A DNA stretch of 64,000 nucleotides from Harriotta raleighana (lineage: Eukaryota), in contig JBNZDD010013701.1 of the NCBI GenBank assembly GCA_050575255.1, forward strand, positions 6,426,084 to 6,490,083, read 5' to 3'. A program made the translations under genes and the position numbers. This document shows positions 1-64,000 of the stretch, piece after piece. How positions within the stretch are numbered: position 1 is the first letter of the stretch; the number at the start of each line of letters is the position of its first letter. The notes beneath the pieces were generated by a model. The model searched no databases, was not told where the DNA came from, and was given only the letters and a program-made list of their open reading frames with translations.

Positions 1-519
1 GTTACCTTGACAGTGTCGTAATGGAAAACCAAGTAGTGATTGTGTGTATATTGCATTGTACTGATCAGTACAGGAAATTAGTGATGTTACTGTAGTGGAA
101 TTAATACATAAATTATGTATTAAATGTATACATCAAACACAAGGATTATTATATAATCAATGCAGAGAGCACACTTCGTTGCCAAATCTTAAAGTCCCAA
201 GATGTTATAAAACCAACATTAAATAATCAAAAAATATTTAAAGCTGTTGCTAGAAAGAGCAAGAGAGAGGGAAGAACAGTAGAATTAATTGAGGTCCCTT
301 ATAGCCATTTAAATCAATTTGGCTCAAAATGGGCAACAGAAACCAGGAGTAACACAAATGAGGGGAAGTGATACGGTTAGATTTAAAAAGAGAATAAGGT
401 AATAGAAGTTTTAACTGCATAGGAAAAATCAGCTTTACAAAAATAGATGAGATTCAGAATGTCTGGCAAGCAGAATTGAATGAATCTTTTTTTTTTTAAA
501 TCCTCTTAATTCAACATAC

Positions 520-611
520 CTCAAATGAATGAAAGAGATACCAGAAGCTCCAGGCCACTATAGCATTGTAGTACACGGAGACCAAAAATGATACAATAAC
601 ACTTGCGACAC
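520..611 (-). CDS. slc6a20: SLC6A20-like transporter, coding exon 3 (92 nt); gene continues beyond the left edge
   Basis: (G)VASVIVSFLVSVYYNAIVAWSFWYLFHSFE, SLC6 TM3 with YYN. Acceptor gttaaatag, donor GAG|gtatgt, 86-nt intron to exon 2. Not in the ORF track. Confidence 0.92.
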
Positions 612-697
612 CTATTTAACAAAAAAACAACACAATTATCCAACAAAACCAATGTATGGCATTAAACTTTAAAGATAAACAAAATGACATTACATAC

Positions 698-838
698 CAA
701 CTCCAACCAAATACGGGTTGATCGTTTTCCATGCTCCAATGCTTCCCTTACGTAGCAATTGTCCTAATGATAGCTCCAGATAAAACAAAGGTAGCCCTTC
801 TACAACCAACATGATCACATATGGGATTAAAAATCCTC
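698..838 (-). CDS. slc6a20: SLC6A20-like transporter, coding exon 2 (141 nt)
   Basis: (G)[49 protein letters not shown]6 TM2. Acceptor tctctttcag, donor G|gtatgt, phase 1-1, in frame with exon 1. Confidence 0.93.
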
Positions 839-2599
839 CTGAAAGAGACAACAAAATCACCTTTAGGAAATTTGACGGGATAAGGAATTCATACAAATTA
901 CCTGCTTACTTGGTTCTCTTTGGTTTTCACTTAATTGCATTTTAAAAGAGCAATATTTCACCCCATTTTCTTTCAGTCCCCCTCCCTGCGAACTTGAAAA
1001 TGTTCCCAGATTTGCTCCCCAAACATTTTGAAAGTTATTCTCCTGTCACAATTGGGAGTAGTGTCTAGATATTTTTATTCCTCAGTCTTAAAGTTGATAC
1101 TCTCAAATTAGCTCAGGGCTGAGATAATAAAGCTGGTGAACATGCACTTGTTCACAACAGGCTGGTAGACAGCATATCACACTAGAGCAGTGTTGAAATA
1201 ACTAGTCAAAAATGGAAGTTACAGTATCAGAAAGACTGAAGACTGGTAAATGACTCCAGTGGACAAACTATGGTGCTTAAGAGACAGGGGGGGGGCAGAG
1301 AAAACAACATCTGAAGGTCAGGAGGGAGGCAGGATTGAACAGTGAAAATTAATAAATTTTATGTATTCGATTATCTTTCAAGATCAGAGGGTATTTGTAC
1401 ATAAATTTGCATTGATATTCATACTTTGATTAGTTGGCTGATGTATCCAGAAACCCATCATGCTTACAAATAATCAAACCAATCAGTTTGACATATGTTT
1501 GCCAAGAAATTTCCCTGTGTTGTAATGGATTGTACGCTCTTTCGTTGAGGGATGTTCCATGCTTACCTAATTCTAAAAGTATTAGGAGCAGGACTGGAGA
1601 ACCAAAATTTAGGGAGCCTTGAATGTGTTGGGGGGCATACTCCTTAAGTTCAAACCAGCTAAAACCACATTGCTTGCCATTTAGCACCGCCTGGCAAGCT
1701 TTCCACTCTGTGAAGAAATGCAATGACCTTCCTTTGTTCCATGCCTTCTTATGTAAAGGTATGCTTCCATACTCCCTCAATACAAAACATGTTTCTCTGT
1801 CTTATAAGAAAATAGTCTGTGGACCAATTTCTATTCTTTGGATAGAAATCCCTACCCATAACTACAGAACTGTAAGCAATTCTGCCCATGTATGCTTGGA
1901 ATTATGAAATAGCTCTGTTACAAAATAGACCTGATTTTTTTTGCAAACCCTGTAGATCCACTTAACACAAATCTAGATGTACACCTGCCTTTCCCCCCCC
2001 ATGACTGATCCAAGTTGCGTCAGAAGATTTAGGAGGGTTAACTGGCACAAATTGAAAAACATTCTTGTGGAAATAAAGTTTTTCAAATTACATAACAAAA
2101 AGAATGCAGATTTAAATTTTTAATGCACCTTTCAAGACAGGAGCATCTCTCAAAGTGCTTTACACAGCCGACTAGGAGAGGAGGAACTGAGGAAAATAGA
2201 AGAGAAATGTGACCCTAACCACAGTTGAAAAAATAAGGCTTCAAGTGGGCTGTAAATGTGAAGAATGAAGGGTTTGAAGAAAAATCCTATAAGAGTTCTA
2301 TAGAGCAGGGGCAGAATGGTTGAAAAATTTCCAGACTTCTAACCTTACAAGGCTGTGGCAACCCAACAAAAAGAAATTCCACTCAACTCTCAAAATGCAA
2401 AATTATGCATTCCCTGAAAACTAAGAAAGATGCGTCTTTTAGCAATGCCTTAGTGGAGCCATGAAGTGTACATGTTATTCAACTGCTAACTATTGTCCAG
2501 TTTGTGTACAAATGTGCTGCACATTTGTGAAGCATTAACTTTTGAAGCAATCAAATTAACTCGTGTTTGAAATCAGCAATGAAATTTAAATATGAAATA

Positions 2600-2999
2600 C
2601 AGTAAAAGTCCGATAATTCTGCCCAGGTCGGGACCTAGGCAGTGCTGCATTAGTGGATATGACGGATTATTGGACGTTACTCTTAGGGATGGGAGGATTT
2701 GAGTGTCCTGTGCTCTTATCTATGTTACATACCTGTATAGCGAAACCCAGAGCTCTCCCCAGCCCGGCAGAGCAGGCGGTCTGCCTTAATAGGCATCGCA
2801 CCCGCCGAACGTTAATTTAAAAAATTGCACACGCACTTATTAAACGTGACGTCAGTGATGGGCTCCCGAGGAAAATGCGCTGGGTAGAGTGAAGGATCTC
2901 TGGGAAGAGATGCGCACATTGCAAAAAAAAAAGGAACGTTGCAGATGACGGACTATAAGGCTTTCCGAATTATCAATTGCTGGATTAAAGAATTTACTG
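2600..2999. mobile_element. Related TA-flanked MITE
   Basis: TA|cagtaaaagtccgataatt ... ggattaaagaatttactg|TA. CpG-rich interior shares gcacttattaaac with the 62327 copy. Confidence 0.65.
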
Positions 3000-5609
3000 T
3001 ATAATATTTCATTTACTGAATGGTTTGAAAGTGACAACATCTGGCTACCCAATGTGCTAAACGATAAACTGACGGGGAAGATATTTGCCATGAAACCACT
3101 GGTGCAATGCTATACTCTTTTACCTAACTGTCCAATTACTCAAACGTAATGCAAATTATACATGGAAGATAAATTTATTTAAAATATGGTAAAACAAACT
3201 TCTTAGTTTATTCATAAAATTTGTAAATTGAATTGATATACAAATGAAAATAGTGGGGGGGGGGTTTAAAGTCAGGAGGACATTCCAATGATATGGCTAG
3301 TTCAGGATTTGCACCTGAGCTGGGGGCTGAGAGAGGAAAGATTGCCGAAAGCTCGGGTCAACAGCATAGAGCTTAAAGGAGATGAGGGAAGGGGAGTTAA
3401 AAGGACTCTGAGATAGGTGTTCCAGAGTGGGATTTGGTATGCTGAAAGCACAGTGAAACAGTAATTTGCAAAAGCAAGTTTATCAGAGATGAAATTTAGT
3501 CTTGAATGGAACCCCTAAATAATACCATCCATTCACTTAGCTAATGAATAAAACTGCATGGCCTTTTTTCTAATTCAATGTAATATTTTAAGTAGGCAAA
3601 CCAGTGTTCACCTCTGAAAACCTCAATCTTTTTATATCCCCTGAAGTTTAGAATGTGCTAACTCAGAAATGAGATCAAATTAATCAGCTATTTTGGCAGC
3701 AAATCCAAAATCTCATAGAATGGTAAATTCCTAGAAAAAGCTTCATAAAAGAAATCCATAGTGATTTCAAAATACAGTAAATCTAGCGTAGCATATTGTT
3801 ATACACTATAATATTGTCCAAATAATGTAACCATTGGGGAGGAAAAAGAGGTTTTAGATTGTAATGCATTCTAGTGATTAATTGCAAAGCAACTTTTGTA
3901 GAGTAGAATAAAACATAATGGCAATTTGACGGGAGAAAGGAAAAGAGATGCATCCAATAAGCAAAAAATAGAAATGGGCCCCAAATAATGGGGAGCTAAG
4001 GCATTACAAGTGGTCTATGTTAGTTTTTTTTGTTCCAGTAAAGTTATCAACTTCTGTTAACCATAACAAAACCTGATTGTTTTATCTCACTTATGATACA
4101 GTGATCAGAAGCTGGAACTATTTGCTTCCCTTCTATTCTGGGGCAGACACAAACTAGTATCTTTATAGGTGACTCCAGCTGAAATCAACTAACCTACCAA
4201 TCAAGAATCATATTGGTGTATAAAACAGAGGCAACTATGCTCTTTGGGGGGGGGGGGGGGAAACAAAATACATATTTCTACTTGAATTGGCTATTATAAT
4301 ATTGCTAATGCAGCCCACTCCCATTAATGCATTGTCATATCAGGATGGACAGTACATGTTCTAATTCCTGAGTTCAACCTACAATCTTCTCACTCAAAGA
4401 TGACTACTACTAATGATATCAGGTTGACAATCTGGGCAAATAAGGGAAGTCTTCTTTGTGGAAATACCCTAAACTATTACATTTATCAGAAAGCATCAGT
4501 TGAAAATTGTTAGCAAATTATTCAGCTTACATGCCACGCTTTAAAATGGAGCTATAAGTGCTTTATCAAATCAAAGTCCACTAAAGCTATTAAACTACAT
4601 TTCATTCTATACAAATACTTAACTGCAGATACAAAGTCAACATTTATAGTATGCAGTACTTTTCTTGTTTATCCACAGGTTAAGTTACTGTTATGCTAGA
4701 TAAACTGAATTCGGTGCTGTAGCACTCATTGGTCATTTTTTCAGTTGTTTTTCTTTTCACTACGAAGTAAACTACTTACTCCAGTGTACGGAGGTTACAA
4801 TGGTAGCCTAGCCAGTACCATCAAGCTAGTTCGCTTTTTTCTCAGCAAACATTCTTTACTGGTCATCTTAAGACCTGTGCAGACCCATAAAAAGGGAAAA
4901 CTTTGCAAAACACCATTCTATGATCTCTGAATCTTTCTCATTATAACACTTTACAGTCAAAAATTAAAAGCAAAAGCCGTATGACTCACCCAGTTCAACC
5001 CCTTCCCCAGACCCTCTTATTATCCATCTTTAATTGTTTATCCATTACTTTTGAAATAATAGTTTCAGCTTCAATAGCTGAACTGTAGGTAAGCATTCCA
5101 CGGGTCTACCTCTCTTGAGACCCCTCCTCCCAACATTGCCATAAAACTCTTCCAATAACAATCCTGTACTTATTAGTTGTCAATTTACCTGCCAATGGGA
5201 ATAATCCTTCACTATTTATTCTCTCAAAACATTTCAGTTATTTAAAAAAAGTACCAATATATACAAATCATTGAAATATATGGATTGAGATAACGAATAT
5301 TTTGTGTTTCCGTTCAATCTTTTTAATAATGAAGGTCCTCAGTCACGCAGTACCTTCAAATAGAGAAAGGACAACTAACACTCACACAAATAAGTTCAGA
5401 CAAGTTGATTTTTTTTAAAAAATTGGAAAATAAAGATTACACTAAATTTTCCAAAGCATTCAACTTGGATAAAAATGTTTGACTTCTACAGACAAAACAT
5501 TAAACCAGAAATGATCTTCCTTGATCTAATATCTGTCATCGGTAAAACCGTATTTGAGATTTTATTCCAGAGTTTGGGGATACTTCAGAAGTTTGGGGAG
5601 AAAGGTATA

Positions 5610-6041
5610 CAGTAAAACCCTGTTTATCCATGACTCGATGAACCGGAAACCCCGCTGAACCCGAACCTAAAAAAAAAGTCCTGATTCGATAAACTGGAAG
5701 TTATCCAGCAGAATAGTGATGACGCATTTAATTAATCGATTGTCGCACGCGAGTATTGGTGCAGGTATTTCAGTTGGGCACTAGTCGAGTCTAAACTCGC
5801 TCCTCCTCCTTTTAAAAGTCGCTTTTTTTTAAACCTCCGTCAGGTGAGGGCTTACATTGCAAAGTTAAGTATAAATAATAAAGTACAAACACAATATTCT
5901 GTTATTATTTAGTCTATTATTAATATGGTATATATTAAAATTGTCAATTTTTAAAAAAAATTGTTAATGTAAAAAAAACGGAAAACCATTTAACCGCAAC
6001 TGGCCAGGTCCCATGGGTGCCAGATAAATGGGGTTTTACTG
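5610..6041. mobile_element. MITE family B (Tc1/mariner-like, TIR cagtaaaacc-gtttatcc)
   Basis: TA|cagtaaaaccctgtttatcc ... gataaatggggttttactg|TA. Confidence 0.88.
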
Positions 6042-6078
6042 TACAATTAAATGTATTAGAAAGACTTAGGTCTTAACT

Positions 6079-6369
6079 ATAATAATCCTTGCTTTCGATA
6101 CAGCGCTTTTCACGTCTTCTAGACGTCTTAAAGAGCTTCACAGAATATACTGTAGTGAATTAATTGTATATTCAGACTGTGGTCAATTGCGCACAGCAGT
6201 GTCCCATAAATATTCATGGATTGAAATGACCAATTAATTAAGTTTTTTGAGAGATTATTATCAGGCATGTGGAGTAAGGAAACTTGGCCAAGGTTTCGAA
6301 CTGCTGGGAATTGAACCAAGGTCTTTTGCTTGTAAAGCGAGTGCTCTAACCACTGAACTATAGGATTCC
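6079..6369 (-). mobile_element. tRNA-derived SINE, family A, full length
   Basis: Head with A box (tagttcagtgg) and B box (gttcaattc), conserved body, and L2-like tail ending in (att)n. More than 15 related copies in the window. Confidence 0.9.
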
Positions 6370-6984
6370 ACATTATAGCAATATACATTCATATTTTACA
6401 TTACAAAAATAATTCTGCTTCTAATTATAGTAAGTACCTCTTAACAGATTTTCCACTGTAGAATTTAGAAATTTATTGTCATATTCATTTAACACTGGAG
6501 TTGAGATGAACTAAGTTTCAAAAAGACGACAACCGAGGCAGAAAACTGGTCATTTAAAAAGATAATTTAGCATATCAATTTGGGGGAAAAATTTCAGTTA
6601 TGGTTGAACTAAATAAAAGAACGCAGATAACCAAAAAGAAGCCAACTAAGCAACTAAGCAGCTGCAGCACTTTAAACTTTAGTTTTTTTTAAAAAAGCGA
6701 TGCCTAAAATTTATTTTCCCAGCTCCCACAAGATACACAAAATTATACCAGGTCCACAATTTATCAATTAGAAAATTAATCAAAACATTTATATTTAAAA
6801 AGGCATTTTCTACACAGGGAAACTGTAAAGAAGGAAAAGATTTAAAATGGTTTCTATCAACTTTCCAGAGTATGGCATTTCTTTAATTACATCATAATTT
6901 ATCAGCAAACAGCTCAGTTTTGAAAATCTTTCAATGGAGCGCGACAGATTGACAGTAACGAGAAGAAAAACACATCAAGCTTAC

Positions 6985-7105
6985 CTCCTCCATGCATCTG
7001 ACACAAGTATGGGAAACGCCATACATTCCCCAGTCCCACTGCAAAAGAAATGCAGGCGAACACAAACTGCATGGGATTCTCCCACGATGGTCTGCCATCA
7101 TCCAT
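6985..7105 (-). CDS. slc6a20: SLC6A20-like transporter, first coding exon (121 nt)
   Basis: Translates [40 protein letters not shown], containing the SLC6/NSS TM1 signature [12 protein letters not shown]. The very short N-terminus and QFVFACIS resemble SLC6A20. ATG at 7105-7103; donor GAG|gtaagc at 6984. Confidence 0.92.
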
Positions 7106-7281
7106 ATTTGTAAGTCTCTGAAACTCTCCACGTTAGGAATCTACACTTGTGCTTCTGACAACTGCAAAGTTGTTAAAGATCACGCTCCAGGAATTTGGCA
7201 CCAGGAAAATCAGATGTTTAATTTTTAAGCTTATTAACTACGACACAATGACTCGGTTGGGAAATAGTTCACAGGGATAAG
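7106..7281 (-). other. Probable 5'UTR part of the ATG-containing SLC6A20-like exon
   Basis: Acceptor-like ccgtttttgtttcag ends at 7282 on the minus strand, upstream of the ATG. Confidence 0.45.
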
Positions 7282-8998
7282 CTGAAACAAAAACGGAACT
7301 TCAACGAAAAGAGTAGTACTTGTTCTTCGTCTTCACCAGTTCTGACTTCCTTCACATTAGTCACTACAGTCGCAGTTCAGAAAGGTTGGTCATCACCATC
7401 AGGTTGGAACGTCACTGATTACATACAAAAAAGTATAAAGTGCATTAGATAAGCTATACAACTTTAGATATGCTAAATAATTTCCAAGTACAAGTGTTGC
7501 ATACTAAATCTAACTTTGTGTAAGTAGCTGATATTCTGGAAGTTTATTTGTCAAGTTTCAAAATGGAAGTTTAGAAATTCATGTTACAAAAAATCACTGT
7601 GTTTTCAAGTTTTTAAAAAAAAAACTTTTAATTCAAAGCTCTCATTAATACATATCCCCACCACCCACCCCAAAAATCACATTATTTAAAAAGTAATATT
7701 CTGGAATGTAGAGTTTCAGGTCGATAAATCTGTCTCTTTAAAATTCAGATTACATTTGTTCATTGTGCAAGTTGGCCACAAGATAGTATATTAAATGCAA
7801 TTCATATAAAAAGCTGTAGTGTATCTGTAATGCTAAGCATAGCAACTTCCATAATATTCCAAAAACACTCACTTTAGCAACAAAATAAATATTACTCAGA
7901 TTTTTAAGATTCAAATCCATTTTATGAACTTTTGTTGTAATTCTGTTCCGATTATTTATTTATTATCTGCCTGAAAAATGAGGATGGGAAGCGTGGCAAT
8001 ATTAAAAGAGAAGGGGGATACAGACATCTACAACCTGCAGCACTGCATTCAAGTCTTATGCAATTTCATATATATGCAGTAGATGGAGCTAATCGCAGAG
8101 GTAATATTAAGCAGTTAGAAAACGACTACTTAAAAAAGGAATAAGTAGTGATCTGGTAAAAGGAGCAACCTCTCGCTCTATATAATTTCATTCAAACCCA
8201 GTCTGATACAATAGCGAAAAAGGATTAACAAAAGCAAATGTAATAAGTGAAAACGAAAACCTGCCCTATTACAATCATAGCATCCTCAATTGAAATTTAC
8301 CACAGTACAGTATTTCAAATATTTAAAAAAACTTCTAACCCCAGGAATCAGCCATACAATATCTGGTGAGTATTTCAGTGTAATGTAGTGTAAGCAATTT
8401 CTGGGTGTGAATTGTTCATGCCATTAAAATTTTGTGAAAATTGAATGCAAAGAAAAGGCATTAAGACAGACCAGGAATGTCTGAGGTGAATTAACTGCTG
8501 AGGCAAGCAGTCCATTGAACTATCAGAAAGTAGGGATGGAAGATGTGAAAGTGTAGCAAAGGTTGCCAAGAAGTTAAATATTAAACAATGGATGACAAAA
8601 GTTCAAGGCAAAGACCATTTTCTACAGTGCAGATCAACAATAATCCTGCATATAACACAGATCCCTTGGGAAAACGAATCCCCTTCCAAGACTCTTTTGG
8701 GAGCATGATGTAAAAAAAGTTTAATTCAGCCATGCTTTTTAAGTGGGGTCAATCACTGCTACACCTATAGAAACTCATCACCATTCTTAAGAAACCAGTT
8801 ACACATTTGGACATTGATTCCACATTGATTTCCACTTACACATGGAAGTTTCCACAGCTGTAATGGAATGCACTCTCCTTGAGCATTAGCGCCTTTGATG
8901 TCCTCCTGACGCGAAAGGCACACTATAAATGTAATTTTGTGGCTGTTGTTAGGTCCAATTTGGCAAAAATCAAGGATCGGAGATCCTGGATAATCCAT

Positions 8999-9925
8999 TG
9001 TGGGGTACTGCCGGAGTTTAACCAGCTAAAACCACAGAACTGACTGGCAAGCTTTTGCCACCAAACCCCAATACTCTGGAATACTCTCCTCAATCCCTTT
9101 GCCTTGCTCCCTCTCTGTCCCTTTTCCAAGTCCCACCTGAAAATCTTCCTCTTTGACCGTGCTTACGGCCACCTCCACACCATCTTGGAGTTAGGCTCCA
9201 CCACTGTTCAGCTCTCCGAGACACATTGCGTGGAGGGCAGTATATTGAGATGTTTCTAACACCCACATTATATGTACATCCAAGATATGGCTTGCTTTTT
9301 TAAAAAGAATCATAGAATCTTACGGCACAAAAGGAGGCCATTCGGCACTTCGAATCTGTGCCGGCTACTTGAAAAGAGCAACTCAATCCCACTCCTCAAC
9401 CGGCTATTTGAAAAGAGCAATTCAATCCCACTCCCCAGCTCTCTCCCCATAACCACGCAAACCCATCCTCCTCAAATAAATGTCTTCCTCGTAGAATGTA
9501 CTGAGTTGGCTGTGTTCATTCCTCGCTAATGAATGCAAGTCCCCTTTAACTAGCTGTAACTTGACTTCCACAAAGACAGATACTACCAATTGCTATTTAA
9601 ATTAACCACAAAAACATTACATTTGTAGAGCGCCTTTCACGTCAGGAGGACGTCCCTATTAAAGCAAATAGGGAAGCTTCAGTCAATCAGAGATTTATTT
9701 TACACCTCTGACCCAGGCTGATCCGGTTTATGTCTTCCCACCGTCTTTGATTTATACAGAAAGCTCGAAAGCACTGTTAAATTAGCTCAAGATAATTTTA
9801 TTGTAACTTTGTTGGAAGTCCACAACCCTCGGCATTAAATCTTAAACAAAATTGCAATACAAAACTGAGGTAACAAACATTAATCACACTTAAATTAGCT
9901 GGTTAAACTCCGGCAGTACCCCACA
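8999..9925. mobile_element. Unclassified inverted-repeat element with TGT...ACA ends
   Basis: Perfect 33-bp inverted repeat at 8997-9029 and 9895-9927. Related left ends near 1630, 10697 and 36310. Confidence 0.6.
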
Positions 9926-11685
9926 ATTAGTCACTTGTAATGAAAGTTAATGTAGAAGTACACAAAGAATCAACCTGTGACTATTAATGAATAGTATTCA
10001 GAGCACCTACCTTTGTTGTTACCAGGTAGAAAAATAGCAACCACAACAACATAGAGCTTGTTCTTTTATGGGCATTCAGCCCCTCCCTAAATTAGAGTAT
10101 CCAATGGTAATTGTATAGCATTAATTATGTGATGATCCCCATCAGATGCCCTCAGTTGCCCAATAGGGGACAAGTACACTTCCAAACCTGTCTGCATATT
10201 GGAATGGTAAGTTTCCCCAAATGGTTGCAATCGATATTAAGAGTCAGACTTAATGGCACTATAAATATCAAAAATGTTAAAACACATAAAAGTATTTAAA
10301 ACAGTATTTAATATAATCCTTGCAATTGATATAGCGCTTTTCATGTCTTCTAGGTGTCTCAAAAGCACTTCCAGAATATAAAGCGTAAAGTGAATTGACT
10401 ATATTTGTGGGCAATAAACCTTAAATATTACATTTTAAATATTAAAAATAGATTCAAACAACAGACAGGCATAGAAAAAATGGGTGTCTTTTCATTCTGT
10501 TCTGTCCATTAATGGAGTGACTTCTTGCCCCTGATCATGGTTAAATTTACAACCAGGTAATTTATGAGAATATGCAAATTTTACAGAGTTGAATGGAATG
10601 TGCACTCGCTCCCTGGAACGATGAATCCTGATTACCTCATTCAACAGTATCGGGCATAGAGTTAGCAAGAGCCAAGACTTGGACCCCAGTACATGTTTGG
10701 GTACTGCTGGAGTTTAACCTTCTAAAATGGCACAGCTTGTTATGGAAAGCACCATCTGGCAAGCTTTCTATTGCTTGCCCATTCTACCCATTAGGGCATT
10801 GGCTTGCAGGGTTAACAGGAGTCAAGAGGGAAGGATCCAGGCAAGCTAGAATATCAGCAATACTGCAGACCCATCTGGCACAAGAAATGGATTACTAGAC
10901 TGCCAGGGAGGAATGACTCGATTCAGACATTGGAATGTCAGAATCAGTAAATGTGTAATAGAATTAAGCTAGTATTATTTATTAATTTAGTATCGAACTA
11001 TTTTGTTAATGACAATTAGTGTCTACCTACTGATAAAATAAGTTAGTAAGTGTGATATTTCACCAGTTAACTTGATTTACAAGAATACAATACATTTTCC
11101 TATCCATTAAAATGCACTTATTCATTAATTCAAATATGTTCACATTAAATACCTTCTAAAAGGGCAATATAAATAATTGATGAGACTTTGATTGGGATCA
11201 GGATTGTAACTCCAGCCCAGGAGAGATGTTTATATAGCGTCCAACATGAAAGACATTATACAAACGTAATTTGTTGCTGTTATGTTAAGATACATTTAAA
11301 ATAATTATTTTAAAAATCCATTGCTCTTTCTTACATTTTAAAGAAATTTCTTATATTTTAAAGAAACAAAAGCTGGTGTCTGTTATTTTCTGCTTGCATT
11401 TCCCAATGAACGCTTCCTAGATTTTTCCAATAAACCCCAAATATTATCCTTCATATCTTGCACATCTCCTGTTTGCAGCATTACTTTATTACAAGAACAG
11501 CTAACCGCAATGTTAAGCTACTTCCATGATTTCATGCTAGAATCTTAAAAACTACATTTGTCTGCATCTCCCACAGATCCCAATCATGTTTAACTCCATC
11601 TCTTCCTTTCAGTTTGTCTATTAATTCACTTCACTGGAATGGTCTCACGCCCTCCCTAATATGCACACATTGCCATTTATAATTA

Positions 11686-11953
11686 AAATAATCCTTGCAT
11701 TTGATAGCGCTTTTCACGCTTTCTAGACATCTCAAAGCACTTCACAGAATATGCTGTGAAGTGAATTGACTACAAATTTATGGGTGAAATGATGCAGCCA
11801 ATTTCACAATGCAATGTTCCAGAAACTGTCGTGGATTGAGAAACTAATTTATTATCGTTTTTTTCCTTGATGGCTTATCAACAGTCGTGTGGAGTAAGGA
11901 AACTTGCCCAATGTTTCGCCCTGTCTGGAATCAAACCCAGATCTCTCGCTTGG
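11686..11953 (-). mobile_element. SINE family A, missing part of the head
   Basis: Matches the body and tail of the 6079 and 34382 copies. Confidence 0.85.
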
Positions 11954-14611
11954 AAGACAATAGTACATTTATTATGTACTACCCATTTATTCACTTTAAA
12001 ACTTTTCACCCAATTTCTTTAGGTGGGAACATTATTTACACTACAGTATCAGCTTATTTAGCCAAAAACCAGGCTTCCACAATGTCCAAGTATTTGTTCT
12101 GGCATTTTTTTACAATTTTGTGTAGGTTCAATTTTGGGAAAACATTCCATTACACATTAGCTAACTTCGAAGAGCAAGGATAGTGCAACTAAATCTTAGT
12201 TGATAGTGCAAAAATCTTTAATATTTTGACCAACAACCTATTCATCCAATGCCAATTTATCTAATGCTATTTTATATTAAAAGTATTTAAATGCGTAATT
12301 TGAACTATCCTCAATATTAAGTTGTCAAGTTTTTTATCCATTCAAAATGATCAGCACATTTTTGCTTACTATTGTATTAGATACCTATACAAGCAGCAAA
12401 TCTAGTTAATAAAACTTGATGGTTTAAAACTTGACAATATTAACATTATACTTACTGACCAAAACCTATTTCTTTGGCCGATTTTGATAATACACCTTAA
12501 TTTGACACAGTCAGCTAATATTGGCTGCAATCTGGATAGTCCAGTTCAGTGTGAAGTGTCAGAGGCTGGTAAAGTGTGCAGTATGATCTAATTAGCTAGT
12601 CTCAGTTTTGAGGTGGCGTAGGGTTAAGGCTTTAGAAGCAGCCAGCAGTGAATGCCAGGGGCAAGGAATATTGCATATTGATTTTGACTTTTATTTTTCC
12701 TGATGTAAAATTACAATATACAGTACAAGAGTAGTTCTTAAATTGACTTAATAGGGTTTTCCTAAAAATGAAAAAGTAGGCTATCACCAGTAGTGTGTAC
12801 TCAATTAAAAAAATGTCTTTTGCACAGATTGGTATGTCAGTGAACAGTCAGAATAGGGCACAAAATGACAACTTTTTAAAAATCGCTAGAAGAAAAAAGG
12901 TTAGAAGGCATTTTATAGTGAGGTGATCAGAATATGGATGTCTTTAAAGCAAACTGAATATTAAAGCAAATTGGATAGATAGTTGAACGAAAATATGTTT
13001 AAAGAGATCAAGTGAAGAGCTCTAGCAAAATAATTAATACTGGAAAAGATATATTGGGCAGAATGACTCCCTTCTGTTTGCAGAATTCTTTGGTTAGGGT
13101 TGATTATATATCTACACTGTAGTTTGTTCTCCCAAATGTATAGAACACCAAAGCATCCAAAGTGTGCCAGTATAATTGGGAAGTTGCATACTACAATCCT
13201 TCTGTATTCATGTCCAGGGATATACAGTAAAAGCCCGTTTATCCGTGACTCGATGAACCGTTCAACCGNGGAATCAAACCCAGATCTCTCGCTTGGAAGA
13301 CAATAGTACATTTATTATGTACTACCCATTTATTCACTTTAAAACTTTTCACCCAATTTCTTTAGGTGGGAACATTATTTACACTACAGTATCAGCTTAT
13401 TTAGCCAAAAACCAGGCTTCCACAATGTCCAAGTATTTGTTCTGGCATTTTTTTACAATTTTGTGTAGGTTCAATTTTGGGAAAACATTCCATTACACAT
13501 TAGCTAACTTCGAAGAGCAAGGATAGTGCAACTAAATCTTAGTTGATAGTGCAAAAATCTTTAATATTTTGACCAACAACCTATTCATCCAATGCCAATT
13601 TATCTAATGCTATTTTATATTAAAAGTATTTAAATGCGTAATTTGAACTATCCTCAATATTAAGTTGTCAAGTTTTTTATCCATTCAAAATGATCAGCAC
13701 ATTTTTGCTTACTATTGTATTAGATACCTATACAAGCAGCAAATCTAGTTAATAAAACTTGATGGTTTAAAACTTGACAATATTAACATTATACTTACTG
13801 ACCAAAACCTATTTCTTTGGCCGATTTTGATAATACACCTTAATTTGACACAGTCAGCTAATATTGGCTGCAATCTGGATAGTCCAGTTCAGTGTGAAGT
13901 GTCAGAGGCTGGTAAAGTGTGCAGTATGATCTAATTAGCTAGTCTCAGTTTTGAGGTGGCGTAGGGTTAAGGCTTTAGAAGCAGCCAGCAGTGAATGCCA
14001 GGGGCAAGGAATATTGCATATTGATTTTGACTTTTATTTTTCCTGATGTAAAATTACAATATACAGTACAAGAGTAGTTCTTAAATTGACTTAATAGGGT
14101 TTTCCTAAAAATGAAAAAGTAGGCTATCACCAGTAGTGTGTACTCAATTAAAAAAATGTCTTTTGCACAGATTGATATGTCAGTGAACAGTCAGAATAGG
14201 GCACAAAATGACAACTTTTTAAAAATCGCTAGAAGAAAAAAGGTTAGAAGGCATTTTATAGTGAGGTGATCAGAATATGGATGTCTTTAAAGCAAACTGA
14301 ATATTAAAGCAAATTGGATAGATAGTTGAACGAAAATATGTTTAAAGAGATCAAGTGAAGAGCTCTAGCAAAATAATTAACACTGGAAAAGATATATTGG
14401 GCAGAATGACTCCCTTCTGTTTGTAGAATTCTTTGGTTAGGGTTGATTATATATCTACACTGTAGTTTGTTCTCCCAAATGTATAGAACACCAAAGCATC
14501 CAAAGTGTGCCAGTATAATTGGGAAGTTGCATACTACAATCCTTCTGTATTCATGTCCAGGGATATACAGTAAAAGCCCGTTTATCCGTGACTCGATGAA
14601 CCGTTCAACCG
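11927..14611 (+). repeat. 1342-bp tandem duplication around a single N (probable assembly artefact)
   Basis: 11927-13268 matches 13270-14611 apart from about 3 substitutions that I could see; N at 13269. Confidence 0.92.
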
Positions 14612-14673
14612 GAAAGTCATTTAACCGGCATTGGCCAGGTCCCGTGGGTGCCGGATAAACGGGTTTTTAACTG
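14568..14673. mobile_element. MITE family B, 106-bp internal deletion derivative
   Basis: Both TIRs and subterminal blocks shared with 5610-6041, with TA flanks. Confidence 0.88.
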
Positions 14674-14936
14674 TACAATTAAAAACAAAGAAAAAATACA
14701 ACAAATTGCATTTAAATAGCACAGTTCATACAAGAGTGTGAAGCACTTCACAACAATGGGGTCAGATGCTGACCTGGGGGGCATGGTCTTGGGTCATGGA
14801 CATAGAGGGAGTGAGATGGAGTAGAGAGGAGATCCAGGCTTTTTTGGGGGGCATAGAATCTCAAAGCTCGGCCACTGGAGAGGAGGGAGAGGGTACAGGA
14901 TATGCAGCAAACCTGAGCGAGCAGAGAAGTAGAGTA

Positions 14937-15163
14937 ATAATTTAATAATTCTTGGATTTTATATAGTGTTCTTCTAGACAAAGTGTTTCACTGTAAAATG
15001 AATTGACTAGATTTGTGGGCAAAATGCTGCAGCCAATCGCGCACAGCAGTGTCCAACAAAAAGTCGTGGATTGAGTGACTTATCAGATGTGTTGAAAGGA
15101 AACTTGTCCAAATTTTGGTCTGCCAGGAATCGAACCCAGGTCTCTTGCTAGGTACAGGACTCC
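14937..15163 (-). mobile_element. SINE family A, degenerate
   Basis: gcagccaatcgcgcacagcagtgtcc body and gaatcgaacccagg B box. Confidence 0.8.
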
Positions 15164-15464
15164 ACAAGGGATGATCAGGAAAATAAGGAACTGCTACTAC
15201 ATGAAAGTATTTATAATTGAGGGTGATGACATTAAAAAACAAAATCAATCTCTAAGATAGTGGAGCCTGGCCTGGATGCCAGGGGCAAGGAATATTGCAT
15301 ATTGGATGCCAGGGGTGGCTGACATTTGGTTTGGATGAAGAGGTTTGGGTGAGTTAGAATTTACAGATAGTGAAGCTAGTGAGGAGCACTTTTGAAAAGT
15401 TCAACCAGGACGAAACAAAAGTGTGGATAAGGCTTTTGGCTCCATTTGCCGTGGGCAATTTTGT

Positions 15465-15665
15465 AGAATCATATTACACAGCACAGGAGGCCAATCGGCC
15501 CATCATGTCTCTTTTTGAAAGAGCTAGCTAAATCAGTCCCACTCCCTCTCTCTTTCCCCATAGCCCTGCAAACTTTTCATCCTCAAATAATGATCTACTT
15601 GACTCTTAAAAGTTGTTATCGAATCGGCTTCCACCACCTATTCAGGCAATGCATTCCAGAAGTGA
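15465..15665 (-). mobile_element. CR1 3' end
   Basis: tagaatcata...ggaggccaatcggcccatc...gcattccaga. Similar to 9307-9485 and 18965-19148. Confidence 0.7.
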
Positions 15666-17394
15666 AGAAAAGGGACTGGATGTGAGGGAGAAAGGACAGG
15701 TGTGAAAAGGAATGAATGGCTTGAGCACTGTATTGCACAATGGTTTCCTGCGGTTGTGTATCTGAAGTTTAATCTAAGACAACAGAATCTTAATCCACGA
15801 GTGCACCATCACCATTTGAATTGAAAGCTAGCACTCGGCCAGTAGGTTTTAATTATTTATGTGATACTACAACTTAAGATGCAAGATACCAATCACAATT
15901 GTTCCAACATGTATATGAATTTGTATTATTGTAACTATAAATAGGGATAGACAAACCTTTTTCCCCGTTTGATGTCTCTCCTCACCCAATATGAAACGCT
16001 GGTCAGGTCTTTTACACCGCAATGATCTCCTGATTGAACAATACTAATTTTGAGGACAGAATTGCGATTTTTCCATTCCATGCCAATATGCATTGTTGGC
16101 ATCAACATCCTAGAATACAAAAACAGAAAGATGTCTACATATGAGCTACAGGTTATTTTTCTTACGATACAAATGCTCCATGCATCACTGATCAACAATA
16201 TTCTGATTGTTAAACTCTGTATATGAAGCACCATGAATATTAATTCAAACAAATGCCTAAAAAAAGAAAATGTACAAGACTGCGTATTTTAAGAGGTTGG
16301 TAAAATTACCCTTTAAACACTGTTATTAATGGAAATCACAACTTCAAGAAGGCCACAAAAATTGATTGCACTTTATTTTATACCAGTCAGAATCAACCCA
16401 GACCAACATAGTCCCTTCCCAGAGTGGAAGGAATAAAGAATGTAAAACCAGTATTTTAGTTTAAAGGTTAATGGTTCCTGACCTCTTCCGATATGCAATA
16501 CAAGAACCATGACTGACAGCTAAAAGGTGTTCAGCAGAAAAATGAAAAAGTTTTGTTAAATTCTGTTCAGCAACCATTCTGTTTCAATACCTCAAAAACA
16601 GAATTATGTTGAAAATTGATACTTACCCTACTCATTCCTAATGATAAATCTGTATGATAATATTGTCTACTTGCTGGTACACATCAATGAATCTCCAACA
16701 CTGTCATGAAATTCAAAAACTAGGTAATAGCATATTAGTTGCAACACATAAGACACTTCAGTGGATCAGAAACAGGTCACTCTTAACTGATCCACTTACG
16801 AATTCTGACCTTTTAAGACACCAAACAGAAACCATTGATGACTGCTACTCAAGAATAAGGACCGACAGCATGAGCACACATCTTATTGTAAATCCAGCAC
16901 AGTACTCTAAATAGAAGATTCTTCAACTCTCTATACAGGCAGATATTTAAGGGGGAAACCATTAAGATGGGACTGTGATGAGGTGGTACAATATGTTGTG
17001 GCATGAAGTGGCAGAATCTCTGCCCACGATTCTTCATACAGTAAGTTCTATCTCAGTTGTGCAAGTGTAGGGAGACACAAAGTGCAGCCAGGGATTTTCC
17101 TAGAGGGATGGGGGAGGGGGGGGGAAAAATCAGAGGGCGATTCTTGTGCATCTCCTAGCAGCTGTCTCAAGAGCAGCATCAGCAAGAGGCCTGGGTGCAA
17201 CCTGTCTGTCCACTCTCTCACTAGAGAATTGCACCATGCACCAAGGGACCTAAAAGAGGTAGAGGAAAATAAAGTTGTTTTAAAAAAAAACTTTCAGCTT
17301 TCAAGAGTATAAAACTGTATAGTTAACGTTAAACACTAAATGTAGACCCAAAACAAGTCTTGTGCTAAAGCCAGTCGACTTTTGGTTTCCCATC

Positions 17395-17850
17395 ATTTTT
17401 TCTCCCCTTCTCCTCTCCTGAAGGCATCAATTGATGTGGTGAATGATTCCACAGGTCCTGGTAGCCCTCGGGCACCTTGCCCAAGTGGTCATTCTTCACA
17501 GGTAAACCTGAACAGTAATTGCTGACAGGCTATTCAATTATTGGGGGTGGGGGCATCACAGCCAAACTCAATCCAATCTTCTCTTTTCACTCACACACTC
17601 AACTTGCACGGACTCACACACACATTTTTCCAGTAGGGGTCATTGGATAGCAATCAGGAGTGGGAACCCAGGCTGATTTTCTCCTCCCTAACCCAGGGGC
17701 ACTGAAGCCAATTGTAGTACCCCAACTGCTAACCCTAGCTGAGTTCAGCTAACTCAGCACAGACCAGCATTCAAACCTGTGACTTTTTGGTCTGTATGGC
17801 TTTGTGTTGCACCAGGAGATGCCTTTCCTCACTAGGCCATCAGGGAGCCT
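17395..17850 (-). mobile_element. Ancient SINE, AmnSINE2-like, near full length
   Basis: Minus strand: gccatacagacc...tgctgagttagctgaactcagc...tacaattggcttcagtgcccctggg...tgaagaatgaccacttgggc...ccttcaggagaggagaagg. Family name is from recalled consensus. Confidence 0.7.
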
Positions 17851-19148
17851 CTCTTTTGGTTTAATACACCATTTAAACATAGGAAACTGAAAAGTGTGAC
17901 TGTAAATCATTTCACTAGGGCTTTAAAAAATTGAATTCCCTTTCTATATCACAAATGCTAATTTTGATATGAATACAACATACTACACATCCTTTCTTGC
18001 ACTTCTCACGTACAGTACTTGCTATAATCCTTTCAAATCCATAGGAGTTACATAACTGCCCAACTATCCCATATAAGTAACTAATGATAAGAACTAAGGA
18101 AATCAATTTGTGCACCATCCAACCCACTAAAATATTTTTAAAATCAACGGTAAAGTAGTAACTACGAAAAAACTTCAACAGACTCCTTCATACAACTTAT
18201 TGATCAAATACACATAAGGGAAGCAAATATTCAGTTCCTTCCACAGAGCCCCAATGTCAGCAGTGAAACTGTGAAAAACAACTATCTACCTTCCCCCTAA
18301 TTTTGCAAACAAAACAGCTTCTTAACCACAGAGGCTGACAGACCATGAAAGCCCAGGGACAGGAGTCAGGGATATCTTCCAAACTAAAACTCAATTATTT
18401 GTACTTGACCATATACCATGCATCACCCGACCCTCTCAAAAACCTTTCCCAATCAATACCAACTTGGACAAACTAAATATTTTAATTAGAACAATTAGAA
18501 CTAAAAAATATTTTAAAATCTAATGTTCCAAGGAACAAACCACAGAACACCATGATCTGACAATCAGAAATCCAGTAATATTAATATCGACATGAGATCA
18601 GATAGAATTATTATGGAGACTAAAGATGCCGTGCATCTAGGTAATTAAATGTTGCCCGGTTTATATTCTGCTGTTTGCAATGAATTAGAGCAGTGCAGCA
18701 TAAATCCTGGTTGAGCAATGTGATCTGAAAACAAAACTGCATTGGAAACCCTGTTGCCTAGATCACATTTAAGTGAGTTTCAATTTAAACTACTACAGTA
18801 CAAAATGCAAAAAAAAAGGCTCAGCTCAGAAAGGTCTCCTAAAATGATCACCCAAGAACTTTCAAAGGAAGGTTTATGGATTTTACTAAACATTAACAAA
18901 AAAATCCCCGATATTCAAGTTTTGCCTACCTAAGACTTCTCCTCAGAGGAAGAAATAATAAAGGAACTTAGGAACAGGAGTAAATCATTTAACCCCTCAA
19001 GCCTATTCCGCCAATCTAAGATCATAGATGATCTGCACCTCAACTCCAAATACCCATCCTTGCCCCATAGCCCTTGATATCCTTATCTAACATATATCAG
19101 TCTTGAAAAGGCTCATAGCCTTTTGGTGGAGTTCCAGATTTCCACTGC

Positions 19149-19730
19149 AACAACATCAACAACTAGTATTTATATAGCGCTCTTCACGTAGGGTAGCCTC
19201 CGGAGTGCTTGACAATGGCAGAGTCGAGCCCATATCCAGGGGGAGGGGGAAGTGACTGTAAAGCACTACTAAATAAAAAGGTCTTTAAGGCAGGATTTAA
19301 AAGTGGGAGGAAGGGGGAAAGGTGTAGGGATTGAGGGAGAGTTCCAGAGGATCATGGCATGATGACTGAAGATACAGCCACTGGTGGTGGAGTGGAGAGA
19401 ACGAGCGACAAACAAGAGGCCAGAATCAGCCGAGCGGAAGCAGCGGATGGTGGAGTGGCTGGGAGAGAGAGAGAAAGCAAATCGGACAGGTATGAAGACT
19501 CAAGGCATTTGAGAACAAGCAAGAAGATCCAGAAATCAATCCACTCGGTAATTGGAAGCCATGGAACACAAGGACTGTTGTGACAGGGGTAGTTTTGTCT
19601 TGGTAAGTATCCAGGCAGTGGAGTTTTTAGTTAGTTGAATTTTGTGAATAGTGGAGCTGAGGAAACCAGTGAGGAGGGCATTGGAATATCCAACCAGGTA
19701 GTAGTAAAGGTGTGGATGAAGGTTTCGGCT
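19149..19730 (-). mobile_element. L2 LINE 3' fragment
   Basis: AETFIHTFTTTWLD peptide; tail tttatatagcgctcttcacg. Confidence 0.8.
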
Positions 19731-22615
19731 GTCGATCCTTTGGTGAAAAACTGCTTCCTGGTTTCACTCCTAAATAACCTTGAACTAATTTTAAGATTAT
19801 GCCCCCCCTGTTCTGGATTTCCCCACCAGAGAAAATAGCTTATCTGCATAAGATCAAGCTCCCAGTCTACATCACTTCTACTGGAAGCAAAAGACTTCAA
19901 AAAACAAGCATGGGATGGATAGCTTGTCATGTTGGTTATAAATTTCTGTTTGGATACAACCTGTATATTTTGGACATTGCTGATGGTCAACGGCAGAATT
20001 AAAATCAGGGCAAATGACTGATCTGTCTGTTGAAAAGCACAGAACCAGTCTACCGGGTCAACAATCTGTTCTTTTACCAGCTGAGGTTTTCCAGAAGATG
20101 GTTTGACCTCCATGTTATGAGAATATAAGTTTTTAAACTATCCGCCATCTCAGGAATAAAGCAGATTGTTTAACCAATGTCTTCAACTGTTTGGTGAAAA
20201 CAAACTCTCGAAGCCTCTGTATACAGAATGTTGATGAAACCAGTCCACAACTGTCAGGTGACCTGTCAATAGATTGCACTGCACATCTATCATGTCATAG
20301 TATGTAGCTTCATCCATTGATCATAAATCAATATGCAAAGACAGCCTCTTTGCTATTTTACAGATCACAAACACGCTCAATTTCTGCATCTCACACCAAA
20401 TTTATCTTGAAATGCTCGGGCAAGCAACTCCTTTGTATCTACATCCACGATAGATGCCTGGCAATACCTACCTTGCCTTGTGCTTCGTCCGATAACTGGT
20501 CCCTCCTCCAATGGTGGCACATCTGCCTGTGCTGAATCTCTGAGGTAGTGGCACACGAAGCGCAGCAAAAGCCCTCTGTGGTATGAATAGCTGCATTTGT
20601 GTTGGGCATTCGTCTGCCAGGCCTCTGCTCCCCTGATGACCTTTGCATTTGTTTAATTATTGGGGAAAAAAACAGGTGCATAAGCCTGTTTGTATGCACA
20701 TAAATGAATTACTATCTTCTTTTTAAAAGTAAGCTAACCATAAAGTGTACTACGAATGTAGAAAATTTAAGACTTTTCAAAAATGAATACTATAGGAATT
20801 TACGTAGCACTATAAGTTACAAATCAATCTCATCAAGACTTTGTAATGTTCACAACTTTAAATGCAACACTTACCAAAATGAAAGTTGCCCCTAAACTTA
20901 ACTCTTCCAAATCGTCAATGGATTCAAATGCATAAAGGTGGATCCCTTCGCTAGTGCAGGATATAGTAGTTGTAGTTCTCGTGTACCCTTCCTTTGGCCC
21001 CAAGAGCAACCAGCCATACATTTTTCCCTCTCTTGGGTACTTTTCTTTACATCAGGTGCTTTTTTTTGAATGTCTCCAATTCACTTAATTTCACCCCTAT
21101 TTGCTAGTTCTCTATCCTTCATGTAATTTTATAGGGATCAAAATATCTTGTTTCTAACTTGGCAATGTTAATCTTAAAAAAAATTACCAAGTGTTTGACC
21201 ATGGTGATTTAAACCTACCAGAAATATCATTTTTTTTAAAATGGAATAGAATTGCCTCTTCAGGAACATTACTCCAAATCAGTGACCCCCAACATCTATC
21301 AGTAGAATACTCAAAGCCATAAAGCTGCAAAGTTGATTTCTTCCAATCATGTGGTATATGACGAGTACTGGAAAATCTTAACATTATTGATATGAAGTTA
21401 GTTTTAGTCTTTCAAAAAGCATTGCGTCAATCCCACAAATTCCAAGGTGACATATGTCACTGTAAGAATTAATTAACCAGTATTCAAGCCTGTGTGGAAC
21501 GTTGACATTGAAAGAAAATCCACTGGCAATCCAAAATGGTAGGCTCTTCTTGTGCCAACATTTAAAACCTTGTGTGAAAATTCTGTGATTGTATACAATT
21601 ACAAGCTTTTCAAAAAAGGTGAAATAGATCACATTTACAATACATTGTTTGTCATGAAATCATGATACATCTTGATGAATGATGAAAGACATTAAATGGC
21701 CTGCAAACATCAGCAGTTGTAGCAGACTATATCATTGATTTTGCCAAGGAACTAAAACTTATGCATTCCAATTACAGTATTTCCAATTTAAAAATCAAAC
21801 AACAGACATTTAAAACACATGCCAAACAACTGATTTTTTTTCTTTTCAGGGAATAAAAACACAAGTTATCAAATGCAACCAGTACATTTCTAGTTTTTAA
21901 ATATTTTGACATACATATTTATTCATTGAATTAGATTCTGTTCAAACCTCATTATCTTTTATCACCCTTTTAATTTTACTAATGAAAACATTGATCAAGA
22001 GAAAAAGACCCTACATTAGAAATTCATACCTCTGTAAATGTACATTACATCTGAAAACAGCTGGCATGCACTGTGACCTGCATTCAAGCTGACAAATGAA
22101 CCAGCAATTCAAATTGAACAAATGAATTGCTGGATGTTTACAAAACTGACCACTGATTACTTACCCACTAGCTACACCTTGCATTCTGGCGCAGTGTCAG
22201 GATCGGATGCCTTATACACCAATAGCTGTTGACACCAAACAAGAGATCCAAAAAAAATACTAAAACACTGCACGTTCATCTGTCCTTTCACGCGTCACCT
22301 ACACATTCTCGATTTAGTCAAAATAACCCTTCCCATGAGTTTATTGCACTCATCCACCATAATAGGGTGGCTTACAGATAATGGGAGAAGTCTTGGAATA
22401 AACAGCGAAAAAGGTGTTTGCAACCTTTCTTTTGTGCCATGAACGTGCCAGCCACATTGACAGTATGTACAGCTCAGGTATACATATTAGTGATGTTCAG
22501 GAGTTTGGGAGTTACTGTTCTACATTCGCTCCAAGACCCTTCTAATCAAATAAATGAAGTGTACTGAAGCATTTACTTAGAAATGTGTAATGAGAAACAA
22601 AGGTTTTTTTTTCGA

Positions 22616-22674
22616 GGGGGGTGGGGGGGGGGGGGGGGGGGGGGGGGGGGGAGAGGAGGGAGAAATACTTTCAN

Positions 22675-22767
<93 letters not shown>

Positions 22768-22788
22768 GAGGAGGGAGAAATACTTTCA
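22616..22788 (+). repeat. Poly-G tracts duplicated across an N gap
   Basis: (G)n-agaggagggagaaatactttca occurs on both sides of the N at 22674. Confidence 0.9.
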
Positions 22789-24545
22789 GTCAAAAGCAAT
22801 CCCCACATAAATGTTGTATAAATATTTTTTCAAAAAATTCTTCCTACCTGCGAGGAGAAATTCCAAATGTGCAGAGTTGTGGGAAGTCTGCTGGTGTCCC
22901 GTCGGTTTTCCCAGCCAGAAGCGAGCCGGTGCACTGACTTACGCAGTGGTTTGGCACTGAGCAGAGTATTTTCAACCTGCACACTTCTTTCCCCTCTCCC
23001 ATCAGTGATTTTCCCCTTTGTGGCAACAGACTGTTTTTGGAGTCTGAGTTCATGTCCAGTCCTGACTGATGGGATGAGTTTCCACTCTATTGCATGAATG
23101 GATCCTAGATTGGACTGTGTAAAACCATGGGTGCAGATTCATAGAACAAAACTGCACATAATTTGGAGCTAATTGGCAAACTTGGGAGGGATAACTAGTG
23201 TAAGAAATGACTAACATTTCCAGGTGCTCTTCTGAGGTTGGGACAAATATACAGTGTTGAGTTTGGGAAAGGGAGCTTCAATCTGGTTAACCTGGGCTGG
23301 AACCAATCTGGAAATTCTCAATGGGTTAAAGCAGAATTTCTGCAATAGTGATATTTCAACATAACATTCACCACGTGAAATAATTAATAATTAATTAACT
23401 AGAATTCTCCTCCCTCTGGAATTTTTAAAAAATAAACTGAAGACTGCCTTAATTTGTCACACTTTTTGGCATGCTATTTTACCACTGCGTGCTTTCTTTC
23501 CTCTATAAGAAACCCCAAGTGGTAGTTTTTGGACCGAGCCACAGCAAGGTTGAAAACGGAAAAATCAAGTAGCACTGATAGCAACAAGCTTTGATTTTAA
23601 GAGCTTGTAGATCACAGGATGAAAGTATGACTGTAAGGGCTGCCACAGCCTTGGAAGTCCTGGGAATGGATGTGTTAAGAATATGGCATGATTTATTTTA
23701 TAAACAAAGTGAAATTGCAGAAAGGAAGAAGAGAATGGCTCAAGGTGCAGTTAGAGCATGGGAAGTACAGGAAAAGAGTGACCACAGTAGCATTGATAAC
23801 ATATAGAAAGACAAATGCTATGAGAGAGAGGAGGGAGATTGGAGTTGATAGAATTAAGTATTATGTAAACTTTCCTGGTTCTTATCTACAAGTGTGAAAG
23901 TGCCAGAAGAACAGATAGGACTTTCTACAGGGCTACAAGGAGAAAAATATTGGAACCGTACCTTTTGAAGGCAGCTTTAGCAATTCAGATATTCAAGTTC
24001 CATTTCAGATCAGAGGAAATGGTGGGATCAATAAGATCAATAAATGGTGAAACGAGACAAGAGGTGGTAGTTGCTTTTGAAGCTCACAAGAGATACAAAT
24101 ATATACAATTTTTTATTGTCCCCATTAGACAGAAGAGGAGATATTTATTCAGAAAAAGATCATGTGCACCAAGTATCCTAAATCCGAAGGAAATTGAATG
24201 TAGAATGGCATAATTAACAAGTGGATAGAGTTGGATGAGTGAAATGATAAGTGGAGATCATGGATATAAAGGCAGAACATAGGGTGGGGGAAACCCTTGA
24301 TTTGATGGGAAAGAGTAGATGAAGCTTCTAGGTTACAGAACAGATAGTGATTAGATTGTTGAAAAGTACAAAATAGCAATCTATTTGGTGGTCCACAGTG
24401 CTATGCCCATAGGCAAGGATAAATGTATAACCAGTCTTCAAGAGCAGAGCTCTGTAGATGTGTAACATAGGCAAGATCAGTAGCAGAGGAGCCAATTTAA
24501 AAATCCATTCTAGCAACTAACTAATTATGCTAGAAATGTCAAAGT

Positions 24546-24575
24546 GATAGATAGATAGATAGATAGATAGATAAG

Positions 24576-24605
<30 letters not shown>
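24546..24605 (+). repeat. (GATA)n microsatellite
   Basis: About 15 GATA units with one interruption. Confidence 0.97.
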
Positions 24606-24607
<2 letters not shown>

Positions 24608-25189
24608 GCGTGTGTTACAGATGCAGACCCCATAGAGCAAGAGGGATAACCTTTTTGAGGGATAGGCTGACCATCATTTTGGAGAAGGAAAGTTGGTATA
24701 CGAGACAAACTCATTAACACAAGCATTTGAGCCTTACCCTTATGAGTTGTGGTTTAATCAACAACTAACTCCTGTGCTGGACAACGACAAAATGAAATAC
24801 TTGCAATTTATAACATGCAATGGAATGGTTTCAGAGAGCAGCATAGACCGGGATAGTCCCGGCTTCTTGGATCTTCCTGAGCAGGAGGAAAGAGCATTAT
24901 TTAGAGTTTAATGGAGCATAAAAGATGGCAGAGAACTCTTGGGTGCACACTGACTGAAGCAAGAATTAAAAGGTCTGCTCATCAGGCAAGTGCAGCAAGA
25001 ACTCTGCTTGTCAATAAAATGCTGAAAAAACACCCCAGCAATCCTCTCCAGATGATGAGGAAGCAACATTTGAACCAAAATTCTCAGTTGTGCAAGACCC
25101 ATTGAAAAATTAACCTGACAAAGACTCATTTTGAGCTTTAACAGCTTTCCTAAACATTTTTTTGCCAATTGCCTTCCCTTATCCTGCTG

Positions 25190-25535
25190 ATACATCAATT
25201 CCTACTGAGTTCCATGAGCACCAGCAGCCGACCAGTACCTTGCCTCAAATGCCCATTCTTTAAATGTGAGGTTAGACAGAGTGTCAGCAGGACATTCAAT
25301 CACTGATGTCTGAGCCCAATTGTATCCTCAGCTAGCTTTCACACACAGGCACTTTTTAGCAGAGGTCACTGGATGGTACTGTATGGGGGAAACTTAGTTG
25401 AATTTCCCTCTTCACTGCGTACTGTTAGCCAAATTTAGCACTCCTGCTGCCAGCGGAAATCAGCAGAGACCAAGAATTGAACCTGTAAATTTCTGGTCGC
25501 TATTGCTGTTTTTACCAACTAGGCCATTGGGAGAG
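25190..25535 (-). mobile_element. AmnSINE2-like SINE, degenerate
   Basis: Colinear similarity to 17395-17850. Confidence 0.6.
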
Positions 25536-28500
25536 ATTCTAAAATCAATCTTTAGTATGATCATTTTAGTTTTGCTACCAGAAATTCAAAATCAAACTAT
25601 TTCATTGTTAACATCCGCTATGCATTAGTAAGAATTACGTTTTGCCTGCCAACTGCATTTTGAAATCTACAATAAAGCCATAAAATGGTTCTTTGTGGGC
25701 ATTGCCATCTTGTTATTTCAGCCACCTTGTAAACATTAAGATGAAGAAAGCTCCTCATGATTTTTGGAACCATCTACATTCATTATTTAAGTTGATTTAA
25801 TTTGGAAACAATTTGATTAGAAATCATTACAGTCATTACAGTTAGAATTCCAGACCACTTTGTTTTTGCGTAATTAAAATGATTGTCCATTGATACCTAA
25901 TAAGAGTGGTTTGAAATTAACAACTGGCCCATTAACCTTACACCATTAAGTAAAGGATCAGCAACAGCGGGAAACTGACTAGTCCAGTGAACCACTGAAA
26001 GCATTATAATGCCAGAGTGTTTACTGCACTCGGCTTCCCTTATATAGCAAGCTTTTTGTACAGAAATTTTACAAACCATCATTCAAAAAATTGCTTTGTA
26101 TACAAATACAGGAAGCATCTTTTTTTATTTCCATACTATTGTTAGACCAGCGTATTGCACATCATACCTTTTGTCAACTACTAGGCCTACTGCCCAACAG
26201 TTCTGTGGTTTCAACCCTAATTGAGGGTTATTGGCAGAATCAAATACAGATACTTCAGCCATATTGATTTGCCCTCATAAAAAAATACTGGATTCTGTCA
26301 ATGTCAATACCATTACAAAATCCTATCAGAATCAGATGCAGTATTAAGCAGTTCCACAACACTTTATGATTATTACTAACTACTTACAGATATGGAATCA
26401 AGCGGTTATGGAGTTGAAGACCCTAAACCTACAAGACAAAAAAAACCCACAACATATATATTCCACATCAAGTGCACATACATTAAGCCATATAGGCATA
26501 TATATTTCCCAGATCACTTACAGTGAAAAACATCTCCCTATAAACCTGTATGCATTGAAAACATGAATTAGTGTGACTATTTAATATGAAAGCATTTTAA
26601 TAAAAACAAATAAATACATTTTAAGCTGAAAATAAAGTTGATAACAGTATATCAATTTTATATCAAACTACAAACTGAAACATTTCTAAAAAAAACAGCG
26701 ATCAGTGAATATTTCTGCAGCAATGGCTGCCATTTACTTCAGCATAAAATGTTATAATACAATATTGCAGCTAAGTGCATAATAACTGCAATAATTTCCT
26801 GTATTTTTGCCAGCATAAGTGAAGCTGGTAAGCTACTTTTTCTGAACCAATTTAAACTTTCAATGGTAAAGGAAGAGATAGAACACACTTTTAGCTAATA
26901 AAGGTTAATTAGCTCTTGCTCCTTGCCATCATTTATCTTCATTTGAAAAACAATTGGTGTAGAAATATACCATTAAGTAGATTTACAAATTTACTCATAA
27001 TAAACAGAATTGCAGAATCATTGGTGTCATGTTGTTCACCCAAGCGGTTAATTAGTGATGCAGAAATAGTGATATTGAACCTTGAAATAGTTTGGAACAC
27101 CTGGCAATGAACAATCTTGTGAAAAAGATATCAATGCAAACAGGTAGGATAGATTAGGTTGGACAGGTGGAATGGATTAGAGCATAGTGCAGTGCTTCAG
27201 ACAAAATAAAGGCCCGGCAAGATGGGCAGGACTGTGCTAAATCATACAAATGCAAGACACAAGATTAGACCTGGTGGGCAAGGGTTCATTTTGTTGGGTG
27301 TTGTACAGGAAATGTACACTAGGAAGATAACATGGACTAAACCCAAGGTGGTTCAAGCAAGAGTGACTATAAAGAAGCTTGGCTATTGAGCAGATTTTTT
27401 TATTTTTAAATTCTCAGCAGAGAAGGGGTTTTGGAAAAACAAAAGGCAGATTAGCAGGACTAACTGTTAAAATCAATTAGTTCTCCTCATCAGATTTATT
27501 TTTATGTCCCTTGACCATCTCTTGTCTGGTTCAAACTTTTACATGTTCTATCTTTGTCACCCACCACTGCTAGCCCATCCCTCTTCTAATCCATAAACAT
27601 GCATTTCCAGCAGAGGGCACTGTATTGTTTACCAGTACAGTACATACAATACCAATTTCCCCTTCCCTCAATATCCACTCCTAGTTCCACCCAGCTAAGA
27701 ACAGTTAACTTTTCCAGTGTGTGTGGCTGAATAAAAAAATTGGGATTCCACGCCAGTTCTTCAGCATGTTGATTTCAAAGCATCTTACATATACTGTACT
27801 GTTAATGGCTTTCAGAACTTTGTCACTTTGAATAAATGAGCACTCTCATCAGTGCACTGGAGTGTCGTCCTAGTTTATTTATAAACCTCACACTGATTTG
27901 GAGACTTGCAACTCAACTTTTGGACTCAGAGGCAAGAGTGCTATCAAACTAAGCCAACTCCAGATTCATGCAACTGAAGCATCACAATAGTGACTAAGGT
28001 GGTTCAAATCAATAAATTTATAAACCATTCTGAAACACCGACTGCCCAGCGCCTTGGGACGTCCTCCCGACGTGAAAGGCAATATACAAATGTAATTTTG
28101 TTGCTGTTGTTGCATTGATTAGAATTGTTCCAGCTAAAGATAGACTCTATATCATTCTTCGTGCTAATGCCTGAAGTGCTGAGAATGATATTCAACTGGG
28201 TAGCAGGTAAGCTAAACAAAAAAAACATGTTATCCACTAATCAGTTGTTAAATGTACAATCTACTTTCAAGTATAATGGCATCAAGACCGTTGCTGAGTT
28301 AAGGGTGGGAAAGAAAGGACTCAAGCCTCTGGCACATAAAGGTACATTCTAATTACCAATTTAAACATATTAGATACCAATGTGACTGAAGCAACATTTT
28401 GGATTTAGCAGCAAATCTACCAAGAGTCAAGGCATTTCTATCTCCCTTGGTTTAAAAATGAGGGGAAACCAGGATACACCCACCTTCATCTATATTCCAA

Positions 28501-28989
28501 ACCTCCCATCTTGTCTGATTGCCCTTCACTAAGTTCTGACCCTTCCTCCTCTTGATCAGTCTACAATCACCAAACGAGAAGCAATCCCATCTAACACTTT
28601 ATACAAATACCCAGTTAGCTTCCATATATTTGAGTGTGGTATGCCAGACTGACTCATCCAGGGCAATGTGTAAGCTTTGTAAATGGTGTTCCATTTTTGA
28701 TGTTGGAGTTCAGGAGCTCGGTTGATGATCACAAATTTCCCCGACGTGGACAACACTGGGATGTATGTTAATGCAATGGGTAAGAGTCTCACCAACAATT
28801 TTTACATGCAATTCCACTTCCCCACTGGGGGGGTATTAACCACGAGGTGTACCACATGACCCAGTAACATACTTCTGTTATCTCTTTATGTACATTTCCA
28901 AGACCGGAAACAAAAACAATTCTACACCAACAAAAAAAAACGAAGCGCTCAGAAAAAATATCCTAACCTTCCCCCACCCAATAAAAATC

Positions 28990-29842
28990 CGCAGGCTGTC
29001 AAACCTCAATGTCGAGACGCTCTTTTTCAAGCCTCACTTCTAAATAACCGCAGTAAAATATATCTTCCTCTCTCCCCTCCCTCCCTCCCTCCCCCTCTCT
29101 CCTCTCCCTCCCTCCCTCCCCCTCTCTCCTTTTCAGCCCCTTAACTGCTCATGTTGCCTGTCCGGCTGGCTTGTCATCTCGTGGGGCTGTCTCTTCGCTT
29201 TAAAAATAAAAGATCTGCTCAAACAGCGACACCGTTGTTTTGAGTATTAACCTCGGCGCACAACTGTCGCATTCCTCCTCAGTGATAGCATGCGACCCGA
29301 TATATAGGGAGGGGGAGGCAGCCAGGTCGCTGTCCTTTTTAATCTCCGCCCAATCTCCCTCTCCCCCACCCCCCTCCCCTCCCGAATCGCAGACGCTCGG
29401 GGCTTTTTTTTTCTCTCTCTCTCGTCTCTTCATTAATAAAACACTCGCCCATTGTAACCCAACGCCCCGCACAAAACAGGGCCCTCGGCCGAAAAGCCCT
29501 CACATATCAGAAATGTTATTTATATTAATTTGGGCGATTTTTTTTTCGGGGGGGAATAACACGATACAGGACCCGAAGGTATCCCCCTCCCATAATATAT
29601 ATTTACTGTGTGTGTATATATATATATATAAATGTAAATGAAAACACACACGGGGGAGGGTGGGAGTGGGAGCAGGCCTGAGCCATTGCACAGCCCAATA
29701 TCGAGGAGGAGGAGGAGGGCGTGAAGGCTCGAGCCCCGAGTTGCTGGGTGATGGTTGTGGAGAGGGAGGGAGCGGGGTTTTTTGGGGGAGGGGGGTTAGA
29801 TCACCCTCTCTCCTCCAAAATGACTGTGATAAGAGGTGGCTN

Positions 29843-29887
<45 letters not shown>

Positions 29888-30720
29888 CTCGGTCCGGAAG
29901 GGGGAATGAGGGAGAACCCAAACCAAGATCGGATATATTTTTCTCTAGAATATAAACGAAAACAACGAGGAAAATAAATACACAAACGGCCTTCGCGGCC
30001 CCAATGTGTGTGTGTGTGTGTGTGCGTGTCTCTCTCTTTTCACCTTCCCCATCTCTCTTCCTTTTTCTCACCCTCCCCTCGGTCTCTCTCTCTCTCACAC
30101 GCACACACACACACTCCTCTGCACCCCCACCCCACCCTCCGCCCCCCCAGGATTGCCGCACCACGCCACACCACCTCGCCGGTATCACCCGGTGCCTTTA
30201 ACCGCGCCGTTAAACCACGGAATTGTACTGACCTGTTGCCCGCGGTAACGGCAGAGGCTGCATGATGGCGGTTGTGAAGCTAGGTGTGTGACGTCACCGG
30301 AACTTTCAGCCGATCCGTCCTGTGCGCCCCCTCCCCCCTTTCCCCGCTCTCTCTCTCTCTCGCTGCTGGTCCTAATGTCGCTTATATTTTTTTCCCCCAA
30401 AAAAATTGTTGGGCAAAAAAACCCCCCAAAGAAATAAAAGGCGACGGCAGCGGAGTTCTATTCGTTAGGGAGCGAGAGGGCAAACAGAGGAGAGCGGTAG
30501 GCGCGCGACTGGACCAATAACGGACGCCTTTAATGCTCAGCCAATGATATCACCGCAGGCCGCTCAGCAGATGGAGGGGGGGGCGGGCTCGCGGACCGCC
30601 GGCTGCCTGACGTCAGAATGCGCGCGCGCGTGATTGTGTCCGTTTTGGGTGTTGACGTCACACAGGGGGCACGTCCTGGGGGGCAAAGTGGGAGGGGGGC
30701 GCGGCTGAGTGAGTCAGACA
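28990..30720. promoter_or_regulatory. CpG island, probable bidirectional promoter
   Basis: Only extended CpG- and GC-rich non-repeat stretch in the window. Perfect CRE palindromes TGACGTCA at 30289, 30608 and 30653; CCAAT at 30514 and 30541; GGGGCGGG near 30580; (GC)n NRF1-like tract near 30619-30632. Lies between two divergent genes. Confidence 0.8.
30233..30330 (-). other. Candidate first exon of a minus-strand transcript (5' end approximate)
   Basis: Minus strand reads ...ttccggtgacgtca...ccgccatcATGcag...gcaacag|gtcagt, a YY1-like CCGCCAT followed by a CAG|GT donor at 30232. Confidence 0.4.
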
Positions 30721-30723
30721 CAC

Positions 30724-31060
30724 AAACAACAACAACAATTAACATCTGTGTAAGGGTCTTTCACGGTGGGAGAACGTCCCAAGGCGCTGTATAGTCAGTA
30801 TTCCGGACCAGCGTATTGGGGGTCGGGATTGGGACGGGTGGAGAGTGCGGTGCAGGGGGGAGGTTGGTTCAATCGAAAGCACGGTCGAAGGGTCAGGGTC
30901 TTGAGATGGGTCTTGAAGGCGACGAGGGAGGGGGTGACCCGGAGGAGGGACTGTGGGATGGAGTTCGGGTGGCTGGGGGGCAGAGAGGCTGAGGGTCTGC
31001 CCGCCAATGGTGGGACGGGAGAGGTGGGGGACGTGAAGTGGGCCGGAGCCCGCTGAGAGG
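30724..31060 (-). mobile_element. L2 LINE 3' fragment abutting the CpG island
   Basis: NSIPQSLLRVTPSLVAFKTHLKT peptide; (aac)n tail; CpGs retained. Confidence 0.85.
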
Positions 31061-32304
31061 AGGGGATGGGGGGGGGACGGGGACGGGGGCGGGGCTGGAT
31101 ACGATGTAGAGATACTATGTATTTAGATACTATGTCTCCAAATACATATATTGTGTCCCCGTGCAAGATCACCAGATTGGTCTGGATGAAGAAGGTCACA
31201 CTTCATCTCTTTGAGCTCATCCCTTCTGAACACCCACCCTGATATGGTTTTTAAATGAGTCTGGTGTCCTGGCCTTTTCTGGCAACCTGTTCCAGTCATT
31301 GACTGTAAACAAATACACCCTGATATCAGTCCTGAAATTGCTTTTTACAACTCTAAACCCGTGGCTTTCTTCAACGTTCCTCCTGCACCATCCCCCACCT
31401 CAACCATCAAAAACAAATTAGGGAAGTTAGAATATTTTCAGGGCAAGACAGGAATGACAGAGTTAAAGAATACTACTGGCAGAATCAAACGCATATATTC
31501 TACATTTGTGAGCAATGATTAAGTACAACAGTTTTACAGGACAATACAGTCTTTTATGTGGAATTTTACCAAATATCTTCTGAAGTAACATATACTCAAC
31601 CTCAGCTACATTCTCTATATTGTTACTCTCAGACCTCATTAAAAAAAAACTAAATATTTCCTTCTGTTTATAATTCATGCTGATATTCCTGCATCAATCC
31701 CTGCTTTTCAATGTTCAGATTTTCCATCCCCTTTTACAGTCTGCAAATGTACTCACAAGCGAATAGGCCTCTAATTCCCTGATATTTTCTCTTTTCTGAT
31801 CAGGCTGCAGCATTTGCCACCTTCCAATCTTTTGGCAAAATTCCCATTTCCAAAGATCTTTTGAAAATCAGGGCCATTGCATCCTCCCACAGACTGCTTC
31901 AATATTGTGGAATGCATACCATCTGGTGCTAGTGACTTCTCTACTTGTAAGTTGATATAAAGTTTTAAATGCTATTTTCCAATTAATATTTAGTTTCGGC
32001 AGAACACGCTTTCACATCTTCATCTGGTACTCCTACAATCCCACTTTCATTTTTTTCTGTAAAAAAAGAAACATAGTACTTCTTAAGCATATCTGTCATT
32101 CCTTCGTTCTCAGTAAAAGATTACTTCCATAAATAGATCCACCCTTTTTTGATTGTCCTTTTTTGTGTGCTTCTGAAAAGCCTTTGCCAATGCTCATTAT
32201 GGTAACTTAGAATTTGTTTTACTTCCTTTAGCCTTCCACATCTCACTTTTTTCTTTGGTTAATATGTTTCATACTTTTTTCCATATTAATGACTCTGTAT
32301 TCAT

Positions 32305-32472
32305 CAATAAAATTGGTCATTTCAATTCACTACTATTTGTGGGACACTGCTGTGCAATTGGATGCCGCATTTTGACGACAAATATACAGTCAATTCACTT
32401 TACAGTATGTTTTGTGAAGGTTCAGAAGACGTGAAAATCCCTATATCAAATGCAAGGATTCTTATATTTATT
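32305..32472 (+). mobile_element. SINE family A, 3' half
   Basis: gggacactgctgtgcaattgg...aaatgcaaggatt tail. Confidence 0.8.
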
Positions 32473-33654
32473 ATTATCAAACAGAATACGGTCCTAATTG
32501 TCATATTTGCCCTAATCTACCCATATAGCCATGAATACTGTGATTCACCCCTCTTCTTATTTAGGATGAATGCAATGATTATTATCATTTAACCAGTACT
32601 CTAAACATCTCACATTTAACTATTTTCCACTTAATTTGCTAATTTCTCCAAACAATTTATATGAATTAGATTTTCCTTAAACTCTCAGAAATTGACTTTT
32701 TCAAGTTCAACATGTTAATTCATTTTCCCTTCTCTATTTTCAATGTGAACCTAATTAGGTTACTGTCATTATTTGCCAAAATCTCCTACTTTTACTTTAC
32801 TTTTTGCCCCAGTTCTTTACCTAAAACCAGATCTGGTTCTATTGTTGGATTTATAATATATGGATTAAAGAAACACTTCTCATAAACAAAAACAGAAATA
32901 CTGTAGCTGGGAACACTCAGCAGGTCAGGCTAACAGTTATTAACAGACTAACAGTTCTCATATTTGGCCAATGCATTTGCCATATTCCAGCCTGATATGT
33001 TTAAAGTTTCTAACTACAGTTTTTATCTTATTTTATTATCCACTATTCATTATTACAACTATATTATCACTGCAAATTCTAAAATGCCTTCAAATCATGT
33101 CTCCTCACACTTTGCTCTAAACATACTCTTAGTGTTTTTAACCACTTCCTCTTTTTGTTTCACTGTTTCTAAGTATCAGGGAGAGGATGGTTCGTGGTGG
33201 TAACTTTGAACTTGAGGAAAACCAGCTGTACTCATGTTTTTTACCCCTATTCATCTTGAACATCCAGAAATTTCGACATTATGCAGGGCTTTATATCAAC
33301 AATTGAACTGAAAACCAAAACTTGAGAACTCTAAATCAATAACATTTTGTGAACCATTTTTTAACCTTATATTTAGTAATAAGTTTTGCTCAGTGCCTAA
33401 TTCTTGCTCCATAATAATAAGTTATTCTTAGTTTACTCTCTTTGTTGACTCCATTGCCTCTTATGATCAGTTTGTCTCTAGCTAAGCTCCTCGTTTTCAA
33501 TACTTTGAGATAAAAGCAAGATTCACCTTGTCCCTCTACCAATTTTAACCAGTTTGGAGTTATATTTTTTAAATAAATGTTTGGAAGAATTATAATACTG
33601 CGGTAAGATTGTTTTGCTGATAATGCAAAGTCATATATTTTTATGAGGTGTAAA

Positions 33655-33850
33655 ACAACAACAGCAGATTGCATTTATTTAGCGCCTTTCATGTCGGGAG
33701 GTCGCCCAAGCTTAGTGTGGGAGAGGGCACAAACTGTAGAGTTCCGAATAATCTGCAGTTTGTGGAGAGAAACGTTGGCATAGTCAACTCTGGATGTAAT
33801 GAAAGCATGGATGAGGGAGGGTTTCATCAGCCTGAGAGGAGAGATTATTG
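33655..33850 (-). mobile_element. L2 fragment with internal deletion
   Basis: LIHAFITSRVDYAN...LHKLQIIRNS joined directly to the L2 tail. Confidence 0.75.
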
Positions 33851-34381
33851 CAGAGGGAGGCAAGTTGGAACTGGTAATGGCACAAGAAGAATCTTGCCCC
33901 CAGTGACTTGCCCCCATGCCCTTCCAAGTCCTGCCAAAGCTAACTAGAGTAACTTTAGATTGTTATAATCTCTTCTATAGAGTCCATTTACTTTAAAATC
34001 AGTTGGGATAAAACTCTCAATGTTTGTTGGTTACACATTTTGGATCATATTGTATATGAGAGCAAAGTCCCTTGTGAGAAATTGTAATGTGCATGAGTTT
34101 ACTGATAATCTGTTTCGTCTCTCTTATACCCATCCTTCTTGGAGGAGTGTTCAGTAGGGTCAACCTGGGGCCAAGCTGGATCCAAAGTGATTTGCTGGGC
34201 AACAAATTCTTGAAACTGCGTCACTCCTCTGTGGCGGCTTTGGTAATTTAGGTTACTGTAGTTAGTAGAAAAAGAAAATGATTTGCTAGCATTGAATTGA
34301 TTCCAACTGCAGTTCCACTGATACAGGTACCAATTGTTGACCTGAACATCATGATTAATTTGCTTCCTATCCACCAACTAT

Positions 34382-34696
34382 GGAGTTCCTGTAGCTCAGT
34401 GCTTAGAGCACTCGCCTTACAAGTGTGAGACCTGTGATTAAATCCAGGCAGATTGGGGCGAAACCTTGGGCAAATTTCCTTACTCCACACGCCCAGTAAT
34501 AATCCCTCCAAAAAAACCACAACAATAATAAAATTGGTCATTTCAGTCCACGACTGTTTTTGGGACACTGCTGTGCGCAATTGGCTGCCACATTTCACCC
34601 ACAAATATTCAGTCAATTCACTTTACAATATATTCTGTGAAGAGCTTTGAGATATCAGTAAGCTGTGAAAAATGCTATATCAAATGCAAGGATTAT
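34382..34696 (+). mobile_element. SINE family A, full length
   Basis: ggagttcctgtagctcagtg head, body, and tail aaatgcaaggattat. Confidence 0.9.
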
Positions 34697-36764
34697 CAAT
34701 ATTAACCAATACTTTCCAAATTTAGTTTTCATCCTTTTCTAATACTAATCCAATCAACTCTTCTCTTTTTGGCAATTTTGACATTTCTCTCCTCTTCTCT
34801 ACTGACCCCATTCCATCCCTCTCTTTGTATTTATTCCACTCATCTTTGTAGCTCCATTGATCTTCTCTGATCCATGCATCACTGCGTGAGGTCTATTCAT
34901 GGACAGCAGGATACTGGTGTTCAGTTTCTTTTTCATTAGCATTGTAAGTTATTCACAAGGCCTAGCATGAGCTGATCCTTCCATCTTATCAGAACAGAAA
35001 CAGCACCACGGAAACAGCTTTCAGCCTTACCTGGTCCCCCTCCCCCATCCCATTCCTTCTTGTAGAATGCTCCACTTCAAAAACAACAAAAAATTGTATT
35101 TGTATAGCATCTTTCATGTCAGGGGGATGTCTCAAAGCTTTGGTCCCACTATGCTTCAACCAATTGAAGCACAGTGGGTGAACAAGGATTGTGATTTAAT
35201 TGAATGACTGCTGCTGAACTGCGCGATTACCCAGATTCGGCCTTAGAATAATTGCTGACTGCCAGCATCTGCATGATACAGATAAAAGCTTTATCTTTAA
35301 TTGCAGATGCAGACTATAGTCGGACCACATTTTGCCACTTGGAAACCTGACCCACAACAAATGCCGCTGAACTTTACATGTATTTGTGTGTGTGTGTTTG
35401 TGTATGTGTGTTGGGGAGGAGTGGGGGAGATAGAGAGGGAGAAGTTTTAGATGCAAATGTTAGAGGAGCATTTGCTGTTACATTATGTTTGGCCATATTA
35501 TTTCCAGTTGCACTGTGCCATCATTAACACACGTCATTAATCCTTCAATATGAATGTGTCATTCAGTAAAGAGCATGCACTGTGCTGGCAGTCAACACTG
35601 TTGAGCCAAATGCAGTGACAACCGCTGTTGGGCCAAAAGTAGAATTCAAATCAAATGAAACCAAGCCATGATGATAGTAGTTTATTTATTATTAAAGTAA
35701 TAACTAGAATGGAAATGTTTACAATGTATTGACCTAATTCTGGGGTTTAAATGATTTTCAAGGAATACTTTCTAATTTTCACTTAAATCCTCTTGTGTGT
35801 CCCCCACCCACACACCTCAGATTTGATTGCTGTTTTGGAAACATTCCCAATTATCTGCTATTCTCAACAGATCTGGTGTCATGGCCAGTAACTGAAGGAG
35901 TTATCAAAGGGGTTTGGCCTTGAAAACGAATGAATCACAAAAGCACCAAGCTTCGAGCATTGCAGTTGCATTTATCTGCTGTTTAATATTATTCTATGAC
36001 TTTTCAAAAAGTTTTCAGGAGCAAAAATGGCTAGTTTATTATCTTCCAGACAGAAACAGAGTCATTGAGAACTTTTTTTTGATTGGCCAGGTGTCTGCAA
36101 CATGCAGATATCCATTTCCATGCTTAAGACAATCTTTCTGTGGCAAACCAAACTTAACAGTTGCGTACATCCCGCCTCTATATGGAAATTCATGCGTTTG
36201 CAGTGGAATGTGCTCTCTCTCTCCCTGTAGGAATACACTCTGCTAAAATAATTCCAGAGAGTATTAGGCGGAGATTTTCGAGAACCAATGTTTTAGGGTA
36301 ACATAATGTGTGCTGGGGTTCTGCAGGAGTTTAACCAGCTAAAATTACGTAACTTGTCTTTGAAAACAATGCTTGTCCATTTAGGACCATCTTGCCGACC
36401 AGGGCTTTGGCCTTCACAGTTATCAGGATGAATCCCTTTCCTAAGATTTCCTATGGGAATCCCATTCCTTGATGAATCCCACCAAGTCCAGATGATGAGC
36501 CGGGTTTGCTGGGCTCTCATCAGCAATGCCCTGGAGTATGGTGGAATACAGATTGGCTCGGCAACCGGACTACCTACATCACTTCAGAGGATTGATTTGA
36601 TTCCAATATTCTGTTGCCAAGCAAGTCACCTTGGAGCCAGTTCAGCTCCAAGGAGACCCTCCGTTATCTCTCCAGGGAGGACAGCCACTAGACCCTGTAC
36701 ATTTCCCTTAGTTATTTTCCAGTGTTACTTTGAAACTATAATCCTGTTTTGCTTTACTCGTTAT

Positions 36765-37040
36765 TTTATAGGAAAAGGAGGCCATTTAACCCATTAAGCA
36801 TGTTCCAACAGTTTATTAGATCTGGTCAGAGCTTTTACTCCTGATGTTCCACCTTTTTGACTTTCCCCTCAATATTTCTAAAACCCAAGCATCCGTATGT
36901 TTGTCTTTTAAATATCCTATTGATGCCTTCTCTGCAGTTTTCTGTGGCACAGCATTCCACATAGTCTTCATAGTCTGTGTGAAGAGATTCTTCCTGACCT
37001 CAATTCTAACTGTCTTAGTTTTGATTTTAAGGCTAAGCTT
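36765..37040 (-). mobile_element. CR1 3' fragment
   Basis: VRKNLFTQTMKTMWNAVPQK peptide. Confidence 0.75.
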
Positions 37041-37205
37041 CCTTGTAATGTAAAGAACACTTAATAGCTGCGTAAATCTGAATATAAATTCACACAGCAA
37101 ATAGAAATGTTCCTTTTTTCCCCCCCAGAGCATGTTCTATACAAATAGCATGTTTTAAGTTTTCCTTTTTGTCATTAGTTGCTTTATTCTTAACTCCACA
37201 TATAG

Positions 37206-37644
37206 ATTTCTGTGGAAATGTCTTGGAAGACCAGAGAAGAAACGCAATTTAAAACAGCTATTGGGCAAAGTCATGTTGTCAGGTGTATCAAGTCCCACAT
37301 TCAACCAAATAGAAAAAACAGCACTGTTCCATTCATCAGAACAAGCAAAAGTTTGGATACCATCTGGGAATCCAGGACTCAGCAAAGTGACTGCAGTGAT
37401 GAAAAGACTTACAACAAGGCAGAGCATATCTTCCCGTGGGCAAAAGCACCTTTTACGAAACAGGAGAGTTTTTATGATCAGCACAGAGAAGAAAGTCTTT
37501 TTCCATCTGACGAACAAGATTTACTCAGTGTAGAGAGTTGCCCGCCACTGTTATGTGACACGGATAGCTTTTCAGAATGTCTGGTGCTGGACAAGTACGA
37601 AACTCAACTCAGCACTGATTTCCCTGAGATGGAAGAGAGAGAAA
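37206..37644 (+). CDS. Uncharacterised coiled-coil protein, exon A (probable ATG at 37218)
   Basis: 439 nt open after acceptor ccacatatag: ISVEMSWKTREETQF...SCPPLLCDTDSF...PEMEERE. Donor A|gtaaga, phase 1, matches the next exon. Confidence 0.7.
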
Positions 37645-38248
37645 GTAAGAACCTCCCCACCCAGCACATACACACACAAAGTAATAACCTTACATTTGAT
37701 ATAACGCCTTTCACGTTAGGAAGATGCCTTACAGCACTTCATGGGATATACAGTATTCTATAAAATGTAATTACTGTATTTTTTAGGTGGATGCAGCAGA
37801 CAATTTGTGCACAGTGATGTCCCATAAATGGCCATGAAATTAATGACCAATATTTTAAACAAAATTTTGTTGTGTGAAATATGTTATATCTCTGGTAAAT
37901 AATGTGCTAAAGCAAACCTGAAGGATAGAATGTGTAGGACCACACTGGTTTTGCAGAGTTTGGTTATTAATATAGGAAGGGAGGGCAAGGGGAATCATTT
38001 CTCCAATAGGTGGATGAAGTCATTGGGAGAGGGAATGAAATATAAATTCTCAATTTGACTTTTTCATTTTCATAGCATGCCAGTTAATGTGGTTGATTGA
38101 CATTGTGTTCCTAGATAAACAGAAGCTTCAAGCAAGAGAAATTTCAGGAACTTTCAAGCAGCAGAAATTAGACTCTGTCAATCAGTGTTCTTGATGCCTT
38201 ATAGCCCATTAAAGCACATAACCTATTTATGTTACTTTGATCTTATTA

Positions 38249-38596
38249 CAGTAAAATCCCGTTTATCTGACATGCTAATTGACTGCGCCGGATAATCGGG
38301 CAGCAAGTTGCCGAAACCCCAACATAAAAAATTAACTTATTTTAAAACATACCATGTTAATAATAGACTAAATAGTAACAGAATATTGTATGGATACTTA
38401 CCAATAAAGCATTCCAGCACAGTTGGGAAAAAGATTGGTAAAAACCCAAGTTCGTAAGTTTAATAAGTGCACATGTGCACGCATTGTACTCATGCACAAA
38501 ATGAGCAAACTCACGATTGCTGGGATGGGGAATTGCCCCAGGAGGGGGGTCGAGCAATCCGATTGATCAGATCACGGATAAACAGGGTTTTTCTCT
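38249..38596. mobile_element. MITE family B
   Basis: TA|cagtaaaatcccgtttatc ... ggataaacagggttttt. Interior is the reverse complement of segments at 5890-5940 and 62530-62620. Confidence 0.8.
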
Positions 38597-38689
38597 ATTA
38601 GCAGGATGTCATTCTGTTATGATGTCTATAAGCGCTGTTAATACTGCTGTTAAGCGCTCCAAGACCTACTCAGTTGAAGGGCATTAGCA

Positions 38690-39021
38690 ACCTGCCCCCC
38701 CCCACTCCGCTCAGCAGGCCTGCTCCACATCCCCTGACCCATCCGCTCCACCCTCGGCGGACGGGCCTTCAACCACTCTGCCCCCAACTTGTGGAACTCC
38801 AGCCCGCAGTCCCTCCACCTCGCCCCCTCCTTGCCTCCTTCAAGTCCCGCCTCAAGACCCTACTCTTTGACATTCTCATTGATCACCCCAAATCCTTTCC
38901 CCCTTTCTCTCCACCCTCCCTGTCCCCTACTCCAGCTCAGGTCTGAAACAATGAGTGTCCAGTGCCTTGGGATGTTCTCCTGACGTGAAAGGCACTATGC
39001 AAGTATAATTTTGTTGTTGTT
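38690..39021 (+). mobile_element. L2 LINE 3' fragment
   Basis: ASFKSRLKTLLF-coding end and gtgaaaggcactat...ttgttgttg tail. Confidence 0.85.
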
Positions 39022-39112
39022 ATATAACTATGAGTTGTTGTTGTGTCATTTCATGACAATCCATCTTTGGTCTTCAACGCAGTGAGTTATCTCCACTAAG
39101 ATGTCTGTGTAC

Positions 39113-40400
39113 GTTTATGGGCGCCTTTCATGTTGGAAGTACGTCCCAAGGCACTGGACAGAAAGTATTCCTGACCTGAGCTGGGGGTAGGAATTGCTTG
39201 AGGGTGGAGGAAAGGAGTGAAAGGAAATTGATCGAAAGCACGGTCAAAGAGGAGGGTCTTGAGGTGAGTCTTGAAGAGGCGAGGGATGGGGTGAGGCCGA
39301 GGGATTGCAGGATGGAGTTCCAGAGGATGCGGGCAGAATGGCTGAAGGCTCACTCGCCAGTGGAGGGGAGGGCTTGGCAGCAAATGTGAAGCAGGCCGGA
39401 GCCTGATGAGTGGAGGGAGTTGGCAGGTTGGTAGGGGGTTAGAAGGTCGTAGAAATCGGGGAAGTAAGGGATTGCAGGAGAGGACATCGTGTGCAGAGTT
39501 CCAAATGATCTGCAGCCTGTGGAGGGAGAAATTGAGAAGGCTGACAAACAAGGAGTTTGCACAGTCAAGCCTGGATGTTATGAATGCATGTTTGAGAATT
39601 TGGGGGGCCTGTGGTGTGAGACAGGATAGAACCAGGCAATGTTGTGGAGGTGGGAAAGGCAGAGCAGGTCATTGCATAGATGTGGGGTAAAAAGGACAGT
39701 TGAGGGTCGAACAAGATGCAAAGGTTCTGCACTGGCTCAGTGAGATGAAGTGTGCACCCATGGATGGTGATGCTGTCAGCACCTGAGGTTTAGAGGTGCT
39801 GACATGAGCCAATCATGATATTATTGACATGCAACTGAAGAAGTTAGCTCTCATTCAGCACCATAGCTCAGTGGTGGATGAGAGCTAACAAGTAAGAGAC
39901 TTGGGTTCGATTCCAGGCAGGGGGAAACCTTGAGCAAATTTCCTTACTCCACATGCCTAATAGTAATCCCTCACAAAAAATAATAATAAATTAGTCAATT
40001 CAATCCATGACTGTTTGTGGGACACTGCTGTGAGCAATTGGCTCTCACATTTCGTCCACAAATATACAATCAATTCACTTTACAGTATATTCTGTGAAGC
40101 ACTTTGAGACATCTAGAAGATGTGAAAAGCACTATATGAAATGCAAGGATTACTATTATTGATGTCTGACAGATATTCTGTCAAGACAGTAGTGGTCCTG
40201 GAGTCAAAGGTGGAGCAGAGAGAAAGAGTTGGGTGTCATCCCATGAAATTGACCCCATTTCTGCGGATGATGTCACCAAGAGGGAGGTGTAGATGTTGAA
40301 GAGGAGGGGAGCAAGGACAGATTCCCGAGGGTGGTGCGGGAGCTAGAGGAGAAACATATGTGGAGATTAAGTGGAGGTGGTGTGAGAGGTACAAACTGAA
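39113..40400 (-). mobile_element. L2 LINE fragment with nested SINE
   Basis: LHRLQIIWNSA and FKTHLKTLLFDRAF peptides; L2 tail at the left end. Confidence 0.82.
39863..40160 (+). mobile_element. SINE family A nested in an L2 fragment
   Basis: tagctcagtgg and ggttcgattcc boxes; L2 sequence resumes on both sides. Confidence 0.88.
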
Positions 40401-40573
40401 CAATTCAAGAGCCACCTGAAGATGTGAAAAGACTTATGTGTCCATTTATCTCCAACTGTGCTTCAGTTTCCAAAATGCCCCTCGTGATTCAATATTACAC
40501 TGTTTAGATTCAACAATGCTGAAAATCTTCTGTGAATATTTTTTAAAATTCTGTCTCTTTCTCTTTTATACAG

Positions 40574-40631
40574 GAGGGAAGAAAAGTAGTGCTTCAAATG
40601 TAGACATGCTTTCTGCTGAAAATGTTAACAA
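40574..40631 (+). CDS. Coiled-coil protein, exon B (58 nt)
   Basis: Strong acceptor tctctttctcttttatacag; (R)GKKSSASNVDMLSAENVN; donor AA|gtgagt; phase 1 to 2. Confidence 0.75.
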
Positions 40632-41589
40632 GTGAGTAACAAAATGCCAGTGTGTCAAAACTATTCATTGTATTTTTTTGTCGTGTGGCTGTACCGTGAA
40701 TGACAATAAGTAGGGAAAGTGCAGAATATGAAGGTGAACATAAAGCCAGCTATAAGCTTTCAAAGGTATAAGCTTTTAAAGGGTTTTGAAGGTAAGGAGA
40801 AGAGATGCAAGGCAAATGGATTTGGGAGACAATTCCAGAGATTGAGAGCATAGGAATTGACTTCTGGGCAACTGATGGGGGCACAGAGGGACCAAGGAAT
40901 AACCAGAGTTTAGAAAAGTAATGGTCAGTAACACAAAGTGATGGTTTACATGTTTGATATTTCCTCCTATTCCTGGAATGAATTTTGTATCTCAAGCAAT
41001 CCCCAATGGAGTACATTGTGGGGGGTGGGGGGAAGGGGGTAGTGTGGGGGAGGGGTGAATGGGGAATGGATTGCTCACATTTGCCTGCTGGAGCTGAAAT
41101 GCCAGCATCTAATGAGATTGACCTAATATAACTAGACCTGCGGAAATGTGCATTGTCAAAAGTTGCTGCATGATAACACCTTATCACATCGTTGAGATAT
41201 CCCAAAGCACTTCACAGAAAATATATTGTAAAATGAATTGACTGTCTATTTTGTGGGCAAAACGCTCCCACAAAATGTCTTGGACCTGACCTGGGGGAGG
41301 GAACCAAGAGGGTGTATAGAGAAGTGAAAAATATGATTTTTGTGGTGGTGTTGTGCAAATCTATTTTCCTTCTTGACAAGTCTTCCCTCCACCTCCAAAT
41401 CGCTCAGCAGAATTTTATTGTGCTGAAATTTCTGTTTGTATCATCATAGGTAATATTTATTGGGCTGAATTGAATGAAGGAAATGTCAACTTAATTAATA
41501 TGTTATGAATGTCTATTTAATAAAAGTACCCAACATCAGTGAAGTGTATTATCCTGCCCACAAAGTCCAGTGTAGACAAAACATTCTTG

Positions 41590-42010
41590 TTTCCTGACTG
41601 GCTCATTCGGTAATTTTATTGCTCACTGTGGGACTGACCCATGTATACTGGGAAGATCCAAACTTGGGCTGAGTTATCTGATCTCTGCTGGGATAAAATT
41701 AGTGTTGCTATGATTGAACTTAGGGCCTTTGGGTTACAGAAGGTAAAAATGAACAGGATCACTATCCATTCATTCCCACCCCCACCCCTTCGCCCCAGCT
41801 GGAAAGTGAATGTGAGAACCCAGGTGAGGTCAGGATTGAGCTCAGCTATCATATCCCAATGGTCGACAACTACTGTCTGGACTTACGCATGGAACTCCAT
41901 TCCTATGTCTCTTGTGCAAAGGTGACATTTAGCTGGGGGTTGGTTGTGCCTGTGAAGATATGCCCCAGGGAAACTTCAGTGTTTCAGAAGCGGATGAGGG
42001 ACAAAAGGTC
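41590..42010 (+). mobile_element. AmnSINE2-like SINE, degenerate
   Basis: gctgagttatctgatctc and ggtgaggtcaggattgagctcagct match the reverse complement of 17395-17850. Confidence 0.6.
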
Positions 42011-43587
42011 ACAGGGCTGAAGAAAGTAATGGGATTTTAGGAAGCTGTCCACATATTGGCTAAGTAGAGGGAATGGACAAGTTGGCTTGGGTGATGGAGA
42101 TTGCAGAGTTAGAGTGCAGAAAAACTATTGAAATGCAGGAACAAATGTCTTGAACGTGATCTGCTAGGAAATGGGCAGACAGTGAAGCCAAGCAAGGATG
42201 CGGGTGATAGGCTTTAATGGAAGAAGACATGGGCTGCAGAGTTCTAGTTTTTTTTAAACAAAGTACAATACATATTTATTGGTAAATAGAATATGTATTT
42301 ACCCTTGTTTCGAAGAATTCCCATGACAGAAAAAACACACCTTAATATTTTGTTACAATACACAACAGACAGTAATGGAATATTAACATGTTACAGGGGC
42401 TGGCTCTGGCGCTCCATATACATGGAGGGTCTAAAGCATTTCCACCTCAGGGTTCTACTGCTCTTTGCAGGGAGCAGTTACCATGTGGATCTTGTCCCCA
42501 CTCTCTCCCTTTTTATGTGGGGCATGGCTAAGTTTGCAATATATCAATGTGCACATTTGCAAGACACTTTTTGGTTTCTGCATACCCTTTTATAATGTGA
42601 GATTGAGACAATGGATCCAGATAACTTATAAAGGGGTTGCCTTGTATTTGCATTTTATTAGGGGTAGTTGTTGGTAAGTGAGTGGGATGTTTATGCAGTT
42701 AGTATAAACCCAATTTAGAAACTTGAGCTTGTAATGTAGTCTGACACTCGAGTAGAGTTCTGAGATGCACTGGATTGTTGAAGGAGCTGTTCTAAATAAA
42801 TAAAACATTACCCTGAGGTTTTGTTTTTCTATCCTCCAGTGGGCATTAAAGATCCCATGACACCATCAAAGATTACAATATTTTTCTTAAAAAGAGCTGT
42901 GGAAAATTAACTTCCAAATTAAGACGGAATATTTCACATTTCTGAGCTACCTTGACTTTACATTTGAGACCCTGGGGATATGGGGCCTCTGAAGGGGAGG
43001 TTAGATCCTGTTTTGCTTAAGGGGAAAAAAGAGGGAAATTGTGGGAGTAGATTTACAGGGCCAGTTGCAGTATGTCACGAGGGATCAAGCACAATGGAAT
43101 TTCCTCATTTTGTTCATGTCATGTGAATGGGGGCTTAGTTAAACCAAAAATGATTCAGATCAAAAGCTGGCTGCTTATCCATGGGGAGGGAAATTTGGTT
43201 GGATTGTTGCCTGAGACTTATTTGTGTACACTTTGCAACTTGGTCACCAGTGGCATCTGGTAAAGAGCAGGTGTCTGTAGGCTGGGTTGAGTCATGTTAA
43301 ACAGTGTAAGCGGACTGTGTGGGTCAGAATAGCAATCAATGTTCAGAAGAAAACAATGCCTATTTATAAAAAATAAAAACAGGCAGGAAGTGAGCTCAGT
43401 AAGAGGAAGTTAATGTTAGAATCACGCTTTGTAAATCATGAGCATTCTTTGCACAGTACAATGCAGTCATGAGCTCAAACAATGGTTGATTGGAATGGGT
43501 CAAGGTTGGTAAACACAGTAATGTGGATCAGGAATGATTTCACATGGACCTTATTTTTTCTCTCTGGTATTTAAACAACAACTTGCA

Positions 43588-44382
43588 GAGTACTGCAGCT
43601 CAGTGGTTAGAGCACCCGCCTTGCAAGCAAGAGACCTGGGTTTGATTTCCGGCAGGGCAAATCCTTGGACATGTTTCCTTATTTCACAATCCTAATAATA
43701 ATCCCTCAAGAATAAAAACAATAGTACTGTAATTTGATTGCTTCACTCCACAACTGTTTGTGGGACACTGTTGTGCATTTTGCCCATGAAATACAGGCAG
43801 TCCTCAAGTTACGTCAGGGTTAGGTTCCTAAGATGTGGTGTAAGTCGAATTTGTATGTAAGTCGAGTCACCCCCTTATAATGCTTACAGTAACATACAGT
43901 GATTGGTTGTAGNAGGAGATCACATGTGACGTAGCGCAACGCAGATCACACGTGACGTAGCGCAACGCAGATCACGCGTGACGTAGCGCAGTCTAAAGGC
44001 GGGAGAGTACTGTCCCGCCGAGCTCACAGACTCACACAGTACCTGTACAGTACACACTCGCATCTCGCCTCCATCCTGTTCCTGTCCTGAACGCGTATCG
44101 TGGTCCCGTAAGTGTTGAGAGCGGCGACTCCAGTTTTCTATCGCGCGTGGGGCAACTAAAGTATTTACATAGCAGTGTCGTAACTTCGAGAACTTGGATG
44201 TAACTTGGACGTAATTTTACTGATTTGAAGTGTCGTAACTTCGAATTGTCGTACCTCGAAACGTCGTAACTAGAGGACTGCCTGTATATACAATCAATTC
44301 ACTTTACAGTACTGTATATTCTGAGAAATGATTTGTGACATCTAGAAGATGTGATAAGGTTAGGATTACAGTACTATTATAT
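43588..44382 (+). mobile_element. SINE family A interrupted by a DNA transposon
   Basis: Head and body at 43588-43793; tail resumes at 44287 (tacaatcaattcactttacag). Confidence 0.88.
43794..44284. mobile_element. Non-autonomous Tc1/mariner (Tigger/pogo-like) DNA transposon
   Basis: TIRs caggcagtcctc(a/t)agttacg at both ends, TA target duplication at 43792-3 and 44285-6, CpG-rich interior with a 26-bp tandem repeat. Confidence 0.88.
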
Positions 44383-45083
44383 TTTATTATTTGTAGAGCG
44401 CCCTTCACTTAGTCACTGATCCTTTAGGGGGAGGGGAGTTGGATGGATGCAAAGATGTTTGAAATGAAAAGAAGTTGTATCCAAAGTGTTAACCAGAGCC
44501 AGTTTCAGGATGCCTGGCTACTTTGCTGATTTGGGAGAGGTTCAGTTGGGTAAGCTGGCGTGTGCGGTATTTTAGAAGTATTTTTTTCCTGTACCATTTT
44601 TTGTCTTACAATATTTTGCCCTCTTATCCTTTTCTGCTCTACTAAAGCTGTTTGTGATTTTTTTCCTCTACTCTGGGTTGGGGGGTAAAGTTCCACAAGT
44701 GCCAGTCGCCCTTTAGCATTGCAGCTAGTGGATTCCACTCATGTGTGAACCTTGTTAATAGGTGAGAGCAAGAGTTTTGTGCATCCGGAACCATTACAGT
44801 CGAGGCTATTAGACACAACATTCGCATGGGCTTCAGTTAAGCAATCAAGAGCAGAGGGAACTCCAGTAGAAGGCTGCTTCAACTGCTGCTTTGGCCGGAA
44901 ATGAAAGGCACTATACAAATGTAATGTTGTTGTTGTTAGCTGAGATGAGGTTGAACCTGTGACCTAGTGGCTGCACTGGATGTTGTTTTTGGCCATGAAC
45001 CATCGGGGGGCCTATATTTTTAAATCATGTAAATTACTGTGTTGATTTTCATATTTTATCCTAATTATTGTTTCATTTAAAAG

Positions 45084-45198
45084 TCAGGAGGGTCAAGTTC
45101 AATGGCAAGCCCTGGGCAAAGGGTTTGAGGAGGAGAAGAAAGGGGCACAGAATATTGAAAGGCTTTGCTTGGACCTGCTGGTGCATAACCAGAAGCTG
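45084..45198 (+). CDS. Coiled-coil protein, exon C (115 nt)
   Basis: Acceptor tttcatttaaaag; (N)QEGQVQWQALGKGFEEEKKGAQNIERLCLDLLVHNQKL; donor CTG|gtgaga; phase 2 to 0, exactly bridging exons B and D. Confidence 0.72.
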
Positions 45199-45295
45199 GT
45201 GAGATGTTGCAGGTTGTTTTGTTGCTTGTATTCTCTTTTATTATACAGTTCTCGTGATCTATTCAGTGAATGGTTTGCAATTTGTTTTTCAACAG

Positions 45296-45346
45296 GAGGA
45301 TGAGAACAGAAAATTACTCTCTTACGATGCCAATCTGGAGAAACGG
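45296..45346 (+). CDS. Coiled-coil protein, exon D (51 nt)
   Basis: Acceptor tttgtttttcaacag; EDENRKLLSYDANLEKR; donor CGG|gtaggt; phase 0-0. Confidence 0.75.
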
Positions 45347-45914
45347 GTAGGTTGTTGTTTTGATCCAGGCAGTGAAGTAGATATCTGAAACCTGTTTTTA
45401 CATACACTGAGAGTACAATTTAACATTTAAATTAAGGTACAAACATATAATTTGAAAATGTAATTGGAAGTGTTTTGGGTTAATTTTTTTAAAAGTAAAT
45501 ACTGTACATTTTTTTCAAAAAATACTTTTTAGTGCGAGGGAATCTAGATCCAGCTATAAGATGATCTTATTTGGCCTGTTTTTGTATTTGTTAATATGAG
45601 GAATGACATTGCTGGGCACTGGAATGTGTCCTATTTTTGAGGCCATTCTTTGTATCAAGCATCCAGGTCAGATATAGCATATCCAGATGGAGAGTGTAGA
45701 TTCCTTCACTCTGCTCCAACCAATGAGATCCTACATTGAGTAATAAAGAGGCTTTGCATTTGATAATCATTGCATTTGGTAATCCTTGCAATTGATGTCC
45801 CTGCCTTATTATGTTGGATGAGTACAATTGCTTCACAGGATTTACTGTAAAGCCTGTTGTCTGTATTTTGTAGGTGAACATGGTAGCCAATTGGCAATTT
45901 TCCACAAACAGAAA

Positions 45915-46224
45915 TAATAATAATCCTTGCATTTGATATAGGGCTTTTCACATCTTATTGACGTCTCAAAGCGCTTCACAGAATATACTGTAAGTGAATT
46001 GACTGTATATTTGTGGACAAAATGCGGCAGCCAATTGCGCACAGAGGTGTCCCACAAACAGTCGTGGATTTAAATGACCAATTTTATTATTGTGGGTTTT
46101 TTAGAAGGATTATTATTAGGCATGTGGAGTAAGAAATTTGCCCAAGGTTTTGCCCTGACCTGCCTGGATTCGAACACAGGTCTCATGCTTGTAAGGAAAG
46201 TGCTTTAAGCACTGAGCTACAGGA
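45915..46224 (-). mobile_element. SINE family A, full length
   Basis: Reverse complement of the 34382 copy. Confidence 0.9.
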
Positions 46225-46553
46225 GGACATGAGGTGAATTTAATTACCTGTTTAGCTTGGAGATTTTTGGCCAGGATGTCAGGCAAAGCTCCCTCCTCTT
46301 TTCAAGTAGTAGAATCTATAACTTGCACCTGAACAGGAAGACAAGGATACCATCTCACCTGAAAGATTGCATCTCCAGCAAGGTAGCTTCTCCCCAGTAC
46401 TGCACAAGACTGTTTGACGATGTAAGTTCAAGTCCTGTTGCAGGGACTGTGGGACATTGTTGTGGCAGCTGTTGCATTTGTTACACTGGACAATACATCC
46501 TATTAAGTGCTTTGAGACATCTTTCTGACTTGAAAGCTGCTAAATATGATTTT

Positions 46554-46873
46554 AATAATAATAGTAATCTTTGCATTTGAGATAGTGCTTTTCACATCTT
46601 CTAGGCGTCTCAAAGCGCATCACAGAATATACTGTAAAGTGAATTGACTGTATACTTGTGGGTGAAATGCAGCAGCCAGTTGCGCACAGCAGTGTCCCAC
46701 AAACACATGAATTGAAATGCCCAATTTTTTTATTGTTTGTTTATTGTTTATTATTGTTTGGGATTATTATCAGGTGTGTGGAGGAAACTTGCCCAAGGTT
46801 CACCCTGCCTGTATTTGAACCAAGGTATCTCGCTTGCAAGGCGAGTGCTCTAACCACCGAGCAACAGGATTCC
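46554..46873 (-). mobile_element. SINE family A, full length
   Basis: Head retains a cttgcaa anticodon loop (tRNA-Ala TGC-like), plus body and tail. Confidence 0.9.
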
Positions 46874-47462
46874 ACAAGATTTTCTCCCTTCTGTTCCATT
46901 CTTTTTTTCCCTTTCTCTCCTGTTTTTCTGCCCCTCTCCTGTATCTCCCCCTCTGCTTCTTTCTATCTTTTTGCCTATCCCATGAGCTTTTTAATTCTCT
47001 ATAAATTTACATCTTATTTAATTCATTTCCACTTCTCCATTTCTGCCTCTTGATGACCCTGCGCTATGGATTGCAGCAATGTTTATACGTTGAGCCACAC
47101 TGGATAATTGGGACCAGTTCTGTGCTTTAATTCAGGTTTTAGATTAAAAATATATGTAGAGACTGTCCCTGGAAGGTAATAGTTTTCAGATTTAATTTTT
47201 TCTTTAAGATTTAGCAAGATATGAACCCGTGTGAGAACTTCTTTAGTAAGATTTGAATATGATTATAAATCAGAAAACCGTGTGGTAGCCATGGTTAAAA
47301 GCTGTAGTGAGTGGCTTAAAATGGTTATAATTCAGACTCTGAGTTCTTGTTATCTGAATTAATTGAAAGAATTATATATTTTTAACTCATTCCCAAGTAT
47401 CTGTTGTTCCTGGGTAACATTTGCATGGAAGGAAGAGAATAATTTTCTGTGTTCAATTCCAG

Positions 47463-47540
47463 GTGTCAGAAATCAGCAAAAAATTGTTCATATGGGAGCA
47501 TAATTATTGTACTCACCAGAAAGCTGTCGATAAGATGGAG
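47463..47540 (+). CDS. Coiled-coil protein, exon E (78 nt)
   Basis: Acceptor tgtgttcaattccag; VSEISKKLFIWEHNYCTHQKAVDKME; donor GAG|gtaaga; phase 0-0. Confidence 0.78.
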
Positions 47541-49075
47541 GTAAGAGCACTTAGGCTTCTGACTCTTGGAGCCTCCACAGTTTTGCAATTTGTTAAAGGT
47601 AAATTACAGAAAACTTCACAGACCTGCAAATTGGTGCTTTTAATTCGTAATATAAATTTTCTGTGGGCAAGTCACCTTCTAGCTTTGGCACTCTGAACAG
47701 AAAAGCTCCAATTACCAAGCAGTATTAGTGTTTGTAACAGTTTGTTCGTTAGTGGCAGTACAAAAGGGGATGGAGGTAGTTGCAAAAGGGAATTGGATAC
47801 ACTTTTGATAGCAAAGGTGATTGGGTATATGAAAGATGAGAAGTGATAGTATTTTAAAATGTGATCGTCCAGTCAGCTGATAATAGTATTCTTTTCACAT
47901 GCTGTGTATTTCTGAGTTCATATGTGCTCCATCTTTGCTCTATTACTGCTTCTTTTCCTGCTTTCCTCCAGTATTTTGTTGAATTACTTGCAAGGGTTAT
48001 GTATAGGATAATATGGTGCTGGATTAAGTTTATGTTGCAGAACTGTGGGTGGGGGATGGGGAGAGGAAGAATCACTGAAGAAAAATTGGGCAAGTACCAA
48101 TGTTAAATTAAGTTGTTGAATTTAAAAACTATATATTTTCTTTGCCTGTTCATTTGTAAAGAACATGACGTGGTGATAATTGTGCTGAAATGCATCATCA
48201 CATTATTTCCATTTGATAAGAAAAAAGAAAAATGTGCAACAAGATAAGACAGTTTGGTCTTCTCTTCCTACAGACCAAATACAATCTTAACGTGCGTAGA
48301 ACTCTACTTCACTTGTTTATATTATAATTAAACTTGTGCACAGCTTTCTGACTTTTCACCTATCCCCAAAGAAATCAAACAAATTTGCCAGATCCATTTT
48401 TAACGATGTCAGTGTCTCTTTAATGCAGTAGCCTCACATTGGGGTCTATTATTTGTCATGTGTAAACAGAGGTATATTCACTTTATTGAATATATGCATA
48501 TTCTGTGGAGTGCTTTAAAACATCTTGAAGACCTGATAAGGTACTATATCTAATGCAAGAATTATTATTATTGTAGAGGTGTGCCTCGTGCTATGTGTAA
48601 ATGCATGTTTTCAGAGGAAATCACTGCTACCCTTCATTATATAGTTAACAACCAATGAACAGGATTTATTAGTTATGCAGTCGCCCACCAAACCTTTCAC
48701 TGTTTGCTAATTACAATAATTAGAGCACCTGTAATTCTCTAATAATGCATCTCTTTAGACAAACCACATAATACAACTTGGTTTACACATAGCACAATAA
48801 TAGATGACATGTTCTAGCCCAGTAATTGCTCCCATCTGATCCTCACAATAGTACTGTTAATAATGAAACCAAATTATAAGGAAATGGATCGAAATGGATG
48901 TGAAGAGTGAAAAGGCAATTAATGAAAGTTTGATCATTTAAAGAAGAATCGAAAATAATGCATTCTCTCCTGCAAGCAATTGCAACCTGAGAGCGATTGA
49001 AAGCACAGATTTCACTCAACTGGATATTCGGCCTGGAGTAAAGGCCAACTTCTGTTTCTAGTGTTTCAGGATGGA

Positions 49076-49412
49076 TAATAATAATGTTTGCATTTGATAT
49101 AACACCTTGTCACGTCTTCGAGACATCTCAAAGCGCTTCACAGAATATACTGTCAAGTGAATTAACTGTATATTTTGTGGGCAAAACATGGTAGCCAATT
49201 GCACATAACAGTGTCTCCCTTCTACCCCAAAATTCCCACCTTCCACCCATCCTAATCTCAACCACCAGCTCGCTGATTGTCTAGCATCTTGGGATGTCCT
49301 GATTTGAAAAGAGTTATACAAATGTAATTTGTTTTTGTGGCCCAATGTCCCAATTACCCTGCTGGTAATTAAACTCAGGTCTTCTCGCTTGCAAGACAAG
49401 TGCTCTAACTAC
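49076..49412 (-). mobile_element. SINE family A fragments around an inserted L2 tail
   Basis: SINE tail at 49076-49215, L2-type tail on the + strand to about 49335, SINE head at 49370-49412. Confidence 0.65.
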
Positions 49413-50114
49413 AGTATTAAGGTACAGGCTGATACACTAAAGTAAAATATTCGCAATAGTAGTCATGTAGTTTATTGACTTCTCGGAGTGAGAAGTTCCT
49501 TACACTGGTGAATTGGATGAATTGATGAATCTGGATAGTGAATCTGATGGTGTTTACTAACATAGGGTGAATGTTGTCTCAGAAAATCTTCAAAACCTCT
49601 GGCCTGACAGCAGCACAAGGAATTTCTCACCCTTGGTCTGCTTTTCTGCCATTGCAATAAATCACAGAAAGAAGCCAGGCTAGCTTTCATATGACTTACA
49701 GCAGAAATGTTGCAAATATTTCCATTTTGGCAATGTTAAAAAATTTACATTGCCAACATATTTTGAAAAATATCTGTTTTTTCAAGGTATTAAATCAAGT
49801 AGAATAGATGTGATAGAGGATAGGATAGACTTTGATGGAGCAGATAATTTGGCAGCATAATAGCCACAGCATTAAATTGACTCCCACACCTTCTTTCGCA
49901 GAACACCTGACATAGATGCGGCAAATGGAAGGGCAGAACTTTAGCAATCTGGTGAAATGTGTTTGTACAGAAGCATATGCAATGACACTTTATCCATGAG
50001 TCAGGTCTGGAAGAAGATTGTGATCCTAGAACACAGAATGGACGTGAGAGTTGTGCAGCCATACACTCGTTCCAGACTCAAAATGCATATATTTTGTGCT
50101 TTGGACACACAATT

Positions 50115-50722
50115 ACATAAACATAAGAACATAAGCATAAGAAGTAGGAGTAGGCTATTCAACCCCTCCAACCTGCCCCGCTATTCAATGAGATCATGGC
50201 TGATCTTCTAATCTAACTCCACCTACCCGCCTTATCCCCAAATGTCTTAATCCCTTTAACCATAAGAAATTTAATCAATTTCAGTCTTGAATATGTTCAA
50301 GGTCTGAGCATCTACAGTTCTTTTGAGGTAGAGAATTCCAGAAATTCACTACCCTTTGAGTGAAGAAGTTTTTCCTCAACTCTGTGCGAAAAGGCTGACC
50401 CCTAATTTTAAATTCTATGTCCTCATCTAGATCATTGATATAGATTGTAAATAATTGAGGCCTACGCACTGGTCCCTGTGGCACTCCATTCGTCACATCC
50501 TGCCAATCTGAGAAGGGCCCGTTTATTCCTCTCTGTTTTCTTCCCATTAGTCATTCTTTAATCCACGCTGATGTATTGCCTTTAATGTCATGGGCCCTAA
50601 TCTGGTTTATCAGCCTTTTATGTGGCACCTTGTCGAATGCCTTCTGAAAATCCAAATACATTACATCCACTGGTTTCTCGCTATCCAACCTGCTAGTTAT
50701 GTCCTCAAAGAACTCTAAAAGA
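50115..50722 (-). mobile_element. CR1 LINE fragment (RT plus 3' end, internally deleted)
   Basis: INGPFSDWQDVTNGVPQGPV..PQLFTIYINDLDE fused to FRTELRKNFFTQRVVNFWNSLP; (cataagaa)-type tail. Confidence 0.9.
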
Positions 50723-51357
50723 TATTACCTGGAACTGAGCCCATCTTGACCAACCTTATTTTACATAGGACCTCTCCATCCAGCAGAGAGACGAGGCTTT
50801 CAACCATCAGACTGGGTTGGATTCAAATAGTAGTCACAAACTGGCAACGCTGGATATCCTGATTATGAAAGAAATCTCATAGCAGTTTTTTTTACAGTAA
50901 GCCAGAAACATTATCGATACACTTTTTTGACTGCTCTTTCAGTCATCTTTCACCTCCCAACCCCCTTTAGCTTCCACCCCCAACTTGAGTGCCCAGCCAA
51001 CAATGTTCAGCACTTTAAGATATCTGCTGACATGAAAACGCTATAATATATATTGTATTAACTTGTCTTTATCTTTCAGATGCTGTTTTATCTTCAGTGC
51101 ATTTCCAGCACTTTCTTAGGGGACTGTGGTAGTATTTAATTGTAGAGATGTTCTCAGCGTGGCAGGATAGCCTGTAAACCCATTGCAAATCCCATTCCTC
51201 TGTTTCATTGTTGAACCAGCTCGAATGAATGCCAAAGCAAAATGGAGGAGGTGTGGGGGAGGGGGGTGGTGGTTGTGAATCTCCACTTTCCATCCACTTC
51301 TTTCACAAGGAAACAGCAAGCCTCCCANCCCTTTATCCTGCGTTGGCGTTTCCCTCC

Positions 51358-51391
<34 letters not shown>

Positions 51392-52054
51392 CTCCCCCGT
51401 TTGGCATGATTGAGATCAGATGCTTGGCAAATGGGAAAGCCTGGTGTGAATTTGTGCTGCATATGGATTTCAGAATCTATTTACTGCATCGATGGCGCAA
51501 CATTTTCAATCTGAAAAGGCTTTAATGCTGAAAATTAAAACTGACCGATCTCATGTTTCCATCTGTAGTTGTGCCTTGTGTGGTGAATAATCTTAAAATG
51601 ATGTGGAAAGTTGAAGAGGCTTACTTCTGTTCAGTGCACACCTTTTAGGAATTCCTGCCTTGCAGGAGTTTCCAGAATAATGAACCTTTTGTGACTTGAA
51701 AGCTGAAGAATTTTCCCTGTGGCATTTTATAATTACATGTGGATTGATACCAACTTACTCCGGCTTTCTGCAGTTTAATTATTTTTTGAAGATTACAAGA
51801 GAGAAGGAGTTTGCAAAAGATTTGATATTGTTGTGTGAACAGTAAACCTGATACAGGTTGGCACCATCCCTTCTTGTTTCTTGTTAACAACATTATAGAA
51901 TTGCAAACAGCATTACAAAAGAAAGAAACTGCATTTATTAGCTCCTTATCATGTCTGTGGTCAATTACAGGAGTTGTGCTGCATTTGCTATAGTTTTACT
52001 AATAAGAATAGAAAGTATGTTCAGGATACCTTGCATCTTTTTTCTACCTCCCGA

Positions 52055-52650
52055 CAGATCGCCCATCTCCGGCAATATCTCACCCCAAAAGCTGCTGAAA
52101 CTCCAGTCCATGCCTTTGTCACCTCTCAGCTGGACTACTTCAATGCCCCCCTCGCCGGTCTCCCCTCCACCACGATCCATAAAATCCAACTCATTCAAAA
52201 CTCTGCCGCCCGCATTCTCACCCGCACCAAACTTCGCTCCCCCATTACCCCAGTCACTGGAGAGGATCTCCTTATCACGGAGAGAATCGATTTCAAGATC
52301 CTCACCCCTGTTTTCAAATCGCTACACTCCTCTGCAACCCTCTGCTTCTCTGACCTCCTCTCTCCACAAACCAGCCTTCGCACCACCGGGTCTGGCCTCC
52401 TCCATGTTCCCCGAATCCTCTGCTCCACTATCAGCGGCCGTGCCTTCAGCCACTAGTCCCCGAGGCTCTGGAACTCCCTTCCTCACTCCCTTCGCCTTTC
52501 CCCATCTCTTCCCAGCTAAAGACCTTTCTCTTCGACCGCGCCTTTAGTCACCTTTCTCCCCCTGCCTTGCCCCAGGGATCCGTTATTGTGAAGCACGCTG
52601 AAACGCCGTCCGGCATGGAGAGCACTATATAAATTCAAGTTGTTGTTGCA
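52055..52650 (+). mobile_element. L2 LINE 3' fragment
   Basis: IAHLRQYLTPKAAETPVHAFVTSQLDYFNAPLAGLPSTTIHKIQLIQNSAARILT is typical of the L2 ORF2 C-terminus; (gtt)n tail. Confidence 0.9.
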
Positions 52651-52876
52651 AGCTACCCAAATATGTCTTGCTGCAGAATCCACCTGACTCAAGCATGGCT
52701 TCGAAGACTATTTCCAGACTTGGCTACACCACCCCAAAGCTCCCTCACCTTAGCATAACTGCACTTTCTTCCCCAGGATCATTCAAGAGATGAAAGACAA
52801 TCTCAGGCTCTTCTCCGCCACCAACCATTTCCTCTGCTCACCTTTCCATGCAAAAATTACTTGAATCCAAGATTTA

Positions 52877-53170
52877 ATAATAATAATAAGCCTTGCATTT
52901 GGTATAGCACTTTTCATATCTTCTAGACGTCTCAAAGTGCTTCACAGAATATACTGTAAAGTGAATTGACTGTATATTTGTGGGCAAAAAGTGACAGCCA
53001 ATTGCAATGTCCCACAAACAATCGTGGATTGAAAATTACAATTTTTTTTTTAGGTATTATTATAAGGAGTGTGGAGTAAGGAAACTTGCCCAAGGTTTCA
53101 CCTTGCCTCGAATCGAACTTAGGTCTCTCGCTTGTAAGGCGAGTGCTCAAATGACTGGGCTACAGGACTC
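52877..53170 (-). mobile_element. SINE family A, full length
   Basis: Family head, body and tail. Confidence 0.9.
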
Positions 53171-53248
53171 TGTCTTACTCAGCTCCCTGCACCCTCTACC
53201 GCTGCCATCCTCTACCCACTCTCTTGTAGCTTCCTCACCTCTCATTCC

Positions 53249-53880
53249 AACAACAACAACAAAATTACATTTGTATAGCGCCTTTCACATCGGGAGGACG
53301 TCCCAAAGCGCTGAACAGCTCAGGTCGGGACCCGAGCAGGGCGGGGTGAGGGGGTGGGGGGAGTCAGGGGGAGGGGGAAAGAGAGTGGGAGAGAGGGAAG
53401 AGTTAGCGAGGAAGCCGAAGGCGCGGTCGAAGAGACCGGCCTTGAAGGAGGAAAGAGAGGAAGCAAGGTGGAGGGACTGTGGGATGGAGTTCCAGAGTGT
53501 GGGGGCAGAGAGGATGAAAGCCCGGCCACCGATGGTTGGGCGGTTAGGGCAGTGGACATGGAACAGGCCTGAGTCTGCTGGACTGAGGGTGCGGGTAGGC
53601 TGATAGGGAGACAGCAGATCAGAGAGATAGGCAGGGGCAAGGCTGTGAATGGCCTGAAGGTGAGGATGAGGATCTTGAAGTCGATCCTCTAGGGAATGGG
53701 GAGCTAGTGGAGACGGCAAGGGTGGGAGTGATGTGGTCACGAAGCCTGGTGCGGGAGAGTACACGGGCTGCAGAATTCTGAATGATCTGCAGCCTGTGAA
53801 GGGAGGAATTGGGAAGGCCGACAAGGAGAGAGTTCCCTTAGTCAAGCCTGGAAGTGATAAAGGCGTGATAAAGGTGTCCA
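53249..53880 (-). mobile_element. L2 LINE 3' fragment
   Basis: HSLAPAYLSDLLSPYQPTRTLS...GGRAFILSAPTLWNSIPQSL...SFKAGL; (caa)n tail on the + strand. Confidence 0.9.
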
Positions 53881-54015
53881 CTCCTTAGACCCCATCTCCC
53901 CCTTACTCCCTGGACTCCTGCCCCCTAGTTCTCCCTCTTCCTTACCAAACTCATCAATGTTATCAACCTACCCCTCTCCACTGGCAATGTAGCTCCTCTT
54001 TCAAAACTGCCATCA

Positions 54016-54303
54016 GGAATCCTGTAGCTCACTTAGAGCACTTGCCTCACAAACAAGTGCCCTGGTTTCGATTCCAGACAGGACAAAACCTCAGGCAAAT
54101 TTCCTTACTCCATATGTCTGATAATAATACCTAAAAAAAAAAGGTTGTTTCAATCCACGATTGTTTGTGGGACACTGCCCTGCGCAATTTTCTGCTGTTT
54201 TCACCCAAAAAATGTACAGTCAATTCACTTTACAGTATATTTTGCTTTGAGACGTCTAGAAGATGTAAAAAGTACTATATCAAATGCAAGGATTATTATT
54301 ATT
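54016..54303 (+). mobile_element. SINE family A, full length
   Basis: ggaatcctgtagctca head through gattattattatt tail. Confidence 0.88.
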
Positions 54304-54579
54304 ATCATCATTATCACAACCCTCCTCCTCAAGAAAACCCCAAGCAACACTTCCAGCTGTTATTCCATCCTCAAGTTAACCTTCCTCTCCAAAGTACCGG
54401 TACAAAGTATTGACTCCCAGCTTTGTTCATTTGTTTCCTACTACTCTCTCTTTGAGCTCCTCCAAGCTGATTTTTGTTGTGCCCACACCACTGATACTGT
54501 AGATTTTCTCCATCTACAGGCTTCCTTTACTTTCTTGTTCTCTTTGACCACTGACCACCCCATCTTTCTGCACCTGGTG

Positions 54580-54886
54580 AAATTATTTCCACTGATCGGT
54601 GAATCAGTAACTAAAAGATATCAATTTAAGATAGTAAACATGCGAATGGGGTAGTTTAGGGAAACCTTTCATGCACAGTATAGTTAGATTATGGAATGCC
54701 TTGCTGGTAACGGTAGATGAGCCAAGTTGCATATTGGCGTTTAAGAGCTAACCAGACAGTACCTTAAAAAAGATTCAACTCCAGGGAAATGAGGAAAGGG
54801 CAGGTAAGTAGGACTGAAATGATTGCTTTTGAAGGACACAGATATAATGGCCTGCTTCTGTGCCTTAAATTTCTATGATTCTATGA
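54580..54886 (+). mobile_element. CR1 3' fragment
   Basis: Degenerate RT C-terminus and ttctatgattctatga tail. Confidence 0.7.
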
Positions 54887-55452
54887 GGAGAGATAAGTGT
54901 GGGCTCCAAGATGATATTAAAATCAAGTTGATCTTTTGTGGCAGTCTGCCATTGTCCAGTGTCCGGGCCAGGCAGGTCTGCAGTATTCCAAGGCTCTGTT
55001 GATTACAGTTTCAGGCAGATCAATAGTACTTGGTAGGGCAATTGGTCACTGGGCGCAAGGATTCTTCCCACAAGAGTCCTGTTAATTCTGGAAGCCAAAA
55101 CCCGAATGTAGGATGGTTTTACCAGAGGAGGAGCTGGAAGGTTGCCAGATAATGCTTACAATAGCAAACTATGCAATTATAGTGAGTTAGCATGGTGCAT
55201 CTCTCCAGTGAGAGAATTAGTATTCCAGACACATGGGAAATTTTTATGTGTAGGTGGCAGGCATATGTGGAAAGCTTCCTAGTTTGGATACTCTTAAGCA
55301 TGGTATGTACTTGGTTTCCACATGTGTCAGATACACCACTATCCAAATGAAGTAGTGGGGACTGGGGGGAAATGGAAAAAGACGTTTTATTGGATGGGGA
55401 GGAGAAAAGGTATGGAATTCTGCAATCTGAAGAATTATTTACTCCTGCACAG

Positions 55453-55509
55453 ATTGAACTCCAAGATATAGAGCAAGACATTGAATTGAAGAATCAAAGG
55501 ATTGGAGAG
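55453..55509 (+). CDS. Coiled-coil protein, exon F (57 nt)
   Basis: Acceptor tttactcctgcacag; IELQDIEQDIELKNQRIGE with heptad periodicity; donor GAG|gtaatg; phase 0-0. Confidence 0.72.
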
Positions 55510-55930
55510 GTAATGGAGTCATTTTTTTCCAGTCGTTTTGATTGGTGGAGTTCCTGAGAATGTGAGCAGTGTGCGTGTTTATTTTACTTTAGGACTGGCC
55601 AAATAAACTGCAATGGTCATTTTGCAGCTCTACACATTCCTACTGTTGTTTACATTTTTATATTCCTAGGTAAGCTACGCTGCTAGGAAAGTAAAGACGC
55701 AAAGAAGGAAACCGTACAGAAAGCATTTGTGTTCGGCTATTACGGGTTGTGATGCAGTCAGAACCCACAATTATGACAGTTATCTTCCAATTCCATGAAG
55801 TGGATCAGTTTATCCTCTGAGAAAGTGCGCTGTAAGTGGCTGCAGCTTGCACCACTCATGCAAAGCAGCGTCTCAGAGCACGTGATACAGCTAATACCTG
55901 GCAATCTCATTCATTATGATAAAATAAAGT

Positions 55931-56327
55931 AATAATAATAATAATTCCATTTGATATAGCGCTTTTGATGTCTTCTAGACGTCTCAAAGCGCTTCACAGA
56001 ATATACTGTAAGATGAATTGTGGATGAAATGCGGCAGCCAATTGCGCACAGCAGTGACTCACAAACAGTCCAATTTATTATAGATTTGCTTTTTGACAGA
56101 TTATTATTAGGTGTGTGGAGTAAGGAAACTTGCCCAAGGTGTCACCCTGTCCGCCCACAAACATGCAGTCAATTCACTTTACAGTATATTCTGCGAAACC
56201 CTTTGAGATGTCTAGAAGACATGAAAAGCAATATATCAAATGCTACATCAAATGCAAGGATTATTATCATTCAAACACATCTCACACTTGTAAGGCGAGT
56301 GCTCTAACCACTGAGCTACAGGACTCT
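55931..56327 (-). mobile_element. SINE family A containing an inverted nested copy
   Basis: Minus-strand tail and body at 55931-56151, plus-strand 3' fragment at 56152-56268, minus-strand head at 56270-56327. Confidence 0.8.
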
Positions 56328-56346
56328 ACTGTACACCGAGTACACT

Positions 56347-56597
56347 AACAACAACAAATTGTATTTATATAGATACTTTCATGCTGGAGGATATCCCAAG
56401 ACCCTAGACAATCAAGGGTTTGTATCTGAACGGGGGAGTTGGAATCAAGAGGAGTGGTGGGGGTGGGAAAATGACTGAAGGCACAGTCAAAGAGGAAGAT
56501 GTTGAGATGGGCCTTGAAGGAGGCAAGGGCAAAGGGATTATGGGATGAAGTTCCAGAGGGTGGGGGCAGAACGGCTGAAGGCTCGACTCTCACTGGT
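56347..56597 (-). mobile_element. L2 3' fragment
   Basis: ASFKAHLNIFLFDCAF peptide and (aac)n tail. Confidence 0.8.
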
Positions 56598-58001
56598 GCC
56601 GATTAACAAAGAACTGATTCTAAAATCAGTCTGGTATATGCAAAACCAGACAGTTGGGTTCAAACCTGTTTAGATTTGTCTGTGGATTTAAACACAATTT
56701 AGGATTTCCGAAGTTGCCTGAAATCACTTTGTCCTATCAGTTATTTTCTTACAAAAATAATACAATATAATGGGGCAGTGTTTTATTTTTTTCTGTGGTT
56801 TTATTTAGTGTTTGGATTTGTTTAAGGCAAGCAATGGCAGACAAGCCAGATATAGAGTGCCACTGGGCCCCACAATGTCTGCACAGTGTGTTTAATTATT
56901 GTTCTGTCATTATTGCAAAAATAAGTTGGTTTCTGGTGAATGCAACAGCTAATAAGAATATACATAATAATTGATGACTGGGAGTAATTACAAGGTAGTA
57001 ATCTCACCCAGAATGTTCAGTGACCATATAAAAGACAGGATTAAACCGCTATGAGATGAAATGTGGCCTTGAAATTTTTTTGCGATCTATACTGTGTAAT
57101 TTTCTTTGGAGTGCAATTTATATTTTGCTGCCCTTTATGACGGCAGTAACCTGGTGGATAGTGACAGCTTGTACACATCCTGTTGTCTTTGTGATAATAC
57201 ATTCACTAAAAGGTTAACAGTATGGTGTAATCAATGTAAGATTGAGTTAAATACCAGTGATTGTTGGCAAAGAATATACACGATTATAATGTATATAAAA
57301 TATATCAACAATTACTAAAGCATATAATACCATAGCATGTACTACCATTTTATTTTGGCAAATACTGAGCTTTTTTGTGTGTGAAAATATCAACAACAAC
57401 AAGATTAGACTTGTATAGCACCTTTCATGTCAGGAGATGGATACATGTCAAGGAGATGGATATTCAATATCATAGTTATTTTTGTGTGAAAATATTATGG
57501 AGTATGAAATCCTGGACAAATAAAGCTTCCCACAGAGCAGTTCATCTGTACTGATCCACACGAGAATGCAAAACTGCTTGCACAGCACATGGTGTACTTC
57601 AGAGCACTAACATTTGCGCTTTGTGGTTTTTAGAATCTATTTTCCTGTTGTATGTTGACATAATATGCATGACTTAAACCTATCAGTATTTTTTAAGGTC
57701 TACAGATGCACAAGTGAGTACAACACACCATCATGTGAAATGAACACAATTTCAAGCCCAAACTATTTCCTTTCACTCAGATATCCACACCCCCCCCCCA
57801 TCCCTGCCCACCCACCCCCACATCCAACACACACAGAAATGACTTATGTAATTGAATTATCATAAAGGCTACAACCAGAAATAGAATATTATCAGACAAC
57901 TGATTAATCTCTGTTTCTCAGCTGCATAGGGAATGTCAGATCCCTTCATACTCCCCTTCAGTTCCATTCTGAGCAGTGGGTAGCTCTTTTCATTTCTGTC
58001 A

Positions 58002-58265
58002 CACAGGCTGAGTAAAATATTTAATAAATGCTCAGGGCTCACCCAAAACTGTGGCAAAAACCACAAATTGCGTTTCCACTGTCTAACATTCTTCTCATCC
58101 TCCCGGCCCTTATCCATATGTCTCAAGAGACATANCACAGGCTGAGTAAAATATTTAATAAATGCTCAGGGCTCACCCAAAACTGGCAAAAACCACAAAT
58201 TACGTTTCCACTGTCTAACATTCTTCTCATCCTCCCGGCCCTTATCCATATGTCTCAAGAGACAT
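58002..58265 (+). repeat. About 130-bp tandem duplication around a single N (probable assembly artefact)
   Basis: 58002-58134 versus 58136-58265, differing by a 2-nt indel and a G/A change; N at 58135. Confidence 0.9.
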
Positions 58266-59914
58266 GCAGCTTCCTTTCAGGAGTGAATTAAACCCAGATT
58301 TACCAAAGAGGTTGAATAAAATATTTGAAAAGGAAAACGGCAGTTTAAATAGCTCACGCACCAGAAAATTCACCTTGGGACGTGAAATATCTCACATACA
58401 AGAAATGGCATGTATGTCACGTGCATCTGAGGCCTCTGTCCTTAGACTATTTCAGTTCGGAGCAGAATGCCCATGGGTCAGCATGACATGTCGAGTACTC
58501 TTTTGGAGCACAGTATAACCCTAGGCATTTGGGGCCATTTTCGCTGCAGTTTCCGTTCAAGCACATTTTTAACCTCTTTGTCACAAGTGACTGGCTTGAC
58601 TTGTAAACCCTATTTCGCACAACAACATATTTCATACAATAACTTGCATTTATTTAGCGCGCCTCATGGAGGGGGGCATCCCAGAGCACTTCAATACATA
58701 CCACAATGTATGAGAGACAATCTAGTTATTCTGGACCACATTCAGCATGGCCAGAGAGCACATATTGAAATGTTGAAATGTTTGTTCCTGATGCTACACT
58801 TTTCGGGCAGAAATGGCTAATAGAAGGATGACTAATAGCTTTCAGGAAGATCTGGACAAATGAAACAGATGGGAGAAGAAGCAGCAGATGGATTTTAAAT
58901 CTAGATAAACGTAAGGTAATGTGCATTGGATCAAGCAAATGATGTGCACATAGTAAAGGGGTTTCCATTAGCAGAGATGCAGAAGGGTGTTTGAAGCTGC
59001 TGCCAACAAAATGAATCAAAAAGTAGGTGCAATCTTGAGAGCATGTGACTATTAGGTTAGAAGGTTATTAATCATACCATGAGCGGATACCACACATAGA
59101 ATATTGAGTGAAAAATGGCATTGTGCAACTTGTTAATTAACACCAATGGAATTAATCATTGAAATTTGAAACTGTGATAATTAACAAATTGACCAGTTTC
59201 TAGATGCACTAGAGATTAGAGATTAATCCTACCCTCTTGTAATCTATCATTACAATGTCAATTTAGTCTTTTTTCTAAAACAATGTTTGCGGTGGGACAC
59301 GTTTTCAAGAGGTGTCAAAATGCTTCACGGAATATACTGTAAACTGAATTGACTACATTTTTGTGGGCACAGTGTGGCAGTCAAGTGCACACGGTAGTTG
59401 TTCCACAAACAAAAGTGGATTAAAATGACTTTTTTCTTCTGTATTATTTTCTCTATGTATATTTTGTCTTTGTATTATTTTGAATAATCTCCTCAAACAA
59501 TTTTTTAAATCTAGCATCTTCCACATGAGAAAATTTACAAATCTATAAGACTTATATCAGAAACAAGAAATAGCAATAGACCCAGCAAGTTTGTTCCTGG
59601 TTCCCAATTACAAATACCTGCTTGATTTCTCATGGTAACCCTTTTTTTCTCCAATCATGAATGCAGTTTCCTCTCGAGCCTATTTACATTTAAATGGTCC
59701 TCTCTAGTAGTGTACCTTCTTATGTGCAATTGTATAGATGTAGGTAACCACTGTATTGTGCAATACCTTTCTGACCCTTGAGATTTTAATATGATTCCTC
59801 CATTCTTTGGTCCATTTCTATCATGAAGCACTACATTTGCCTTAATAAAATGAACATTTATTTTTCAGGGTTTATTTCACTTAAATCATGTTGTTTGGAG
59901 CAATGCCATCTTGG

Positions 59915-60292
59915 GTCAGCCTGGATCAGTAGTTAGCACTCTTACGCTCCCAAATTGGGACTTTGAACCTGTAGAGTCCAAGCTGACAGTCTAATACAGT
60001 GCTGGGGATGTGCTGAGTTGCCAGAGGTACAGTCCTATGGATGAAACATTAAACCAAGGTCCTGTCTGCCTGTCCAGCTGGATATTAAAGATCTGGTGTC
60101 ACTTTTTAAACGAGAAGACAGTTTCTCCCAGTGTCCCGGCCAACAATTCCACAGATAAAATTGTCACTCACCCCATAGCTGGTTGTAGGACATTGCTTTG
60201 TACAAATTGGTGGCCACACATGCCTACAAAATACACAGCCATTTTACCCTTTATAATATATAAAGCACTATATGAAATGCAAAGATTATTAT
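59915..60292 (+). mobile_element. Deu-domain SINE (DeuSINE)
   Basis: ggatgaaacattaaaccaaggtcctgtctgcc...ggatattaaagatc...tgtcccggccaac resembles the recalled Deu core; L2-type tail. Other Deu fragments near 46255-46415 (-) and 42770-42870 (+). Confidence 0.7.
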
Positions 60293-60984
60293 CTTCTAAA
60301 TTGTACAGATTTAGAGTGTGTTCTAAAGTTACTGTTTTGATATTTATTCTGTCAAACAAGTGTCCATTGGTAAGTCTATTTAAACACTTGTTTACTAAAC
60401 AGTAAACGTGACAATTATGTTTTCATTTTATTAGATAATAAAGTGCTTATTTAAGCCTTGCTCTCTGATTAGAAGAGGCAGTAGGTGTGTTTCAAAACTA
60501 ACATCTCAAGGATCAGATAATTTATCTGATGCAATCCATTGCCTCAGCCAAACCATTTGAATTACTCCCTGCAATCCACAAATAGTTAATTATCTATTTT
60601 AGCTCTCACTGAATACCTGGTGAGTAAGAGTTACAAGATGGGGAATGACGTATTTTCTGTATTGATTAGATATGTATAGTATTTTGAGAATGCTATTTTT
60701 AAACATGTCACCTAGCATGATGATTCACTGCATTTCATCTTAAAATCTGAGTTCAAGCAAACTGGCATGATCATGTAATGTGTTTGATCTCTACATCAAT
60801 TAATTTGAAGGTATGTACCTATGATCATCACATGATTCTCAGCCATGAGAATCTTAGAAGGCTCAAGGTACTTGCCTCCTAAAGGGAAAGAAAATCCCTT
60901 GGGTGCTCTTATGTAATTCCTCTGGTCAGAAATCAAATGAAAACCAATCCTGCCTCCTGAAAACCTGCACCAAGCTGCGTGACG

Positions 60985-61460
60985 CTATCAGTCTATCAGC
61001 CATACTCTCACCCAGCAATTCAGGCTTCTCATCCCCCAGAGGATAGAGTTCAAAATCTTCGTCCTTGCTTTCAAGGCCTTGCCTTGCTTCTCCCTACTTC
61101 TGTGACTTTCTAACTCCATATAGTTCTTTCTGCTCCCTCTGCTCAACGATCTCCAGCTTGCTCCATCATCCCCGCCTGACAATTGACTTTCGGGCCTTCA
61201 GAATTTCTGCCGAAACCCTTTGAAACTCCATCCCACAGTCCCTTCACCTCACCCCCCGCCTGGCTTCCTTCAATGTCCGTCTCAAGACTCACACGTTCAA
61301 TTGCACCTTCGGTCACCCTCCTACCCCTACCCTCCCTGTCCTCCGTCCTTAATTGATTGCAACTCCCAGTTCGGATCCAAATTCCTTGATTGTCCAGTGT
61401 CTTGGGATATCCTCCCAACGTGAAAGGAGCTATACAAATGTAATTTGTTGTTGTTGTTGA
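60985..61460 (+). mobile_element. L2 3' fragment
   Basis: atagagttcaaaatcttcgtcc (IEFKI) through gtgaaaggagctatacaaatg(ttg)n tail. Confidence 0.82.
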
Positions 61461-62326
61461 TGTTGGGTTTAGACTTGAGATCTACTGGATGCCAAAAGAT
61501 CATGATAACTACCTTATTATCTATAATCATTATTTCTTTACTACATGTTAAATATTGTAATAGTATCACAACTTTTGGTTGAAAATATTTGTTGAACAAT
61601 TAGTTTGTTGTCCTGAAATTGAGTTTCCCTGAAAAATATCGGTAGGATTTTGGAATCTTACTGTCTAATTTAGTGTAATTTGAGAAAATATCTGTGGCCT
61701 TTTAAAAGCGCTAGCACTTAAGATACTTAAACATCTGGATGAGGGGAGAAAATTGGTGATGGAAAAGCATGTAAGCAAAATAGCACTGCAGATATTTCTG
61801 CTTACAGGAGGGAGTACATTACTTTTTCCTTTATATAAGGGAATGTAAGGACACTGAATAGTGCAGGGTCGCTGAGTTCTGTAATTTAGCACACTGTTCT
61901 TTGACCTCAGGATTCTGGTTTTGAATGTAGTCAGACTAATGGAATGAAATACGTCTCTTCATGACAGCTGGAAGATTTCTGTGTGAAATGACCTTCAGTT
62001 ACAAGCAGCTACATGCCCTGGGCAGAAATCAGCCAGTCAAATGTTTAGTGAGGCAAAATATGCATTTAGATTTTATTCAAAATAATCACTTTGATTTTAG
62101 ATTTGTCCATTTTATGCAAAATCACACAAATTGTTGCTTCAACTATGGTGTGTGCCATTGGCTGCCTCATTTTGCCCACAACCTGTCTAGTCGATTCACT
62201 TTGCAGTATATTCTGTGAAGCACTTTGCGACTTCTCGAAGATGTGATAAGGCGCAATATTAAATTCAAGCATTATTATGTCAACAACAAGAACAATTTGT
62301 TTCGATAGCACTTGGAATTATAAATA

Positions 62327-62716
62327 CAGTAAAAGCTTGGTTATCCGGCACCCAACCAATCGGAACGATCAACCAACCAGTATCTCCCAATACAATTCAC
62401 CATTCCAGCAACCAGATCTCATACCGTAGCCATCTGGGACACTCGCGGTATGCTCTCTTTGCGCATGCGCACTTATTAAACTTACCGAACGCTGGAATGC
62501 TTTTTACAGATCATTTTACCAAGTGTGCTGGAATGCTTTATTGGTATTTTCCATGCAATATTCTGTTATTATTTACTCTATTATTAATATGGTATGTTTT
62601 AAAATAAGTTAATTTTTGTGTAAGATTTTGGACAACTTGCTGCTCCAATATCAGGCATATTTAATTAACCGGAAACTGTCAGGTACTGTGGGTGCTGGGT
62701 AACGAAGCTTTTACTG
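62327..62716. mobile_element. MITE family B
   Basis: TA|cagtaaaagcttggttatcc ... gggtaacgaagcttttactg|TA, with shared interior aatattctgttattattt. Confidence 0.85.
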
Positions 62717-63508
62717 TATCAATGTAATTTTGTTGTTGTTAGCATTTCATTTAAGATGAAAGCCTTGAAACATCAATCACTCAGTAGAACGGGAATTTAA
62801 GGGAATTCACCAATGCTTTGGCAAAAAAATAAGTCGGCTGTTGAAGAATGGGGAGGGAGGCACAAATGCGGGGAGTTTGAAAACAGTTCCAGAGTGAGAG
62901 TCTAGAGACTGAAATCTATACCACCTGTGGTGGGGTTGAGGAATTGGCAACAGACAGTTGACTGGAGTTTGAGAAGCAGAAGTACAGATAAGAAATTAGG
63001 GCTGGAGGAGATTATAAAGTGGAGCAAGACTATCAAGTGATTTGAAGGATAGGCCCAGGATCTTGGATAAAACAGTTTGGGAATAGATGGCTCTGGAGTA
63101 CACAGACTGAATTGGGAGTGGCCAGGCTGGATTTAGGGGTGGATAGATAACTCTTAAATTTAATTGTAAGATTATTGGAGTTATTGATGGGATGGGTGGT
63201 GGGGTCTTCTACCCAGCACCTTGGGACGTCCTCCTGATGTGAAAGGTGCTCTATAAATGTAATTTTATTGTTGTTGTTTCCTTCGAAACCTTCTTCAAAT
63301 CATTTGTTTGACTATCTGTTTGACCATGCCTTTGTTTAACACCCTTAACATGCTCTTTTCCTCAATGCTTGGATTTCACAAATCCTGAGTCTGACTGTGA
63401 ATTGTGAAACACAATTAAACATTCATCCCACAAAGTGACTGAATAAATGCAATTTGTTATGTATAAAGTTAGATACTTGTGATTTGTTTATGTATACCTC
63501 ACATAATG

Positions 63509-63810
63509 TGGAGTCCTGTATGTAGCTCAGTGGTTAAAGCACTCGCCTTGCAAACAATAGACTTGGATTCGATTTCAGGCAGGGCGAAACCTTGGGCAAG
63601 ATTCCTTATTCCACACTCCTGATAATAATCTCTCAAAATAAGCAATAATAAATTGGTCATTTCAATCTGTTTATGGGACTGCTGTACACAGTTGCTGTCG
63701 TGTTTCGCCCACAAGATATACAGTCAATCCACTTAACGGTATATTCTGTGAAGCACTTTGAGACGTCTAGAAGATGTAAAAATCGCTGAATCAAATGCAA
63801 GGATTATTAT
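63509..63810 (+). mobile_element. SINE family A, full length
   Basis: ggagtcctgtatgtagctcagtgg...gccttgcaa head through gattattat tail. Confidence 0.9.
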
Positions 63811-63947
63811 AATAGATTCATAGTTACTCACAGAGTTGTGACCAGTGGAAATGTTGATCCCTTCATATAAACTGCACATGGTTCATATCTGCATTGGGCA
63901 TCGATAATTTCATTAATTCATAACTTTTATGTGTGTTTTGCTTTCAG

Positions 63948-64000
63948 TTAAACAAAACTATAGAGGCACTGTGGATAACAGCAGATGAATTAGCAGATAG
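63948..64000 (+). CDS. Coiled-coil protein, exon G (truncated by the window end)
   Basis: Acceptor tgtgttttgctttcag; phase 0 reads LNKTIEALWITADELAD, continuing the heptad pattern of exon F. Confidence 0.6.

Follow-up and report, generated by a model that had tools for sequence, protein, structure and literature searches.

Conservation of an unrecognized coiled-coil gene

A 64,000-nucleotide stretch of the Harriotta raleighana genome (the window; contig JBNZDD010013701.1, hereafter C13701) contains a chain of short exons with coiled-coil character, which raises the question of whether these exons form a gene and whether that gene belongs to the KASH5/IRAG family. The coiled-coil locus from position 37206 onward is a real gene. 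It comprises nine exons, seven inside the window and two beyond it (Table 1), and the open reading frame spliced from the ATG encodes 338 amino acids with zero internal stops. A preliminary description of the window had listed seven GT-AG exons with phases 1,2,0,0,0,0; all are present with AG/GT ends and those phases, and the frame is kept in other chondrichthyans, whose orthologous models map exon by exon onto the coordinates (tblastn). The acceptor at the start of exon 1 implies a putative further 5' exon upstream, to which no position is assigned. Assembly gaps are found downstream of exon 9, the nearest at window-relative 70840-72119.

Table 1. Exons of the coiled-coil gene on C13701 (window-relative positions).
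Exon	Position	Strand	Length (nt)	Phase	Remarks
1	37206..37644	+		donor phase 1	AG acceptor before 37206; ATG at 37218
2	40574..40631	+	58	1>2	Linker; 83% to Callorhinchus
3	45084..45198	+	115	2>0	Counterpart of the 118-nt KASH_CCD exon; coiled coil begins
4	45296..45346	+	51	0>0	Length equal in IRAG1, IRAG2, and KASH5
5	47463..47540	+	78	0>0	Length equal in IRAG1, IRAG2, and KASH5
6	55453..55509	+	57	0>0	Length equal in IRAG1, IRAG2, and KASH5
7	63948..64007	+	60	0>0	Runs 7 nt beyond the window edge (64000); length equal in IRAG1, IRAG2, and KASH5
8	66972-67096	+	125	0>2	Outside the window; paralogue counterparts 56-65 nt, 0>2
9	70479-70524	+			Terminal, outside the window; 15 codons then TAA; no TM or KASH

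The gene is conserved in cartilaginous fish and, among the sequences searched, was detected only in chimaeras, skates, and catsharks. By tblastn, the Callorhinchus RefSeq models P0001/P0002 match at 82% identity over 328 columns, and the main models from skates and catsharks at 41-45%; the exon 9 peptide corresponds to the tail of P0001. In the four orthologues compared, from chimaera, skate, and catshark, exon 7 keeps 95-100% identity, whereas exon 1 falls to ~35% in elasmobranchs. The orthologues in RefSeq (XP_007899890/XP_042202448 from Callorhinchus, XP_032904533 from Amblyraja, XP_055514650 from Leucoraja, and XP_038652309 and XP_072366325 from Scyliorhinus) are named 'girdin-like', 'putative leucine-rich repeat-containing protein', or 'uncharacterized', and none of the names shown includes KASH5 or IRAG. 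No bony-vertebrate orthologue appeared among 34, 556, and 7989 candidates, in searches that rely on shared 5-residue words or a fast-evolving exon and are hence weak for absence. A representative library queried with the fast-evolving exon 1 alone gave two matches and likewise no bony-vertebrate orthologue. A literature search retrieved no paper on the gene.

Exon structure and register relate the coil to KASH_CCD

Three genes in this genome encode a KASH_CCD coiled coil (IRAG2, KASH5, and IRAG1), and all three use an exon chain of 118/51/78/57/60/(56-65) nt with phases 2,0,0,0,0,0,2. The corresponding chain of the coiled-coil gene is 115/51/78/57/60/125 nt, with identical phases. When the four genes are aligned without gaps at the exon borders, their hydrophobic heptad positions coincide; 19 heptad columns are shared, whereas 137 slid alignments share 6.2 on average and 17 at most.

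Sequence similarity alone is weak. Identity to IRAG2, KASH5, and IRAG1 is 18, 17, and 12%, respectively, versus 29-32% between the paralogues. A profile of the orthologue family scored the IRAG2 core at 53 and the KASH5 core at 21, against 8.3 for the highest of 1645 decoy coiled-coil windows (11 frames), which overlap and derive from few genes; the IRAG1 core was equalled or exceeded by 51 of these windows. In the reciprocal comparison with a paralogue profile, three of six orthologue-family rows were equalled or exceeded by 18-26 decoy windows. An HMM of the orthologue family ranked IRAG2 first (17 bits versus 5.2 for the best decoy) and KASH5 16th of 85, and hhalign returned a probability of 13% (E=0.002). 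Among 10 full-length orthologues, Pfam KASH_CCD (PF14662) matched one, catshark P0005, at E=0.037 and 14.4 bits versus a cut-off of 43.3. The match places residues 152-276 of this protein on profile positions 64-189 and agrees in register with the exon alignment, the 118-nt exon reaching to profile position 93. The KASH_CCD family search of the genome gave no match at the locus, two ESM Atlas searches returned generic coiled coils only and did not name KASH_CCD, Foldseek found no match in the PDB, and the coil profile searched against PDB sequences gave an unrelated protein as its best result (E 0.017). Exon sizes can assign a coiled-coil orphan to a family where Pfam, the PDB, and a language-model search miss it.

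A tree built from 138 columns and nine rows (unrooted) favours IRAG2 as the parent, with AU p values of 0.89, 0.11, and 0.11, so that the other two are not rejected. Exons 1-2 displayed no similarity to the EF or linker exons of the paralogues; the one trait common to exon 2 and the 79-nt IRAG2 linker exon is the 1>2 phase. As to the KASH5/IRAG2(LRMP) membership suggested by the preliminary description, exon structure and register support it only for the coiled coil; without a KASH or MRVI1 end (below), the gene does not encode a KASH5 or IRAG2 protein.

A predicted disordered head, a coil, and no anchor

Residues 1-164 of the orthologue P0002 are predicted to be disordered (pLDDT<50), and the protein is predicted to comprise a disordered head of 165 residues followed by a single helix of ~150 residues. 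Exon 1 encodes the predicted disordered N-terminus, for which no homologue was detected beyond its own orthologue family. This N-terminus had been called low-complexity and acidic; an acidic part is present, but a basic stretch precedes it.

The expected absence of an N-terminal EF-hand was borne out by Pfam scans, which found EF-hand families in 0 of 10 orthologues, and by a genome search in which EF-hand_9 matched the three paralogue contigs and not C13701. The downstream KASH or MRVI1 end that would have marked a family member was not found. The stop lies in exon 9, and the C-termini of all 16 orthologous models, from five species, fall within ~45 residues of the coil. No transmembrane helix or PPPX terminus occurs in any of them, and the top 19-residue hydropathy is at most 0.97 in 17 of 17 sequences. 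The MRVI1 domain (PF05781) has 11 matches in the genome, on C13623, C13540, and C13693, with none on C13701 and none in 10 full-length orthologues. TM plus PPV/APV tails were located for all three paralogues. The encoded sequence, which lacks the EF-hand, the TM helix, and both the KASH and MRVI1 ends, does not amount to a functional KASH or IRAG protein. Per-exon HMMs of the paralogues were also tried as an absence test and rejected, having missed the homologous exons of the coiled-coil gene itself; their controls were self-hits.

Comparison with the paralogues

The coiled-coil gene lies apart from the three paralogue loci, between what we take to be SLC6A20 and CPNE4. IRAG2 (C13540) adjoins a presumed KRAS gene, KASH5 (C13312) lies upstream of a presumed glycogen synthase gene, and on the IRAG1 contig (C13623) EF-hand and KASH_CCD exons precede IRAG1 in the same orientation; neighbour names were assigned from exon peptides and Pfam. 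The long form of IRAG2/LRMP, of the zebrafish Futile cycle type, shares the second part of the KASH_CCD coil in exon lengths, phases, and heptad register, and is the best-scoring paralogue (z 4.5 against shifts). The EF-hand, MRVI1 domain, TM, and KASH tail of IRAG2 are all missing from the 338-residue protein, and the 159-nt first coil exon from its gene. KASH5/CCDC155 likewise shares exon chain and register, whereas its dynein-LIC-binding EF-hand head, post-coil exon (which appears to carry a Spindly-like motif), TM, and KASH tail have no counterpart in the coiled-coil gene, which therefore could not encode a KASH5-like LINC dynein adaptor. IRAG1/MRVI1 has the same exon chain, but its identity is not above decoys, and its MRVI1 domain and TM are lacking. 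The orthologous models lack the first 52 coil residues, which the paralogues encode in the 159-nt exon, and exon 7, the most conserved patch, is unlike the corresponding paralogue exon.

Alternative explanations

An unrelated coiled-coil gene, CAGE1 or another, that resembles the family by chance is the least probable of the alternatives considered. It would account for generic coiled coils being the best Pfam matches and for CAGE1 appearing at Atlas rank 6 (0.92, 142 features) amid numerous unrelated coils. However, the gene agrees with the paralogues exactly in four exon lengths and in seven phases, an agreement whose chance we roughly put at ~1e-10 per single comparison from general vertebrate exon statistics, and the control coiled-coil genes compared have different exon lengths. 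CAGE1 lies between SSR1 and RIOK1, SSR1 being its human neighbour, and an SSR1 family match does occur on C13701. This match is 1.86 Mb distant, none of 12 RIO1 family matches is on the contig, and the CAGE1 family (PF15066) is confined to a single 347-aa frame on C6060, with 0 of 10 orthologues matching; the resemblance to CAGE1 raised in the preliminary description is not supported.

The models could instead be incomplete, a longer isoform with an upstream EF-hand or a downstream TM/KASH tail making the product a true divergent KASH adaptor. The splice acceptor that opens exon 1 and the gaps beyond the last exon are compatible with this reading, and the blank for EF and TM/KASH in the per-exon searches proves little given the known exons that they missed. 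We nevertheless consider it very unlikely, as no TM occurs in models from five species that all end shortly after the coil, EF-hand families are lacking from the scanned orthologues, and P0013 (312 aa) sits on a 1277-base Logan contig, suggesting a spliced transcript. A different function from the same origin is unlikely but deserves more weight: as a soluble decoy, the coil would pair with KASH5 or the long IRAG2 coil at the nuclear envelope and weaken the recruitment of dynein during meiosis or in the zygote. In PMC3787381, full-length KASH5 recruits an isolated KASH5 coiled coil to the envelope, and the retained heptad register and the top score of IRAG2 are in keeping with such pairing. 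Against it stand the low identity to the would-be partners (17-18%), the missing initial coil residues, and the divergence of exon 7 from its paralogue counterpart.

Proposed function and origin

The KASH5/IRAG family drives meiotic chromosome movement and pronuclear migration, and the gene described here would be an unrecognized, anchor-less member of this small family. Our preferred reading, which we consider likely, is that a conserved cartilaginous-fish gene with KASH5/IRAG-type coil exons encodes a soluble coiled-coil dimer that uses the near-invariant exon 7 patch to engage its own partner. Its ancestor would be a KASH5/IRAG-type gene that was copied in part or split, the resulting piece then relocating. 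With neither motor-binding head nor membrane anchor, the truncated paralogue would probably be free and soluble. Dimerization is proposed by analogy, because the KASH_CCD-type coil mediates self-association in KASH5, and dynein activation was presumably lost, given that the dynein-binding EF-hand head and post-coil segment are missing. Experiments in PMC3787381 include binding of dynein by the KASH5 N-domain and self-association of its coiled coil, and among those in PMC10071310 the coiled coil by itself fails to activate dynein.

A fourth MRVI1-domain gene lies on C13693, between what we take to be RPL10A and a KRAS-like gene. Coil exons of 51/78/57/60 nt were not found at this gene and appear absent, which makes gene fission a possible origin. 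We tentatively suggest, as a speculative history, that the fourth whole-genome-duplication copy of an EF-hand/coil/MRVI1/KASH ancestor was split: the MRVI1 half would have stayed on C13693, while the coil exons moved beside SLC6A20, gained a new disordered head, and were retained in cartilaginous fish for >400 million years, with the product serving as a soluble regulator of LINC/dynein adaptors. PMC3787381 contains the proposal that KASH5 and LRMP arose from the splitting of one fish fue/lrmp duplicate. The Harriotta genome holds separate IRAG1, IRAG2, and KASH5 loci, each with EF-hand and coil exons, plus the fourth, MRVI1-only copy, an arrangement better explained by ohnologues that lost different domains than by such a split.

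A conserved coiled-coil gene in cartilaginous fish

Seven exons of the coiled-coil gene lie in the window (G000:C13701:6426084-6490083) and two lie beyond it. The frame that opens at the ATG of exon 1 encodes 338 aa without an internal stop, with GT-AG borders at all eight introns. Every coil peptide quoted in the preliminary description was located, and its seven GT-AG exons were all seen once exon 1 and the 58-nt exon 2 were added to the peptide exons. A downstream stretch that may serve as a weak alternative last exon matches the alternative tail of P0002, a Callorhinchus model, at 39%; its frame is broken off early by a stop.

Coordinates of the features discussed (window numbering unless another sequence is named)
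Feature	Position	Strand	Remarks
Exon 1	37206-37644	+	ATG at 37218
Exon 2	40574-40631	+	58 nt, phase 1>2
First quoted coil peptide	45175-45198	+	
Further quoted coil peptides	45296-45346, 47463-47540, 55453-55509, 63948 onward	+	
Exon 8	66972-67096	+	DNA downstream of window
Possible alternative last exon	67593-67790		L004
Terminal exon	70479-70524	+	TAA stop; DNA downstream of window
SLC6A20, first coding exons	1-7104	-	ATG near 7104; another exon 520-611
tRNA-like Rfam matches	6304-6360, 43589-43660, 46800-46871		
CpG island	29000-30700		
Kozak ATG, short exon, donor	near 30232-30262	-	
Glycogenin-like frame	-28223 to -27153 (L041:1777-2847)	+	357 codons, intronless
LZTFL1	G000:C13578:166753-187040		
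MRVI1 locus on C13693	G000:C13693:2852900-2867000 (L078-L079)		
IRAG1 locus	G000:C13623:2570995-2647196		
Doubled exons at IRAG1	G000:C13623:2579819-2582150		1501 bases apart

Exon 1 as query retrieved a RefSeq protein of Callorhinchus at 76% identity (E 1e-61), and the coil retrieved skate and catshark proteins. Orthologous models total 16, from five species; the 11 mapped by tblastn fit the predicted exon coordinates one by one. One of the models, P0013 (312 aa), sits on a 1277-base Logan contig that we take to be a spliced skate transcript, and another, P0015, gave matches with E<1 against this genome only at the present locus (three of five rows). The gene is real, and models of it are already in RefSeq under uninformative names. 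The frame is conserved in other chondrichthyans, one of the two points on which the preliminary description had staked the gene. Identity to elasmobranchs is ~35% in exon 1, 47-76% in exons 4-6, and 95% in exon 7, as would be expected if selection acts on the coil. Orthologues were seen in cartilaginous fish only, in searches that could overlook diverged bony-vertebrate orthologues. The literature searched, which covered papers outside subscription, offered no connection to KASH5/IRAG.

Relationship to the KASH5/IRAG coil

Standard searches left the gene unplaced. A Pfam scan of orthologues returned generic coils, with KASH_CCD (the coiled-coil domain of KASH5/IRAG proteins) in one of 10 at E=0.037, and PDB, Foldseek, and Atlas searches gave nothing informative on its family. 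True family members were therefore sought in the same genome. In a genome profile search, KASH_CCD exceeded the cut-off on contigs C13540, C13312, and C13623 (three of 14 matches), each also matched by EF-hand_9; MRVI1 matched C13540, C13623, and C13693. We read C13540 as IRAG2 (TM-KASH tail, KRAS adjoining), C13312 as KASH5 (no MRVI1, TM-KASH tail, glycogen synthase adjoining), and C13623 as IRAG1 by domains, tails, and neighbors, names that we presume in part from exon peptides.

All three paralogues share coil exons of 159 (2>2), 118 (2>0), 51, 78, 57, 60 (0>0), and 56-65 nt (0>2). The window gene has 58 (1>2), 115 (2>0), 51, 78, 57, 60, and 125 nt (0>2), so that four lengths are identical and seven phases correspond; the control coiled-coil genes have exons of other lengths. 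From vertebrate exon statistics we roughly estimate the probability of a chance match at 1e-10 per comparison, and below 1e-4 even when every exon of a genome is counted.

The gapless exon alignment (138 columns) gave identities of 18% to IRAG2, 17% to KASH5, and 12% to IRAG1 (z against cyclic shifts of 4.5, 3.6, and 2.5), compared with 29-32% between paralogues. Heptad positions coincide, with 19 columns in common against at most 17 in any of 137 slid controls, and the sole Pfam KASH_CCD match shares this register. Of 1645 overlapping coiled-coil decoy windows taken from 11 frames, none scored as high as IRAG2 or KASH5 with the family profile, and 51 equaled or outscored IRAG1; with the paralogue profile, 1, 1, 19, 18, 0, and 26 windows equaled or beat the six family rows. 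HMM ranks out of 85 were 1 (IRAG2), 8 (IRAG1), and 16 (KASH5), and hhalign probability was 13%. Given these mixed results, sequence alone is suggestive of KASH_CCD homology; with the exon chain carrying the conclusion, the two coils are very probably homologous.

CAGE1 identity, the alternative first offered, is rejected: the family matches contig C6060 only (a 347-aa open frame, then another coil exon), RIO1 has no match on the window's contig, and the SSR1 family match lies 1.86 Mb away.

At the IRAG1 locus, EF-hand and full KASH_CCD exons lie upstream on the same strand, as in long IRAG2, and are candidate IRAG1 exons. Two copies each of its 60-nt and 56-nt exons are present and translate identically, which reflects either tandem duplication at the locus or an artefact of assembly.

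Missing domains and predicted structure

Profile searches of this genome found no EF-hand_9 or MRVI1 match on C13701, bearing out the reported lack of an EF-hand. In 17/17 sequences the 19-residue hydropathy maximum is <=0.97, and none has a PPPX ending. In the orthologous models inspected, neither the 159-nt coil exon nor a TM/KASH tail could be accommodated, and no paralogue-like TM-KASH exon was among the 17 PP-ending frames listed at 67-165 kb, a stretch with five assembly gaps. A per-exon HMM scan for missing exons was too insensitive to serve as evidence. The proposed KASH5/IRAG2 assignment thus holds for descent, through the exon chain of the coil, and fails for the protein itself, which is neither a KASH nor an IRAG member, owing to the missing parts. 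AlphaFold2, run on P0002 with a 5-row alignment, gave pLDDT<50 for residues 1-164 and a single helix from 166 (pLDDT 95-98 across about 181-300; pTM 0.30).

Origin and possible function

IRAG2 is the best-scoring paralogue, which would suit either a partial IRAG2 copy or the front half that the C13693 gene has lost. A tree did not choose the parent (AU p 0.89, 0.11, and 0.11 for the three paralogues). C13693, the third MRVI1-match locus and fourth locus of the family, is flanked on one side by RPL10A and on the other by a RAS gene that has a KRAS-like exon; searches there identified neither a coil chain of 51/78/57/60 nor a TM tail, and no match to KASH_CCD or EF-hand_9. PMC9882654 reports a second-round duplication origin for the KRAS duplicate KRASBL, and its presence throughout jawed vertebrates apart from mammals and birds; on that basis C13693 would be sister to IRAG2.

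Each functional step below is inferred. KASH5 binds dynein through its N-terminal domain and self-associates through its coil (PMC3787381), and a homodimer is formed by its EF-hands together with the coil (bioRxiv 10.1101/2022.03.11.483947); dynein was activated neither by the isolated coil nor by residues 1-349 (PMC10071310). Of these parts the window protein keeps just the distal two-thirds of the coil; on this basis we expect it to dimerize, and not to activate dynein as KASH5 does or to anchor in a membrane. The near-invariant, tryptophan-containing patch in exon 7, unlike the paralogues' exon, would most simply be a new binding surface. The product would probably be an independent soluble adaptor, in preference to a decoy of KASH5/IRAG2, which we consider improbable.

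Genomic neighborhood

The gene order SACM1L(+), SLC6A20(-), window gene(+), CPNE4(+) resembles no paralogue locus, which suggests that the gene relocated. LZTFL1, which follows SLC6A20 in human, lies here on a different contig, and the 200 kb past the window showed no exons that resembled CCR9 or FYCO1. The glycogenin-like frame (Glyco_transf_8, E 2e-14), close to the 3' part of SLC6A20 and in antisense orientation to that gene, looks like an intact retrocopy. A strong CpG island contains several TGACGTCA sites as well as CCAAT and GC boxes, with no coding gene assignable to it; it could be the promoter of the window gene, of CPNE4, whose first coding exon is some 135 kb further downstream, or of a minus-strand gene yet to be found. 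The three tRNA-like matches are probably heads of tRNA-derived SINEs.
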